Shown: positions 1 through 64,000 of the stretch, piece by piece
Numbering within the stretch: position 1 is the first letter of the stretch
How the letters are laid out: each line of letters opens with the position of its first letter
Source: an uncultured Clostridiaceae bacterium
GTDB lineage: Bacteria; Bacillota; Clostridia; TANB77; CAG-508
Reading direction: 5' to 3'
Assembly: GCA_947647275.1 (NCBI GenBank)
Contig: CANSJQ010000002.1
Coordinates: forward strand, 5,795-69,794
DNA: 64,000 bases
Notes under the pieces: model-generated
What the model was told of the DNA's origin: nothing
The model's database searches: none
Seen by the model: the letters and a program-made list of their open reading frames with translations, nothing else
Translations under genes and position numbers: made by a program

Positions 1-349
1 TTATTAAATTTCTAAGTAATGATTTTTCTTCTACTATTTTTATATATTTCTCTACATTAGAGGTTGTTGGAACTTTATCTGGAAGCTCTGCTAAATATTC
101 TAGTCCACCAACGCTATCCAATTTTCCCATTGAAGAAAGCTCAGCTTTTAAAGTTATAATATCAACAGGCTCAGCCCTATTATATAAATTCATAATAGCT
201 TCATATATTGTTTTATTATCTTCTCTATAAAAATCATCTTCTTTTAGTACTTCTAACGCAGCTATAATAGCTTCTTTGTCTGTAAGCATACTACCTATAA
301 CTGCTTGCTCAGCTTCTGTGTCATGTGGTGGTACTTTTCCTAGTTCCAT
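1..349 (-). CDS. dnaB: replicative DNA helicase DnaB, N-terminal ~116 aa (gene continues beyond window start)
   Basis: Minus-strand translation from ATG (revcomp of cat at 347-349): MELGKVPPHDTEAEQAVIGSMLTDKEAIIAALEVLKEDDFYREDNKTIYEAIMNLYNRAEPVDIITLKAELSSMGKLDSVGGLEYLAEL; DnaB N-terminal domain signature; lies downstream of rplI as in most Firmicutes. Confidence 0.8.
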   Translation of the reverse strand, partial: MELGKVPPHDTEAEQAVIGSMLTDKEAIIAALEVLKEDDFYREDNKTIYEAIMNLYNRAEPVDIITLKAELSSMGKLDSVGGLEYLAELPDKVPTTSNVEKYIKIVEEKSLLRNLI

Positions 350-390
350 TTGACTGCTCCTTTTCTATTTTAGTAGTTCCTTTAAAGTGC

Positions 391-422
391 AGGTCGCTTA
401 ATAATACTGCGACCCCTACAAT
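391..422 (+). repeat. Family-A GC-rich hairpin module (degenerate copy): aggtcgc-ttaataatact-gcgacccctaca
   Basis: Shares the gtcgc...gcgacccctaca arms and the cccctaca tail with the copies at 1164, 22790, 25603 and 30521. Confidence 0.5.
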
Positions 423-505
423 GTAATTTTTAAAATAGTCGTAATTAAAATTTGTAGAGTAACCTTATGTGTTTGTATATATTAAAATACATAAGGTGGA
501 TTATT

Positions 506-949
506 TTAACATATAGTATTTATTTTCAATTTTCCTATTACACCCTCATACAATTTAATATCTACTGTTCTTGTTCCTATAACTTTTATTGTTTCGCTTA
601 AATTTATTTTCTTTTTGTCTACATCTATGGCATATTGTGTTTTTAAGTTTTCTGCTATTTCTTTGGCTGTTACTCCGCCAAATATTTTTCCATTTTCTCC
701 TGCTTTTACTTTTATTGTTAATGTTATATCTTTTATTTTATCTGCTAGTTTTATTGCTTCTTCTTTTTGCATATCTTTTCTATATTGATTTGATTCTTGT
801 TTTGCTTTTAAATTTCCTAAATTTCCTGTTGTTGCCTCTAACGCTAACTTTTTTGGAAATAAATAATTTCGTGCATATCCATCATTTGCATTTATTATTT
901 GATCTTTTTTTCCTACCCCTTTTATATCTTGTAATAAAATAACTTTCAT
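506..949 (-). CDS. rplI: 50S ribosomal protein L9
   Basis: ORF-track protein [36 protein letters not shown]... is a canonical L9. True start is the internal MKVIL, not the upstream MEVDN extension. Confidence 0.9.
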
Positions 950-1163
950 ATTATCTACCTCCATTATTCTATATTGTTCTAAACTGTACTGTATGTTCCT
1001 ATATTTTACCTTAAAAACCTTAATTTTTCAAGAGTTTCATTATAATTAATTTAGATTAATATTTCTTATAAAATAAAGGAATGAGTAATACCTATTCCTT
1101 TATTTACTTTATCTGTTTATTTTTAAAATGTATTTTTGTTTTTTAACTGTCATTTAATTCTAA

Positions 1164-1212
1164 TTAGGTAGTTTCTTCGAAGGGCGGGTCGCCGATGGCA
1201 ACGACCCCTACA
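1164..1212 (+). repeat. Family-A interspersed element, full form: box1 ttaggtaRtttcttcgaag plus GC hairpin gggtcgccgatggcaacgacccctaca
   Basis: Direct read; the hairpin arms gggtcg/cgaccc are an inverted repeat. Near-identical copies at 22790, 25603 and 30521. Confidence 0.8.
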
Positions 1213-1290
1213 ATTAATCTTTTTATTTAATTGAAAAGAGATGTTCTTATTGTGTCTATTTAACACAATAATGAGCATCTCTTGTATTTT

Positions 1291-3318
1291 CTAATTTAGA
1301 ATTTCTTCAAAATATTCATCTATTTTTGCTATTAACTCTTGTTTTACCTCTTCCATGTTCATGCCTTCTACTTGGGCTCCTGCTAGTGTTATGTGTCCAC
1401 CACCGCCCATTTTTTCTAAAATTATTTGAACATTTATATCGCCTATTGAACGTCCACTTATGCAAATTTTATCTCCTAAGTTTCCTATTACAAATGATGC
1501 TGTTATATCACTTATTGTTAATAGCTCATCTGCTGCTTTTGCACATACTATGTTGGCATTTTTGTCATTTTCTTCGTAGCATGCTATTCCTATTGTTCCT
1601 TTTATTATTTGCGTTTTATTTACTATTTCTGCTATTTTGTTATATGTTTGTAAATCGCTTTGGAACCATTTTTTTATTTTTATAATATCTATTCCGCATT
1701 TTCTTAAGAAAGCTGCTGCTTCAAAGGTTCTTACACCTGTTTTAAATGTAAAGTTTTTTGTATCCACCATTATTCCTGCATATAGTCCTTCTGTTTCTAT
1801 TTGGCTTAAATTTATATCTTTTTCTGAATATTCTATAAGTTCTGTTACTAATTCACATGCAGATGATGCATATACTTCATGGAAAGTAAGTATTGCATTT
1901 TCAATAAAGTCTGTACTTCTCCTATGATGGTCTATTATTACTATTTTATTTGTTTTTTCTAATAATTCTGGTGCTTGAACATAACTTGTTTTGTGAGTAT
2001 CTACTACAACTAGCAATGTATTTTCATCCATTATGTCTAAGGCTTTATCTTTACTAATTATAATCTCTTTATATTCTTCATTTTCTTTTGCAGTTTCTAT
2101 AAAATTATCTAACCCAATTCCAGAAGTTTCATTTACTATATATGTTTCTTTTCCTATAGTTTTAGACATACGATATATTCCAAATGCAGCTCCCATAGCA
2201 TCTATGTCTGAATTTGAATGTCCCATAATTACTATATTTTTAGCTTCAAGCATTAATTCTTCTAAAGCATGTGCTACTATTCTTGCTTTTACTTTTGTTC
2301 TTTTTTCTATTTCTTGAGTTCTTCCACCAAAGAATGTATATTTTCCTTCTTTTCTGATAATTGCTTGGTCTCCGCCTCTACCTAATGCTATATCTATTCC
2401 TCCTTGTGCTAATTTATATTTTTTATAATTTGTTTCTCCTTCATTTGATATAGCAATACTAAGTGTTGATTGTATTTTTCCTGGTATTGATATTTCTTTT
2501 ATTTTATCTAGTATCGTAAATTTTTCTTCTTCTAATTTTCTTAAATATTCTTGTTCTAATATTATTATAAATGTATCTCTTTCAGCTTTTACTATTAAAC
2601 ATTTAAATTCGGTTGCCCAGTCATATAAGCTTTTTTCTATTGTTGCTGTAATTATAGCTCTATCTTCTGCACTTACTCTTTGCATTATCTCTTCATAGTT
2701 GTCTATCATAATTATTCCTACACATATTTGGGAATTATTATATTTGTTTTGTAATTCTATATTTTCTGTTTCATCTATGAAATATAAACTAGTCATATAC
2801 TCATTTTCTTTTTTATCATCTTTAGACTTAGTATATTCTCCTAATACATTATAAGTTTTTTCTCCTATAATAACTTGTTTCTTTATTAATTCTTTTAATT
2901 CTTTTTTATTTTCTTCACTACTATTTTCTATTTCTAATTTTAATTCTTTTACTATATTATTTAAGTATGTATTTATATCAATATTAGCAAATTCTTTAAT
3001 AAATTTTGAACTTTTCCATATAATATTTCCATCTGTTTCTATTACTATTAATGGAAATGGTGAATTTATTAAAGTATTTTTAGCTACATTATCTACTACA
3101 CCTGTTAAATCTTTTATATGACTTGATAACTCTGCTTTCCTTTTATTATTAGTCCAATATGCATACATTACTATTAATATAAATGACAATATTGCTGGCA
3201 TGATAAAACGTGGTTCATAAAAGCATATGGTTACTAATAAAATTGCAATTATTAATAAATATATTTTTGTTTTTGAAACTAATTTATCAAAAACTTTTAT
3301 ATTATTATTCTTTGGCAT
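1291..3318 (-). CDS. gdpP: cyclic-di-AMP phosphodiesterase GdpP (2 TM + PAS + degenerate GGDEF + DHH/DHHA1)
   Basis: 675 aa with N-terminal TM helices, DHH motif (IVIIDHH) and GHSNSDIDAMGAA block. gdpP-rplI-dnaB synteny matches B. subtilis yybT-rplI-dnaC. Upstream sequence reads AAAGGAGAAATTT ATG (RBS-like GGAG with ~7-nt spacer). Confidence 0.85.
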   Translation of the reverse strand: MPKNNNIKVFDKLVSKTKIYLLIIAILLVTICFYEPRFIMPAILSFILIVMYAYWTNNKRKAELSSHIKDLTGVVDNVAKNTLINSPFPLIVIETDGNIIWKSSKFIKEFANIDINTYLNNIVKELKLEIENSSEENKKELKELIKKQVIIGEKTYNVLGEYTKSKDDKKENEYMTSLYFIDETENIELQNKYNNSQICVGIIMIDNYEEIMQRVSAEDRAIITATIEKSLYDWATEFKCLIVKAERDTFIIILEQEYLRKLEEEKFTILDKIKEISIPGKIQSTLSIAISNEGETNYKKYKLAQGGIDIALGRGGDQAIIRKEGKYTFFGGRTQEIEKRTKVKARIVAHALEELMLEAKNIVIMGHSNSDIDAMGAAFGIYRMSKTIGKETYIVNETSGIGLDNFIETAKENEEYKEIIISKDKALDIMDENTLLVVVDTHKTSYVQAPELLEKTNKIVIIDHHRRSTDFIENAILTFHEVYASSACELVTELIEYSEKDINLSQIETEGLYAGIMVDTKNFTFKTGVRTFEAAAFLRKCGIDIIKIKKWFQSDLQTYNKIAEIVNKTQIIKGTIGIACYEENDKNANIVCAKAADELLTISDITASFVIGNLGDKICISGRSIGDINVQIILEKMGGGGHITLAGAQVEGMNMEEVKQELIAKIDEYFEEILN

Positions 3319-3384
3319 AAATTTCTCCTTTTACTCTTTCATACATTATAATTGTACTATTTTTTAGTATTTTTGTCAAATAAT

Positions 3385-3420
3385 AAAAAATGAGCAATTA
3401 TTCACTGCTCATTCGTTTTT
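3385..3420. terminator. bidirectional rho-independent terminator (aatgagcaattattcactgctcatt with U-runs on both strands)
   Basis: Hairpin plus flanking T/A runs between gdpP start and the Gly-rich gene end. Confidence 0.5.
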
Positions 3421-3422
3421 CA

Positions 3423-5180
3423 TTAATTATCTTTTACAAATGTTCCTGTTGAAATGTTTCCTATGGTTATACATCCTGTACCTCCGTTGCCTCCATTAAA
3501 CTTAATATTTCCACTAATTCCACCAGGTCCTCCACTTCCACCATTAACATTTATATAGCCTCTAGTTATATTAGATTTATAGAATATATTTATGCTTCCT
3601 CCGCCAGACGCTCCTCCGCCTGCACTCTTTGCGCTTCCTCCATTACTACCATTTGAAGTTATTGTTCCATTGTTCTTAATTGAGTTTGCAATTATTGTAA
3701 GTAGTCCTCCTGTTCCTGTCGCGCCATTATTTCCATAATACCTTCCGCCAAATCCTGTTCCTCCTGGATTACCAGCGCCTCCTCCTGCTGAATCATAGTT
3801 TTTACTGCTTCCTTTTCCGTCTCCTCCTGCTCCTCCATTTGAACTTACATTTACTCCTGCTATATCGTCAGCACCTCCACTTCCAACTCCACCAGAGTAT
3901 GATGTTCCACTTCCTCCTGCCTTTGAAGCCCTATTTATTCCTGCACCTGCGCCACCACCACCAGTTCTTCTAGCAGTTCCTGCTACTCCATTGTTCGCAG
4001 TTTTATTTACTACACCTGCTCCTCCTGCTCCTCCTATTGCTGGTACATATTCATAAGTGTTATCTTCGTTTTTGTGTAGGTATACATTCTCACCTGTTTG
4101 GTTTACTGTTCCTTTTGCTGTCATTGTTATATTTCCATTATTTGTTAATGTTCCTGCACAATATATAAACATTCCTTTTTTAGTGCATAAATATGCTACT
4201 CCATTTATTGTTGCGCTTGTTCCTGTTGGACTTATTGTTACTCCACTATTTATTGTTAAATCTCCATTATATTTTAGTATTAACATTCTTTTTTCTGAAT
4301 TAGTTTTTCCTGTTCCTGTATATTTTGTGTTACCTATTACTATCTCATTTGAAGCTTCATAATTTGCATCTTCATTATAATTATATAATTCTACTGGATA
4401 ATCAATTGTGTTTCCTTCACCATTATATGTTATTCTAAATATATAATTTCCTGATTCTAAATTATTATTTTCTACACATGCTAATATACTCTCTCCTTCT
4501 ATTACTGTATTCTCTTGTTTATATGTTACAGTATCAAGTATTGTGTGTTCTACATTAATTATAATCTCATTTCCTATACTATCTACTTGCCTTAAAGCTA
4601 CCTTTACATCTCTATTTCCTAATGCTTCTAATATTTGGTAATCATCTAATCTTATTATATTTGTATAATTAACCCATGCTGAGCTATCTCCTATCATATA
4701 TTGCTTTACTGCACTTCCTGCTTTGTAATTTACTGTTAATGCTTGTTGTGTTTCTGTTTCTCTTGTTAAATTATAATCTATCATATCTAAATAAAATTGG
4801 TTATTTATTTGTATTGTTCTTTCTATTTCTTCTCCTTTTGTATTTATTGCCTTAAATGTTAAACTTTCTTTTCCTGTTATATCTGTGTTATAGTCAAATG
4901 CTACTTTTGTTTTTCCATTACAATATAACTCCATTTCATTATTGGGATATATTATTTTTTCTATTCCATTTTCTGTATCTTCTGCTATTACTAGCATTGC
5001 TGTTTTTCCATTTACATGTTTATATACTTCATAGCTTATCTGTTTTACTATTTCTTCTTTATTGTTATTGTCTATAATCCTATCTATTACTCCTGTTCGT
5101 TTCAAAACTACTAATGTTATTGACATTACAAATAATAATGCTATTATGATTATTAAAATTATTTTCTTTTTATTTTGCAT
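3423..5180 (-). CDS. membrane-anchored Gly/Asn/Thr-rich surface protein, hypothetical (possible beta-helix or adhesin-like)
   Basis: ORF track gives 3423..5255 with a TTG start and no RBS. The internal ATG at 5180 (MQNKKKIILIIIIALLF...) is preceded by AAGGAG and opens with a signal-anchor helix. C-terminal half is low complexity (GGAGGAG..., GSGGxGG). Confidence 0.55.
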   Translation of the reverse strand: MQNKKKIILIIIIALLFVMSITLVVLKRTGVIDRIIDNNNKEEIVKQISYEVYKHVNGKTAMLVIAEDTENGIEKIIYPNNEMELYCNGKTKVAFDYNTDITGKESLTFKAINTKGEEIERTIQINNQFYLDMIDYNLTRETETQQALTVNYKAGSAVKQYMIGDSSAWVNYTNIIRLDDYQILEALGNRDVKVALRQVDSIGNEIIINVEHTILDTVTYKQENTVIEGESILACVENNNLESGNYIFRITYNGEGNTIDYPVELYNYNEDANYEASNEIVIGNTKYTGTGKTNSEKRMLILKYNGDLTINSGVTISPTGTSATINGVAYLCTKKGMFIYCAGTLTNNGNITMTAKGTVNQTGENVYLHKNEDNTYEYVPAIGGAGGAGVVNKTANNGVAGTARRTGGGGAGAGINRASKAGGSGTSYSGGVGSGGADDIAGVNVSSNGGAGGDGKGSSKNYDSAGGGAGNPGGTGFGGRYYGNNGATGTGGLLTIIANSIKNNGTITSNGSNGGSAKSAGGGASGGGSINIFYKSNITRGYINVNGGSGGPGGISGNIKFNGGNGGTGCITIGNISTGTFVKDN

Positions 5181-5373
5181 AATTTTATTTTTCTCCTTAG
5201 TTTTATATTTGTTAATTATATTATATATTTTACCAATATCATATTTTTTAGTCAATGCTTTAATTATTTAAATTAATCTATAGTTTATATAATATTTTTA
5301 ATAAAACTATTTATGGTAAGATTTTATTTATTCTTTCACTCTTCTGTAATAAATTACAGTAATTTTAGCATAT

Positions 5374-6669
5374 TTATTGTTTATTTTTTATTCTTTCTAT
5401 TATCTTTTTACATTTATCATATATATCATTTTCTTCTATTTTTAACTTCTTGTTCTCCATTAAGATTTTTCCATTTACTATTGTTGTTTCTATATTATTT
5501 CCTTTTACATTATATACTATGTCTGATACTATGTCATTTACTGGTTTTGTTACAACTGTGTCTAAGTTTAGTATTATTAGGTCTGCTTGTTTTCCTTCTT
5601 CTATATTTCCTATTTTTTCTTCTAATCCTAATGCTTTTGCTCCATTTATTGTTGCTAGCTTTAATACTTCGTATGCTGGCATTTGTGTTGGCTCTTCAGT
5701 TATTCCTTTTTGAAGAAGTGCTGTATATTTCATACTTTCAAATAAATCTAAGTTACTTCCGCTTCCTTGTCCATCTGTTCCTATGCTTACATTTATTCCT
5801 TCTTTTATCATTTTTGATATATTTGCTATTCCACAACCTAGTTTTAAGTTACTTACTGGGCAGTGTGATACACTTACGTTTTTGTTTTGAGAAAGTTTTG
5901 CTATTTCTTCTTCATTTAATTTAACTGCATGTGCCAATGTTATTTTTGTATCCTTAAATTCTTTGTTTAATACATCTATTGGCTTTTCATTATATGCATT
6001 TTCAATATCTTCAACTTCTTTTGTATTTTCACAAAAATGCATGTGTATTGGTAATTCATTTTCTTTTGCAAATTTAATACATTTTTGCACATATTCTCTA
6101 CTTGATGTGTATAATCCATGTATTCCTACATTTAAACTTATACAATCATTATAGTTTTTATATTTCTCTACTAATTTTCTTAATTCTTCGAGTCTTTCTT
6201 CTCCTAATTTTTCATTTCCTGCATCCATTAGTGTTCTTGTTGTTTGAAGTCGTATTCCGCATTCAATAGCTGCTTTTATTATATCTTCTGTCATGAAATA
6301 CATATCATTTATTGTAGTTGTTCCTGTTTTAATCATTTCTAAAAATGATAGGTATGATGCATAATATATATCTTCATTTGTTAATTTATCTTCCATTGGC
6401 CATATCTTTTTTGTAAGCCAGTCTTGCAGACTGTATCCATCTACTGTTTCCCTAAATATGCTCATTGGAACATGTGCATGGGTATTTATTAAACCTGGCA
6501 TTACTATTTTTCCTTTTGCATCTAATACTTTATCTGCATCTATAGCTTCTATGTTGTTTGCTATTTTTGTTATTTTGCTATCTATTATTTCTATATCTAT
6601 ATTTTCTTCAATCTTTTTTCTTTTTTCACTCATTGATATAAGTGTTGCATTTTTAATGACTATTTTCAT
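5374..6669 (-). CDS. amidohydrolase-superfamily nucleoside/nucleobase deaminase (MtaD/SsnA-like)
   Basis: 431 aa; metal-binding HxH (GLINTHAHVPMS), later HMHFCE and GTDG motifs typical of the amidohydrolase_1 family. Confidence 0.65.
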   Translation of the reverse strand: MKIVIKNATLISMSEKRKKIEENIDIEIIDSKITKIANNIEAIDADKVLDAKGKIVMPGLINTHAHVPMSIFRETVDGYSLQDWLTKKIWPMEDKLTNEDIYYASYLSFLEMIKTGTTTINDMYFMTEDIIKAAIECGIRLQTTRTLMDAGNEKLGEERLEELRKLVEKYKNYNDCISLNVGIHGLYTSSREYVQKCIKFAKENELPIHMHFCENTKEVEDIENAYNEKPIDVLNKEFKDTKITLAHAVKLNEEEIAKLSQNKNVSVSHCPVSNLKLGCGIANISKMIKEGINVSIGTDGQGSGSNLDLFESMKYTALLQKGITEEPTQMPAYEVLKLATINGAKALGLEEKIGNIEEGKQADLIILNLDTVVTKPVNDIVSDIVYNVKGNNIETTIVNGKILMENKKLKIEENDIYDKCKKIIERIKNKQ

Positions 6670-6792
6670 ATATTTTCTCCTTACTTTTTATTATTTACCT
6701 TTTTCATTAGGAATTATATTATTTTATCACATTTTTGTAAACATTTTCTTTAGTTTTATCAAATTTTTGTAAATTATATTATTATAATGTTA

Positions 6793-6838
6793 GCAAAACT
6801 CACTTGAATTACAAGTGAGTTTTGCTATATTTTTTTGT
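6793..6838. terminator. rho-independent terminator hairpin gcaaaactcacttg-aatt-acaagtgagttttgc plus T-run
   Basis: Perfect 14-bp stem followed by tatattttttt. Confidence 0.55.
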
Positions 6839-6898
6839 TACTTTTGCCCTATTTTCTAACTGTTTAGTAGTGAGCTCCCGCTTCTTTTCTTTCTTCAT
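6809..6898 (-). CDS. small highly basic 29-aa ORF (MKKEKKRELTTKQLENRAKVTKKYSKTHL) with strong RBS
   Basis: AAGGAGGA sits 7 nt upstream of the ATG. The 3' end runs into the terminator hairpin at 6793-6825. Not in the ORF track because it is under 60 aa. Confidence 0.3.
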   Translation of the reverse strand: MKKEKKRELTTKQLENRAKVTKKYSKTHL

Positions 6899-7036
6899 TT
6901 AAATGTCCTCCTTAAAATATTAATTTTGCTTAGTTTTCTAGTTACTTTCATAACTCTCCATTTTGGTGCTAAAATAGGAGTTTTATAAATTTTATGCTAT
7001 CATATCACATTTACATAATTTCAGCAATACTCTATT

Positions 7037-7085
7037 ATAAAAATGAGATTTTTGGGTGCGTCCCAAAAATCTCATTGTTTTTTTA
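7037..7085 (-). terminator. rpoC terminator (aatgagatttttggg-tgcg-cccaaaaatctcatt, U-rich on both sides)
   Basis: Hairpin begins directly after the rpoC stop codon at 7083-7085. Confidence 0.6.
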
Positions 7086-10000
7086 TTCTGCTACTACTTC
7101 TTCAGAAGTTTCTTCTGCTTCAGTTGTTTCTTGTTCTTCGTTTTCTGTGCTTATTTTTGTGTTTTTGTATTTTGCTAGACCTGTTCCTGCTGGTATTAGT
7201 TTTCCTATTATTACGTTTTCTTTTAGTCCTATTAGTTCATCTACTTTTCCTTTTATTGCGGCTTCTGTTAATACTCTTGTTGTTTCTTGGAATGATGCGG
7301 CTGATAGGAAGCTGTCTGTTGCTAGTGATGCTTTTGTGATTCCTAAAAGTACTCGTTTTCCTGTTGCTGGGCGTTTTCCTTCTTCTATAGCTTTTTCGTT
7401 TATGTCTTGGAATTCGTACATGTCTACTAGTGAACCTGCAAATAGGTGTGTATCTCCGTTGTCTTCTACTCTTACTTTCTTAAGCATTTGTCTACCTATT
7501 ACTTCTATATGTTTGTCGTTTATATCAACACCTTGGTTTCTATAAACTCTTTGTACTTCTTGTACTAAGTAGTTGTATACTCCTTCTGGTCCTTTTATTA
7601 AAAGTAATTCGTTTGGATTTATTGAACCTTCTGTAAGTGGTTGACCTGCAACTACTTCGTCTCCTTCTTTTACTTTTAGTTTTGAACCAAATGGTATTAC
7701 ATATGTTTTGCTGTCGTCTTTTGATGTTACTACAAGTTCTTTCTTTTTCTTGTTTTCTTGTAGTTTAACTTTACCATCTATTTCTGTTATTATAGCAACA
7801 CCCTTAGGTTTTCTTGCTTCAAATAACTCTTCAACCCTTGGAAGACCTTGTGTAATGTCGGCAACACCAGCAACACCACCAGAGTGAATTGTTCTCATTG
7901 TAAGCTGTGTACCTGGCTCACCTATTGATTGTGCAGCTATAATACCAACTGCTTCACCAATGTCGGCTTCTTTTTGGCTAGATAGACCCATACCATAACA
8001 TCTTGAGCATACTCCGTTTTTTGTTCTACATCCAAATACTGAGCGCACTCTTACTTTTTCTATTCCAGCACTTACTATTTGGTCTGCCATACTTGCTGTA
8101 ATCATTGTGTCTGGAGTTGCTATTACTTCTTTTGTTTCTGGGTTTATTATATCTTCTAATGGGTATCTTCCTGTTATTCTTTCTTCTAAGCTTTCTATTA
8201 CTTGGTTTCCATCTTTTATTGCTGTAAGTTCTATTCCGTCGTGTGTTCCACAGTCATGTTCTCTTACGATAATATCTTGTGAAACGTCTACTAATCTTCT
8301 TGTTAAGTATCCTGAATCGGCTGTTCTTAACGCTGTATCTGAAAGACCTTTACGAGCACCATGGGCAGATATAAAGTATTCTAGAGCATCTAGACCTTCC
8401 CTGAATGATGACTTGATTGGTATTTCTACTGTTCTACCTGTTGTACTTGCCATAAGTCCACGCATACCTGCTATTTGTTTTAATTGGTCTAAGTTACCAC
8501 GGGCACCTGAATCTGACATTATATATAATGGGTTTAATGCATCAAAGTTGTTTTTCATGGCAACACTGACATCACTTGTAGCTCTTTCCCATATTTTAAT
8601 TACTGATTGGTATCTTTCCTCTTCTGTAATTAAACCACGTTTATATTGTTTTAATACATTCTCTACTTGACTAGCTGCATCTTCTAATATTGTTTTCTTT
8701 TCTTCTGGAACTTTTGCGTCTTCTATTGAAACTGTTATACCACTTGTTGTTGAATGTTTGAAACCTGATGCTTTGATGTAGTCTAATAGTTCTGCTGATC
8801 TAGATAAACCATGTTTTTCTATACATTTTCCAACTATTTTTCCTAACATTTTCTTATTTGTTACAAAGTTGATTTCTGGTTCAAATTCATTTTCTGGATT
8901 TGTTCTATCTACAAAACCTAGGTCTTGTGGTATTTCTTTATTAAATATTATTCTACCAACTGTTGTTTCAACTTTCTTATGTCTTTCATTTCCTTCTTCG
9001 TCTACTTTACTCATTCTTACAAATATTTTAGCATGCATTCCTACTTCTTTATTTTCGTAAGCCATTATTGCTTCTTCTGGAGATGAGAAGTAATTTCCTT
9101 CTCCTGTTTCTCCTTCTACTTCCATTGTTAGGTAGTAGTTTCCTAATATCATATCTTGTGATGGTACTGTTACTGGTTTACCATCTTGTGGTTTTAATAG
9201 GTTGTTTACTGATAACATTAGGTATCTTGCTTCTGCTTGTGCTTCTGGTGATAGTGGTAAATGTATAGCCATTTGATCACCGTCGAAGTCAGCGTTGAAG
9301 GCTGTACATACTAATGGGTGTAATTTTATTGCTCTACCTTCTACTAATACTGGCTCAAATGCTTGTATACCAAGTCTATGTAATGTTGGAGCACGGTTTA
9401 ACATTACTGGATGGTCTTTAATTACTTCTTCTAATATATCCCATACTTCTGGGCGTAATCTTTCTACCATTCTTTTTGCATTTTTAATGTTGTGTGCTAA
9501 TCCTCTTTCTACTAATTCTTTCATAACGAAAGGTTTGAAAAGTTCTACTGCCATTTCTTTTGGAACACCACATTGATATATTTGAAGTTCTGGTCCTACA
9601 ACTATAACTGAACGTCCTGAGTAGTCAACACGTTTTCCTAGTAAGTTTTGACGGAAACGTCCTTGTTTACCTTTTAGTAGGTCTGATAGAGATTTTAATG
9701 CTCTATTTCCAGCACCTGTTACTGGTCTTCCTCTTCTTGAGTTATCTATTAAAGCGTCTACAGATTCTTGTAGCATTCTTTTTTCATTTCTTTTTATGAT
9801 TTCTGGTGCCCCAAGTTCTATTAATCTTTTTAATCTGTTATTTCTGTTTATAACTCTTCTGTATAAGTCGTTTAGGTCTGATGTAGCGAATCTACCACCA
9901 TCTAATTGTACCATTGGTCTTAACTCTGGTGGAATTACTGGTACTACATTCATTATCATCCATTCAGGTCTATTTCCTGATAATCTGAATGATTCTACTG

Positions 10001-10637
10001 TATCTAATCTTTTTATTAATTTTGCTTTCTTTTGCTCACTAGCTTTTTCTAGTTCTTTCTTTAAGCTTGCTGATAATGCTTCTAAGTCTATTTCTCTTAA
10101 TAGTTTTTCTAATGCTTCTGCTCCCATTTCAGCTTTGAAACTGTCATAACCATATTTTTGAACAGCCTCTGTGTATTCTTTTTCTGTTAATACTTGATAT
10201 TTCATTAATCCTGAAGTACCTTTATCTGTTACTATATATGAAGCAAAATAAACTATTTTTTCTAGGTTTCTTGGTGAAATATCTAACATTAAAGCTATTC
10301 TACTTGGTATACCTTTGAAGTACCAAATATGTGCAACTGGCGCTGCAAGCTCTATGTGTCCCATTCTTTCACGTCTTACTTTAGATTTAGTTACTTCAAC
10401 ACCACATCTATCGCAGACAATACCTTTATAACGAACTCTTTTATATTTACCACAATGGCATTCCCAGTCTTTTGTTGGTCCAAATATTCTTTCACAAAAT
10501 AGTCCATCTTTTTCTGGCTTTAGAGTTCTATAATTAATAGTTTCTGGTTTTTTAACTTCACCTTTTGACCATTCTCTAATTTTTTCGTCTGATGCTAATC
10601 CAATTTTTATTTTATCAAACATCTCTAATTCATCCAC
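7083..10637 (-). CDS. rpoC: DNA-directed RNA polymerase subunit beta'
   Basis: 1184 aa with canonical RpoC blocks (Zn-finger CHCGKYKR..., NADFDGDQM catalytic motif). GTG start at 10637 with GGGGAGG 9 nt upstream. Confidence 0.95.
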
Positions 10638-10667
10638 TATTTTTAGCCTCCCCTTAATTTTATATTG

Positions 10668-10702
10668 TAGGGGCGATTATTAATCGCCCGTGCTACAACG
10701 GC
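10668..10702 (+). repeat. GC-rich palindrome ggggcgatt-att-aatcgccc followed by gtgctacaacgg
   Basis: Perfect 8-bp inverted repeat in the rpoB-rpoC spacer. Confidence 0.4.
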
Positions 10703-10726
10703 TTTTATTTTAGAGGTTGGAAAATC

Positions 10727-10788
10727 TGGTAAATTCTTCGAAGTATTTACCTTATATTCTAACTTCTAACTTCTAACTTCTGTTTTGG
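10727..10788 (+). repeat. Family-A long variant: box1 (ggtaaattcttcgaag) + tatttacc + tandem (ctaactt)x3
   Basis: Same architecture at 21190-21255. A related gaagtt tandem run in reverse orientation lies at 62395-62420. Confidence 0.6.
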
Positions 10789-10883
10789 CTTTCATTAAAA
10801 TTCAAAAATAATCCACTGCTGAGCAATTCCTTTTTGTCTATTTTTTTATTTATTTTGAAAATATTTAATTAATTTGATTGGTT

Positions 10884-10938
10884 AGGGCATAATTTGGTAA
10901 ATTCTACTAGGTATTCCTTACCAATCAAGCCCCTACAT
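10884..10938 (+). repeat. Family-B element: gggcataatttggta...taccaatcaagcccctacat (imperfect terminal inverted repeats)
   Basis: Copies at 18259-18310 and 22690-22743 with the same termini. Confidence 0.7.
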
Positions 10939-10993
10939 ATTTTTAAAATTTTCTGTTATTTTAAATATTTGCATTAATTATAGTTTCGTATAT

Positions 10994-11025
10994 CCAGGTC
11001 GCCACCTTCGGTGACCCGCATACCC
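10994..11025 (+). repeat. Family-A hairpin-module variant ccaggtcgccaccttcggtgacccgcataccc
   Basis: gtcgcc...ggtgacc inverted repeat, 14 nt upstream of the rpoB stop. Confidence 0.45.
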
Positions 11026-11038
11026 TTTAACCTAAGTC

Positions 11039-14000
11039 TTATTCTAGTCCGTCATTTTCTAAATTGTCTTCTGCTAAGTCTGTGTCGAAAATTTCTGCAT
11101 CGTCGTCGTCATCTAACTCTGTGAATAATTCGTCGTCGTCCATAGCTTCTTCGTCAACATCTAAAAGTATTTCCTCTGTGTCTTCATCTATCTCTATATA
11201 GTTTTCGTCTAATTCATTTTGTTGTAATACATCTTCTCCTATTTTTGCTTCTTCGTAGTCTATTCCTTCATCTATATGTTCTTGTAGTTCTAATTCTTCG
11301 TTTTCTTCTGAATATAAACGTACGTCTAAGCCTAATGATTGAAGTTCTTTTATTAATACTTTGAAACTTTCTGGTACGCCTGGTTCTGGTACATTTTCTC
11401 CTTTAACAATTGCTTCATATGTTTTAACACGTCCAACAACGTCATCTGATTTAACTGTTAACATTTCTTGAAGTGTATATGCTGCTCCATATGCCTCTAA
11501 TGCCCAAACTTCCATCTCTCCGAAACGTTGTCCACCGAATTGTGCTTTACCTCCTAGTGGTTGTTGTGTTACTAGTGAGTATGGTCCAGTTGAACGAGCA
11601 TGTATTTTGTCATCTACTAAGTGATGTAGTTTTAACATGTACATTACACCAACTGTTACTGGGTTATCAAATTTTTCACCTGTACGTCCATCTATTAATA
11701 TTGATTTTCCGTCTTCTCTTAGGCCTGCTTCACGTAGTAATTCTTTTATTTCTTCGTCTGATGCACCATCAAATACTGGTGTTGCAACTTTCCATCCTAG
11801 TGCTTTTGCTGCCATACCTAAGTGAACTTCTAAAACTTGACCTAAGTTCATACGTGATGGTATACCTTGTGGATTTAATACTATATCTACTGGTGTTCCA
11901 TCTTCTAAGAATGGCATGTCTTCTACTGGAAGTATTCTTGAAATAACACCTTTGTTACCATGACGTCCAGCCATTTTGTCTCCAACTGATATTTTTCTCT
12001 TTGTTGCTATATAACAACGTATTACTTGATTTACACCAGGTCCTAATTCATCTGAATTATCTCTAGTGAATATTTTAACATCTACTATTGTTCCTGCTTC
12101 TCCATGTGGTACTCTTAAAGATGTATCTCTTACTTCTCTTGCTTTTTCTCCAAATATTGCACGAAGTAATCTTTCTTCTGCTGTAAGTTCTGTCTCTCCT
12201 TTTGGAGTAACTTTACCTACTAGAATATCTCCTGGTCTTACTTCTGCACCTATTCTTATAATTCCGTTTTCGTCTAGGTCTTTTAGTCCATCATCACCAA
12301 CATTTGGTATATCACGTGTTATTTCTTCTGGACCTAATTTTGTATCACGACATTCACAATCATATTCTTCTATATGTATTGATGTGTATACATCTTCTTT
12401 AACTAATCTTTCACTAATTAATATAGCATCCTCATAGTTGTAACCTTGCCATGTTGTAAAGGCAATAAGTACGTTTCTACCTAATGACATTTCACCGTTC
12501 TTTGTAGCTGGTCCATCTGCTAATATGCTTCCTGCTGTTACTTTTTCTCCTCTTACAACTACTGGTCTTTGGTTTATACATGTACCACCATTTGTTCTTT
12601 TAAATTTACGAAGTTTATATGTGTCTATTTCTCCTTTTTTATTTTTAACTTTAACTTCGTCACTGCTTACTTTTTCTACTACACCGTCATTTATAGCTGT
12701 TACTGTAATTCCTGAGTCTTTTGCTGCTCTATATTCTATACCTGTACCTACTATTGGAGATTCTGGCATTAATAGTGGAACTGCTTGACGTTGCATGTTA
12801 GATCCCATAAGTGAACGTTTAACGTCATCATGCTCTAAGAATGGTATCATGGCTGCTGCAACAGAAACTAATTGTTTTGGAGATACATCAACATAGTCTA
12901 CTTGTTCTCTATCTACCTCTGTTATTTCTGTTTTGTTACGTACTTTAATTCTCTTGTTTACAAATTTTCCATCTTTATCTAATGGCTCAGATGCTTGAGC
13001 TATGATGTAATTATCTTCTTGGTCTGCTGACATGTATTCAACAATATCTGTTACTTTTCCTGTTTCTTTATCTACTTTTCTATATGGTGTTTCAACAAAT
13101 CCATATTCATTTATTATAGCAAATGATGAAAGTGCTGAAATTAAACCGATATTTGGTCCTTCAGGAGATTCAACTGGGCAAAGTCTTCCATAGTGTGTAT
13201 AGTGAATATCACGAACTTCGAAGCCTGCTCTTTCTCTTGATAAACCACCAGGTCCTAAGGCTGAAATTCTTCTTTTATGTGTAAGCTCTGATAATGGGTT
13301 TGTTTGATCCATAAATTGTGATAATTGTGAGCTTCCAAAGAATTCTCTAATTGATGATGTTATTGGTTTTGTGTTTATTAATGTTTGTGGTGTTACTACG
13401 TCTAAGTCTTGTATTGTCATTCTTTCACGAACAACTCTCTCTAATCTTGTTAAACCAATTCTAAATTGATTTTGTAGTAATTCTCCAACACATCTTATAC
13501 GTCTATTTCCTAAATGATCTATATCATCTATTGTTCCTATTCCATTGTCTAAGTTTAATACATAGTTTATTGAAGCTATAATATCTTCATTAGTAATGTG
13601 TTTAGGTACTAATTCTTCTTTTCTTTCAGATATTACTTTGTGTAAATCTTTTTTGTCAGTTGTATCTAATATAGATTTTAATACTTCGTAATTTACTTCT
13701 TCTTTGAAGTGTAAGTCACTTATATCAACATCTGTTACAACTTTATAAATATTTACTGTTCCATTTCCTATAATTCTTACTTTTTTATCATTTACTTTTA
13801 CATCTACTATATTTAAACCTGTATTTTGTATTTCTTCTGCTACTTCTTTTGATATTGCAGAATCTTTTTCTACTAATACTTCTCCTGTAGATGGATCTAT
13901 AATATCTTCAAATGCTACTTTTCCAGCTATTCTTGTTGCTAAACTTAATTTTTGGTTGAATTTGAATCTACCAACTTTTGCTAGGTCATATCTTCTTTCA

Positions 14001-14779
14001 TCAAAGAATAGACCATTAAATAAGTTTCTTGCAGCGTCTACTGTTGGAAGTTCACCTGGTCTTAATTTTTTGTAAATTTCTATTAATGCTTCATCTTGAG
14101 TTTTAATAGTGTCTTTTGCTATTGTAGCTACTATTTTAGCTTCTTCTCCAAATAGAGACACAATTTGCTCGTCTGTTGTTAAACCTATTGCTCTTAATAA
14201 ACATGTTACTGGTATTTTTCTTGTTCTATCTACCCTTGCCCAGAATACGTCGTTTCCATCTGTTTCATATTCTATCCATGCTCCACGAATTGGCATAACT
14301 GTTGATGTAAATACTTTCTTACCTGTTTTGTCAAATTCATATGCATAGTAACATCCTGGTGAACGTACTAACTGACTAACTACAACTCTTTCAGCTCCAT
14401 TTATAATAAATGTTCCGCTTTCAGTCATTAATGGGAAATCTCCAAGATAAATTTCTTGTTCTTTTATTTCTCCTGTTTCACGGTTAATTAAACGTACCTT
14501 TACGTGTAATCTTGTAGAATATGTAGCATCTCTTTCTTTTGCTTCTTCTACTGTATATTTAGTTTTTTCTTCCATGTAGTAATCGAAAAATTCAAGAACT
14601 AAATTACCTGAGTAGTCCACTATTGGTGAAATATCTTTTAATACTTCTCCTAACCCTTCTTCTACGAACCAGTCGTATGAATCTTTTTGGACTTTAATAA
14701 GATTTGGCATCTCAACAAAATCGCCAATTTTTGCAAACGTTTTACGTGTGCTTTTTTCGTTTTTGATATCTTTTATCAA
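11039..14779 (-). CDS. rpoB: DNA-directed RNA polymerase subunit beta
   Basis: 1249-aa ORF with canonical RpoB blocks. The ORF-track GTG start at 14788 overlaps the AGGAG RBS. TTG at 14779 (AGGAG + 7 nt) is more plausible, giving MIKDIKNEK... Confidence 0.9.
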
Positions 14780-14820
14780 AACAATCACTCCTAAATAAAA
14801 TTTAAGCAGAAAAAAAATTT

Positions 14821-14886
14821 GTCAGGGGACACCCCTTACCCTTTTGTCACTCCCACTTGGGATAAGGAATGTCCCCTACCCTTGTG
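14821..14886 (+). repeat. Family-C-like palindromic element in the rpoB leader (ggggacacccc...gtcccc; terminator-like ggggtgtcccc + U-run on the transcribed strand)
   Basis: Sits about 40 nt upstream of the rpoB RBS. On the minus strand it reads aaggggtgtcccctgacaaatttttttt. Confidence 0.45.
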
Positions 14887-15102
14887 AATAAGTGTTCAAA
14901 TAGTTATAGTATTCTCCTAACTTATACTTTAGTGAATTGAATTTATTATAAAAAGAAGTCCTTCTCGTAATTAATTTTATATTATAAAAACCTCCCCTTC
15001 CTGCTCATAAAAAGATTGATTTTTACATATAGAATTAATACAATTCCTCTTCTTTTCAAATTACGTAAACATTAAAATGGGCAAATAGCCCTATACTATT
15101 TT

Positions 15103-15132
15103 AGTATACTTTAAAAAGTATAAGCTTGTCAA
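15103..15132 (-). promoter_or_regulatory. candidate sigma-A promoter for rpoB (-35 TTGACA, 18-nt spacer, -10 TATACT)
   Basis: Minus strand reads TTGACAagcttatactttttaaagTATACT. Would give a ~300-nt leader containing the element at 14821-14886. Confidence 0.35.
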
Positions 15133-15636
15133 GGGTTTTTGGGGATTTTTTTGGGGATTTGACGTTTTTTTAATACAAAAAAATTAAAGCTACTTTTTTT
15201 GATATAAATTAGCTTATTTGTTTCTTATTTAATTTCTTTTTATTGGATTTTTGATAATTGAATTTAATTTTAAAATTTGAATTTTAAGATATCTGAATTT
15301 TCTTTTTTATAATTTGATTTTTGAGGTAATACTCTTAGAATAAAAATGTTATTTTGTTCTACCCTATAAATAATAACATATTTATCAATAAAAATCTTCT
15401 TAATATATTATTATACTCTATATTTTGATACATATAAGGGCTGTTTCTTAGTAATATTAATTTTTTTATTAACTTATCTTCAAACACATCCGCTCTTTTC
15501 TCAGCTTATAGCAATAAATCTCAATAAAAAGTTTTCGACAAATGTTCACAGTAAAAAAATTAATTAACTGCAAAAGATGAGTAAAAATGAATAAATGACG
15601 CTATTAGAAAAAACTCCCTAAATAGCGTCATATCTT

Positions 15637-16590
15637 TTATCCTCTAAATGGTTCTAAATTTGATAATACCCATCCATGGTCACCTGTTACTATTACACTG
15701 TCACAATATTCACATTTTCCTGCTGATGTTATTTTTGTTGGTGCTCCACAGTTTGGACAGTTTGTTGTTTTTATTTCGTCTGTTTCTTCTGGTGTTTGTG
15801 CCCCTTTTGTTCTTTCAAATGTTAATTTATAAATTGTATGTCTATCTTGTGTTTTACTTCCTTCTAGTAGTTGTTTCGTTGTAGCATCTATAATATAATC
15901 TTTCATTGTTGATTTTAGTGCTACTTCTAATATTTCTTTTTCTCCTTGTATTTTAAAGCTATATAAGTATGCATAGTTTACTGCTATTCTATCCATTACA
16001 TTTATTCTGTTTGTATCTATATACCCTTGTACTTGGTTTTTATGTTGTTCAAATAGTTCTGGTGTTTCAAATAGTCTCATTGATTCCCAATCTCTTGCTG
16101 TCCATGAATTTTGTAATTTTACAAATAGCTCTTTTGTAAAGCTTATAAATTTTTCTTCTGAGAAGTTTTTATCATTATTCATTATTTCTACTGCTACTTG
16201 CATTGACCTGTTTACATTTATATTATTTGTGTTTACTGCATTGTTTGCATTTGGTATATTTCTTGGTATGTTTTGTATTCCTTTTCCTTTATATTTTCTA
16301 GAATATACTACTATAAATATTACTAAAATTATTAGAATTACTCTTCCACCACTACTTCCAAATAAGAGACCTATTAAAAAGCCTAAATCTCCGTCTGAAG
16401 AATAATCATCATCCCAGTCCCAACTGCTAGATGAACTTCCCCAATCACTTGAACTCCAGCTTGAGCCTGAGTCCCAACTTGGACTATCATATCTATCAAA
16501 ACTTCCTACATCTGCAAAAGAGTAGTTATATATTGATATTATTATTAACGTTAAAATTAGTGATACTATTTTCTTTATATTTTTCTTCAT
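15637..16590 (-). CDS. Tim44-like domain membrane protein with C-terminal zinc ribbon, hypothetical
   Basis: Signal peptide, Ser/Trp/Asp-rich low-complexity stretch, TM helix, then a Tim44-like domain and CPNCGAP...CEYC Zn-ribbon. Confidence 0.55.
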   Translation of the reverse strand: MKKNIKKIVSLILTLIIISIYNYSFADVGSFDRYDSPSWDSGSSWSSSDWGSSSSSWDWDDDYSSDGDLGFLIGLLFGSSGGRVILIILVIFIVVYSRKYKGKGIQNIPRNIPNANNAVNTNNINVNRSMQVAVEIMNNDKNFSEEKFISFTKELFVKLQNSWTARDWESMRLFETPELFEQHKNQVQGYIDTNRINVMDRIAVNYAYLYSFKIQGEKEILEVALKSTMKDYIIDATTKQLLEGSKTQDRHTIYKLTFERTKGAQTPEETDEIKTTNCPNCGAPTKITSAGKCEYCDSVIVTGDHGWVLSNLEPFRG

Positions 16591-16684
16591 GCTCTTTTTC
16601 CTTTCATTACATATTTATTTAAGTCATTTCTTTGAATACTGGACGACAACTAGTCTCCTATACAATTATTTTTAACTTTTTTTA

Positions 16685-17599
16685 CTATTCAGTATAATAT
16701 TTTCCTTGCCATAAATCACGTGCTCTAAATCTTTTTTCAAAGCCGTGTAATATCCACATTTTATGCTTGTTCCAATATGGTGCTAGTAGAATGTCTTTTG
16801 GTGCGTCTCCTGATATTCTATGAATTATAAATTCAGGTCTTAAATGTGTCATTATATCAATTAATGTTTCTATATAATCATCTAAATCTAAAGCTTTATA
16901 TTCTCCATTTTTATACATATCAGCAAGTTTTGTGTTTTCTACTACATATGTTGAGTGAATTTTAACTCCCTCTAGTTTATGACCATTTATAAAATTTACT
17001 GTGTCTTCAATATCTTGTTTTGTTTCAGTTGGTAAACCTACCATTATGTGTGCTACTACATCAATATCATATTTATTTAGAATATTGACTGCTTCAGTAA
17101 ATTGTTTGCTTGTGTATCCACGATTAATTAAGTTTCCTATTTTGTCATTACTTGTTTGAAGTCCTAATTCTACACATACATAATATTTGTTTGTATATGT
17201 TTTTAATAATTCTGCGATTTCTTCAGTAATACAATCTGGCCTTGTTCCTATTGAAATTCCTACTATTCTATCATCTACTAAGGCAGAGTCATACTTTTTC
17301 TTTAAGTTTTCAATTGTATCATATGTATTTGTAAAGTTCTGAAAATATACTATAAATTTATTAGCCCTTTCAGCTCTATATGTTGTGAAATAGTGTTTTA
17401 CTTGTTTTTCAATATCACCACAATTGTTTATTAATTCACCAGAGCCTTTTTCACTACAATAAATACAACCTCCATATCCTTTGCTTCCATCTCTATTAGG
17501 GCATGTAAATCCTCCATCTACACATATTTTTAGAGTACGCTCTCCAAACTTTTCTTTATAATATTCATTTAAGTGTCTATATCTTTCCATATCATTCAT
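16685..17599 (-). CDS. radical SAM protein, TIGR01212 (YhcC-like) family
   Basis: 304 aa; Cys cluster CPNRDGSKGYGGCIYC near the N-terminus; family-typical ELGLQT block. Confidence 0.7.
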   Translation of the reverse strand: MNDMERYRHLNEYYKEKFGERTLKICVDGGFTCPNRDGSKGYGGCIYCSEKGSGELINNCGDIEKQVKHYFTTYRAERANKFIVYFQNFTNTYDTIENLKKKYDSALVDDRIVGISIGTRPDCITEEIAELLKTYTNKYYVCVELGLQTSNDKIGNLINRGYTSKQFTEAVNILNKYDIDVVAHIMVGLPTETKQDIEDTVNFINGHKLEGVKIHSTYVVENTKLADMYKNGEYKALDLDDYIETLIDIMTHLRPEFIIHRISGDAPKDILLAPYWNKHKMWILHGFEKRFRARDLWQGKYYTE

Positions 17600-17795
17600 A
17601 TTGTTATTATATTAGATTTTTAATTAACGTGCAATATTTTTTCTTAAAGTCGTTGCAAAATACTATTGGTAGAATTTATGTATTTCTTAAGTATTAATAA
17701 ATAAGGTGAAATTTAATAAATAATACTAATATTTCTTACAAATTAAACTTCTGCGGTTTCAAGTTAAAATAGCTTACTTTCCTATAAAATAAATA

Positions 17796-17842
17796 AAAAA
17801 ATATATAGGTAGAAGATTAACTTCTACCTATATGTTTTTTAT
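17796..17842. terminator. bidirectional terminator (ataggtagaag-attaa-cttctacctat + T-runs)
   Basis: 11-bp perfect stem; likely ends the tRNA transcript. Confidence 0.5.
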
Positions 17843-17929
17843 ACTAGTATTTTTGATATAATTATTAATTTTCATGAAATTAATGTGAAGCAATAAAAAA
17901 TAAAGAGAGATTGTAAAAATCTCCCTTTT

Positions 17930-18004
17930 TGGCTGGGCTGGCTAGATTCGAACTAGCGCATGCCAGAGTCAAAGTCTGGTGCCTTACCGCTTGGCTACAG
18001 CCCA
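17930..18004 (-). tRNA. tRNA-Gln (anticodon UUG)
   Basis: Revcomp folds as a cloverleaf: acceptor TGGGCTG/CAGCCCA, D stem GCC/GGC, anticodon stem CCAGA/TCTGG with loop CTTTGAC, T stem GCTAG/CTAGC with loop TTCGAAT; encoded CCA. A 3' hairpin plus U-run follows at 17888-17927. Confidence 0.85.
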
Positions 18005-18055
18005 ATGTTTTATTATTATGATCAAAAATAATCATATTATTCTTTTTAAAATAAA

Positions 18056-18133
18056 TGGGGTGGAATATGGGACTCGAACCCATGGTCTCCAGTGCCACAA
18101 ACTGGCGCGTTAACCAACTACGCTAAATCCACC
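18056..18133 (-). tRNA. tRNA-His (anticodon GUG) with extra 5' G-1
   Basis: Revcomp: anticodon stem CCAGT/ACTGG with loop TTGTGGC, T arm ATGGG-TTCGAGT-CCCAT, G-1:C73, encoded CCA. One T-T mismatch in the acceptor stem (possibly my misread). Confidence 0.75.
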
Positions 18134-18258
18134 ATGTTACAAGCATTTATAATTTTACTCTATTTATATTAAAAAGTCAATATCTTTGCATCATTTTTTT
18201 TAAAATTCGTTTTTTTATTACAATTTATAGTAACAAATGTTACTTTTTATTTATAACT

Positions 18259-18310
18259 AGGGGCATAACTTGGTATTCCTATATGATTTCCCTACCAATT
18301 AAGCCCCTAT
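18259..18310 (+). repeat. Family-B element ggggcataacttggtattcc...ccctaccaattaagcccctatat
   Basis: Same termini as 10884 and 22690. Confidence 0.7.
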
Positions 18311-18344
18311 ATTATACAAATATTTCTTAATTTTAAAATTTATG

Positions 18345-18521
18345 TTAGTCATTATCTTCTTCTGGTGCTTCTACTGGGCAAACTCCTGCGCATGTTCCAC
18401 ATCCTATACATTGCTCAGCATCTATTATGTATTTATCTTCTCCTGGTGCTATACATCCTACTGGGCATTCGGCGCTACAAGCTCCACATTGTATGCATTT
18501 ATCTGTTATTTTATATGCCAT
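18345..18521 (-). CDS. fdx: 2x[4Fe-4S] clostridial-type ferredoxin (58 aa)
   Basis: MAYKITDKCIQCGACSAECPVGCIAPGEDKYIIDAEQCIGCGTCAGVCPVEAPEEDND: two CxxCxxCxxxCP motifs. GGAGGTG RBS. Absent from the ORF track (<60 aa). Confidence 0.85.
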   Translation of the reverse strand: MAYKITDKCIQCGACSAECPVGCIAPGEDKYIIDAEQCIGCGTCAGVCPVEAPEEDND

Positions 18522-18582
18522 TTACTTCACCTCCTAGCTTCTTTCTAAGTTGTCTGTAACTCCCTTCGTTTGAACAGCTAAC

Positions 18583-19506
18583 TTATATTTCATCTTCTCC
18601 TACGCTATTTTTATCACTTTTCTCTAATTTTTCTAATTCTTCTAATTCTTTCATGTGTTTTTTCTCTTCTGGGTCTACTTTTTGTTCTGAAGTATTCTTT
18701 ATTATTTTTATGTCATCTCCTTCAAAGCGTTTATAGTAATATTCTCCTTCTGAATCTTTTAATTTTACTCTTACTCTTTCTTTAAGTGTTTCTACACTAT
18801 CTACTATTCCTTCCCCATCTTCTGTTTTTACTATTGCTCCTATTTTTGGAAGTTTTTTTAGTTTTTCTTCATATACGTCTTGTTCATACTTTAAGCAACA
18901 CATTAATCTACCACAGTTTCCTGATATTTTTGATGGATTTAATGACATGTTTTGTTCTTTTGCCATTTTTATTGATACTGTTTCAAAATTACCTAAGAAA
19001 GAACAACAGCAAAGTTCTCTCCCACAAATTCCATTTCCACCAATTCTTTTTACTTCATCTCTCACACCTATTTGCCTTAATTCTATTCTTGTTTTAAAAA
19101 TTGTGGCTAAATCTTTTACTAAATCTCTAAAGTCTATTCTTCCATCTGCTGTAAAATAGAATAATACTTTGCTATTATCAAATTTGAATTCTACATCTGT
19201 TAGTGTCATTTCTAATTTGTGTTCTCTTATTTTCTTTTGGCAAATTTCAAATGCTTCTTTTTCTTTTTTCTTATTTTCTTCATAATGATTTTTATCTTTT
19301 TTGGTCGCTATTCTAATAACTTTTTTTAGAGGCGCTACTATTTTTTTATCTACAACACTTCTATTTGCTATTACAACTTCTCCATATTCTTCACCTTGTG
19401 AAGTTTCAACTATAACAAAATCTTTATTTGTTATAGTCAAATCTCCTGGATCAAAAAAATATACCTTTCCTGGCTTTTTAAATCTAACGCCTACTATATC
19501 TTTCAT
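18583..19506 (-). CDS. yaaT: PSP1-domain protein YaaT/RicT (stage 0 sporulation, RNase Y-specificity complex)
   Basis: MKDIVGVRFKKPGKVYFFDPGDL...GEEYGEVV is a canonical YaaT N-terminus. Lies downstream of holB as in B. subtilis. Confidence 0.8.
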   Translation of the reverse strand: MKDIVGVRFKKPGKVYFFDPGDLTITNKDFVIVETSQGEEYGEVVIANRSVVDKKIVAPLKKVIRIATKKDKNHYEENKKKEKEAFEICQKKIREHKLEMTLTDVEFKFDNSKVLFYFTADGRIDFRDLVKDLATIFKTRIELRQIGVRDEVKRIGGNGICGRELCCCSFLGNFETVSIKMAKEQNMSLNPSKISGNCGRLMCCLKYEQDVYEEKLKKLPKIGAIVKTEDGEGIVDSVETLKERVRVKLKDSEGEYYYKRFEGDDIKIIKNTSEQKVDPEEKKHMKELEELEKLEKSDKNSVGEDEI

Positions 19507-19524
19507 TTTATTTTCTCCTCTTTT

Positions 19525-20410
19525 TTAATTACATTCTTTAAAAATTTTCATTAAAAGCCAATCAATAGTCATATCATAATTACTGTTACTATTTATTCTC
19601 TTTTTCGCTTCTTCTACGTATTTTATACAATTTATCTTTTGTATTTGATTTGTCTTTAATAATAGTATATTTATATAATCTAATAAATCATATATATTTT
19701 CTTTACTTTTGTATAATAATGGTGAATTATTTAATATATATACTAAATCTTTTTTATCTATTTGTTCTAATATATTTTCTATTTCTTCGTATTCTTGTTT
19801 GTTTTTTTGTATTTTTAATATTTTTCCAATACTTCCTCCTGCATATGTAACCATATTAATTATACTATTATCAATTGTATTCTTTTTAATATATTCTATA
19901 ATTTCTTCATCTTTTAGTTTATTAAAATTTATTTTTATACATCTAGATCTTATGGTATTTAACAATTTATTTTCATTTGATGCAATTAATATAATTGTAG
20001 CATATTCTGGTGGTTCTTCTAATACTTTTAACAAACTATTTTGAGCTTCCTTTGTCATAGTATCACTATTATTTATAATATATACTTTTCTACTTGACGT
20101 TATTGGCTTTTCACAAATTTTTTGTCCGCATGTTTCTTATTTGTTCAATTTTTATAGTTTTTTCTTCATTTTCTATTATTATAAAGTCAGGATGGTTATC
20201 ATTTCCAAATTCTAAACAAGATTTACAGTTGTTGCATTTCTCTGATTTATTTTCGCATAAAATCATTTTTGAAAATTCTTTTGCAAAAAGGCTTTTTCCT
20301 ATTCCTTCTATTCCTAAAAATAAATAACTGTGTAAAATATTATTTTGTTCTATACACTTTCTTAATAGTTCTTTTGTTTTTTCGTTTCCTATGATATTCT
20401 CAAAGCTCAA
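19525..20410 (-). pseudogene. holB: DNA polymerase III delta' subunit HolB, split by a +1 frameshift in a T6 (A6 on coding strand) homopolymer at ~20118-20123
   Basis: N-terminal ORF 20111..20410 (...IKIEQIRNMRTKNL*) and C-terminal ORF 19525..20058 (MTKEAQNSLLKVLEEP...). Removing one A gives the continuous ...EQIRNMRTKICEKPITSSRKVYIINNSDTMTKEAQNSLLKVLEEP, which matches the HolB consensus. Confidence 0.75.
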
Positions 20411-20443
20411 AGTTATCCCCCAATTATTATCGTTTTTTCTTGT

Positions 20444-21073
20444 TTAATCTACTTTTCCAAAAAGATTTAATGGCCAAAATCTAATCCATACTTTGCTTTC
20501 TATTTTTTCTATTGGAATACATCCAAATTTTCTACAATCCATACTTTCTGGTCTATTATCTCCCATCGCAAATATATGTCCTTCTGGAACAGTAAAATCT
20601 ATTAGATGTGAATTTTGCGCTTCTGTTATTACCGTATTTTGTAAATAGTCTTCTTGTAGTTTCTCCCCATTTATATAAACTTCCCCAGCTTTTATTTCTA
20701 CATGTTCACCAGGAAGTGCAATTACTCTTTTTATATAGCTCATTTTATTTATTTCTAACACATAATAAGTAAAACTTTCAAACCAATTTTTTGGTTTATA
20801 ATTATACTCTGCTTTTTCAGATTTTGCATCTAGTTGGCTTGGTGCTTCAAATGTTATTATATCTCCCCTTTTATATTCTCCATGAAAAGTTCTGACCGTT
20901 TTATTTAATATAAGTCTTTGGTTTTGTATTAATGTTGGTTTCATAGATACTTGTTTTACAACTGTTGGTGTTCCTATAAAATATCTAATTAATAATGCAA
21001 GTACTAATGCTATTACTATGCAATATACCCATTCTAAAGCTTCTTTAACTTTACTATTTATTTGAATCATCAT
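20444..21073 (-). CDS. lepB: signal peptidase I (S26 family)
   Basis: N-terminal TM helix; catalytic region and GDNRPESMDCRKFG box typical of SPase I. Confidence 0.8.
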   Translation of the reverse strand: MMIQINSKVKEALEWVYCIVIALVLALLIRYFIGTPTVVKQVSMKPTLIQNQRLILNKTVRTFHGEYKRGDIITFEAPSQLDAKSEKAEYNYKPKNWFESFTYYVLEINKMSYIKRVIALPGEHVEIKAGEVYINGEKLQEDYLQNTVITEAQNSHLIDFTVPEGHIFAMGDNRPESMDCRKFGCIPIEKIESKVWIRFWPLNLFGKVD

Positions 21074-21189
21074 TTTCTAATTTCCTCTCTTGTATTATTA
21101 TGACATATAAATTATAATTCTTATTTAGTTTTTTTTCAACTATTTTTTTTGAAATTGAGGTTATAAGTTAGATGTTGGATGTTAGATTC

Positions 21190-21255
21190 TTAGGTAATCT
21201 CTTCGAAGTATTTATCCTATTTTCCTAACTTTTAACTTTCAACTTCTATTTTGTT
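21190..21255 (+). repeat. Family-A long variant: ttaggtaatctcttcgaag + tatttatcc + (taactt)-like tandem
   Basis: Abuts or overlaps the walK-like stop codon (21246-21248). Parallel architecture to 10727-10788. Confidence 0.6.
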
Positions 21256-33414: not shown

Positions 33415-34158
33415 TTATAATTTTACGCCAACTACTTTTCTAATATATGAATAAGAACTATTCCCCCATCCACTCTCATTACTATTTGTAGTCATCAAAA
33501 TAGAGTTAGTATCTATATCCATTTTGATAGTAGCCATTAAATAATTTGTTCCATGTGTATAATCAGCAATCATTTCATAAGACTCACTTGTATCAAAAAC
33601 TACATTTCCAATATTATTTGCTGCAGTATAATATACTAGTAAAAAATCATAATCTTTTATATTTTTTTCTAATTTAATATCTTGAGTTCCAGATTCATTA
33701 CTTGACCATAGTATTTCTTTTTTATCTTTAACATCTGCAACTTTTACTCCATTTATACTTGCCAATTGTAGTGATGAATTTATTTCAAATTCATATGGAT
33801 ATTTATTCAATTTTGTAAATATAGAATTTGGATTTTCTCCTACTTCATATTTTATACTTGCCATTTGGCTTTTTTCAGTTACATATGTTATTTCACTATC
33901 ATTTTTTAATATTTCTGATAATTCTTTTAATGTTGGCATTTTTTGCTTTTCAGCATAGTTATTCATTTGCGCTGTTGTTATTTTTAAGTTAATTATTTCT
34001 GTTGCTGTTTGTTTATTAGTTGCTTCTTTTGCATCATTTGCTCTTGTTAATATTCCATTATTTCCTAAACTTAAATATATTGCTAAACTTACTAATATTA
34101 TTAATACTACTATTGTTATTACTAATGATATTAGAGTTATTGCTTTTTCTTTTTTCAT
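33415..34158 (-). CDS. secreted/membrane-anchored protein with degenerate prepilin-like N-terminus (MKKEKAITLISLVITIVVLIIL); C-terminal domain unknown
   Basis: N-terminus resembles a class-III signal (KKGFTLIE...) with G to A and E to S substitutions. Paralogous N-terminus in 51634..53130. Confidence 0.5.
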   Translation of the reverse strand: MKKEKAITLISLVITIVVLIILVSLAIYLSLGNNGILTRANDAKEATNKQTATEIINLKITTAQMNNYAEKQKMPTLKELSEILKNDSEITYVTEKSQMASIKYEVGENPNSIFTKLNKYPYEFEINSSLQLASINGVKVADVKDKKEILWSSNESGTQDIKLEKNIKDYDFLLVYYTAANNIGNVVFDTSESYEMIADYTHGTNYLMATIKMDIDTNSILMTTNSNESGWGNSSYSYIRKVVGVKL

Positions 34159-34300
34159 TTGTATCCTCCTTTATGATACTTTTATTATAAAAGAATTATA
34201 TCTCCTATTATTTTTAAAGTCAATATTGCTCATGATACTTTCGTCATTCTTTCTTTTGTTTTTTGTATGACATAATTGTGTAATAATTTAAGATGGTTTT

Positions 34301-34483
34301 ATGATTAGAGAATATAGATTAAAAAATAAATTAACTCAAAAAGAACTTTCTGAAAGGCTTGACATTAGTTGGACTCACTTACAAAATTTAGAATATAATT
34401 AATAAAGTACAACAGCAAAAGCCTAAAAAAAGATTATTAATGTTTTAGATATTCCTAATGAAGAAATTATTAATTATTTATAA
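34301..34483 (+). pseudogene. decayed XRE-family HTH regulator (three in-frame TAA stops at 34400, 34403, 34424)
   Basis: MIREYRLKNKLTQKELSERLDISWTHLQNLEYN**...*KKIINVLDIPNEEIINYL*. An HTH_3 N-terminal half and typical C-terminal tail are in one frame, interrupted by nonsense codons. Divergent from the pilin-like gene, as the intact pair at 53237 is. Confidence 0.55.
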
Positions 34484-35181
34484 TCCTTTTCTAGCTTACT
34501 ATTTGTATATATTTTTGCGATTATTTCTAACTGTTTTTTGTTTTCTTCTGATATATTAAATGAATATAGTTTTTTTGCAGGTATCATACATATGTATTTT
34601 AGTGCATTTTTTGTAGATTCTGATATTACAATTGTCCCTGTGTCTTGTTTGCTACAATTTTCACATTTTAATCCATTATCTTTAAAACTAAAATAATTTA
34701 CTTCTTCTTTTTCACATATGCAACATTTATCTAACCTTGGTTTAAAACCTAATAAGCACATAAGCCTCATTTTGAATATTGATACTACAAATTTTAAGTC
34801 TATATCAGTTTCTGCAATTACATATAATGTATTTAAGTATAATTGCAAAATTTTATATGTATTTTGATTTTCATATGTTACATCTTGTATAATTTTTGTA
34901 ATTTGTGCTGCATAATTTAACTTATCTAGGTCAACTCTTAAATTATAAAATAACTCTATTGTGTCACATGAATTTAATGTATATGTATGTGAACCTTTAA
35001 ACATCATATATTCTGCAAAACATAGAAATTGCGTGCCTGCCATTAGTTGGCTTTTGGGCCTTCTTGCACCTTTGGCAGAACACGATATTTTTCCGTTTGG
35101 AGTTAGTATTGTTAGCATTTTATCAAAATCGCCCATATTATTTTCTGCAATTATTATCCCTTTTGTTTTTACTGTTCCCAT
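34474..35181 (-). CDS. recO: DNA repair protein RecO
   Basis: 235 aa; N-terminal OB-fold region and C-terminal Cys cluster (CxxC...CxxC); era-yqzL-recO synteny. Confidence 0.8.
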   Translation of the reverse strand: MGTVKTKGIIIAENNMGDFDKMLTILTPNGKISCSAKGARRPKSQLMAGTQFLCFAEYMMFKGSHTYTLNSCDTIELFYNLRVDLDKLNYAAQITKIIQDVTYENQNTYKILQLYLNTLYVIAETDIDLKFVVSIFKMRLMCLLGFKPRLDKCCICEKEEVNYFSFKDNGLKCENCSKQDTGTIVISESTKNALKYICMIPAKKLYSFNISEENKKQLEIIAKIYTNSKLEKDYK

Positions 35182-35191
35182 TTTTCACCTT

Positions 35192-35347
35192 TTATTGTAA
35201 ATTTTCTTTTATTTCTGTTATTAATTCATTTTCTGTTAATCTTTTTTTTTGTATATCTTTTTCTATGTTTTCTACTTTTGTTAATTCTAAGTATGAATCT
35301 ATACTTCCTGTATTTTTAAATGTATTCCATGCCATTTGTTTTATCAT
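35192..35347 (-). CDS. yqzL: YqzL-family small protein (51 aa)
   Basis: MIKQMAWNTFKNTGSIDSYLELTKVENIEKDIQKKRLTENELITEIKENLQ; AGGGTGA RBS; conserved position between era and recO in Firmicutes; missed by the ORF track. Confidence 0.6.
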   Translation of the reverse strand: MIKQMAWNTFKNTGSIDSYLELTKVENIEKDIQKKRLTENELITEIKENLQ

Positions 35348-35412
35348 AAGAATTCACCCTCTCTTTTGTCATTTCTTAATGTTATTTTTATCCTTTTTAA
35401 ATATTTTATTCA

Positions 35413-36321
35413 TTAATTTAATTTAAATTTTTTAATAATTGAATCATTATTAATCCAATCTTCTTTTACTTTTACCCAAATTTTCAAATTAACTTTTGTT
35501 CCTAACATATTTTCTAAATCTTTTCTGGCATATGTTCCTATTTTTTTTAACATACTCCCATTTTTTCCTATTATTATTCCTTTATGAGAATTTCTTAAAC
35601 AATAAATGATAGCTTCTACATCATATATTTCTTCTTTCTCTTTAGTTCTTCTAAATTTCATTTTTTCAGTTTCTATATATAATCCGTGTGGTACTTCATC
35701 ATCTAAAAATTTTAATGCTTTTTCTCTAATTACTTCTTCTACTAGTTGCCTTGAAGTCTGGTCAGTATATTCTTCTATATCATAATATGCAGGCCCTTCT
35801 TTTAAGTTTTTTTCTATTTCTTTTATAATCAATTCTGTATTTTCTTTTTTGGTTGCTGATACTGGTATTACTGCTGCATAATTATATTCTTTTCTATACA
35901 ATTCAATTAAGTGTAATAGTTCTTCTTTATTTTTTACCATATCTATTTTGTTTATTATTAGTATTGTTTTTCTTTTTGCCTCTTTTATTTTTTCTAAAAT
36001 TTTCGAATCTCCGCGTCCTATCTCTTTTGATGTTCCATCTATTACAAATAAAATAACATCTACATCTCCTATAAAATTAAAAGCTGTATCTAACATTGTT
36101 TCATTTAGTTTTGTTTTTGGCTTATGAATTCCTGGTGTATCTATTATTACTATTTGTGAATTTTCTCTATTTACTACCCCTCTTATTGCAGTTCTTGTGG
36201 TTTGTGTTTTGTTTGCAACTGCTGCTACTTTTTCGCCAACTAATGCATTTACTATTGTCGATTTTCCTACATTTGTTCTTCCTATAATTGAAACAAACCC
36301 TGATTTGAATATTTCACTCAT
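35413..36321 (-). CDS. era: GTPase Era
   Basis: G1 GRTNVGKST, G3 DTPG, G4 NKID, C-terminal KH domain; AGGAGG RBS. Confidence 0.9.
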   Translation of the reverse strand: MSEIFKSGFVSIIGRTNVGKSTIVNALVGEKVAAVANKTQTTRTAIRGVVNRENSQIVIIDTPGIHKPKTKLNETMLDTAFNFIGDVDVILFVIDGTSKEIGRGDSKILEKIKEAKRKTILIINKIDMVKNKEELLHLIELYRKEYNYAAVIPVSATKKENTELIIKEIEKNLKEGPAYYDIEEYTDQTSRQLVEEVIREKALKFLDDEVPHGLYIETEKMKFRRTKEKEEIYDVEAIIYCLRNSHKGIIIGKNGSMLKKIGTYARKDLENMLGTKVNLKIWVKVKEDWINNDSIIKKFKLN

Positions 36322-36340
36322 TTTTTCCTCCTAGTTTCTA

Positions 36341-36389
36341 TTGTCCCATTGGGGACGTTTTTAAATGGGTAATCTGTCCCTAATGGAAC
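36341..36389 (+). repeat. Family-C element (tgtcccattggggacg...tgtccctaatggaac) at or just after the predicted era transcription start
   Basis: On the minus strand the -10 TATAAT (36397-36402) with -35 TTCTAC at 17-nt spacing lies just upstream of the element. Near-identical to 58121-58168 in the opposite absolute orientation. Confidence 0.7.
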
Positions 36390-36671
36390 ACATTATATTA
36401 TATATAAGTAGCTAAATTTGTAGAATTTAGTGTTATATTTTATTTTTTTATATTATAGCATATGCAAACAAAAAAAGGAACTAATTTTTATATGTTCCTT
36501 TAATCTTTAGCTTAGTTTTAGTATTCTCTTCTTAGTTTAATATATTGCTAATGCTATTTTTGCACTAATTTCTTCGAAGAGTGGATAATTATAGTTTATT
36601 TATAAATTAAATTATTTTCATAGAATACAAATTAAAATAAAGACGACTTTTTAGGTCGCCTTTGTTTAATT

Positions 36672-37745
36672 TTATTCTATTACATTTGTTGTTGTTTCTG
36701 CTACTGCTTCGCCTGGTTCAAATTTTACTTTTGAGTCGATTGGGCATATTTGGAAGAATGTATTTCCATCATTTACTTCTATCTCTTTTCCATTTAAGTC
36801 TTTATATACTGTTTGTCCTGCTCTTGATGTCTTTTCACATATTATTTTTATTGCTTTTCCATTTGTTATATAATAACCATCTAATGTTTTTACATTATCT
36901 AATGTTTGTCTATCTTTATTTTCTCCATCATTTAGTCTAGTATTTTTAGCAAAAGTTATTATTATATTTTTTGTTGTTACAGTTTTATTTGTATCCCAAT
37001 CAACTTGTTTTTCTCCTCTTGAATATCTTACATATGTTTTTGTATCTTCATCATATTCATATTTTACTGTGTTACTTGTTGAGTATGGTATTGTAACTGT
37101 ATTTGCAATTATATTGCTATCCAAATCAAATTCTTCTCCAACATAATTTAGTACACTTTCTTTATCTGAAGTTACTCTATAATCTTTTCTGTTTGCTATT
37201 TCTAATATTTTCTTTGTATTTGTTACTGCATTATGTGGTGCATATTTATCTTTTACTCTCCAGAAATCTTTTTCACTTTCATATATTCCATTTATATTAT
37301 TTACACCTAATTTTGCTATATCATTTTTAGCTTGTGGGCTAAACCCAAAATGCACATATATTGCATCATTTTCTAATGCATAATCTAAGAAATAATGTCT
37401 TGAACTTCTTATTGGACCTACTTTTTCTAAGTCTTGCCCTTTATATAACGCCATTAGCCTTGTTTCTCCACCTTCAACTATTATTTCATATACTGCATAT
37501 GCCTTACTTATATTAGCTTGTGGCATTGCATCTTTGTGATTGTCTATCATTACTGCTATTGGTCTATCTGTACCTTTAAATGTTTGTGGCTCTTTTATTT
37601 CTACAACTGTTTTTCCTTGTTTTTCTTCTTTTCCTGTTTCTACTACATCTTTATTATTTACAACTTTAATTGCAAATAATACGGCTGCTATTATTACTAC
37701 TATTACTAATATCGCTACTAAAAATTTTACACCTTTTGATTTCAT
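36672..37745 (-). CDS. secreted/lipoprotein-like protein, hypothetical (possibly DUF3048/YerB-like)
   Basis: N-terminal signal anchor; no catalytic motifs I can name; the family call is tentative. Confidence 0.4.
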   Translation of the reverse strand: MKSKGVKFLVAILVIVVIIAAVLFAIKVVNNKDVVETGKEEKQGKTVVEIKEPQTFKGTDRPIAVMIDNHKDAMPQANISKAYAVYEIIVEGGETRLMALYKGQDLEKVGPIRSSRHYFLDYALENDAIYVHFGFSPQAKNDIAKLGVNNINGIYESEKDFWRVKDKYAPHNAVTNTKKILEIANRKDYRVTSDKESVLNYVGEEFDLDSNIIANTVTIPYSTSNTVKYEYDEDTKTYVRYSRGEKQVDWDTNKTVTTKNIIITFAKNTRLNDGENKDRQTLDNVKTLDGYYITNGKAIKIICEKTSRAGQTVYKDLNGKEIEVNDGNTFFQICPIDSKVKFEPGEAVAETTTNVIE

Positions 37746-37747
37746 TT

Positions 37748-38233
37748 TTATATCCTTTCTATTTTTAATTCACTTAATATTTTTTCTTCTTTTGATCGCA
37801 TTTCCTTTTTATCTTCTTCCTCTATATGATCATACCCCATTAAGTGGTAGAAACCATGAACTAACATATAAGATAATTCTCTTTCAAAACTATGTCCATA
37901 CTCTTTTGCTTGCTCTTTAACTCTTTCTACTGAAATTATAATATCTCCTATAGTTTCCTTTACTATTTGCTTTTCCTTATTTTTAACAATTTTATCTATC
38001 TCATTTTTTTCAAACATTGGAAAAGAAAGTACATCTGTTTCTTTATCTATGCTTCTATATTCATTATTTAGTTTTCTTATTATAGTTGGAGAAGTTAATG
38101 TTATACTTATGTATAAATTTAAACTCTTTAAATTTTCTTTTTCAAAGCATTTGTTTAATACTTGTACTATTTTATTTTCATATTCTTCATTTTCTTGTAT
38201 GCATTCCCAATTAATTTCTACTAACTCTTGCAT
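37748..38233 (-). CDS. ybeY: rRNA maturation endoribonuclease YbeY
   Basis: Metal-binding HGFYHLMGYDH motif. Confidence 0.85.
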   Translation of the reverse strand: MQELVEINWECIQENEEYENKIVQVLNKCFEKENLKSLNLYISITLTSPTIIRKLNNEYRSIDKETDVLSFPMFEKNEIDKIVKNKEKQIVKETIGDIIISVERVKEQAKEYGHSFERELSYMLVHGFYHLMGYDHIEEEDKKEMRSKEEKILSELKIERI

Positions 38234-39426
38234 AAAATATTCCTTCCTATATAACTACCCTTTGATGCACATTTATTTTTTAACTGTTTCATAGCTCCTA
38301 AAGAAACTAATTTATTTTTGTAAAATTCTATTATCCTATAATATCTTGTTTCATTGTTGTATACTTCTTTTAAATCACTTTTTATAAATAATATTTCTTT
38401 TTCTTTCATTTTTTCTTCTTTATTTTCAATGTTCTTTATTATCTTATATTTATCCCAAAACGCCTTATATTGTTCTCTTTTCTCTGGCTTGTCCCAATAT
38501 ACTTTTGTAGAAAGTAATTTCAAATTATATTCTTCTATTAATTTTATTAATAATGTATATGCTTTTTCCCTTTTCTTTGATATTTTAGTATCAATTATTA
38601 ATGTCCTTACATCCTTTAATAGTTTTACATAGCATTGCTCTGCCACAACTAGTGGCAAGCTATGTGTGAATAGTTTTCTGCTTAATGCTATTAAAATCAT
38701 TCTCTTTTCTATTATTTCATTTTGATCTAACTTTCCAACAGTATAATTTTCATATCTACTATATTCTTCTATTATTTGTTTATAATTTTTATCTCCACTA
38801 ATCTCTAATTTTATTGGTAAAATACTTATGATATATTCTTCTAACAGTGAAAATATCTTTTCATATATTATATCTTTATTTTGAAAAGATACACTATCAG
38901 CAAGTTTTATAGAAAAATGTTTTAATAAACCTTTATATAAACTATCCATTTTTGTAACATAGAATTTTTTATATTTTTCTATTAATTTTGTTTTATTTGA
39001 TTCTAATAAAGTTTGATAATCTAATTCTAATAAGTATTTTTGTTTTCTATATTTATATTCTAAATATTCTGTATCTTTTATTTTTATTACATTATAATAT
39101 TTTGATAAAGCATCTTTTTCAAACTCTGATGCATCACCACTTTTTACTTTTTTATATATTGAATCCATTATATTTTTATCAATTGCCTCTAAATATAAAC
39201 TATATATTTCTTCATATTTTTTTTCTAAAATTTCTTTTTTATTTGTATTTTCTTCCTTTTCCATTTGTTCAAATGCTTCATAACATTTTAGTATGTTATT
39301 TCTTTTCATAGTGATAATCATACTATTTATTCCAATTTTTGTAGGAATCATCATTTTTGTTAAAGTATTTGTTAATCTTGTAAAAAATGTTTTATCTGCA
39401 TAGACTCTTAGGCTTCTTTCTTCCAT
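38221..39426 (-). CDS. Lys/Glu-rich helical hypothetical protein (401 aa)
   Basis: No Walker motifs, so it is not PhoH, which occupies this position in the B. subtilis yqfCD-phoH-ybeY cluster. Confidence 0.4.
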   Translation of the reverse strand: MEERSLRVYADKTFFTRLTNTLTKMMIPTKIGINSMIITMKRNNILKCYEAFEQMEKEENTNKKEILEKKYEEIYSLYLEAIDKNIMDSIYKKVKSGDASEFEKDALSKYYNVIKIKDTEYLEYKYRKQKYLLELDYQTLLESNKTKLIEKYKKFYVTKMDSLYKGLLKHFSIKLADSVSFQNKDIIYEKIFSLLEEYIISILPIKLEISGDKNYKQIIEEYSRYENYTVGKLDQNEIIEKRMILIALSRKLFTHSLPLVVAEQCYVKLLKDVRTLIIDTKISKKREKAYTLLIKLIEEYNLKLLSTKVYWDKPEKREQYKAFWDKYKIIKNIENKEEKMKEKEILFIKSDLKEVYNNETRYYRIIEFYKNKLVSLGAMKQLKNKCASKGSYIGRNILCKS

Positions 39427-39439
39427 AATATCAGTCCTT

Positions 39440-40624
39440 TCAAAATACTATTTTTTCTTTTGTCCCAATTTCTTCTAATACTTCATATGTTACTTCTACT
39501 TCTACAAACTCTTCTTGCTCATTATAGTTTATATATGTATTTACAACATCATTTTTATTTGGTATTTGTTTTTCTAAAACTTCTTGGGCTTTTTTAGCTC
39601 CTATTTCTTTTGCCTCTTCTATACTATATTCTAAGTTTTCCTCACTATATTCGCAATTTGTTTTCTTTAATACTTCAATAGGCAAATAGAAATCAGAGAA
39701 TAGTTTTATTTTTTTATTTTCTTCTATTGTATCATACTTTTTAAATTTTGAAAGAGTTTTATAAAAATTTATTTGAAAATTATTTATCTTTACGGAATAT
39801 CTATTTTCTTTATTTCCTGTTTGCTTATTTTTTACTTGTTTTAATTCTATTTTTTCTTTTTGACTATACCATACTTTTGCCTTTACATCGCCATTTGCAT
39901 GCACATATCTTATTCCTGTATATTTACCTTCAAGCCATCCCCCAACTAATATAGTACCTTCTTTTATTGTATCACCTTCTTTTACTAGGGGAGTACCATT
40001 TAAGGCATTCACTTTTACAATAATTCCTGGTTTAGTTGCAACTATATTACAATATTCTTCTTCATTTATAATATCTGGCTTTTTATCTGCTTCTACTATT
40101 TTAACAATAGCATTTGTACCTTTTAGTTCTATTCCAATCCATGCTAAATCATTTCTTTCTAAACGCATTTTACTTATAATTTGTTTTGTATTAATTTTTC
40201 CTTTCAATTTTCCAACTTTCAAACCTTCTTGCTCTAAACTTTTAACTATCTCCTCTTTTGAAATATTTACATTTCCAGTAACATCTATATTCCAAACAAA
40301 GTTTGATAAAGAAATAATACTTACAGTAAGAACAAAAAGAAAAATAAAGAAGATTTTTCTTTTTTTATACTTATTAAAGATAAAAGGAAGTCCCTTTTTG
40401 TTCTTTATTTTTATTTTACATTTAGAGTTTTTAGCTATTTTTCTTACTTTTCTAAAATTGTTAATTCCTATATTACAATATACTAATGTAGATTTTGTTC
40501 TTTTAATATTCCATAAAAATATATTTTTAGCTATACATGTATTTATAAATTTCTCAACAAAATAACCCTCTATTTCAATATTTAAATACCCTAATATATA
40601 GTTTAAAAATATTTTTACGTACAA
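39440..40624 (-). CDS. yqfD: sporulation protein YqfD
   Basis: 394 aa with TM segment and YqfD-like C-terminal domain; TTG start with AGGAGGAG RBS; follows the yqfC-like gene. Confidence 0.7.
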   Translation of the reverse strand: MYVKIFLNYILGYLNIEIEGYFVEKFINTCIAKNIFLWNIKRTKSTLVYCNIGINNFRKVRKIAKNSKCKIKIKNKKGLPFIFNKYKKRKIFFIFLFVLTVSIISLSNFVWNIDVTGNVNISKEEIVKSLEQEGLKVGKLKGKINTKQIISKMRLERNDLAWIGIELKGTNAIVKIVEADKKPDIINEEEYCNIVATKPGIIVKVNALNGTPLVKEGDTIKEGTILVGGWLEGKYTGIRYVHANGDVKAKVWYSQKEKIELKQVKNKQTGNKENRYSVKINNFQINFYKTLSKFKKYDTIEENKKIKLFSDFYLPIEVLKKTNCEYSEENLEYSIEEAKEIGAKKAQEVLEKQIPNKNDVVNTYINYNEQEEFVEVEVTYEVLEEIGTKEKIVF

Positions 40625-40663
40625 ACTTATCTCCTCCTATTAAATTTTTCTATCAAAATTCAA

Positions 40664-40708
40664 AAGGGACGGCCTTTTTTTGCAAAAATTTGCCAAGAGG
40701 GACGCCCT
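40664..40708 (+). repeat. Family-C2 palindromic element gggacggcc-ttttttt-gcaaaaatttgccaa-gagggacgccc
   Basis: Inverted copy at 41153-41213; contains the perfect palindrome tttttgcaaaaa. Confidence 0.65.
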
Positions 40709-40818
40709 CATAAAATCAAGTTGGCTGTAAATATTTTTTGAATAATTTAAGTGTTTTTCAAAAAAATAATTTAATATTGGTTATATTTTTTACCAAAAAG
40801 TGCCTACCTTTTGGTAGA

Positions 40819-41109
40819 TTATTCCTCGATAATTTCAAAATCTATTGTTTCTATTTTTCCTGTAATCATTAGATCATCAGATGTCATTTCATTTAATTTT
40901 AAGTTGAAACCATTTATATTTATAATTCCTGAGTATGTACTTATTCGTATAAAAAATTCTTGATATTCTAAAATACCTTTATAGTTTTCTACTAACATTT
41001 CGTTAAAGCTTACTATTGTTATTTTAGGTTCTGTTGATGATAATTCTTTTGGAATTTCTAGTAATCTCTCAAATTTATTTTGGTATTTCTGCTTTTTATT
41101 TCTTTTCAT
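40819..41109 (-). CDS. yqfC: YqfC/YabP-family sporulation protein
   Basis: ...ITIVSFNEMLVENYKGILEYQEFFIRISTYSGIININGFNLKLNEMTSDDLMITGKIETIDF matches the YabP/YqfC fold. The ORF-track N-terminal extension (to 41229) is the translated repeat; the start at 41109 has a GAAGGGA RBS, with 41145 as an alternative. Confidence 0.65.
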   Translation of the reverse strand: MKRNKKQKYQNKFERLLEIPKELSSTEPKITIVSFNEMLVENYKGILEYQEFFIRISTYSGIININGFNLKLNEMTSDDLMITGKIETIDFEIIEE

Positions 41110-41152
41110 ATATAATATTTTCCCTTCTATTAATAATATCTTCATATTATTA

Positions 41153-41213
41153 AAAGGGTGTCCCTTTTGGCAGATTTTTGCTAAAAAAGGCCGTCCCTTT
41201 TGGCAGACTTTGA
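41153..41213 (-). repeat. Family-C2 element (inverted copy) between pdaA-like stop and yqfC start
   Basis: Its revcomp aligns with 40664-40708. Confidence 0.65.
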
Positions 41214-41218
41214 TCAAG

Positions 41219-42025
41219 TTATCTTGCAAAATTATCTAATGTGTGAAACTCGTATCCCATATTTTTTATTTCTTTTATGCAATAATCTAATACATTGGTA
41301 TTATCTTTTGAGTTTCCATGTAGTAGTATTACTGCTCCATTATGTATGTTATCTAATATTTTCTTTTTCGCATATTCTTCTCTTCCTTGTTTATTTTCAT
41401 CCCAATCATCATATGCAAATGACCACATTACTGTTGTATATCCTAGTGTATTACAATAATTTACGCTTGATTCACTATATTCTCCTTTTGGTGGTCTTAT
41501 GTATTTCATTTCATAACCAAATTTATTATAAATAGCTGTATGTAAATTCATAACTTCGTCTTTTATTTGTTCACTATTTAAACTTGGCATACTTTTATGG
41601 TTTACTGTATGATTTCCTATTGTATGACCGTCATTAATCATTTTTTGCACTAAATCAGGATTTGTATTCACATAATGAGCTGTTATAAAAAAACATGCTT
41701 TAACTTCATTTTGTTTTAGTGCTTCTAATATTTTTTCAGTATAGCCTGCTTCATATCCCTCATCAAATGTTAAATATACTTTTTTTAGTTCTTTATTTCC
41801 TATTGCTATTCCTTTGGCTTCATCTATTATTTTTTTATTTAAATAACCTAAATCTGGCTGTTCATGATTATTGTTTCTTTTTATTCCCCATTCTATTTTT
41901 TTATTACTTAAATTAGCTGTATTTGCACTTGTTTGTACTATACTTTCATTATTTTTTAGTCCCGTTATGATAATTCCAATTACAAATATAATAACTACTA
42001 TAAATATTTTCTTTGTTTTTTCCAC
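41219..42025 (-). CDS. polysaccharide deacetylase (NodB family; PdaA/PdaB-like sporulation deacetylase)
   Basis: TFDEGY, HTIGNHTVNH motifs; GTG start with AGGAGGT RBS; N-terminal signal anchor. Confidence 0.75.
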   Translation of the reverse strand: MEKTKKIFIVVIIFVIGIIITGLKNNESIVQTSANTANLSNKKIEWGIKRNNNHEQPDLGYLNKKIIDEAKGIAIGNKELKKVYLTFDEGYEAGYTEKILEALKQNEVKACFFITAHYVNTNPDLVQKMINDGHTIGNHTVNHKSMPSLNSEQIKDEVMNLHTAIYNKFGYEMKYIRPPKGEYSESSVNYCNTLGYTTVMWSFAYDDWDENKQGREEYAKKKILDNIHNGAVILLHGNSKDNTNVLDYCIKEIKNMGYEFHTLDNFAR

Positions 42026-42323
42026 TATTATTACCTCCTAATATTTATATTTGTTTATTGTTTAATAATATGTATATGTTTTTTGTATTATGCATATTTC
42101 TATATCTATTATATTTAATCCCTTTTCTTAATTATAATTTTTTATATAAGTTATTATTTGTATTAATTTACATTTGAATATTTTTTGTTTTTTCTGTTAG
42201 TAGCATAATACTATATTTTAACTTATGTGTTAATTTTTTTTGCTTTTTCTATTTAATTTTTTCTTGCTTTTTGTACATATCTGCACATTTCGACATTTTT
42301 ATTTTTTTTAACCTATTTTTCTA

Positions 42324-42352
42324 TTGACATTATACAATTTTTAGTTTATTAT
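42324..42352 (+). promoter_or_regulatory. candidate sigma-A promoter for the agrA/agrC-like operon (-35 TTGACA, 17 nt, -10 TATTAT)
   Basis: Read directly; lies 80 nt upstream of the ATG at 42432. Confidence 0.35.
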
Positions 42353-42431
42353 TGGAATTAATTGGAAATAATGCCTTATGTTATTGTTTTGCTTGGCATT
42401 TATTTTTTCAATTCACACGGAGGATAAAGAT

Positions 42432-43193
42432 ATGTTAAGTTTTGTATTATGTGATGATAATCAATCTATTTTGGATAGGTTATCTAAAATTTTGGATTCT
42501 ATTTTTTTAGAAAATAATATTTACGCAGAAATAGTATTTACTGCTAATAAACCAGAAGAGCTATTAAATTATATTAAGTCAAATAATGTAGATGTTTTAT
42601 TTTTAGATATTGATTTAAAATCAAATATTTCTGGAATTGACTTAGCTACTAAAATAAGAGAATTTAATAAAGATGTTTATATAATTTTTACAAGTGCTCA
42701 TTTAGAATATATCTTAATTGCCTATAAATGTAAAACTTTTGATTTTATTCCCAAACCCATTTCAAAAGAACGTGTGGAAGAAACAATACTTAGACTTATG
42801 GATGACATAAATAGTGATGGTAATACTACATCTTTTATACGAATTGACAGTAAAAACACAATAATTAATCAAGATAGTATTAACTTTATCAAAAAGGATG
42901 GTATGAAATTAGTCTTTTACACAGACACAAGAATCTATGAAGCTTATAATTCTTTTAATAAAATTTCTAATGAATTACCAAAAAACTTTGTCAGATGTCA
43001 TAAATCATACATTGCTAATGTTAATAAAATTAGTAATATAAACTCCAATAACAATTTAATTATTTTTAATACAAAGAATAATTATAATGAAATTAAATGT
43101 AATATTGGACCAAAATATAAAAATAATTTAATGGAGGTTTTAAAAAATGGAAATTTTTCAGACAATTTGGGCAGATTTAACAACGGAGAATGA
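42432..43193 (+). CDS. LytTR-family response regulator (AgrA-like)
   Basis: Receiver domain (LCDDN..., DVLFLDIDL) plus C-terminal LytTR DNA-binding domain. ATG at 42432 with a GGAGGA RBS; the ORF-track start at 42378 is less likely. Confidence 0.8.
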   Translation: MLSFVLCDDNQSILDRLSKILDSIFLENNIYAEIVFTANKPEELLNYIKSNNVDVLFLDIDLKSNISGIDLATKIREFNKDVYIIFTSAHLEYILIAYKCKTFDFIPKPISKERVEETILRLMDDINSDGNTTSFIRIDSKNTIINQDSINFIKKDGMKLVFYTDTRIYEAYNSFNKISNELPKNFVRCHKSYIANVNKISNINSNNNLIIFNTKNNYNEIKCNIGPKYKNNLMEVLKNGNFSDNLGRFNNGE

Positions 43194-44493
43194 GGTGTTA
43201 ACTACACTCATAGGAATTCCTTTTGTATTTTTGGAAGGTTTTATCTCTATGCTTTTATTTACGACATTACTAAATGTTAAAGCAAATAAAAATCAAAAAA
43301 TATTATATGTTGTTATTGCTTCTATATTTAGTATTTTTAGTAGCATGATACTTTCTAATCCATTTAATACTTTTGCTAATATGGTTGTAGTATTTTTATC
43401 AATACTTCTAATCTTTAAAACTAATATTTTAAAAGCATTTATATGTTTATTTTTTCCAACTATTATTGCTGCTCTTGTTGAAACAGTTATAGGTAATTTA
43501 TATCCTTTAATATTTGGAATTAATTACTGTTCTGCTTTTAATATTCCTTTTCATAGAATTTTTGCAACAAGCACAGTATATTTTATTATGTTTTTGATAT
43601 ATTTATTAGTAAAATACTTAAAGTTGAATATATCTAAACTTCAAATTTTAGATAGAAAAAGGAAAATATTATTAATTTTAAATATTATATTTGGAATCAT
43701 ACTAATATGTATGCAATTATATATAATTACTTTTTATGTTTCTAATTTGCCATTTTTTATCGCAATATTAAGCATTATTAGTCTATTTTTATATTTTTCT
43801 ATAAGCTTATATACAACGTTTACTTCTTCAAAATTAGAAACTACTTATATTAGCTTAGAAGAAGCTCAGTTATATAATAAAACTTTAGAAATACTACAAG
43901 ATAATACAAGAGCATTTAGACACGACTTTACTAATATATTGTTAGGCATGACTGGATATATGGATAATAATGACATGGAAGGTTTAAAGAAATATCATAG
44001 TCAATTACTTGATGATATTAAACAAGTTAATAACTTAACAACTCTTAGCCCTACATTAGTTAATAATCCAGCAATATATAATATACTTGCTTCAAAATAT
44101 CATAAAGCTGATAATTTAGGTATTAAAATTAATTTAGAAGTATTTTTAGATTTAAATGATTTACATATGAAAATTTATGAATTTACTAGAATATTAGGTA
44201 TACTTATGGATAATGCTATTGAAGCAACCTCTGAGTGTGAAGATAAAATAATTAATGTATCTATTAGAAAAAATAACAGAAAACATATGCAATTATTGCA
44301 AATAGAAAATACATATAAGGATAAAGAAATTGATACTGAAAAGATCTACGAAAAAGGTTATTCTACAAAGAAAGGAAATACTGGACTTGGATTATGGGAG
44401 GTAAGGCAAATTTTAAAGAAAAATAACAATTTAAATTTGTATACTTCTAAAGATGAAACATATTTTTCTCAACAATTAGAAATATATTATTAA
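43147..44493 (+). CDS. AgrC-like sensor histidine kinase (6-7 TM + HATPase_c, HPK10 type)
   Basis: Polytopic N-terminus, FRHDFTNIL H-box, G-box GLGLW; GGAGG RBS. Confidence 0.75.
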   Translation: MEIFQTIWADLTTENEVLTTLIGIPFVFLEGFISMLLFTTLLNVKANKNQKILYVVIASIFSIFSSMILSNPFNTFANMVVVFLSILLIFKTNILKAFICLFFPTIIAALVETVIGNLYPLIFGINYCSAFNIPFHRIFATSTVYFIMFLIYLLVKYLKLNISKLQILDRKRKILLILNIIFGIILICMQLYIITFYVSNLPFFIAILSIISLFLYFSISLYTTFTSSKLETTYISLEEAQLYNKTLEILQDNTRAFRHDFTNILLGMTGYMDNNDMEGLKKYHSQLLDDIKQVNNLTTLSPTLVNNPAIYNILASKYHKADNLGIKINLEVFLDLNDLHMKIYEFTRILGILMDNAIEATSECEDKIINVSIRKNNRKHMQLLQIENTYKDKEIDTEKIYEKGYSTKKGNTGLGLWEVRQILKKNNNLNLYTSKDETYFSQQLEIYY

Positions 44494-44540
44494 AAAATTA
44501 AACAAGATAGACTATGCTATCTTGTTTTTATTTTTACTTT
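44494..44540. terminator. bidirectional terminator (aacaagatag-actatg-ctatcttgtt flanked by A/T runs) between convergent agrC-like and agrD
   Basis: Perfect 10-bp stem. Confidence 0.6.
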
Positions 44541-44544
44541 ACTA

Positions 44545-44664
44545 TTAATCTTTTTTTATTAAAGATGCAGGCATTTTTGGTTGATGCATTACACCAAATA
44601 TCCAACAAGCTGTGTTTGTAGATTTAGCATATTTCTCTGCTATTTTTGCTAATAATTTTATCAT
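44545..44664 (-). CDS. agrD: AgrD-type autoinducing-peptide precursor (39 aa): MIKLLAKIAEKYAKSTNTACWIFGVMHQPKMPASLIKKD
   Basis: Strong RBS AAGGAGGA. Sits immediately downstream of agrB. Amphipathic leader, single Cys for thiolactone (CWIFGV), clostridial-type HQP recognition tail. Absent from the ORF track. Confidence 0.75.
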   Translation of the reverse strand: MIKLLAKIAEKYAKSTNTACWIFGVMHQPKMPASLIKKD

Positions 44665-44722
44665 AACAATTTCCTCCTTAGTTTAATATATATCAAAGTA
44701 TCGCCGGCCAATACTTTAATTT

Positions 44723-45370
44723 TTATATTGAGCTACTTTCTTGAGCTTTTAAATATTCTTGATATCCATATTTATTTTTTGTTAATTTGTATGCTACGCT
44801 TGTAATAGAAATACTTTGTATTGCTGTCCCAAATATTAATAAATTTGCAATTATTTTATTTGGTATAAATATTGCTCCTAACATATTTATACTTAAAAAA
44901 ACATATGATAATATCTTTTTTACTCTTCTTTCCTTTTTTGTTAATATTGGTAAATTTTCTGTATCTGCTGGTGCATATATACTTACTAATATTATTCCAA
45001 TTATCCAAATAGATATAATAGTAATTATCTTCACCAAGTCATTTTGGAATGTGTACATTGTACTTAATATCGCATTTCCACAATAAACAATATTTGTACA
45101 AATAAAACATCCCAAATGTGTTTTTAAATGAAAGCCTCCACTACACACTTTGTATGGTAGTATTAGAAAAAATGCAAATATTGTTTGCCACCATAAACCT
45201 AGTATAAGTCCAATAGAAAACATTAAAAATATTTTAGGTACTTCACCTATTATCAGCTGCATTCCATACATTATCACTTCTGCTCTTTCATCATCTATTT
45301 CTGGCATGCTTTTTCTTATCTTATTTGTTAAATACTCACAAAATTTATCTATCATGTATTCACATCTCAT
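44723..45370 (-). CDS. agrB: AgrB (AIP-processing membrane peptidase)
   Basis: 215 aa, polytopic; catalytic region ...ILPYKVCSGGFHLKTHLGCFICT... matches the AgrB His/Cys motif. Confidence 0.8.
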   Translation of the reverse strand: MRCEYMIDKFCEYLTNKIRKSMPEIDDERAEVIMYGMQLIIGEVPKIFLMFSIGLILGLWWQTIFAFFLILPYKVCSGGFHLKTHLGCFICTNIVYCGNAILSTMYTFQNDLVKIITIISIWIIGIILVSIYAPADTENLPILTKKERRVKKILSYVFLSINMLGAIFIPNKIIANLLIFGTAIQSISITSVAYKLTKNKYGYQEYLKAQESSSI

Positions 45371-45510
45371 TTCTATTAACTTTCTGCTATAATAATATCT
45401 TGTTTTTATTAATATTTATATTTTTATTTATGATAAACCTAAAAACATATATGAAAATATAAAAATATATTTTCATATATGTTTTTTATAGTTTTATAAA
45501 ATATACATAA

Positions 45511-46200
45511 TTAAATTTCTTGTATTCCTTCTAATATCTTCCATGTTCCGTTAATTTTAGGAAGTACTTTAAATGTCATTCTTTCTTTTGTAGTTGGATG
45601 TATAAACTTAAGTTCATATGCCCATAAAGCTATTTGTTTTCCATGCCCTCTTCCTCCATATTTTTGATCTCCATATATACTATGTTTTCTACTAGATAAT
45701 TGTACTCTTATTTGGTGATGCCTTCCTGTATGCAAATATATTTTTAATACAGATAAATCTATTTCACTATTATATTTTAATACTTCATACTCTAAATTAG
45801 CTAATTTTGAATTTTTAGTGCCTTCTTTTACAACTCTGCTCATATTAACTTTTTCATTTTTTAAAAGATAATCTTGTAATGTTCCTCTTTGTTCTTCCAT
45901 TCTTCCATTTATAACTACTATATATTTCTTTTTAAACTCTTTAGTTCTTACTTGCTCACTAAGTCTGGATGCTGCTTTAGAAGTTTTGGCAAATACCATC
46001 ACTCCTCCAACTGGCCTATCTAACCTGTGAACTAATCCTAGGTATACATCTCCAGGTTTATTATATTTTTCTTTTATATATTGCTTTATTAATGTAAGCA
46101 TATCAATATCACCTGTTTTATCTCCCTGAGATGGAATATTTACAGGCTTTTCTACTACAATAATATGATTATCTTCATAAATTATATTAAACTTTTCCAT
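45511..46200 (-). CDS. RluA-family pseudouridine synthase
   Basis: Catalytic HRLDRPVGG motif. Start at the second Met (46200), which has a GGAGA RBS. Confidence 0.75.
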   Translation of the reverse strand: MEKFNIIYEDNHIIVVEKPVNIPSQGDKTGDIDMLTLIKQYIKEKYNKPGDVYLGLVHRLDRPVGGVMVFAKTSKAASRLSEQVRTKEFKKKYIVVINGRMEEQRGTLQDYLLKNEKVNMSRVVKEGTKNSKLANLEYEVLKYNSEIDLSVLKIYLHTGRHHQIRVQLSSRKHSIYGDQKYGGRGHGKQIALWAYELKFIHPTTKERMTFKVLPKINGTWKILEGIQEI

Positions 46201-46321
46201 TTTATTCTCCATTTTCTATCAAAAAGAATAGTATTTACGCCTATATTGAAAATATTTATAATTAATATGTTGTGAACTTCAAAAGGAGTGTACCTTTTTG
46301 TAATTTTTTAAGGCATACCTT

Positions 46322-47188
46322 TTAGTTGTTTTCCCAACGTCCAAATATTCCGCATGGTAAAATTAATTTTGAGTTCGTCATTGGCAAACCTATTTCTCCA
46401 CTTGTTACTTTTCCATTATATCTTTTTGTTATATTTAGGTTTAGTATGTTTTCTAGTACTGTACTAGATATTCCTGTTGTGTATGAATTTATTAAAAAAA
46501 ACAATGGATTATCTGATAATACTTTAGAACAAAGTTCTACTAAATCACATATATTATCTTCAAATTTCCAAACTTCTCCATTTGTTCCTCTTCCATATGA
46601 AGGTGGATCCATTATTATGGCATCATATTTGTTTCCTCTTCTTATTTCTCTATTTACAAATTTTACTACATCATCTACTATGTATCTTACTGGTCTGTCT
46701 TGTAAACCTGAAGAGGTTATATTCTCTTTTGCCCAAGCTACCATTCCTTTTGAGCTATCTACATGGCATACACTTGCTCCTGCTGAGCTACAAGCTACTG
46801 TTGCTCCTCCTGTATATGCAAATAAATTTAATACTTTTATTTCTCTTTTTGAATTTTTTATTTTTTCTATCATCCAATCCCAGTTTGCAGCTTGCTCTGG
46901 AAATAAACCTGTATGTTTAAATCCCATCGGCTTTATATTAAATATTAAGCTTTTATAATTTACTTGCCAGTTATGTGGTACTTTCTTTTTGTATTCCCAA
47001 CTTCCTCCACCTGTACTACTTCTGTTATATTTTGCATTAATATCATTCCATTTTTTAGGGAAACTTTTACTTTTCCATATTATTTGTGGGTCTGGCCTTA
47101 CTAAAATGATATCTTTCCACCTTTCTAGTTTTTCCCCATTTGCCATATCTATTATTTCATAATCTTTCCAATTATTCGCTATTATCAT
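46322..47188 (-). CDS. class I SAM-dependent (rRNA) methyltransferase, RlmI/RlmK-core-like
   Basis: SAM-binding LNLFAYTGG..., DPPSYG catalytic motif; AAAGGAGAAAG RBS. Confidence 0.65.
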   Translation of the reverse strand: MIIANNWKDYEIIDMANGEKLERWKDIILVRPDPQIIWKSKSFPKKWNDINAKYNRSSTGGGSWEYKKKVPHNWQVNYKSLIFNIKPMGFKHTGLFPEQAANWDWMIEKIKNSKREIKVLNLFAYTGGATVACSSAGASVCHVDSSKGMVAWAKENITSSGLQDRPVRYIVDDVVKFVNREIRRGNKYDAIIMDPPSYGRGTNGEVWKFEDNICDLVELCSKVLSDNPLFFLINSYTTGISSTVLENILNLNITKRYNGKVTSGEIGLPMTNSKLILPCGIFGRWENN

Positions 47189-47343
47189 ATCTTTCTCCTT
47201 TTATTTTCTGTACATTATTATAACAAATTATTTTCTATATTTCAACTTTGTATGTTAATCAATAAAAAATTGTAGAGTGTATAAGTTAAATTCTCATATA
47301 CTCTACAATTTTAATTAAAATTTATTTAGTTATAAATTTAATT

Positions 47344-47544
47344 TTATAAAGTTATTAATAAATTTATAAAATTAGATACCATACATAAATCAACAACGAT
47401 TAATATTGTTGTTAGTGCTAAAACATTTATAATGAATTTATTACCTTTGTATATTTGCAACAGTTTTTTTATTGCTTTCTTTCCTTTAAAACCTATTTTC
47501 TTTCCATATTGTACATTTAAAACAATATCTTTTGTGTATTCCAT
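47344..47544 (-). CDS. small membrane protein (66 aa), hypothetical
   Basis: AGGGGGA RBS 7 nt upstream; C-terminal TM helix. Confidence 0.4.
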   Translation of the reverse strand: MEYTKDIVLNVQYGKKIGFKGKKAIKKLLQIYKGNKFIINVLALTTILIVVDLCMVSNFINLLITL

Positions 47545-47818
47545 AAAAAAATCCCCCTAAAAATTTATTCTCATTAAATATATATTCCTATATATAATAT
47601 TTTATGAAATAAATCGTATACAAAATTATTGCATATTTTCTCATATTTAGATAACATTTATTATTATTATATAAAAGGTTACAATAGAACTGTTTTTTTG
47701 ATAATTTTATTATTTATAAGAATACTCTTTAGAAATACAAAAATATATAGTGATTGTACCAAGTGATAATTTTATCGTCAAAAAGCTCTGTCTTTATTGA
47801 CTTTTTTCTTCATAAATA

Positions 47819-48090
47819 TTGACATATTTGTATATAATATATATAATATATATAATATAAAGTAATTTTTATGCTATGAAGATGAAAGTTTATTATAAGT
47901 TCCTAAACAGAGAATAAAGGTGAATGCGCTGAGAGCCTTTTTAGAAGAATGTAATAAATGAAACACATTGGAGCAATTTTTTAAAGTGGAAAGTAATGTT
48001 TTTTAACATTTATCTTTCAAGTTAGGGTGGCACCGCGGAAATTATTTCGTCCCTGCATTTATGCAGTTGGACGATTTTTTGATTGTAATG
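47819..48090 (+). promoter_or_regulatory. sigma-A promoter (-35 TTGACA 47819-47824, -10 TATAAT 47842-47847) plus T-box riboswitch leader of aspS
   Basis: Conserved T-box sequence aGGGTGGcACCGCGg at 48024-48037, followed by a terminator hairpin (cgtccctgcatttatgcagttggacg + tttttt) at 48048-48086. Specifier codon not identified. Confidence 0.7.
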
Positions 48091-48336
48091 AGAAAATACT
48101 TTTATTATATAGGTAAACTAGCTTGTTACCTAGTAGTACTTAAATTGTATTTTTTCTACATCAAAAAGTTCGTCTTATTCTGCTATTTGCAAAATTAGAA
48201 AAAGTCTAATTTTGTTTGAAGTCTAAAACTTAGAAATCCAAGGTTGTGCACACTTAATTTTTTATTATATATTATTAAATCTTCCAACCTCACAACTTCT
48301 AACTTTTAGATTTCTAATAGGAAAGGAGTGTTTTTT

Positions 48337-50085
48337 ATGAGTATTTATAGAACTCATACATGTGATGAAATTAGTTTGGACGATGTTGGCAAAAAGGTTA
48401 AAATATCTGGCTTTGTTCAAACCATTAGGGATTTTGGAGGTTTGGTTTTTTTAGACATTAGAGATATGTATGGAATTACACAAGTTGTAACTTCAGCTGA
48501 TAAATCGGATGTGGATTTTGCCTCACATATTCCAGTAGAATCTACTATTAGTGTAGAAGGTATTGTTAGAAAAAGAGCCCCTGAAACAGTAAACGAAAAA
48601 ATTAAAACTGGTTTAGTTGAAATTGCAATCGAAAATATTGAAGTTTTAGGGAAAAGAACTAAAAATTTACCTTTCGAGATCAATTCAAATGTAGATGTAA
48701 GAGAAGATTTAAGACTTCAATATAGATTTTTAGATTTAAGAAATGATAAATTAAAAAATAATATTATTTTAAGAGCTAAAATTCTTCAGTATTTAAGAAG
48801 CCAAATGATTGAACAAGGATTTTTAGAAGTACAAACTCCTATACTTACTAGTTCTTCACCAGAAGGAGCTAGAGATTATTTAGTGCCAAGCAGATTACAC
48901 CCTGGTAAATTTTATGCTCTTCCCCAAGCACCACAACAATTCAAACAATTACTTATGGTTTCTGGAATTGACAAATATTTTCAAATTGCACCATGTTTTA
49001 GGGATGAAGACGCAAGAGCAGATAGAGCTCCTGGTGAATTTTATCAATTAGATATGGAAATGAGCTTTGCTAATCAAGAAGATGTATTTAAAGCTATAGA
49101 GCCTGTAATTTATAATACTTTTACTAAATTTTCTAGTAAACAAGTAGCCCAATATCCATTCCCTTGTATTCCATATAAAGAAGCAATTCTTAAATATGGT
49201 AGTGATAAACCTGATTTAAGAAACCCACTAATTATTATAGATTTATCAGAATTCTTTAATAAATGTACTTTTAAGCCATTTATAGGAAGAACTGTAAGAG
49301 CAATTAAAGTTTCTGGTCATATGAGTAAAGGTTTCCATGAAAAAATGCTTGAGTTTGCTACTTCAATTGGTATGGGTGGCCTTGGATATTTGGAAGTGCA
49401 AGAAGATTTGACTTTTAAAGGTCCTATTGATAAGTTTATACCAAATGAATTAAAAGGTAAGTTATTAAGTTTAGCAGATTTACAAAAAGATGATACTATT
49501 TTCTTTATAGCTGATAATGAAAAACGTGCTGTCGAACTTTCTGGTCAAATTAGGACAGAACTTGGAAAGCGTTTAAATTTAATTGATACAAGTATGTTTA
49601 AATTTTGTTGGATAGTAGATTTTCCAATGTACGAATTAGATGAAAGAAATAAAATTGCATTTAACCATAACCCATTTTCTATGCCACAAGGAGGGATGGA
49701 AGCGTTAACCACAAAAAATCCATTAGATATTCTTGCCTATCAATATGATATAGTATGTAATGGAATTGAACTTTCTTCTGGCGCTGTAAGAAATCATGAC
49801 CCAGAAATTATGATTAAAGCATTTGAACTTGCAGGATACAGTAAAGAACATATTGAAGAAAAATTCCCTGCATTATTTAATGCATTCCAATTTGGAGCAC
49901 CACCACATGCAGGTATTGCACCTGGTGTTGATAGAATGATTATGCTTTTAACTGAAAGTGAAACAATACGTGACGTTATAGCATTCCCTATGAATAGTAA
50001 GGCTCAAGACTTAATGATGGGAGCCCCTGGAAATGTTAGTAAAGAACAATTAAGAGATGTTCATGTTAGATTAGATATTAAATAG
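48337..50085 (+). CDS. aspS: aspartate--tRNA ligase
   Basis: Class II aaRS motifs, bacterial-type; ATG at 48337 with an AGGAG RBS. The GTG at 48328 overlaps the RBS. Confidence 0.9.
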   Translation: MSIYRTHTCDEISLDDVGKKVKISGFVQTIRDFGGLVFLDIRDMYGITQVVTSADKSDVDFASHIPVESTISVEGIVRKRAPETVNEKIKTGLVEIAIENIEVLGKRTKNLPFEINSNVDVREDLRLQYRFLDLRNDKLKNNIILRAKILQYLRSQMIEQGFLEVQTPILTSSSPEGARDYLVPSRLHPGKFYALPQAPQQFKQLLMVSGIDKYFQIAPCFRDEDARADRAPGEFYQLDMEMSFANQEDVFKAIEPVIYNTFTKFSSKQVAQYPFPCIPYKEAILKYGSDKPDLRNPLIIIDLSEFFNKCTFKPFIGRTVRAIKVSGHMSKGFHEKMLEFATSIGMGGLGYLEVQEDLTFKGPIDKFIPNELKGKLLSLADLQKDDTIFFIADNEKRAVELSGQIRTELGKRLNLIDTSMFKFCWIVDFPMYELDERNKIAFNHNPFSMPQGGMEALTTKNPLDILAYQYDIVCNGIELSSGAVRNHDPEIMIKAFELAGYSKEHIEEKFPALFNAFQFGAPPHAGIAPGVDRMIMLLTESETIRDVIAFPMNSKAQDLMMGAPGNVSKEQLRDVHVRLDIK

Positions 50086-50126
50086 AAAAAACAAAGATCC
50101 GCAAGTTTGCGGATCTTTGTTTTCGA
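50086..50126. terminator. bidirectional terminator acaaagatccgcaa-gtt-tgcggatctttgt
   Basis: 14-bp stem between convergent aspS and vanW-like. Confidence 0.6.
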
Positions 50127-50127
50127 T

Positions 50128-50931
50128 TTAATATAATACTTTGTATGCTACTACTACAACACGAGAGTCTTCGGTATAAGCCTCAAGCATAATTGTATAG
50201 TCTTTAGTGTTTGTAAACACAAAATTCTTGCTAGGATAGCTTACGGTTGCATCCATCCCCTCTTCTACATATGAAGATGTTAAAGAGTGATGATGATGTT
50301 CTGTTGGCTCTATACCTATTTTGTAAATACAGTTATATAATGCTGTACTTACCTGACAAACACCTCCTCCGTAACCAGTTGTAGATTTCTTGTTAGCAAT
50401 AACTGGTGCTTTTTTGTAGCCATTTGCCTTACTTGCGCATCCTACTACACCTTTGGAGTTTTCAGTAGAATACCATGCAAATTCATCGCTTGGCTGTAGT
50501 GTAACTCCATTAACAAAATTTGCAGCTCGCCTCATATTGAAATTTCTGTTTTCTGAGCTTCCATCTGTCTTGGTTATCACTGCCGCTGAGAGTATTTCGT
50601 ACCTGTCTCCTTCTGAAAATGCTATACCTAAATATTCACTGCTTACAAAGCCTACTGTTCCTTCATCAGTTTCTACTTTTGTCCAACCGTCTTCTCCAAA
50701 CTCAACAATTGTTACGATCTCGCCAGGTGCAAGTTTTTCAAGGACGATGCTTTCATCGTATGCATCTCCCCTTACATTTAAGTAAGTGTTAACCTTGGCA
50801 TATCCCTTTTGAGGAACATTGTCTACCTCTGATGCTTTTACATCCATCCGTGTTAAAACCGGAAGTATGCAAAGGCAAAGAAGCAGTGCTAAAACTTTTG
50901 TACCATTGTGATTTCTTTTCCGAGTATTCAT
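50128..50931 (-). CDS. SH3b + VanW-domain secreted protein
   Basis: Signal peptide, SH3_3-like segment, VanW signature GGGVCQVSTALYN. Local GC is noticeably higher than the flanks. Confidence 0.65.
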   Translation of the reverse strand: MNTRKRNHNGTKVLALLLCLCILPVLTRMDVKASEVDNVPQKGYAKVNTYLNVRGDAYDESIVLEKLAPGEIVTIVEFGEDGWTKVETDEGTVGFVSSEYLGIAFSEGDRYEILSAAVITKTDGSSENRNFNMRRAANFVNGVTLQPSDEFAWYSTENSKGVVGCASKANGYKKAPVIANKKSTTGYGGGVCQVSTALYNCIYKIGIEPTEHHHHSLTSSYVEEGMDATVSYPSKNFVFTNTKDYTIMLEAYTEDSRVVVVAYKVLY

Positions 50932-51212
50932 TTGAATATCCTCCTTTTTAATATCAAATATTTTTTGTTACTTCTTTATTATACCACTTTATTAAATCAA
51001 AAGCAATGTTTTACATAAAATATATTGCTTTAATCCATATACTTGTAAGTTATACGTCCCATAATTCTCTCTTGTTTTTATTACACTCCCTTTTTTGACA
51101 TATATTATTTGACTTCTTTGATACTAAATCACTCAGTGTTCTCCTTAAAGATACACTCCTCTGGATTTTTTAGACTATATAAAATATATCTAAAATGAAG
51201 TATCGAAGTGAG

Positions 51213-51360
51213 ACTAACACCACACGGAAACTATTGTTGCTGTTAACATATCCTGTGTTGTTGTTGAAAGCAAAACTACTTGTATTCGTGCCATTGTTGT
51301 AATTATCGACCTCGTTTGAAAACTGGGTTAGATGAGTTTACAAAGTTAGAGTAGTAACAG
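51213..51360 (-). repeat. degenerate duplicate (~75% identity) of the last ~150 nt of the FGE-domain gene (compare 51552-51700)
   Basis: Revcomp aligns: ...aacccagttttcaaacgaggtcgataattacaac... versus ...aacccagttttcatacgtggtcggtttttactac.... Both would end in ...SFRVVL(I/V). Confidence 0.6.
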
Positions 51361-51551
51361 TTTAATCCTCAATATATATCATTTTCGCAAATTAATTATG
51401 AAAGATATAGCTACATTTCATACACTCACGCATGTATTGTATGATGCTTTTGCATGGGCATTCTAATAACACATATGTCCTAGTCTAGTTTGCCCATGCC
51501 TCTATATTTTTTACAATTTTCTTATCAAGTATCAAGAAATAAAGTCACTTA

Positions 51552-64000: not shown

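Follow-up and report, generated by a model that had tools for sequence, protein, structure and literature searches.

GTAG-headed REP-like hairpins in uncultured Clostridia and their relation to RAYT-like genes

The GC hairpin (Family A) repeated along the 64-kb window, the whole stretch of DNA analysed here, is probably a GTAG-type REP within a mosaic BIME/REPIN-like system, for which we propose RAYT-type spread. The window repeats are best read as decayed REP elements, i.e. short GC-rich hairpins with a GTAG head, a type of repeat that a domesticated tyrosine transposase spreads. A GTAG head together with a palindrome is what defines a REP. The minus strand is the gene-sense, G-rich one, and on it the hairpin reads 5'-T-GTAG-GGGTCGCC-loop-GGCGACCC with an N6 loop; in other genomes the consensus is GGGTCGCCG-AGGG-CGGCGACCC. 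The initial annotation had allowed for a REP-like structural repeat, and the defining head is indeed present. The window holds a known repeat type in a phylum that the surveys consulted do not list: no Firmicutes appear in the 2013 survey of GTAG repeats (PMC3733652), work on REP/RAYT systems has been almost confined to Proteobacteria, and a full-text literature search found no paper on REPs or REPINs in Clostridia.

Hairpins, linkers and genic copies in the window

To count the repeats, dinucleotide shuffles were used as the expectation. Box1 (TTAGGTARTTTCTTCGAAG, up to three mismatches) matches six times (1164, 10725/10736, 21190, 22790, 25603) where 0.03 matches are expected, the hairpin pattern four times (1185, 22811, 25624, 30530) against none, and the 8-mer CTTCGAAG six times against 0.36, five of them within repeats, including 36572. 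Shuffle counts, reading of the sequence and folds agree that the repeats are real at every coordinate initially listed. In total about 11 GTAG-headed hairpins are found, all inside the first 32 kb, see Table 1. Nine are oriented one way and two the other, so the uniform orientation first reported does not hold: 10667, missed at that stage, and 10994 are inverted. Eight of the eleven are intergenic, each between co-directional genes; the copy at 1164..1211 sits between the stop of a gdpP-like gene and the promoter-like site of rplI.

Table 1. Repeat features of the window, with strand and genomic context.
Position	Strand	Feature	Context
391..419	-	REP variant GTAGGGGTCGCAGTATTATTAAGCGACCT, 6-bp stem, 11-nt AT loop	rplI stop to dnaB start
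1164..1211	-	Full copy: box1 (1164-1182) and REP GTAGGGGTCGTTGCCATCGGCGACCCG (1185-1211), by box1 and hairpin patterns	
10667..10690	+	Sibling-class REP GTAGGGGCGATTATTAATCGCCCG, inverted	Just upstream of rpoC
10700..10785	.	Long imperfect palindrome centred on CTTCGAAG (10736), with box1 halves	
10880..10938	-	Second-class long-stem GTAG-headed hairpin GTAGGGGCTTGATTGGTAAGG...CCAAATTATGCCC	
10997..11024	+	Degenerate REP GGTCGCCACCTTCGGTGACCC-GCATACC, GTAG head lost, inverted	
18258..18313	-	Second-class long hairpin, ATAG head	Ferredoxin-like gene to tRNA-His
21160..21250	.	Box1 palindrome centred on CTTCGAAG (21201), heptad arms on both sides	
22683..22879	-	Cluster: second-class hairpin (22683-22743), box1 (22790-22808), REP GTAGGGGTCGCTACCTTCGGCGACCC (22812-22837), heptad array ATTATTC x5.1 (22844-22879); short-read contigs of the species stop here	
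25603..25650	-	Full copy, box1 and REP	GH94 part of cyclic-beta-1,2-glucan-synthase-like gene
30531..30556	-	REP GTAGGGGTCTCCGCCATCGGCGACCC with GCATACC inner flank	Same gene as 25603
31810..31843	-	Decayed REP, in frame	Same gene as 25603
36562..36581	.	Box1 alone CTAATTTCTTCGAAGAGTGG, without hairpin	
62404..62436	+	Heptad array GGAAGTT x4.7, without box1 or hairpin	

The GTAG head and GC stem are found in five of the six hairpin copies and at 10667, and the GTAG is unpaired, 5' and on one strand only in the copies at 391, 1185, 22811, 25624, 30530 and 10667. It is missing at 10994, and ATAG takes its place at 18258. The GTAG-headed window copies have stems of 6-9 bp that fold, as DNA, at -6.3 to -9.0 kcal/mol. 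The copy at 10667..10690 reaches -9.0 kcal/mol (z -4.5), while the looser ones give -6.3 kcal/mol (391) and -4.8 kcal/mol (10994, z -1.6). The 10994 copy, GGTCGCC..GGTGACCC-GCATACC, no longer has the CCCCTACA tail; its GCATACC inner flank also occurs in the doublets of L022/L042, two loci of other genomes. Three longer hairpins (10880-10938, 18258-18313, 22683-22743) end in CCCCTA(C/T)A and have their head in common. At the gathering score, Rfam 15 finds two tRNAs in the 64-kb window and matches no repeat copy.

Box1, with its core CTTCGAAG, is the palindromic linker of the REP system. In other genomes it sits midway between two inverted REPs, or in the middle of long hairpins with tandem heptads as arms, and the full copies of the window are a REP with its attached linker half. 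Both strands are matched at 10725/10736; as box1 is palindromic, the copies that consist of box1 only have no defined orientation. The tandem tail, taken at first for a (taactt)n hexamer, has a period of 7 and not 6 (TTCTAAC, TAACTTT, GGAAGTT). Such heptads occur as TTCTAAC x3.6 at 10757-10781 and as the arms GTTAGAT x3 (21167-21187) and TAACTTT x2.9 (21226-21245) of the palindrome at 21160..21250, and the GGAAGTT unit at 62404-62436 is that of the 10757 arms read on the other strand. The standard REP/RAYT model does not provide for these 7-nt arrays.

REPs have inserted into coding sequence. The repeats had been described as devoid of coding capacity, but three copies (25603, 30530, 31810) lie within one cyclic-glucan-synthase-like gene, the first in frame, the second splitting it and the third decayed. 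The stretch 25603-25651 is translated in frame as NVGVAAFGDPHSEETTQ / VGVAAFGDPHSEETTQ, and this site has 52 aa in 65 of 90 GH94 homologues compared with 78 aa in the window. The REP at 30531..30556 is located at a +1 frame shift between ORFs of 887 and 1509 aa that belong to one gene. The decayed copy at 31810..31843 reads CRGVAFGDS and differs from the consensus mostly by C-to-T changes. Elsewhere, the peptide VGVAAFGDP is in frame in dnaE of three MAGs, and 12 of 96 low-GC singletons (loci of other genomes) lie deep within a long ORF. REP-coded peptides and frame changes caused by REPs will be mistaken for real proteins or pseudogenes by gene callers, and Clostridial REPs explain split or "decorated" genes in these MAGs.

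The window copies look like old, probably immobile relics, given their stem mismatches and their stability from strain to strain. All of them have mismatches in the stem, including the four that match the pattern, whereas 86 of 128 copies elsewhere have perfect stems. In the comparison of sister strains proposed by the initial annotation, independent assemblies of the species showed no presence/absence difference over 20 kb. The rpoB-rpoC spacer, however, is wholly different between two strains whose flanking genes are about 99.8% identical, and support for recent mobility is confined to this spacer.

The family in other genomes and its RAYT-like genes

The exact hairpin 27-mer occurs at 114 or more loci in about 37 genomes of uncultured Clostridia and Oscillospiraceae, with GC contents of 20-65%. 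The pattern has 21 specified bases, for which about 0.3 chance matches are estimated in 596 Gb under uniform base composition; viral contigs gave none. A scan of the low-GC loci and the window that used no pattern found 215 GC-rich perfect hairpins, of which 174 carry GTAG 5' on exactly one strand; about half of the hairpins are the pattern-selected copies themselves. Across genomes the 27-mer is present in both orientations, often as inverted doublets. Those of L042, L083, L096 and L098 have their GTAG heads outward, with a 16-nt spacer in L042, L083 and L098, and those of L024, L086 and L104 have a CTTCGAAG centre. The mosaic BIME/REPIN-like system occurs widely among uncultured low-GC gut Clostridia and their relatives, and the family provides a marker for strain typing.

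Among 86 singleton loci in other genomes, 66 have the GTAG on the G-rich, coding strand (p = 7e-7), and loci where both flanking genes run with the GTAG strand outnumber those where both run against it by 36 to 7. The earlier suggestion that orientation tracks replication or transcription thus stands as to direction, but the two are not separable, and co-orientation with transcription explains the bias equally well. It had also been stated that equal numbers in both orientations, flanking IS elements as ordinary terminal repeats, would speak against the first interpretation; both orientations do occur elsewhere, but at unequal frequency and without flanking ordinary IS. In the proposed mechanism a RAYT, a TnpA-REP-like HUH/Y1 enzyme, would recognise the folded single strand that bears the GTAG, cut it and rejoin it. 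This would happen mostly on the strand exposed as lagging-strand template and would leave an orientation bias. On this model a RAYT would have moved the particular copies of the window, and replication, rather than transcription, would set the orientation.

A tblastn search found no RAYT gene in the 64-kb window. RAYT-like HUH/Y1 genes are found in L020 (SIG349) and L017 (Lapin-013 bin23), and the GGGTCGCC REP class is embedded within these genes, not beside them. Counting the RAYT locus itself, the L017 and L020 genomes contain at least 14 and at least 8 loci with this REP. The link to an IS200/IS605-type TnpA, which the initial annotation had proposed to look for, is thereby supported in two genomes with many dispersed copies. 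Both proteins match Pfam Y1_Tnp at 28 bits (threshold 23), their best NCBIfam match is REP_Tyr_transpos (E 1e-18 to 1e-20) and their sole sequence match in the PDB is 4ER8, E. coli TnpA-REP. The HUH motif (MPNHIH) is present in the RAYT-like proteins, and the catalytic Tyr aligns to the TnpA-REP segment VDYIY. For the AlphaFold model of the homologue P0011, 4ER8 is again best (TM 0.65), ahead of the ISDra2 and IS608 TnpA. Eight RAYT sequences score 59-75 bits against NCBIfam NF047646, always their best family, and stay below its curated cut-off of 80 bits; the Clostridial homologues are a divergent subfamily.

Five RAYT loci were read as DNA, and in all five two inverted REPs bracket the HUH-coding segment, the first one just upstream of the start codon in L130. 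The two REPs of a gene are reverse complements of each other, exactly or nearly so; REPs of different genes differ. Three of the five loci, like many catalogued homologues, have both REPs translated in frame, for example as VGVALLGDP and GSPKSATPT; the P0011 model places the REP-coded peptides in loops of low confidence. For L126 and L130, the dispersed REPs within 20 kb did not include the class that lies in the RAYT gene, and a one-enzyme, one-class relation is unsupported. We tentatively suggest a nested "REPtron", in which the RAYT would carry its own substrate hairpins in its ORF, as a distinct REP system in Bacillota. If so, the recognition hairpins of the enzyme would evolve in concert inside its own ORF; the enzyme could then regulate itself, or the HUH segment could be excised as a cassette. 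Taken with the 7-nt arrays and the REP- or array-coded peptides in DnaE and GH94 loops, a REPtron would set the Bacillota system apart. RAYT genes with internal REP pairs are a compact system in which to study the co-evolution of a domesticated Y1 enzyme and its hairpins.

Alternative explanations

The repeats could be selected structural signals in RNA or DNA (mRNA 3'-end stabilisers, terminators or protein-binding sites) kept by selection and gene conversion, the orientation bias then mirroring function in the sense transcript. The intergenic copies all lie between co-directional genes, after a stop codon and before the next promoter-like site, both flanking genes have the GTAG strand as their sense strand at most loci (36 vs 7), and E. 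coli REPs stabilise upstream mRNA (PMC3733652), which we count for this explanation. Nevertheless, it is unlikely as the whole account. No T-run follows the stem, the sense strand there reading GCCCTTCGAAG or similar, and the terminator scan flags none of the window copies. Copies are also located within coding sequence and inside a RAYT gene, and identical 27-mers in genomes of 20-65% GC suggest a dedicated recognition protein. It concerns present function and does not exclude a RAYT-driven origin; the hairpins may have a role in mRNA today.

An origin as MITEs, that is internally deleted copies of DDE-type IS moved in trans via terminal inverted repeats and leaving target-site duplications, is very improbable. 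The label "MITE-like" was initially applied to elements that are short, dispersed, modular and mostly non-coding, and the box1-only copies do form long imperfect palindromes of 80-90 nt, but the three full copies have neither terminal inverted repeats nor duplicated flanks. Moreover, the core that is conserved consists of one asymmetric hairpin, tagged with GTAG on one strand only, no DDE transposase adjoins the copies in the loci inspected by eye, and motif and tblastn searches returned only Y1/RAYT-like genes of transposase type. Least of all can the family be an artefact of chance or composition, whether as GC-rich islands on an AT-rich background or as part of a repeated protein motif. Weak copies are among those listed (10994 by its fold; 36566 as box1 only), but the shuffles (6 + 4 observed vs 0.03 + 0 expected) and the exact matches in other genomes refute it, and a protein motif cannot explain copies that are mostly intergenic.

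Comparison with known systems

With the GTAG REPs preferred here, the reference systems are those of E. coli, Pseudomonas and Stenotrophomonas (Nunvar 2010, PMC2817692; Di Nocera 2013, PMC3733652; Corneloup 2021, PMC8266576), where GTAG REPs, intragenic copies and the RAYT link have already been described. The Clostridial elements share with them a GC-rich imperfect palindrome of 26-29 nt with unpaired GTAG at one 5' end, a mostly intergenic location between co-directional genes, inverted doublets and mosaic clusters, occasional in-frame genic copies (dnaE among them) and an associated HUH/Y1 protein closest in structure to TnpA-REP. They differ in their hosts, Clostridia of the phylum Bacillota, and in a 27-mer common to genomes of such different GC content, whereas known REPs are species-specific. 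In addition, the REP pair lies within the RAYT reading frame around the HUH segment and not outside the gene, the RAYTs fall under the curated NCBIfam cut-off, and heptad arrays accompany many copies.

Like REPINs (Bertels and Rainey 2011, PMC3116915) and E. coli BIMEs, the family includes two inverted REPs with a short spacer that can form one long hairpin, mosaics of REPs with other short motifs, and intergenic clusters that are hypervariable between strains. In contrast, the window copies are mostly singletons, and the linker is the 8-nt palindrome CTTCGAAG, which is also found between 7-nt arrays with no REP. No doublet unit is found in the window, where only the rpoB-rpoC spacer has both orientations, from different REP classes. 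IS200/IS605 elements and their miniature derivatives (PATEs) also rely on a Y1 HUH enzyme that recognises a single-stranded DNA hairpin, with no target duplication and an insertion orientation tied to the lagging-strand template (IS608, ISDra2; PMC6006769). Here, however, there is no distinct pair of left and right subterminal hairpins enclosing cargo, and the enzyme gene is single-copy amid housekeeping genes and not IS-flanked. Rickettsia palindromic elements (RPEs) resemble the genic copies in being palindromic repeats that are in frame in protein genes and add a peptide loop. RPEs are 100-150 bp long, mostly with a CGTC tag or none, restricted to Rickettsia and without a known transposase, whereas the Clostridial unit has 28-50 nt and a GTAG tag, and copies in coding sequence are a minority.

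Short-read contigs of the same species end at 22720-22845, and Clostridial REPs explain such assembly breaks.

The window hairpin and GTAG REPs of other genomes

On the minus strand all good copies of the hairpin in the window read T-GTAG, followed by the imperfect palindrome GGGTCGCC-N6-GGCGACCC. What defines REPs is a short GC-rich palindrome that carries GT(A/G)G as a head on one of its strands (PMC2817692, PMC3733652). In the systems tested, TnpA-REP needs this head to cleave, and that of E. coli also to bind (PMC8266576). By structure the window hairpin is a GTAG REP, and it also behaves as REPs do. The initial annotation had offered both a MITE-like and a REP-like reading; the second holds, while the repeats lack the terminal repeats and target duplication that define a MITE.

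The repeats themselves are well above chance in the window (28% GC), with six matches to box1 (0.03 expected), four to the hairpin pattern (0 expected) and six to the box1 core CTTCGAAG (0.36 expected), five of the latter within repeats already listed. A repeat finder groups the full copies, three in number, into a 59-nt family with 81-85% identity. Looser copies (391, 10994, 36566) and the tandem runs are present as described. Some details need correction. The tandem tails have a period of 7, not 6, and three copies lie within coding sequence, although the repeats had been described as without coding capacity. The orientation is not uniform, as the 10994 copy, whose tail has been lost, lies inverted, and so does a sibling at 10667-10690 that had been overlooked. 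Box1 is itself palindromic, so the copies with box1 only have no orientation. At the gathering score, Rfam finds only two tRNAs in the window, and according to terminator and promoter scans no repeat copy acts as an intrinsic terminator. Exact protein matches assign the window to an uncultured "Clostridia bacterium" whose only source is gut metagenomes.

The exact REP pattern (21 specified bases) was used to scan one genome per species. At least 114 loci match, while about 0.3 matches are expected by chance in 596 Gb, an estimate that assumes uniform base composition. The matches listed come from about 37 genomes, counted by accession prefix, nearly all of them uncultured Clostridia or Oscillospiraceae of human and animal guts, and their GC content ranges over 20-65%. 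The viral contigs scanned with the same pattern gave no match, and a phage origin was therefore rejected. Elsewhere the REP is found in both orientations, and many copies are paired as inverted doublets whose GTAG heads point outward, such as TGTAGGGGTCGCCGCCCTCGGCGACCCGAAAATATTGGTATGCGGGTCGCCGAGGGCGGCGACCCCTACA at L042, one of the matching loci. The loci also carry sibling hairpins with other stems and the same head (GGGCGATT.., GGGCGGAC.., GGGACGCA..). A pattern-free scan finds GTAG on exactly one strand in 174 out of 215 GC-rich perfect hairpins, about half of which are the pattern-selected copies themselves.

This kind of REP is already known, and the host phylum is unlisted in the surveys consulted. 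One of them, on GTAG repeats, gives Proteobacteria, Cyanobacteria, Chloroflexi and the PVC group, with the host phylum absent (PMC3733652), and full-text searches turned up no description of REPs or REPINs from Clostridia. Group 1 RAYTs, the REP-associated tyrosine transposases, occur in Clostridia too (PMC5581495). That the hairpin belongs to a REP/RAYT system has support for the family as a whole, from other genomes. The features most worth following are the REP pairs nested within RAYT reading frames and the heptad arrays.

Linkers, arrays and copies within genes

In other genomes (L024, L086, L104) the exact centre of REP doublets from several classes is CTTCGAAG, which also directly adjoins single REPs (ATTTCTTCGAAGARC-GGG). 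The full copies of the window are therefore a REP with an attached linker half, and as in BIMEs the family is a mosaic of modules. The core also occurs without any REP, at the centre of a long hairpin with arms of 7-nt tandem arrays, e.g. in locus L063, and two regions of the window have the same design (see the table). The period of seven is constant in these heptad arrays but the unit varies by genome (GAAGTTA, AATGAAT, TAATCCC).

Two further repeats were observed. GGGAC/GTCCC palindromes (TGTCCCNAATTGGGGAC) are another repeat type, without Rfam match; in the window they lie in the 5' leader, directly upstream of two minus-strand genes, and a related element follows rpoB in L001, another strain. 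A 161-nt direct repeat (51209-51369 and 51552-51712, 75% identity, 343 nt apart) is located upstream of ORF 51634..53130 and overlaps its end.

Three REP copies of the window lie in one minus-strand gene of about 2,770 aa, similar to cyclic-beta-1,2-glucan synthases, of which ORFs 30444..33107, 25946..30475 and 24757..25806 are pieces. One of them encodes the peptide VGVAAFGDPHSEETTQ in the GH94 domain, in a loop that is 78 aa long in the window vs 52 aa in 65 out of 90 homologues. Another changes the frame by +1 and so splits the gene, which is why gene callers report two overlapping ORFs; judging by the frame change, this insert would be 3n+1 nucleotides long. In a search of homologues for an empty site of this insertion (30530), all those found were C-terminal (GH94) fragments that do not reach the transmembrane region. 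The other break between the three ORFs is a separate 1-nt frameshift near 25975. Sequencing errors were rejected in both cases, since independent assemblies have identical sequence (L118 and L121 at 25975, L118 at 30530). Many database homologues of the gene are fragmentary too (470-480 aa, 1050-1071 aa). In another strain (L119, 1-8740) the gene is reduced to a 149-aa GH94 fragment, beside a large serine recombinase, a reverse transcriptase with a bAvd gene, as in diversity-generating retroelements, and a Mob_Pre relaxase.

In the homologues P0160, P0189 and P0154 the loop equivalent to window 25560-25700 contains peptides such as QPPTSNLQLPTSNFQPLTS and SDIQHPTS, which resemble translated heptad arrays (CCAACTT/TAACTTC). 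To judge by these peptides, array-armed hairpins too seem to use this hotspot for in-frame insertion. Another gene with in-frame REPs is dnaE (DNA polymerase III alpha), where the peptide VGVAAFGDP lies between the PHP and palm regions in three MAGs (L114, L013, L073). About 25 residues upstream, GIPSNGAPT resembles the second-class hairpin, a long-stem GTAG-headed one (GGGATTCCTT...GCCCCTACA). These insertions parallel the REP-bearing replication and repair genes of an earlier survey (PMC3733652).

REP pairs within RAYT genes

With two reconstructed RAYTs as tblastn queries, the search for a cognate transposase proposed in the initial annotation found no Y1 transposase in the window and no RAYT in 112 of the 114 pattern loci. 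The other two, L017 (Lapin-013 bin23) and L020 (SIG349), contain a RAYT-like gene, and the pattern matched them because the REP sits within it; their genomes contribute at least 14 and at least 8 pattern loci, respectively. After removal of the REPs, both products score above the Pfam threshold for Y1_Tnp, and their best NCBIfam match is "REP-associated tyrosine transposase", yet below the family cut-off. The HUH motif and an aligned catalytic tyrosine are present, and the sole solved relative is E. coli TnpA-REP (4ER8). This is also the best match (TM 0.65) of the model of a natural homologue, P0011 (pLDDT 81), in which the REP-coded peptides are in low-confidence loops.

Both genes carry one GTAG-forward REP past the first strand (YFITICT..ILGKI) and a reversed one right behind the HUH motif. 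A homologue search gave 5,904 relatives. Those of 149 aa have no insert, while longer ones have in-frame REP peptides of matched classes at the same two positions, and in many of the 5,904 both REPs are translated in frame as loops. At the DNA level the paired REPs are exact reverse complements within the gene in L017, L020 and L126. In L128 the pair differs by one base, and in L130 it is identical over the GTAG head and stem-loop (GTAGGGGCGTATTGCATACGCCC) and differs at the single next base. The internal REPs are thus alike within one gene and different between genes. The pairs lie inside the reading frame except in L130, where the first REP is just 5' of the start codon. The genes of L017 and L020 have one additional base at a REP edge that shifts the frame, and from their sequence both may be dead.

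No one-to-one match between RAYT and REP class was seen in L126 and L130, where the dispersed REPs neighbouring the genes belong to classes other than the internal one. On the L130 scaffold, the housekeeping genes spoIIIAA and spoIIIAE (2066-3015 and 4159-5305) are each called as two ORFs due to single-base frame changes, that of spoIIIAA within the P-loop; these may be assembly error or real decay.

Features of the window and of other loci. Coordinates are positions in the window or in the locus named.
Feature	Sequence	Position	Strand	Remark
REP + box1	window	25603-25650		in frame, loop of GH94 domain
REP	window	30531-30556		frame +1 across REP, splits gene
Decayed third copy	window	31810-31843		in frame
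Box1-core hairpin with heptad-array arms	window	10700-10785
Box1-core hairpin with heptad-array arms	window	21160-21250
GGGAC/GTCCC palindromes	window	36330-36385
GGGAC/GTCCC palindromes	window	56195-56250
GGGAC/GTCCC-related element	L001	2315-2395
dnaE with in-frame REP	L114	~2900-4100	-
RAYT-like gene, inverted REP pair around HUH-coding segment	L017	4601-5141	-
RAYT-like gene, inverted REP pair around HUH-coding segment	L020	568-1055	-
RAYT-like gene, inverted REP pair around HUH-coding segment	L126	10001-10567
RAYT-like gene, inverted REP pair around HUH-coding segment	L128	7848-8555
RAYT-like gene, inverted REP pair around HUH-coding segment	L130	9959-10513
REP peptide pair	RAYT homologues			VGVALLGDP with GSPRSATPT
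REP peptide pair	RAYT homologues			VGANCVRP with GRTQFAPT
REP peptide pair	RAYT homologues			VGVDAHIDP with GSMWASTPT

Orientation bias and strain differences

Between 1 and about 42 kb the minus strand carries nearly all genes, and GC skew on the plus strand is negative throughout, so the minus strand is the coding and G-rich ("leading") strand. The GTAG-headed hairpins of the window have GTAG on this strand in nine cases and on the plus strand in two. In other genomes, GTAG lies on the G-rich strand at 66 out of 86 low-GC loci with singletons (p = 7e-7), and on the main coding strand in 73 of 96 singleton copies when the window's own four are included. During replication the G-rich strand is exposed as lagging-strand template, the DNA on which IS608-type Y1 enzymes act (PMC6006769). 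A replication-coupled single-strand mechanism, which would act on this template and so orient the GTAG heads, therefore fits the bias. Co-orientation with transcription explains the bias just as well, since no more than five loci distinguish the two, with a 4 to 1 split. Of the proposal that orientation tracks replication or transcription, the bias is real but the two are not told apart.

The four window copies that match the pattern all have imperfectly paired stems, vs perfect complementarity in 86 of 128 copies elsewhere, and the window REPs look like old relics. A comparison of strains for presence/absence polymorphism had been suggested; across 12886-33376 no indels are found against another strain, and the rpoB-rpoC spacer alone differs. 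There (window 10638-11038, L001 2282-2697) the repeat cassettes that flank a conserved 90-nt core differ wholly between two strains whose adjoining genes are about 99.8% identical. The cassettes in L001 comprise (GTAGATTG)x3, an GGGACGGTTC hairpin and (AATGAAT)n/(ATTCACT)n arms. Three GTAG REPs occupy the same spacer in L126, which is another species. Repeat turnover is concentrated at this one hotspot.

Several same-species short-read contigs end within the cluster at 22683-22879 (L121, L122 and L125 at 22720, L124 at 22763, L123 at 22845), as expected if repeats break assemblies. Strain L118 lacks window 33377-34108, which contains most of ORF 33415..34158. The 5' end of this ORF (34079-34172) is 79% identical to that of another gene (53042-53135), and the two look like paralogous signal-peptide regions.

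Follow-up and report, generated by a model that had tools for sequence, protein, structure and literature searches.

Clustered REP-like and MITE-like hairpin elements in the rpoB-rpoC spacer of an uncultured Clostridia lineage

The RNA polymerase genes rpoB and rpoC of an uncultured Clostridia lineage are separated by an exceptionally long spacer built from dispersed repeats, as observed in a 64-kb stretch of DNA (in the following, the window). This gap probably represents a native intercistronic spacer colonised by small, non-autonomous mobile palindromic repeats, which would be transcribed together with rpoBC and whose effect should be neutral to mild. Clustered REP-like and MITE-like mobile hairpins occupy a spacer that tolerates them, a feature known in kind, but unusual in place and hosted by an uncultured lineage. 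The native spacer would consist of a single-copy core of ~100 nt and the rpoC ribosome-binding site. Into this spacer, three REP-type units would have inserted, two of which display the combination of GC-rich stem and GTAG that is the hallmark of elements which RayT/RAYT tyrosine transposases cut and move on single-stranded DNA, and the fourth insert would be a long, MITE-like palindrome whose arms are 7-bp tandem repeats. Different lineages presumably acquired such insertions independently and more than once, on either side of the core.

All genes in the rpoB-rpoC part of the window are located on the minus strand (Table 1). The true start of rpoB is likely the TTG at 14779, yielding a protein of 1246 aa, the length of homologue P0001; an exact-sequence look-up of the 1249-aa RpoB returned no match, because the gene is called from this TTG start. 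The gap between both genes (10638-11038, 401 bp) harbours no sense-strand ORF, and no ORF of at least 40 aa is contained within it. In the direction of transcription, it comprises the family-A hairpin, an AT-rich stretch of ~50 nt, the family-B element, the native core, the heptamer-armed palindrome, the GC palindrome and the rpoC ribosome-binding site; the four repeat units account for 203 of the 401 bp. Spacer lengths were surveyed by fetching 80 loci encoding RpoB relatives, in 74 of which the interval between rpoB stop and rpoC start was measured exactly. These 74 loci, drawn from diverse bacteria, have a median spacer of 71.5 bp (95th percentile, 191 bp), and the longest spacer outside the window's species within this survey is 230 bp. 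The preliminary description of this DNA as having an expanded rpoB-rpoC spacer with four repeat units therefore holds, all four being found in place.

Table 1 Features of the rpoB-rpoC region and repeat units elsewhere in the window, ordered by position
Feature	Position	Strand	Remarks
GTAG-tagged hairpin of another sequence	385..423	minus	GTAGGGGTCGCAG...GCGACC, downstream of rplI
Canonical family-A unit	1154..1212	minus	box1 + GC hairpin + CCCCTACA, between gdpP and rplI
Terminator-like 15-bp hairpin	7042..7076	minus	directly after rpoC stop codon
rpoC (RNA polymerase beta')	7083-10637	minus	Pfam RpoC
rpoC ribosome-binding site	10647..10655	minus	AAGGGGAGG, 9 nt before GTG start
GC palindrome	10664..10700	.	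GTAG-GGGCGATTATTAATCGCCC-GTG-CTAC, GTAG on both strands
Heptamer-armed box1 palindrome	10710..10782	plus	GGTAAATTCTTCGAAGTATTTACC between 7-bp tandem arms: GGTTGGA-type / CTAACTT x3
Native spacer core	10783..10879	minus	roughly 100 nt, …TAGACAAAAAGGAATTGCTCAGCAGTGGATTATTTTTGAATTTTAATGAAAGCCAAAA
Family-B REP	10880..10940	minus	GTAG-tagged hairpin, GTAGGGGCTTGATTGGTAAGG...CCAAATTATGCCC on sense strand
Family-A REP hairpin variant	10993..11026	plus	tag decayed: CCAGG instead of GTAGG; two stem mismatches
rpoB (RNA polymerase beta)	11039-14788	minus	Pfam RpoB
rpoB leader hairpin	14809..14880	minus	GGGGACA...TGTCCCC, then T-run just before rpoB ribosome-binding site
rpoBC sigma-70-type promoter	15103..15132	minus	TTGACA-18-TATACT, 11/12 matches
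Family-B, third copy	18262..18312	minus	
Heptamer-armed box1 palindrome, second copy	21157..21250	plus	
Second repeat cluster	22690..22838	minus	family-B 22690-22743 + family-A 22780-22838
(ATTATTC)x5	22844-22879		next to second repeat cluster
Family-A unit inside GH94 ORF	25593..25651	minus	in-frame reading VGVAAFGDP
Family-A hairpin	30529..30557	minus	junction of ORFs 30444-33107 and 25946-30475

Three of the four spacer units are REP-type hairpins, two of them tagged with GTAG and the third being a decayed copy without the tag. The largest REP superfamily is defined by GTAG, at which RAYT transposases cut (PMC3733652). Except in the spacer family-A variant, GTAG (GT[A/G]G) adjoins the stem: the GC palindrome displays GTAGGGGCGATTA at 10667 on the plus and GTAGCACGGGCG at 10696 on the minus strand, in family B the sense strand reads GTAGGGGCTT, and the canonical family-A copies carry GTAGGGGTCGCC. 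In keeping with the short imperfect palindromes expected of this class (some 20-40 bp, more where a loop is included), the units form stable stem-loops. A gap of 8-9 nt separates the end of the GC palindrome from the rpoC ribosome-binding site downstream, and the palindrome folds at about -17 to -18 kcal/mol whichever strand is taken; the family-B element in the spacer folds at -20.0 kcal/mol on the tag strand versus -14.8 on the other. The spacer family-A variant has the opposite orientation to every other family-A copy, and its counterpart in L042, the GTDB species representative, has a perfect 8-bp stem and a flipped loop.

The fourth unit, the heptamer-armed palindrome, is built differently. 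The box1 palindrome GGTAAATTCTTCGAAGTATTTACC occupies positions 10728-10751 and is followed by a perfect tandem of period 7, (TTCTAAC)x3.6 at 10757-10781 (Tandem Repeats Finder); a GTAG tag is lacking. Behaving like a MITE-type hairpin element, it may constitute an unrelated kind of element: it possesses inverted arms and occurs in two copies in the window, with no target-site duplication or parent element identified. Each unit folds independently (-12 to -20 kcal/mol; z between -3.0 and -4.8, taking the more stable strand), and for the RNA of the whole spacer four separate hairpins are predicted (z = -3.9).

All four spacer units belong to or resemble repeats scattered across the window. Outside the spacer, the family-A hairpin pattern matched four times in the 64 kb versus 0.00 matches expected from shuffled sequences. 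The 25-nt family-B pattern matched three times in total (0.00 expected from shuffles), with the non-spacer matches at 18288 and 22719, and box1 was found eight times in the window versus 0.57 expected. Overall, 12 such elements are present in the 64 kb, 10 of which are extragenic, intergenic DNA making up 10.45 kb; four of them falling into a single 401-bp gap corresponds to a Poisson P of about 1e-3.

Considering that the source is an uncultured lineage known from metagenome-assembled genomes, that repeats attract mis-joins, and that conspecific assemblies diverge at 6833/6834 and in the part upstream of window position 15108, an assembly artefact or chimeric join might be suspected in the spacer or its flanks. 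The spacer, however, is no artefact, since it is reproduced in two independent assemblies of the same species, being identical in L201 (GCA_949003065.1) and ~99 % identical in L042, which shares all four units. Together with the window, three concordant assemblies exclude for the spacer the chimerism that would have undermined the preliminary description. The L042 spacer differs from that of the window by two extra heptamers in one palindrome arm and by the flipped loop of the family-A hairpin, changes which are expected of slippage-prone, hairpin-forming repeats. Moreover, related spacers with shared elements were recovered from many samples. As to the flanks, homology between the window and L042 stops at the rpoBC promoter, which is itself homologous yet diverged; a divergence starting at a homologous promoter fits recombination rather than a random mis-join. 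An artefactual origin is extremely unlikely.

Contigs were then compared along a gradient of RpoB homologues fetched from 100 % down to 90 % identity. The spacer measures 401 bp in the window and L201 (100 % RpoB identity), 415 bp in L042 (99 %), 450 bp in L202 (97 %), 432 bp in L204-206 (95 %), 538 bp in L212 (94 %), 216 bp in L207 (93 %), 126 bp in L209 (92 %), about 130-170 bp in L214-216 (90-92 %) and 348 bp in L211 (91 %); more distant loci have 230 bp (L003, 83 %) and 211 bp (L002, 80 %). Relatives at 80-97 % RpoB identity hence span 126-538 bp. Spacer alignment revealed only the core and the rpoC ribosome-binding site to be common to most relatives. The core (invariant letters TAGACA...ATTG...CAGCAGTG) is the sole spacer segment common to the window, L202, L204, L207, L209, L212 and L215, and the ribosome-binding site is largely kept in all relatives, with GG.GGCTAA as its invariant part. 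The core was ruled out as a repeat, occurring only once in the window, and as a promoter, having no usable -35/-10 pair.

Around this core, the elements differ from lineage to lineage. The family-A variant is restricted to the window's species among the relatives compared and does not occur in those at 97 % identity or below. Family B is present in L042 and L202 and missing in L204, L207 and L209; the GC palindrome is present in L042 and L204 and missing in L202, L207 and L209, with related hairpins in L149, L161, L176, L192 and L194. In the window, the arms of the heptamer-armed palindrome comprise 3+1 units; L042 has 3+3 and L204 about 6+6, and at the position of this palindrome L202 and L212 harbour a GAATAAT-armed one. 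An unrelated hairpin element of ~95 nt directly follows the rpoB stop in L202, L204 and L212, L212 also displays an inverted REP doublet of textbook form directly after this stop, and L211 contains another large palindrome in the spacer. Further perfect heptamer arrays, sought in the related loci, were found only within the rpoBC spacer element. A search for GTAG hairpins in other long rpoB-rpoC spacers (L048, L031, L023 and others) yielded none, the hairpins there being ordinary ones.

Since relatives carry different hairpin elements around a shared core, the spacer represents a recurrent insertion site with turnover, and repeated independent insertion on both sides of the core would imply that the site tolerates or attracts such elements. 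Spacer length follows the elements carried; a relative with the same long spacer devoid of repeats, which would have refuted the preliminary description, was not seen. As the same essential genes are served by spacers of 126 or 538 bp, the hairpin elements are dispensable for the operon.

The presence or absence of elements among relatives argues indirectly for their mobility, and cleavage or mobilisation by a RayT on single-stranded DNA is a putative mechanism. At least 120 metagenome contigs contain the 27-nt family-A hairpin GGGTCGCCGAnGGnnnnnACCCCTACA, and the GC content of the contigs among the matches listed ranges from 25 to 70 %. Among the same listed matches, the hairpin resides in four cases (L084, L091, L096 and L149) inside ORFs for Y1_Tnp/RayT-like proteins of the IS200-like Y1 transposase family. 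The hairpin-bearing transposase ORF was assigned to Pfam PF01797, scored 67.6 bits against the NCBIfam model REP_Tyr_transpos (REP-associated tyrosine transposase; cut-off 80), and has at least 7,572 homologues, some of which are named 'REP element-mobilizing transposase RayT' by JGI. The GC hairpins of the window thus would fit the REP kind. A RayT gene (Y1_Tnp) was not detected by Pfam among all 44 ORFs kept in the 64-kb window, nor was a RayT-clade gene in 345 kb of DNA from the clade, so that a cognate RayT of this genome is no more than a putative mobiliser. Two side observations were made: one REP hairpin recurs in organisms whose GC contents differ widely, and RayT genes contain REP pairs at fixed positions.

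Besides the terminator-like hairpin after rpoC, rpoBC possesses a strong promoter match ~315 nt upstream of rpoB which, together with the downstream leader, is kept in L042 and L204 despite different upstream genes. These signals suggest that rpoBC forms an autonomous operon of two genes, equipped with promoter, leader and terminator of its own. The rpoB leader hairpin looks like an attenuator and recurs in L042, L201 and L207; a simple terminator scan missed it owing to its loop of >8 nt. Its interpretation as a further REP, considered because of an adjacent GTAG, was ruled out, as the hairpin at the same place in L207 has GGAG. Rfam 15 gave no match for spacer and leader even at E up to 1, and at the gathering threshold only two tRNAs were recognised in the whole window.

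A scan of 10638-11038 for terminators (hairpin plus T-run) revealed no site on either strand. The tails 3' of the spacer hairpins (UGGAUAUACG, UAACCAAUC, AAAAUAAAAGCC for the heptamer-armed palindrome and AAUAUAAAAUU for the GC palindrome) are not U-tracts, and since none of the hairpins has a U-tract, they are not intrinsic terminators. Whether the spacer instead provides an internal promoter, from which rpoC would be transcribed separately from rpoB, was assessed by a promoter scan that returned no match above 9/12 in the spacer. The AT-rich 401-bp spacer contains a sole, weak sense-strand match of this score (TTGATT-16-TAGAAT, 10928-10901), but it sits inside the mobile family-B element, the 37 promoter-like matches in the region are at chance level (36.2 in shuffled sequence), the conserved core offers no acceptable -35/-10 pair, and a preceding terminator is absent. 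Separate transcription of rpoC is highly improbable. Lacking both U-tracts and a good promoter in the spacer, rpoB and rpoC are likely co-transcribed, with read-through as the default expectation, and the spacer hairpins are likely part of the rpoBC mRNA, where the repeats would form four separate, non-terminating hairpins.

The heptamer-armed palindrome could, alternatively, act antisense to rpoBC, i.e., as an antisense RNA hairpin or a single-stranded DNA structure rather than in the mRNA. It folds at -22.6 kcal/mol on the plus versus -14.8 on the minus strand in the spacer copy, and at -20.0 versus -12.7 in the second window copy (21157-21250), so that both window copies fold better on the strand antisense to rpoBC; in L042, antisense folding is about twice as favourable (-46.7 versus -23.0 kcal/mol in sense orientation). 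In addition, alignment of the arms shows all five sense-strand mismatches to be A.C, turning into G.U on the antisense strand. A perfect tandem arm can, however, arise by slippage of a single unit, and because the arm mismatches are consequently not independent events, little weight is given to the strand asymmetry. The same asymmetry is predicted by selection against an over-stable mRNA hairpin, and no promoter was found in the antisense direction. An antisense role is very unlikely.

REPs inside operons are known for local RNA processing or for protection from 3' exonucleases. By analogy, the most probable effect of the colonised spacer would be neutral to mild, for example of one of these types; protection of the message upstream, or attenuation of transcription, could result from the hairpins. 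As the spacer varies among lineages, any such effect would be tolerated rather than required. A stronger proposal is that the hairpin load is an adaptive regulator setting the beta:beta' ratio via attenuation, mRNA stabilisation or processing, tuned by lineages through gain and loss of elements. REPs and BIMEs inside operons have indeed been proposed as stabilisers of upstream mRNA and as transcription attenuators (PMC3733652). Hairpins are common in the rpoB-rpoC spacers of other bacteria, the GC palindrome lies just upstream of the rpoC ribosome-binding site, and insertion at the rpoB-rpoC site recurs in many lineages. That one essential operon is hit in so many lineages could be due to selection instead of tolerance. 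The hairpins, on the other hand, lack U-tracts, lineages with 126-bp and 538-bp spacers have the same essential genes, marking the elements as dispensable, and the element types vary by lineage, which suggests opportunistic insertion. Adaptive regulation is rather unlikely. A wider conjecture holds that the rpoB-rpoC region of the clade is a preferred landing site for hairpins moving via single-stranded DNA, and that the hairpin load of a lineage (126 to 538 bp) represents an evolvable control of the relative rpoB/rpoC message. Linked to it is the idea that the responsible RayT clade bears an inverted pair of its own REPs in the coding sequence, flanking the HUH catalytic motif, which would be a self-targeting architecture that the REP/RAYT literature examined does not describe. 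This conjecture is unlikely to be correct, and colonisation of a tolerant spacer with at most mild consequences stays the preferred interpretation.

As described preliminarily, rpoBC lies apart from the ribosomal-protein genes: none of rplK/A/J/L, rpsL/G, fusA and tuf occurs anywhere in the 64-kb window. The assumption that this detachment is a recent rearrangement could not be upheld. It is common to every relative down to 80 % RpoB identity and is also found in many loci of Oscillospiraceae, Christensenella and Anaerococcus, while the classical order is retained in Clostridium, Bacillus and others; given this distribution throughout relatives and many Clostridia loci, the detachment is old and ordinary in this part of the Clostridia. 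Nor do the repeats mark rearrangement breakpoints, as had been proposed, for rpoB and rpoC adjoin each other everywhere, and the repeats are plain insertions that flank a conserved native core on either side. The detachment of rpoBC has no link to the repeats. The synteny comparison suggested at that time did reveal that even close relatives have different genes flanking rpoBC. Downstream, gdpP-rplI-dnaB directly follows rpoC in L002, L204, L207, L209 and L211, an amidohydrolase gene is inserted in the window's species and L202, and a 610-aa ORF is additionally present in the window only. Upstream of the promoter, the window, L201 and L202 have a Tim44-like gene, L042 has a pilin-like gene and L204-206 have a Y1 transposase cassette, with other genes elsewhere.

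Among known systems, the spacer units most directly recall the REP/BIME elements of Enterobacteria and Pseudomonas with their RAYT/TnpA-REP transposases. Shared traits are short GC-rich imperfect palindromes with GTAG beside the stem, a distribution that in the window is dispersed, mostly extragenic and clustered, location often within operons with presumable co-transcription, and the association of the same family-A hairpin with RayT-like Y1 transposase genes in metagenome contigs. In contrast, the present host is an uncultured Clostridia lineage of 28 % GC, and whereas classical REPs are species-specific, the family-A hairpin is common to contigs of 25-70 % GC. Unlike a BIME, the spacer mixes several unrelated hairpin families without the regular alternating Y/Z arrangement; spacing is irregular (about 50-100 nt), and a non-REP palindrome and the native core lie in between. 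REPIN doublets (Bertels and Rainey) are represented in L212, with two inverted copies of the same REP and a short spacer after the rpoB stop, and in L213. In the window spacer, by contrast, adjacent REPs stem from different families and one is decayed, so that no REPIN is formed.

Correia elements of Neisseria, ERIC/IRU, RUP/BOX, Rickettsia RPE and mycobacterial MIRU are likewise small non-coding palindromic or tandem elements between operon genes, transcribed with the operon, capable of long RNA hairpins and strain-variable in presence. They have no sequence similarity to the spacer elements, and in contrast to Correia-type elements, the spacer palindrome has arms of 7-bp tandem units with lineage-dependent sequence, and no target-site duplication is definable. 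The E. coli rplKAJL-rpoBC attenuator and RNase III site resembles the present case in placing structured non-coding RNA within the RNA polymerase transcription unit, and the rpoB leader of the window has an attenuator-like hairpin with T-run. The E. coli element, however, is a dedicated regulatory site between rplL and rpoB, whereas rpoBC of the window has its own promoter and its rpoB-rpoC structures are dispersed repeats without U-tracts.

The idea of a recently rearranged rpoBC position is corrected by these results. The more original leads are the REP hairpin spanning very different GC contents and the REP pairs within RayT genes. In practical terms, the spacer is a strain-typing marker for an uncultured gut lineage, and the lineages of the clade offer a natural spacer series for testing the effects of REP-like hairpins on polycistronic mRNA. 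With a spacer length varying more than four-fold among close relatives, even the most conserved and essential bacterial operon can tolerate repeated invasion by mobile hairpins.

The core of the rpoB-rpoC spacer (10783-10879, minus strand) is single-copy, contains the invariant pattern TAGACA...ATTG...CAGCAGTG and is kept in relatives down to approximately 92 % RpoB identity, with traces detected in the loci L002 and L003 (80 and 83 % RpoB identity, respectively). This core may be a native site at which the rpoBC message is processed or regulated. rpoB is preceded by a strong promoter match of its own and by a leader of approximately 315 nt (14809-15132, minus strand). The leader carries a small hairpin at its start and, at its end immediately ahead of the ribosome-binding site, a long hairpin followed by a T-run, which resembles an attenuator. 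This long hairpin is kept with changes in L207 (93 % RpoB identity), and a different hairpin occupies the same position in L204 (95 %). No Rfam family matching the leader was found across 14809-15132.

Assemblies of the same species diverge from the window at three sites, namely 6833/6834, 3423-5255 and 15108. At the first of these, rpoC and the amidohydrolase gene are separated in both L042 and L201 by about 511 additional bp, which contain a 192-aa ORF; at the second, a 610-aa ORF is absent from L201; and at the third, the genes upstream of the rpoB promoter are wholly different in L042. The relatives with 95 % RpoB identity contain, 360 bp upstream of rpoB, the gene for a 226-aa Y1 transposase with a C-terminal extension (L204:4800-5680, also in L205 and L206), which is flanked by 17-bp inverted repeats (GGGGACGGAGATTTTTG). 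Just 3' of the rpoB stop, a hairpin element of about 95 nt was detected in L202, L204 (9750-9845) and L212. Its termini (TGGGGACGG...CTGTCCCCA) are similar to the inverted repeats of the Y1 cassette, and the element may be a non-autonomous derivative of the latter.

The holB gene, encoding the delta' subunit of DNA polymerase III (19525-20410, minus strand), is broken into two ORFs, one of 99 aa and the other of 177 aa. It is split likewise in L201 and forms a single 301-aa ORF in the relative L202; the split reflects either a frameshift or pseudogene, or else an assembly error common to both assemblies.

Several further features locate in the window. A 161-nt direct repeat (51209-51712; 75 % identity, copies 343 bp apart) has its first copy in a 700-bp non-coding gap (50932-51633); the second copy overlaps, at the 3' end, an ORF (51634-53130, minus strand) whose 498-aa product has no Pfam match. 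The hydrophobic N-terminus and the ribosome-binding region are near-identical in two ORFs (34079-34172 versus 53042-53135; 79 % over 94 nt), and a third member of this family is found upstream of rpoB in L042 (8767-9200). None of the three has a Pfam match, and their N-termini resemble leaders of the signal or pilin type. Non-coding DNA of 1,139 bp precedes aspS (47189-48327), and a 225-bp stretch precedes leuS (57966-58190); neither yielded a T-box or any other Rfam match at the gathering threshold. An agr-like quorum-sensing locus was identified at 42378-45370.

Components of the agr-like locus (window positions) and RayT-family genes with internal REP hairpins (positions in metagenome contigs)
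Feature	Position	Strand	Context
AgrB	44723-45370	-	agr-like locus
LytTR response regulator	42378-43193		agr-like locus
GHKL histidine kinase	43147-44493		agr-like locus
RayT-family gene	L096:5447-6022	-	internal REP hairpins
RayT-family gene	L149:533-1042	-	internal REP hairpins
RayT-family gene	L091:4669-5436	-	internal REP hairpins
RayT-family gene	L084:1590-2246	+	internal REP hairpins

Repeats of family A also occur in and near coding sequence. The giant GH94 (glucan phosphorylase/synthase-like) gene is split into three ORFs (24757 to 33107); a family-A unit at 25593-25651 resides within the ORF of the GH94 catalytic domain and translates in frame to VGVAAFGDP, and another unit (30529-30557) is located at the boundary between two large ORFs. 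A 7-bp tandem array, (ATTATTC)x5 at 22844-22879, adjoins a family-A REP, while a second one, (GGAAGTT)x4.7 at 62404-62436, stands alone. REPs in the metagenome contigs L161, L176 and L194 are also flanked by similar ATTATTC arrays, and it seems that heptamer arrays go together with these repeats.

Among the metagenome matches listed (L081-L200), the 27-nt hairpin GGGTCGCCGAgGGCGgCGACCCCTACA is nearly invariant across contigs ranging from 25 % to 70 % GC, among whose sources are human and termite gut, and is often adjoined by a second, inverted hairpin. Since classical REPs are species-specific, this wide range was unexpected.

REP hairpins were furthermore found within the coding sequence of RayT-family transposase genes, at two fixed places. 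The first site, a sense GTAG hairpin some 40 aa N-terminal to the HUH motif, is translated as 'VG....GDP' or 'CRGG..', and the second, an inverted hairpin directly after this motif, as 'G.P...PT' or '..PPLQ'. According to a rough regex count over 119 of the homologues listed (P0121-P0240), the first site is present in 91, the second in 94 and both in 74. A keyword look-up, covering the REP/RAYT literature in part, returned no description of such a REP pair inside RayT coding sequence. The hairpin-encoded peptide varies among the RayT homologues, as if each RayT gene carried its own REP.

Follow-up and report, generated by a model that had tools for sequence, protein, structure and literature searches.

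RAYT-like genes with flanking terminal inverted repeats (TIRs) have been named TIRYTs, residing in so-called TIRtrons; many of these TIRs share a GGGGWSAS motif, and some TIR families are moderately repeated, occurring as dimers or clusters (Di Nocera, De Gregorio & Rocco 2013, PMC3733652). Most TIRYTs belong to subclass 2.1 of the TnpA-Y1 transposases, i.e., proteins of ~238 aa with an NHVH motif, a Y[IV]..NP tyrosine motif and a C-terminal HTH-like domain, near whose genes no REP-like sequences were reported (Quentin et al. 2018, PMC6006769). The counterpart of this subclass, RAYT Group 1, is present in Clostridia and has flanking 16-mers that are modestly repeated (Bertels et al. 2017, PMC5581495). 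No description of a Clostridial family was found in the TIRYT papers, and the string "Clostridi" is absent from PMC3733652.

The locus examined here lies in the window (i.e., the whole 64-kb stretch of DNA that was analysed, AT-rich with a G+C content of 28%), in which the genes around the repeat pair (pdaA-like, yqfC and yqfD) are all located on the minus strand. A repeat search around the locus revealed one inverted pair (40661-40713 and 41150-41202), with arms of 53 nt that are 89% complementary and have 436 nt between them, thereby confirming the claim of the initial annotation that inverted palindromic copies bracket yqfC. When up to 3 mismatches were allowed, the 16-mer GCCAAAAGGGACGGCC had four matches in the 64-kb window, all situated within the two arms (two per arm), versus 0.05 expected (with a count of four reached in 0 of 100 shuffles). 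Likewise, a profile from relatives (run with nhmmer) detected just two window modules at E < 0.01, i.e., copies A and B (Table 1). Each arm contains two tandem units 33 nt apart (P1 and P2), either of which is able to form a small hairpin of the type AAAAGGG-ACNN-CCCTTTT. The perfect palindrome that had earlier been ascribed to the element as such does exist in copy A (TTTTTGCAAAAA) but is confined to it, since the equivalent in copy B reads TTTTTTAGCAAAAA, and the arm is better described as two tandem units. Two other GGGAC-containing islands (at 14826 and 56192) were considered as family members, but could not be aligned with the modules and apparently belong to a different repeat.

Table 1. 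Genes and repeat units at the yqfC locus (coordinates of the 64-kb window).
Feature	Position	Strand	Sequence or remark
pdaA-like polysaccharide deacetylase	42025-41219	-	PF01522
Copy B	41150-41205	- (sense)	nhmmer 57.4 bits, E 2.8e-16; between pdaA-like stop (41219) and yqfC start (41109)
Copy B, P1	41204-41180	-	GCCAAAAGGGACGGCCTTTTTTAGC
Copy B, P2	41168-41152	-	AAAAGGGACACCCTTTT
yqfC	40819-41109	-	96 aa, PF07873 YabP; bracketed gene, outside the repeat
Decayed single unit	40785-40818	-	TCTACCAAAAGGTAGGCACTTTTTGGTAAAAAAT; directly after yqfC stop; 65-77% identity to copy B units
Copy A	40659-40711	+ (antisense to operon)	nhmmer 53.2 bits; between yqfC and yqfD RBS
Copy A, P1	~40661-40682	+	CAAAAGGGACGGCCTTTTTTTG
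Copy A, linker palindrome	40677-40688	+	TTTTTGCAAAAA
Copy A, P2	40697-40709	+	GAGGGACGCCCTC
yqfD	40624-39440	-	PF06898

In the ORF list of the window, a 136-aa ORF (40819-41229) runs through copy B, and its N-terminal part had been regarded as a spurious extension created by the repeat. Since gene callers on near-identical metagenome contigs place the yqfC start at the equivalent of 41109 and thus report a 96-aa product, this suspicion proved correct, and the 136-aa "yqfC" exemplifies how the repeat makes false ORF extensions in annotation. Four near-identical strains displayed an identical arrangement of the locus, with only 2 SNPs in total over 641 nt, both of them within repeat units.

Inverted repeats flanking a short segment are the geometry of invertible promoters, and in such a scenario the 53-bp repeats would serve as a DNA inversion switch that flips the 436-bp yqfC segment and renders sporulation phase-variable. 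However, a single orientation was present in all four independent assemblies, the arms are matched at just 89%, and a recombinase gene was not noticed in the immediate neighbourhood. Moreover, some doublets of the same family have spacers of 4-80 nt and so cannot act as switches, making an inversion switch extremely unlikely.

To place the two copies in a wider context, one genome per GTDB species was scanned for two GGGACRNCC units located 8-30 nt apart, which yielded at least 115 stretches. At least 50 distinct modules stemmed from low-G+C sources (0.25-0.37), i.e., the 2 window copies and 48 others, and among the matches listed the latter originated from MAGs of uncultured Clostridia, Clostridiaceae and Clostridium, as well as one Lachnospiraceae-titled record. 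All of these modules clearly represent the element found in the window. At least 10 loci were found in JAFTQC01, at least 5 in CAKPFO01, at least 4 in JAAWDR01 and at least 3 in CAMXOP01. According to a crude ORF call, all modules among the matches listed are intergenic. In addition, the outer (P1) end was almost always located within ~50 nt of a gene boundary among the matches listed.

The arrangement of the modules was then counted with a module profile HMM over 454 kb of low-GC loci together with the window, resulting in 20 convergent, 0 divergent, 1 direct, 6 self-palindromic and 19 solo occurrences. Most modules have a full-length inverted partner close by. Doublet spacers ranged from 4 to 829 nt, and paired modules follow each other in the order plus then minus, with their P2 ends facing each other and their P1 ends pointing outward. 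The P1 palindrome displayed covariation, with 81.6% of cells paired and 6 pairs changed on both sides (a score matched by 0 of 500 shuffles), and its outer stem occurred as the variants GTGCC/GGCAC, GTGTC/GACAC, GAGTC/GACTC and ACCA/TGGT. Over the 38 columns that were not fixed by the search pattern, module identity amounted to 69.5% within a genome vs. 55.2% between genomes, and this difference was reached in 0 of 2,000 permutations. Such genome-specific sub-variants are the pattern that within-genome amplification or homogenisation would produce. Neither target-site duplications nor a conserved target 5′ of P1 were seen in the family modules. The possibility that the doublets are MITEs, with spacers derived from the interior of a transposase element, was discarded because the spacers have no homology to this interior beyond AT-rich noise, indicating that the doublets are not simple internal-deletion derivatives. 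A putative sigma-54 promoter (TGGCAC-N4-TTGC, in the linker of locus L112) was equally rejected: it corresponds to the 3′ half of the P1 stem, and is absent as a conserved feature in the other subfamilies and in the window.

Between co-directional genes, 17 modules were sense and 18 antisense among the matches listed, and this strand neutrality argues against an RNA-level cis-regulator or terminator. Terminator or antiterminator structures were nevertheless one of the options raised in the initial annotation, with the elements acting as intrinsic terminators or attenuators that separate pdaA, yqfC and yqfD. Three terminator-like sites were indeed predicted versus 0.1 expected, all inside repeat units, and in locus L107 a unit and its inverted partner constitute a good terminator-like hairpin after a SASP gene. 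However, two of the three sites are antisense to the operon, and the remaining, sense-strand site is weak and corresponds to the decayed unit (6 pairs, of which 3 are G-C). Furthermore, the T-run is located inside the stem and paired to the A-run, leaving no free U-tract, and the local folds are weak (~-10 kcal/mol, z of -1.5 to -2). Given that both a strand preference (cf. the 17:18 ratio relative to transcription) and a U-tract after the stems are absent, a terminator function is very improbable.

The initial annotation also speculated that the palindromes could be operator sites for a Spo0A-type or sigma-factor-linked regulator of yqfC and yqfD. The elements do reside inside a sporulation operon, and some other copies adjoin spoIIIA genes, spoIVB or a SASP gene, the latter being bracketed by one doublet (L107, which had been considered as a yqfC-locus ortholog until the SASP gene was found to be bracketed instead). 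However, when 40 module-flanking ORFs from 28 loci (among the matches listed) were subjected to a Pfam scan, only 4 of them fell into sporulation families (SpoIIIAB twice, SpoIIIAE and SpoIVB) and the rest were housekeeping neighbours. These included pyruvate kinase, glycogen phosphorylase, debranching enzyme, LepA, McsB and ClpC (in three loci), topoisomerase, DNA polymerase III delta, GroEL, DnaB, a PBP, Mur ligases, TilS, TsaD, FtsW/RodA and FtsX. Moreover, modules also flank their own transposase gene between queA and tgt (see below), a reading of the conserved core made no Spo0A box or sigma-E/K/G/F consensus evident, and promoter-like matches numbered 6 vs. 8.7 expected from shuffles. 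An operator function in sporulation is therefore exceptionally improbable, and the initial annotation had itself named a lack of association between other copies and sporulation loci, as seen here among the matches listed, as grounds for refutation.

Two of the loci, L058 and L089, proved orthologous to the pdaA-yqfC-yqfD locus of the window (protein identity 70-86%). Copy B, which directly follows the pdaA stop, is shared by the window and L089, whereas L058 lacks it. The antisense copy A, located just ahead of the yqfD RBS, was found in the window, L058 and L089 in one and the same orientation, although it is degenerate in L089. In L058 a doublet (5720-5774 on the plus strand and 5905-5854 on the minus strand) is located wholly between yqfC and yqfD, its minus-strand module directly following the yqfC stop, and the decayed unit of the window aligns with the intact L058 unit ACCAAAAGGGACGACC. 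This alignment identifies the decayed unit as what is left of the minus-strand module with which copy A forms a tight doublet in L058. The bracketing of yqfC is thus not conserved in all relatives. Likewise, the suggestion that yqfC is the cargo of a composite insertion is not supported, because L058 lacks copy B and has its doublet wholly between yqfC and yqfD. Of the options initially offered, an insertion nevertheless came nearest, in that the modules do belong to a mobile-element family.

The persistence of copy A at one site in three species, among which YqfD identity is 75-79% over the aligned parts, could reflect selection rather than hitch-hiking, and also bears on the idea that the pair was co-opted as an RNA element. 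Copies B and A would then pair into a duplex of ~53 bp enclosing yqfC, which would set the yqfC:yqfD expression ratio either as a target of RNase III or by stabilising the transcript as a stem. In keeping with this idea, the duplex appeared in both the minimum-free-energy and the centroid folds predicted for the 626-nt sense RNA (-136.7 kcal/mol vs. -91.6 for shuffles, z = -9.2), and other convergent pairs bracket small genes as well (i.e., the SASP gene in L107 and a 41-48-aa ORF in L112). However, any inverted repeat yields such a duplex automatically, and translation of yqfC would melt the stem. The bracketing geometry is not conserved either, given that L058 is without copy B and that the near partner has decayed in the window, and the sole SNP inside copy B among the near-identical strains resides in its P2 unit. 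A functional duplex is therefore improbable, and similarly small odds apply to the broader proposal that convergent pairs (around yqfC, the SASP gene or the tiny ORF) were co-opted, be it as a 53-bp RNA stem or RNase III signal or as a recombination substrate for flipping yqfC. If such co-option were true, a selfish RAYT-type repeat would modulate the expression of a sporulation gene.

A different RNA-level reading arises from the likeness of the modules to the guanidine-II (mini-ykkC, RF01068) riboswitch, in which hairpins with ACGR loops kiss on guanidinium and control downstream translation. Both have two short tandem hairpins with GG-ACG(N)-CC caps and a ~16-nt linker, and copy A (plus strand, 40661-40709), whose two hairpins are GG-ACG-CC capped and separated by a linker of suitable length, aligned end to end with RF01068 in Rfam E-value mode. 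However, the score of copy A was 20.7 bits and thus below the gathering score of 32 (E = 0.13 for a search of 1.1 kb), and at the gathering threshold Rfam identified only two tRNAs in the window and nothing at the yqfC locus. The strand that matches runs antisense to every gene nearby, with no ORF downstream on it, while sense copy B gave no match. As to the loops, copy A carries ACGG (P1) and ACG(C) (P2) and copy B ACGG (P1) and ACAC (P2), and throughout the 43 family members examined the P2 loops read ACAC, ACAG, ACAA, ACGC or ACGT, so that ACGR occurs in 0 of 43 P2 loops and in just 9 of 43 P1 loops. Furthermore, the modules occur in multiple copies without strand bias and form inverted doublets, and Gdx/SugE or any other guanidine gene was encountered in 0 of the 40 neighbours. 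The score, loop consensus, orientation, gene context and copy number effectively refute a guanidine-II element, whose probability here is vanishingly small, and the resemblance is coincidental.

A direct link to a transposase came from the doublets that enclose a transposase gene of ~250 aa (245-255 aa), as found in L087, L096 and L119-L128. L087 and L096 are the widest doublets, with spacers of 829 and 813 nt, and enclose one gene each, encoding a protein of 249-252 aa with a match to PF01797 (Y1_Tnp; E of 1e-10 and 2e-9). The best NCBIfam match of this gene was NF047646, the REP-associated tyrosine transposase (69-77 bits, with a cutoff of 80), versus only 16-20 bits for the IS200 transposase model, and its sole PDB match was 4ER8, E. 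coli TnpA-REP. The protein bears an NHVHIL or NHAHIL (HuH) motif and a YIHNNPVKA (tyrosine) motif, followed by a C-terminal tail of ~100 aa with sub-threshold HTH_60 (16-22 bits, cutoff 24) and HTH_23 signals. L087 and the orthologous yqfC locus L058 derive from one MAG (CAMXOP01). A 90% identical homolog (P0002) was present on 11 contigs, always between queA and tgt, and these contigs include some from the metagenome project of the near-identical scaffold of the window. The P0002 gene is flanked by convergent modules in which P1 carries the exact 20-mer of the window (CAAAAGGGACGGCCTTTTTT), and both ends of one 919-nt P0002 contig stop just inside the outer P1 hairpin. No transposase gene was found within the 64-kb window. 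In the same scan, RAYT-like genes were also seen to adjoin tandem units of the GGGAC type in Planctomycetes, Desulfatiglandales, Deltaproteobacteria and Treponema, in agreement with the GGGGWSAS motif in the TIRs of TIRYTs (PMC3733652, PMC6006769). High-GC matches of the scan had been considered as chance tandem repeats, but as several adjoin RAYT-like genes, at least some represent related systems.

Taken together, family membership, the transposase link, distribution and orientation statistics make it highly probable that the two yqfC elements are non-autonomous copies of a ~55-nt dispersed repeat, the master copies of which are the TIRs of a RAYT-like Y1 transposase gene. These master copies would constitute the terminal inverted repeats of a Y1 (HUH) gene that may be considered a TIRYT in a TIRtron. 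Each module consists of a tandem pair of hairpins that share a conserved GGGAC(R)N core, P1 being the outer and P2 the inner one. Like IS200/IS608 TnpA and TnpA-REP of E. coli (literature cited in PMC6006769), the transposase would be expected to recognise these hairpins on single-stranded DNA and to copy or maintain them genome-wide. The window-copy hairpins fold weakly as single-stranded DNA (~-10 kcal/mol, z of -1.5 to -2), with better folds predicted for the copies that flank the transposase gene (z of -3.4 to -3.8), and this difference in predicted folding suggests that the window copies are decaying. At the yqfC locus, copy A and the decayed unit would represent an old doublet in the yqfC-yqfD spacer, with copy B as a further copy in the pdaA-yqfC spacer. 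As two neighbouring short intergenic regions each received a repeat, the bracketing of yqfC is a by-product. What speaks against this explanation is that the 64-kb window has just two modules and no transposase gene, and that the NCBIfam score falls just below the curated cutoff of 80. Under this explanation, the host genome would be expected to carry a single TIRYT gene between queA and tgt, as in L119-L128, flanked by GGGACGGCC-type modules, in addition to tens of dispersed doublets.

The repeat is therefore a selfish intergenic one and not a sporulation-specific control site, which removes a tempting but unsupported hypothesis on sporulation regulation, and we infer that the modules are without effect on expression. 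For annotation, the guanidine-II mimicry (i.e., a full-length sub-threshold Rfam alignment) implies that false calls of riboswitches or regulatory sites could accumulate in low-GC Clostridial genomes. With this analysis, uncultured gut Clostridiaceae are furthermore shown to harbour a REPIN-like family of two-hairpin doublets that is linked to a RAYT-like transposase. The transposase was provisionally assigned to RAYT subclass 2.1/Group 1 on the basis of its length, NHVH/NHAH motif, weak C-terminal HTH signal and TIR motif rather than by phylogeny. Because this subclass has been reported with few or no repeats, the family could provide a natural system for studying repeat maintenance by "domesticated" Y1 transposases in Firmicutes. 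A more modest version of the co-option proposal would see in the family a clear REPIN-like population, the first such case for a RAYT of subclass 2.1/Group 1, a group reportedly without REPs.

When compared with known repeat systems, the family shares short, dispersed extragenic palindromes arranged as inverted doublets with the REP, BIME and REPIN elements (cf. E. coli TnpA-REP and the REPINs of Pseudomonas). The layout is also REPtron-like, in that a single-copy Y1 transposase gene has the same units on both sides in inverted orientation, and, as in these systems, the sub-variants are genome-specific, suggesting co-evolution with the transposase. In contrast to canonical REPs, however, no GT[AG]G guide tetranucleotide is present at the foot of the hairpin: a conserved GTAG or GTGG was not found 0-2 nt 5′ of the P1 foot, where the variable GTGCC, GTGTC, GAGTC, CTGCC, ATTC and others were observed. 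The family further deviates from canonical REPs by having two hairpins per arm and AT-rich stems with a 3-bp G-C cap, and, among the matches listed, its copy number is far lower than that of classic REPs (with hundreds per genome).

The arrangement matches that published for TIRtrons. The family has a RAYT-like Y1 gene of ~250 aa with NHVH/NHAH and Y..NP motifs and an extra C-terminal tail, this gene is single-copy and occupies a fixed chromosomal site with inverted repeats on both sides, and the repeats are moderately amplified, often as dimers or clusters. Their core (here GGGACAC, GGGACAG or GGGACGC) resembles GGGGWSAS closely but not exactly, a motif which is matched in the window at 7 of 8 positions by P2 of copy B (AGGGACAC) and at 6 of 8 by P2 of copy A (AGGGACGC) and by P1 (AGGGACGG), and which occurs in full in some relatives (GGGGACAC or GGGGACAG). 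Nevertheless, each arm is a tandem hairpin pair, unlike in TIRtrons, the W motif reads YR instead of the WE, WQ or FQ of TIRYTs, and the flanks clearly form a dispersed family, unlike those of subclass 2.1 as described in PMC6006769. The kind of family is thus already known from TIRtrons and TIRYTs, and the Clostridial repeat family fits in as a further member.

In the alignment of four near-identical strains (A1), only two SNPs were found in 641 nt, and both of them were situated in repeat units. The yqfD gene itself contains a stretch similar to a repeat unit, AAAAGGAAGTCCCTTTTT, which codes for the KGLPF motif of YqfD; we attribute this likeness to chance or to the coding sequence.

Intergenic palindromes of a second, G+C-rich family are furthermore present in the window. 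They are based on GTCCC(C)AAT(T)GGGGAC / CCCAATTGGG, and the family is probably the element named C1 in the initial annotation. Although this family has GGGGAC-type cores, it did not align to the module flanking yqfC.

With regard to the surrounding genes, the pdaA-like gene is adjoined by an agr-like quorum-sensing set, with AgrB and a 39-aa ORF additionally present on a longer, near-identical scaffold. Moreover, a 401-aa ORF rich in lysine and glutamate lies between yqfD and ybeY; it has no Pfam family on record and is conserved in the orthologous pdaA-yqfC-yqfD locus L058 (76% identity).

In other MAGs, a doublet (i.e., two modules in inverted orientation) was located in the mcsB-clpC intergenic region of two different MAGs, while a third MAG carried a module at the 3′ end of clpC, suggesting that the same mcsB/clpC sites are used recurrently by the repeat. 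Convergent doublets also bracketed small genes, i.e., an alpha/beta-type SASP gene (57 aa, PF00269) in one locus and a 41–48-aa ORF without family in another.

Positions of the features described (L-numbers, loci from other genomes or contigs)
Feature	Sequence	Position	Strand
SNP 1, in P2 (inner hairpin) of copy B, a module beside yqfC	A1; window	column 77; about 41164	
SNP 2, in the decayed unit after the yqfC stop	A1; window	column 432; about 40809	
Look-alike within yqfD	window	40380-40400	
Second palindrome family	window	36343-36400, 56196-56250, 58131-58175; possibly also 14826-14890	
agr-like set	window	42378-44493	+
LytTR response regulator	window	42378-43193	+
HATPase_c_5 histidine kinase	window	43147-44493	+
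AgrB and 39-aa ORF	L001	670-1480	
401-aa ORF	window	38221-39426	-
mcsB-clpC doublet	L021	6104-6225	
mcsB-clpC doublet	L045	5670-5791	
clpC 3′-end module	L078	6639-6696	
Doublet bracketing the SASP gene	L107	6101-6645	
Doublet bracketing the 41–48-aa ORF	L112	5141-5462	
Tandem ATAGGGGCnAATT motif	L119	2962-3000	
Tandem ATAGGGGCnAATT motif	L087	about 5244-5317	
GGGGAC-core units	L036	300-410, 1830-1905	
GGGGAC-core units	L047	480-600, about 1130-1160	
GGGGAC-core units	L046	700-760	

Within the 5′ untranslated region of the RAYT-like transposase gene in L119 and L087, a tandem ATAGGGGCnAATT motif separates the start codon from the inner hairpin, and this motif may be an operator. G-rich units with a GGGGAC core precede RAYT-like genes in Desulfatiglandales, Deltaproteobacteria, and Planctomycetales, numbering one or two (three in L046) and having the form GGGGGACG(T/A)CCTTAA in L036 and L047. 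It therefore appears to be a general feature of this group of RAYT-like transposases that a GGGAC-cored unit lies beside the gene.

Follow-up and report, generated by a model that had tools for sequence, protein, structure and literature searches.

The window, a stretch of 64,000 nucleotides from an uncultured Clostridiaceae bacterium, carries a real and complete agr-type peptide signalling locus of an uncultured lineage of gut Clostridia. Its four genes lie in two convergent groups, agrA-agrC and agrB-agrD. Judging from the sequence, the locus is likely to encode a functional, chromosomally fixed quorum-sensing system in which the two operons share one bidirectional terminator and the signal has a seven-residue ring. 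The window allele (core WIFGVM) belongs to a highly polymorphic family of pherotypes, whose AgrD core and AgrC sensor, and no other parts, diversify together. Taken alone, the locus is unremarkable: agr systems occur widely among Clostridia, the type of system is already known, and standard models detect the window copy. What stands out is the predicted ring geometry and the pherotype diversity.

Genes and genomic context of the agr locus

An earlier, sequence-only reading of this DNA had proposed a full agr-type locus with a genuine AgrD, and all four open reading frames were indeed located and matched to their families. On the plus strand, agrA (42432-43193) encodes a protein of 253 amino acids with a REC and a LytTR domain (Pfam Response_reg, E 6e-17; LytTR, E 6e-16). 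Its LytTR part matches the AgrA structures solved for S. aureus (3bs1 and 4xqq; E about 5e-6), and its ribosome-binding site, ACGGAGGA, is kept across the aligned orthologues. The agrC gene (43147-44493, plus strand) overlaps the 3' end of agrA by 47 nt, as it does in relatives, and encodes a polytopic sensor histidine kinase of 448 amino acids (HATPase_c_5, E 8.5e-18) with about seven hydrophobic segments in residues 20-221. The top NCBIfam matches of the two proteins are AgrA (72.6 bits; equivalog cutoff 400) and staphylococcal AgrC (E 8e-35 over residues 34-443; 120.8 bits; equivalog cutoff 500). Scores so far below the staphylococcal equivalog cutoffs are expected for distant orthologues. 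The closest solved relative of AgrC is the kinase module of S. aureus AgrC (6e52, E 2.7e-21), with which its H-box aligns as RAFRHDFTNIL versus RKFRHDYVNIL. The kinase is thus AgrC-like and does not belong to a non-peptide-sensing family, which the earlier reading had named as a way in which it could fail.

On the minus strand, agrB (44723-45355) encodes a membrane peptidase/cyclase (PF04647, E 4e-38). Its identity had been called correctly, but the start first assigned to it, at 45370, is probably five codons too long: orthologues and public gene calls begin with MIDKF or VIDKF, which in the window gives a protein of 210 amino acids starting with MIDKF at 45355. None of 71 distinct orthologues departs from the GG-H76 motif or from C83. 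In S. aureus AgrB, the catalytic His/Cys pair is H77/C84, seven residues apart, as Qiu and colleagues are said to have found in 2005. No solved structure for AgrB was found by sequence search. The fourth gene, agrD (44545-44664, minus strand), lies directly downstream of agrB and encodes a 39-residue precursor of an autoinducing peptide (AIP).

About 100 related loci, among them that of Clostridium sp. CAG:508, have this convergent layout at one and the same place in the chromosome; most of them come from metagenomes of the human gut. Their flanks are constant, with SAM-MTase and RluA genes on one side of agr and deacetylase, yabP and yqfD genes on the other. Contigs of this lineage reach about 1.28 Mb. 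The layout had been called non-canonical, and it is convergent rather than agrBDCA; it is nevertheless no surprise, as both the gene order and the split operons have clostridial precedents. The gene order of C. difficile agr2 is agrA-agrC-agrD-agrB, clostridia that carry agrBD and agrCA as two operons are already known, and a kinase gene convergent on agrBD also occurs in one distant Clostridiales MAG.

The AgrD precursor

AgrD (MIKLLAKIAEKYAKSTNTACWIFGVMHQPKMPASLIKKD) has an amphipathic leader (residues 1-19), a single cysteine (Cys20) as the nucleophile, the core WIFGVM (residues 21-26) and a conserved, charged and proline-containing follower, HQPKMPASLIKKD; the cysteine and core are encoded at 44587-44607 on the minus strand. 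The ribosome-binding site noticed earlier, AAGGAGGA, is present at 44672-44679 (minus strand), 7 nt upstream of the start, and all orthologues have a strong purine-rich one. The gene was described as unannotated, which does not hold. The peptide scores above the cutoff of the AgrD model that NCBI itself uses (TIGR04223, quorum_AgrD; 31.4 bits, cutoff 19), public gene callers do predict it, and the exact peptide is present in NCBI, ENA and Logan. Its cluster-mates carry the name "cyclic lactone autoinducer peptide", and the neighbouring genes of close relatives are named AgrB, AgrC and AgrA.

All of the related loci examined have a 39-codon agrD between agrB and agrC, with an almost invariant leader and tail, and the gene is kept wherever agrB is kept. 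This conservation shows that it is no chance open reading frame. Homologues were searched for with the 39 amino acids plus one added C-terminal Lys as the query. Among 133 close relatives, which have 109 distinct cores, exactly six residues separate the cysteine from HQP in every case. The entropies of these six positions are 1.6, 2.1, 2.0, 0.13, 2.1 and 2.8 bits, the fourth being Gly in 131 of the 133 sequences, and most positions of the leader and tail lie at 0-0.4 bits. Within a species, nucleotide changes in agrD are concentrated in the core codons. More distant family members have five or six residues, and Ser instead of Cys, flanked by leader and follower anchors that are unchanged. As had been supposed, the core is unlike those of known families, in that no characterised AIP matched it. 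A literature search with the peptide motifs returned only unrelated neuroscience papers, though the family may still appear in the supplementary tables of the closest papers, and a search combining CAG-508 with quorum sensing returned no paper.

Size of the predicted ring

The ring was first read as CWIFG or CWIFGV. A Cys-based ring on this AgrD still stands; its size has to be revised, since six rather than four residues separate the cysteine from HQP. A spacing of four residues between nucleophile and follower is the canonical feature of five-residue rings in staphylococci, C. perfringens, C. difficile and Listeria. Spacing and variability together favour a seven-residue macrocycle, so that the ring is probably CWIFGVM and less likely either of the shorter forms. 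Five of the six core positions are hypervariable, including both of those beside HQP, and a boundary between ring and HQP like that of C. difficile AgrD1 would yield CWIFGVM. For that peptide (...ANSTCPWIIHQPK), the predicted AIP is ANST[CPWII], and this boundary was likewise taken from the literature as a prediction. The AIP rings described so far have 5, 6 or 9 residues; a ring of seven is not among the characterised AIPs described in the literature surveyed.

The near-invariant Gly at core position 4 would suit a fixed processing site or a ring C-terminus, and AgrB might cut after it to give the five-residue thiolactone CWIFG, residues 25 and 26 leaving with the follower. Five-residue rings are also by far the commonest among AIPs. 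This is nonetheless an unlikely outcome, as it would place the two residues after the Gly in a discarded segment, which should not diversify with the receptor. Positions 5 and 6 are among the most variable of the whole peptide, and they differ between pherotypes of one species whose AgrB proteins are 98.5-100% identical. Moreover, the known C-terminal ring residues in the literature table are bulky hydrophobics and not Gly, the Gly is altogether absent from family members with the five-residue spacing, and an internal Phe-Gly also occurs in the nine-residue ring of GBAP.

Six-residue rings have been confirmed experimentally in Clostridia, namely in C. acetobutylicum, and a corresponding CWIFGV ring would require Met26 to be removed with the follower. 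Such a product appears highly improbable: rings of the C. acetobutylicum and C. difficile types are annotated in the literature as ending directly at the conserved follower, and core position 6, the most variable residue, adjoins the invariant HQP. The seven-residue CWIFGVM remains the preferred reading.

Co-variation of signal and receptor

The core and sensor were compared in relatives from species other than that of the window, using pairs in which all four flanking proteins are at least 98% identical. Where the AgrD core is the same, the AgrC sensors are at least 96.8% identical (31 pairs). Where it differs, sensor identity drops to 66-89%, whereas AgrB (96-100%), the kinase module (96-98%) and AgrA (91-99%) stay similar; the lowest AgrA identity within a species, 91.5%, comes from a single pair. 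The loci L007 and L019, which belong to one species, illustrate this on the nucleotide level: their flanks are about 96-100% identical, and the 5' half of agrC only 72-73%. AgrB thus lies outside the hypervariable region, at 96-100% identity between pherotypes of one species.

Clostridium sp. CAG:508, a prevalent uncultured species of the human gut, has at least five alleles, and the family as a whole more than 100 cores. Other pherotypes, each with its cognate sensor, include WLFGLA, WIFGVL and ILFGLA, and from the mosaic L073 sensor it is predicted that sensor residues 14-70 read core position 1. The polymorphism is that of classic agr specificity groups, except that AgrB is constant. The co-variation of core and sensor implies ongoing selection on signalling.

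Predicted transcription signals and the state of the locus

Upstream of agrA, a promoter-like element (42324-42352, plus strand) consists of TTGACA and TATTAT separated by 17 nt and matches 11 of 12 consensus positions; its TTGACA is invariant in all seven aligned orthologues. About 34 bp upstream of this -35 hexamer, the conserved motif TCGACATTTT (42290-42299, plus strand) is a candidate half-site for a regulator, possibly a LytTR protein. It reads TCGACA(T/G)TTT in six of the seven aligned orthologous regions and TCGACAGTTTAA in the other. The motif is not enriched within the window, and no partner repeat was found upstream of agrA at a distance of 21-22 bp, as is usual for AgrA sites. Repeat finding, a motif search and upstream alignments likewise gave no clean LytTR direct-repeat pair upstream of agrB or agrA. 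Autoinduction therefore lacks sequence support and is proposed here only as something the system may do.

The convergent agrAC and agrBD transcripts have a predicted bidirectional intrinsic terminator in common (44500-44527, both strands), with an 11-bp stem and T runs on both sides. The RNA folds at -12.3 kcal/mol on the plus strand (z -6.4) and at -11.6 kcal/mol on the minus strand (z -4.6). A second, conserved stem-loop (44692-44720, minus strand) follows the agrB stop codon and precedes the agrD ribosome-binding site; it has 12 bp and a GCCGG loop and folds at -11.6 kcal/mol (z -3.9). Its conservation was assessed by folding each sequence and tallying the stems. A hairpin is predicted there in nearly all of 48 distinct orthologous agrB-agrD spacers (median 12.5 bp, weakest 5 bp), and the orthologues have many different upper stems, each of them complementary. 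The spacer was also considered as the site of an internal agrD promoter, and it contains no hexamer pair at acceptable spacing.

Promoters without LytTR repeats would fit a decaying or silent remnant, or a spurious 39-residue reading frame, from which no signal is produced. Such a state is extremely improbable. The four reading frames are intact and have strong ribosome-binding sites, and the catalytic His and Cys as well as the H-box are conserved. The small reading frame is kept in about 100 loci with a near-invariant leader and tail and scores above the cutoff of the AgrD model, and the co-variation of core and sensor implies that selection still acts on signalling.

Proposed mechanism

In the functional system envisaged here, AgrB would recognise AgrD by its amphipathic leader and its follower, both invariant, cut the follower off and join Cys20 to the newly formed C-terminus as a thiolactone. 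With cleavage directly before HQP, as suggested by the pattern of conservation, the product would be the seven-residue macrocycle CWIFGVM, for which a monoisotopic mass of 836.371 ([M+H]+ 837.379) is calculated. Tail-less rearranged cyclopeptides have been confirmed in Clostridia; if the product is tail-less in the same way, an S-to-N acyl shift would turn it into a homodetic cycloheptapeptide. The peptide would be sensed by the AgrC membrane domain, with its approximately seven helices, and AgrC would then phosphorylate the LytTR regulator AgrA, which in turn may alter transcription. Sporulation as the output is a guess, by analogy with other Clostridia and from the sporulation genes next to agr; these, a pdaB-like gene, yabP and yqfD, would be the first AgrA targets to consider.

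Comparison with known systems

The S. aureus agrBDCA system (groups I-IV) has the same four components, including the His/Cys pair of AgrB, an AgrC kinase module with an H-box and a LytTR-type AgrA. It also resembles the locus studied here in that the AgrD core and AgrC sensor are hypervariable within the species and the remainder is conserved. However, it is transcribed as one agrBDCA mRNA and not as two convergent operons, and it has a divergent RNAIII, of which no counterpart was identified at the window locus. The hypervariable region of S. aureus includes part of agrB along with agrD and the 5' half of agrC, whereas AgrB is excluded here. Its peptides have four residues after the cysteine and fall into four groups, compared with six residues, at least five alleles in one species and more than 100 in the family.

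C. acetobutylicum (cyclo-CVLVTL) is closer in being clostridial, in transcribing agrBD and agrCA as separate units and in having a ring of more than five residues. Sporulation and granulose are under the control of its AIP, which has no tail. The C. acetobutylicum AgrD follower, of the x-x-P-K-M-P type, resembles that of the window. The differences are that both of its operons run in one direction, with a LanM-like gene after them, and that its ring has six residues, whereas the operons here are convergent, no such gene is present and seven residues are predicted.

C. difficile AgrD1 shares with the window peptide an S/T-rich stretch before the cysteine and an HQPK follower. Unlike in the window locus, four residues separate its Cys from HQP, and agr1 is without agrCA. 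The C. difficile agr2 locus (agrACDB) likewise places the regulator before the kinase but is thought to form one co-directional transcript. A precedent for rings of more than six residues is the E. faecalis fsr system, whose GBAP (QN[SPNIFGQWM]) is also a large macrocycle, of nine residues, with the internal Phe-Gly. It differs in forming a lactone via Ser, in its co-directional locus and in a precursor with no detectable sequence relationship.

Biological significance

An abundant uncultured lineage of the human gut has retained all parts of an agr system at one constant position in its chromosome, and the signal core and receptor sensor diversify rapidly, even within species. The wider proposition is that this lineage makes an AIP ring of the seven-residue type Cys-x-x-x-Gly-x-x, that its pherotypes (more than 100 cores, at least five of them in CAG:508) far outnumber those of any studied agr system, and that a single AgrB processes all the cores; the evidence leaves it about evenly balanced. 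If true, nothing but the AgrD core and the AgrC sensor would determine specificity, and the family would be a natural library for the rules of ring size and specificity. It would also imply strain-level kin discrimination in a gut commensal with a small genome. Chemical confirmation of the ring would widen the known structural range of AIPs, and the many natural AIP/AgrC pairs served by one AgrB, if confirmed, would lend themselves to studies of receptor specificity and of strain-level interference in the gut.

The agr locus and its genes

The window (G+C content 28.1%) carries an agr locus that is complete and whose AgrD is genuine. This is what the sequence-only reading had proposed, and its four ORFs are all present and borne out by domain and family matches. 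On the plus strand, agrA (42432-43193) encodes a 253-aa protein with receiver and LytTR domains, the top NCBIfam match of which is AgrA. It overlaps agrC (43147-44493, plus strand; 448 aa) by 47 nt, an overlap that is kept in relatives. AgrC has a HATPase_c_5 GHKL domain and, within its first ~220 residues, about seven hydrophobic segments. From end to end it aligns with the NCBIfam model for staphylococcal AgrC (E 8e-35, under the equivalog cutoff). Among solved structures, the S. aureus AgrC kinase module is matched by the cytoplasmic half (E 2.7e-21), and RAFRHDFTNIL, the phospho-acceptor box, lines up with RKFRHDYVNIL of S. aureus AgrC.

On the minus strand, the 39-codon agrD (44545-44664) scores 31.4 bits on NCBIfam TIGR04223, the AgrD family (cutoff 19), and is preceded at a distance of 7 nt by the ribosome-binding site AAGGAGGA (44672-44679). 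The ORF at 44723-45370 (minus strand) is indeed agrB (PF04647, E 4e-38), but its proposed start at 45370 is probably five codons too early: orthologues and public gene calls begin at MIDKF (45355), giving 210 aa.

AgrD had also been described as unannotated, whereas the exact 39-aa peptide is already in public collections (NCBI, ENA, Logan). Its 90%-identity cluster comprises 256 sequences, one of which, found on at least 1000 contigs, bears the name "cyclic lactone autoinducer peptide". In the commonest relative, Clostridium sp. CAG:508, the neighbouring genes are named AgrB, AgrC, and AgrA by the sources. In the literature searched, there was no match to the peptide and no paper linking CAG-508 with quorum sensing. 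The system is thus annotated, yet apparently unstudied.

Gene order and relation to known systems

The gene order is constant: SAM-methyltransferase, RluA-type pseudouridine synthase, agrB and agrD, the oppositely oriented agrC and agrA, polysaccharide deacetylase, yabP, and yqfD. Pfam assignments of the flanking genes in the window are consistent with it. The nearest two species representatives in GTDB (AgrB 83% and 74% identical) have the same order, as do 18 loci retrieved via AgrD variants and 80 metagenome loci, many labelled human gut. The locus is thus no mobile insertion but an old feature, fixed in the chromosome of this uncultured, spore-forming, low-G+C lineage. In one related lineage, gene calls split the RluA-type gene into two ORFs that overlap (133/108 aa and 130 aa; locus L021, 3350-4109, and locus L022, 3296-3980), which suggests a frameshifted pseudogene.

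The convergent arrangement differs from agrBDCA of S. aureus. It had been presented as remarkable, but clostridial precedents make it no large surprise: in clostridia, agrBD is often an operon apart from agrCA, and C. difficile agr2, with the order A-C-D-B, is a precedent for the regulator-kinase order. A distant Clostridiales MAG (L004, 5001-6982; AgrB ~20% identical) carries agrB, an AgrD-like ORF, and a convergent GHKL kinase, so the layout recurs outside this AgrD family. The AgrD-like ORF reads ...PCFLFFGEPDF..., ends ...PCFLFFGEPDFNEIADLYTKTER, and has a 5-residue ring spacing.

The AgrD precursor and its predicted ring

The single Cys and the HQP motif are separated by six residues, the core, in all 133 close relatives, among which 109 distinct cores occur. 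Entropy at core positions 1-6 is 1.6, 2.1, 2.0, 0.13 (Gly, almost invariant), 2.1, and 2.8 bits, against 0-0.4 bits at most positions of the leader and tail. Only 54 clusters at E<=0.001 came out of an exhaustive phmmer search over 1.84 billion representatives, so the sequence family is narrow. Distant members share the leader and the HQPKMP follower, with five or six residues between and, in some, Ser for Cys (one or other deviation occurs among P0206, P0212, P0215, P0220, P0226, and P0240). Ring chemistry and size therefore vary within one leader/follower family, the Ser-bearing members being predicted to form lactones.

The sequence-only reading placed the ring at CWIFG or CWIFGV, a size of five or six residues that the comparison does not support. 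In C. difficile AgrD1 (...ANSTCPWIIHQPK), the ring is placed in the literature as [CPWII], ending directly before HQP. The same boundary here would give the 7-residue macrocycle CWIFGVM. The two residues adjoining HQP are the most variable of AgrD and differ between pherotypes (signal/receptor variants) sharing virtually identical AgrB, which is hard to square with their being discarded, as a CWIFG ring requires. Provided that the system works, the precursor sequence makes a 7-residue ring the probable one. In C. acetobutylicum, a 6-residue ring without a tail has been confirmed. So far, the AIPs examined from clostridia have no N-terminal tail and undergo rearrangement to homodetic cyclopeptides; by analogy, the same would be expected here.

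Pherotype polymorphism

Two CAG:508 loci with the cores WLFGLA and WIFGVL share mostly 96-100% nucleotide identity over 10 kb, except for the indel-containing deacetylase-yabP spacer and the 5' half of agrC (72-73%). Pairs of loci were compared where all four flanking proteins were at least 98% identical. AgrC sensor domains are at least 96.8% identical in same-core pairs (31 pairs) and 66-89% identical in different-core pairs of the CAG:508 and L022/L042/L045 clusters, in which AgrB (96-100%), the kinase module (96-98%), and AgrA (91-99%) are conserved. A further pair, L015/L054, is lower (AgrB 90.3%, kinase 89.8%). Variable AgrC sites span residues ~14-200, ending at the kinase module, and agrD nucleotide differences within species are concentrated in the six core codons. 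The CAG:508 species cluster holds at least five coexisting alleles; polymorphism in the window's own species is extrapolated from these relatives.

This is the specificity-group pattern known from staphylococci, with two differences. AgrB lies outside the variable region. In addition, since the two operons converge, the variable stretches, the core of agrD and the 5' half of agrC, have the conserved kinase-coding half between them.

The AgrC sensor of locus L073 (core ILFGLA) is a mosaic when residues 1-215 are compared with those of L056 and L007: it follows the IIFGLV allele over residues ~14-70 and the WLFGLA allele over ~71-200. The core is chimeric in parallel, with I from one parent and LFGLA from the other, which suggests that core position 1 is recognised by the first transmembrane pair, or loop, of AgrC.

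Terminators, hairpins, and promoters

Between agrC and agrD, which converge, lies a predicted bidirectional terminator (44500-44527), a hairpin of 11 bp that has T runs on both strands. A perfect 21-bp A+T-only inverted repeat (45441-45486; -21.9 kcal/mol, z -8.4) separates the RluA-type gene from agrB and probably terminates the former, the pseudouridine synthase gene. Lacking G-C pairs, this repeat was missed by a consensus terminator scan. Only ~85 nt then remain for an agrB promoter.

A 12-bp stem-loop (44692-44720, minus strand) directly follows the agrB stop codon, before the agrD ribosome-binding site, and its loop (GCCGG) is GC-rich for a genome of 28% G+C. Nearly all of the 48 distinct orthologous spacers from L001-L102, the loci compared, have a predicted hairpin at the same place (median 12.5 bp, weakest 5 bp). 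Many different, exactly complementary upper stems occur, such as AGTATT/AATACT, ACATTG/CAATGT, AGCGTC/GATGCT, and TGCCA/TGGCA. No U-tract follows the stem-loop, so it does not look like a terminator; it may act in mRNA processing or stability and thereby set the agrB:agrD ratio.

The putative agrA promoter (42324-42352, 5' of agrA) is near-consensus (TTGACA, 17 nt, TATTAT). Its -35 element and a TCGACA(T/G)TTT motif farther upstream are conserved across species. Just 3' of the -10 element, a direct repeat (ATTGGAA, 3 nt, ATTGGAA; 42351-42367), partly kept in orthologous loci as TTGGAA...T(T/A)GG, may serve as an operator or belong to the 5' UTR as an element of it. Searches of both upstream regions found no paired LytTR-type direct repeats at the agrA or agrB promoter, so positive feedback is assumed by analogy only. 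Two adjacent tRNA genes (17933-18132, minus strand) are the only Rfam matches at gathering threshold in the 64-kb window, which yielded no riboswitch or rRNA.

Biological meaning

Sporulation is a reasonable first guess for the agr output, by analogy, since sporulation genes adjoin the locus and agr has a role in sporulation of other Clostridia. The locus is of an already known kind. Two points deserve follow-up: the prediction of a 7-residue ring, and the very high diversity of pherotypes in a gut lineage that is prevalent and uncultured.
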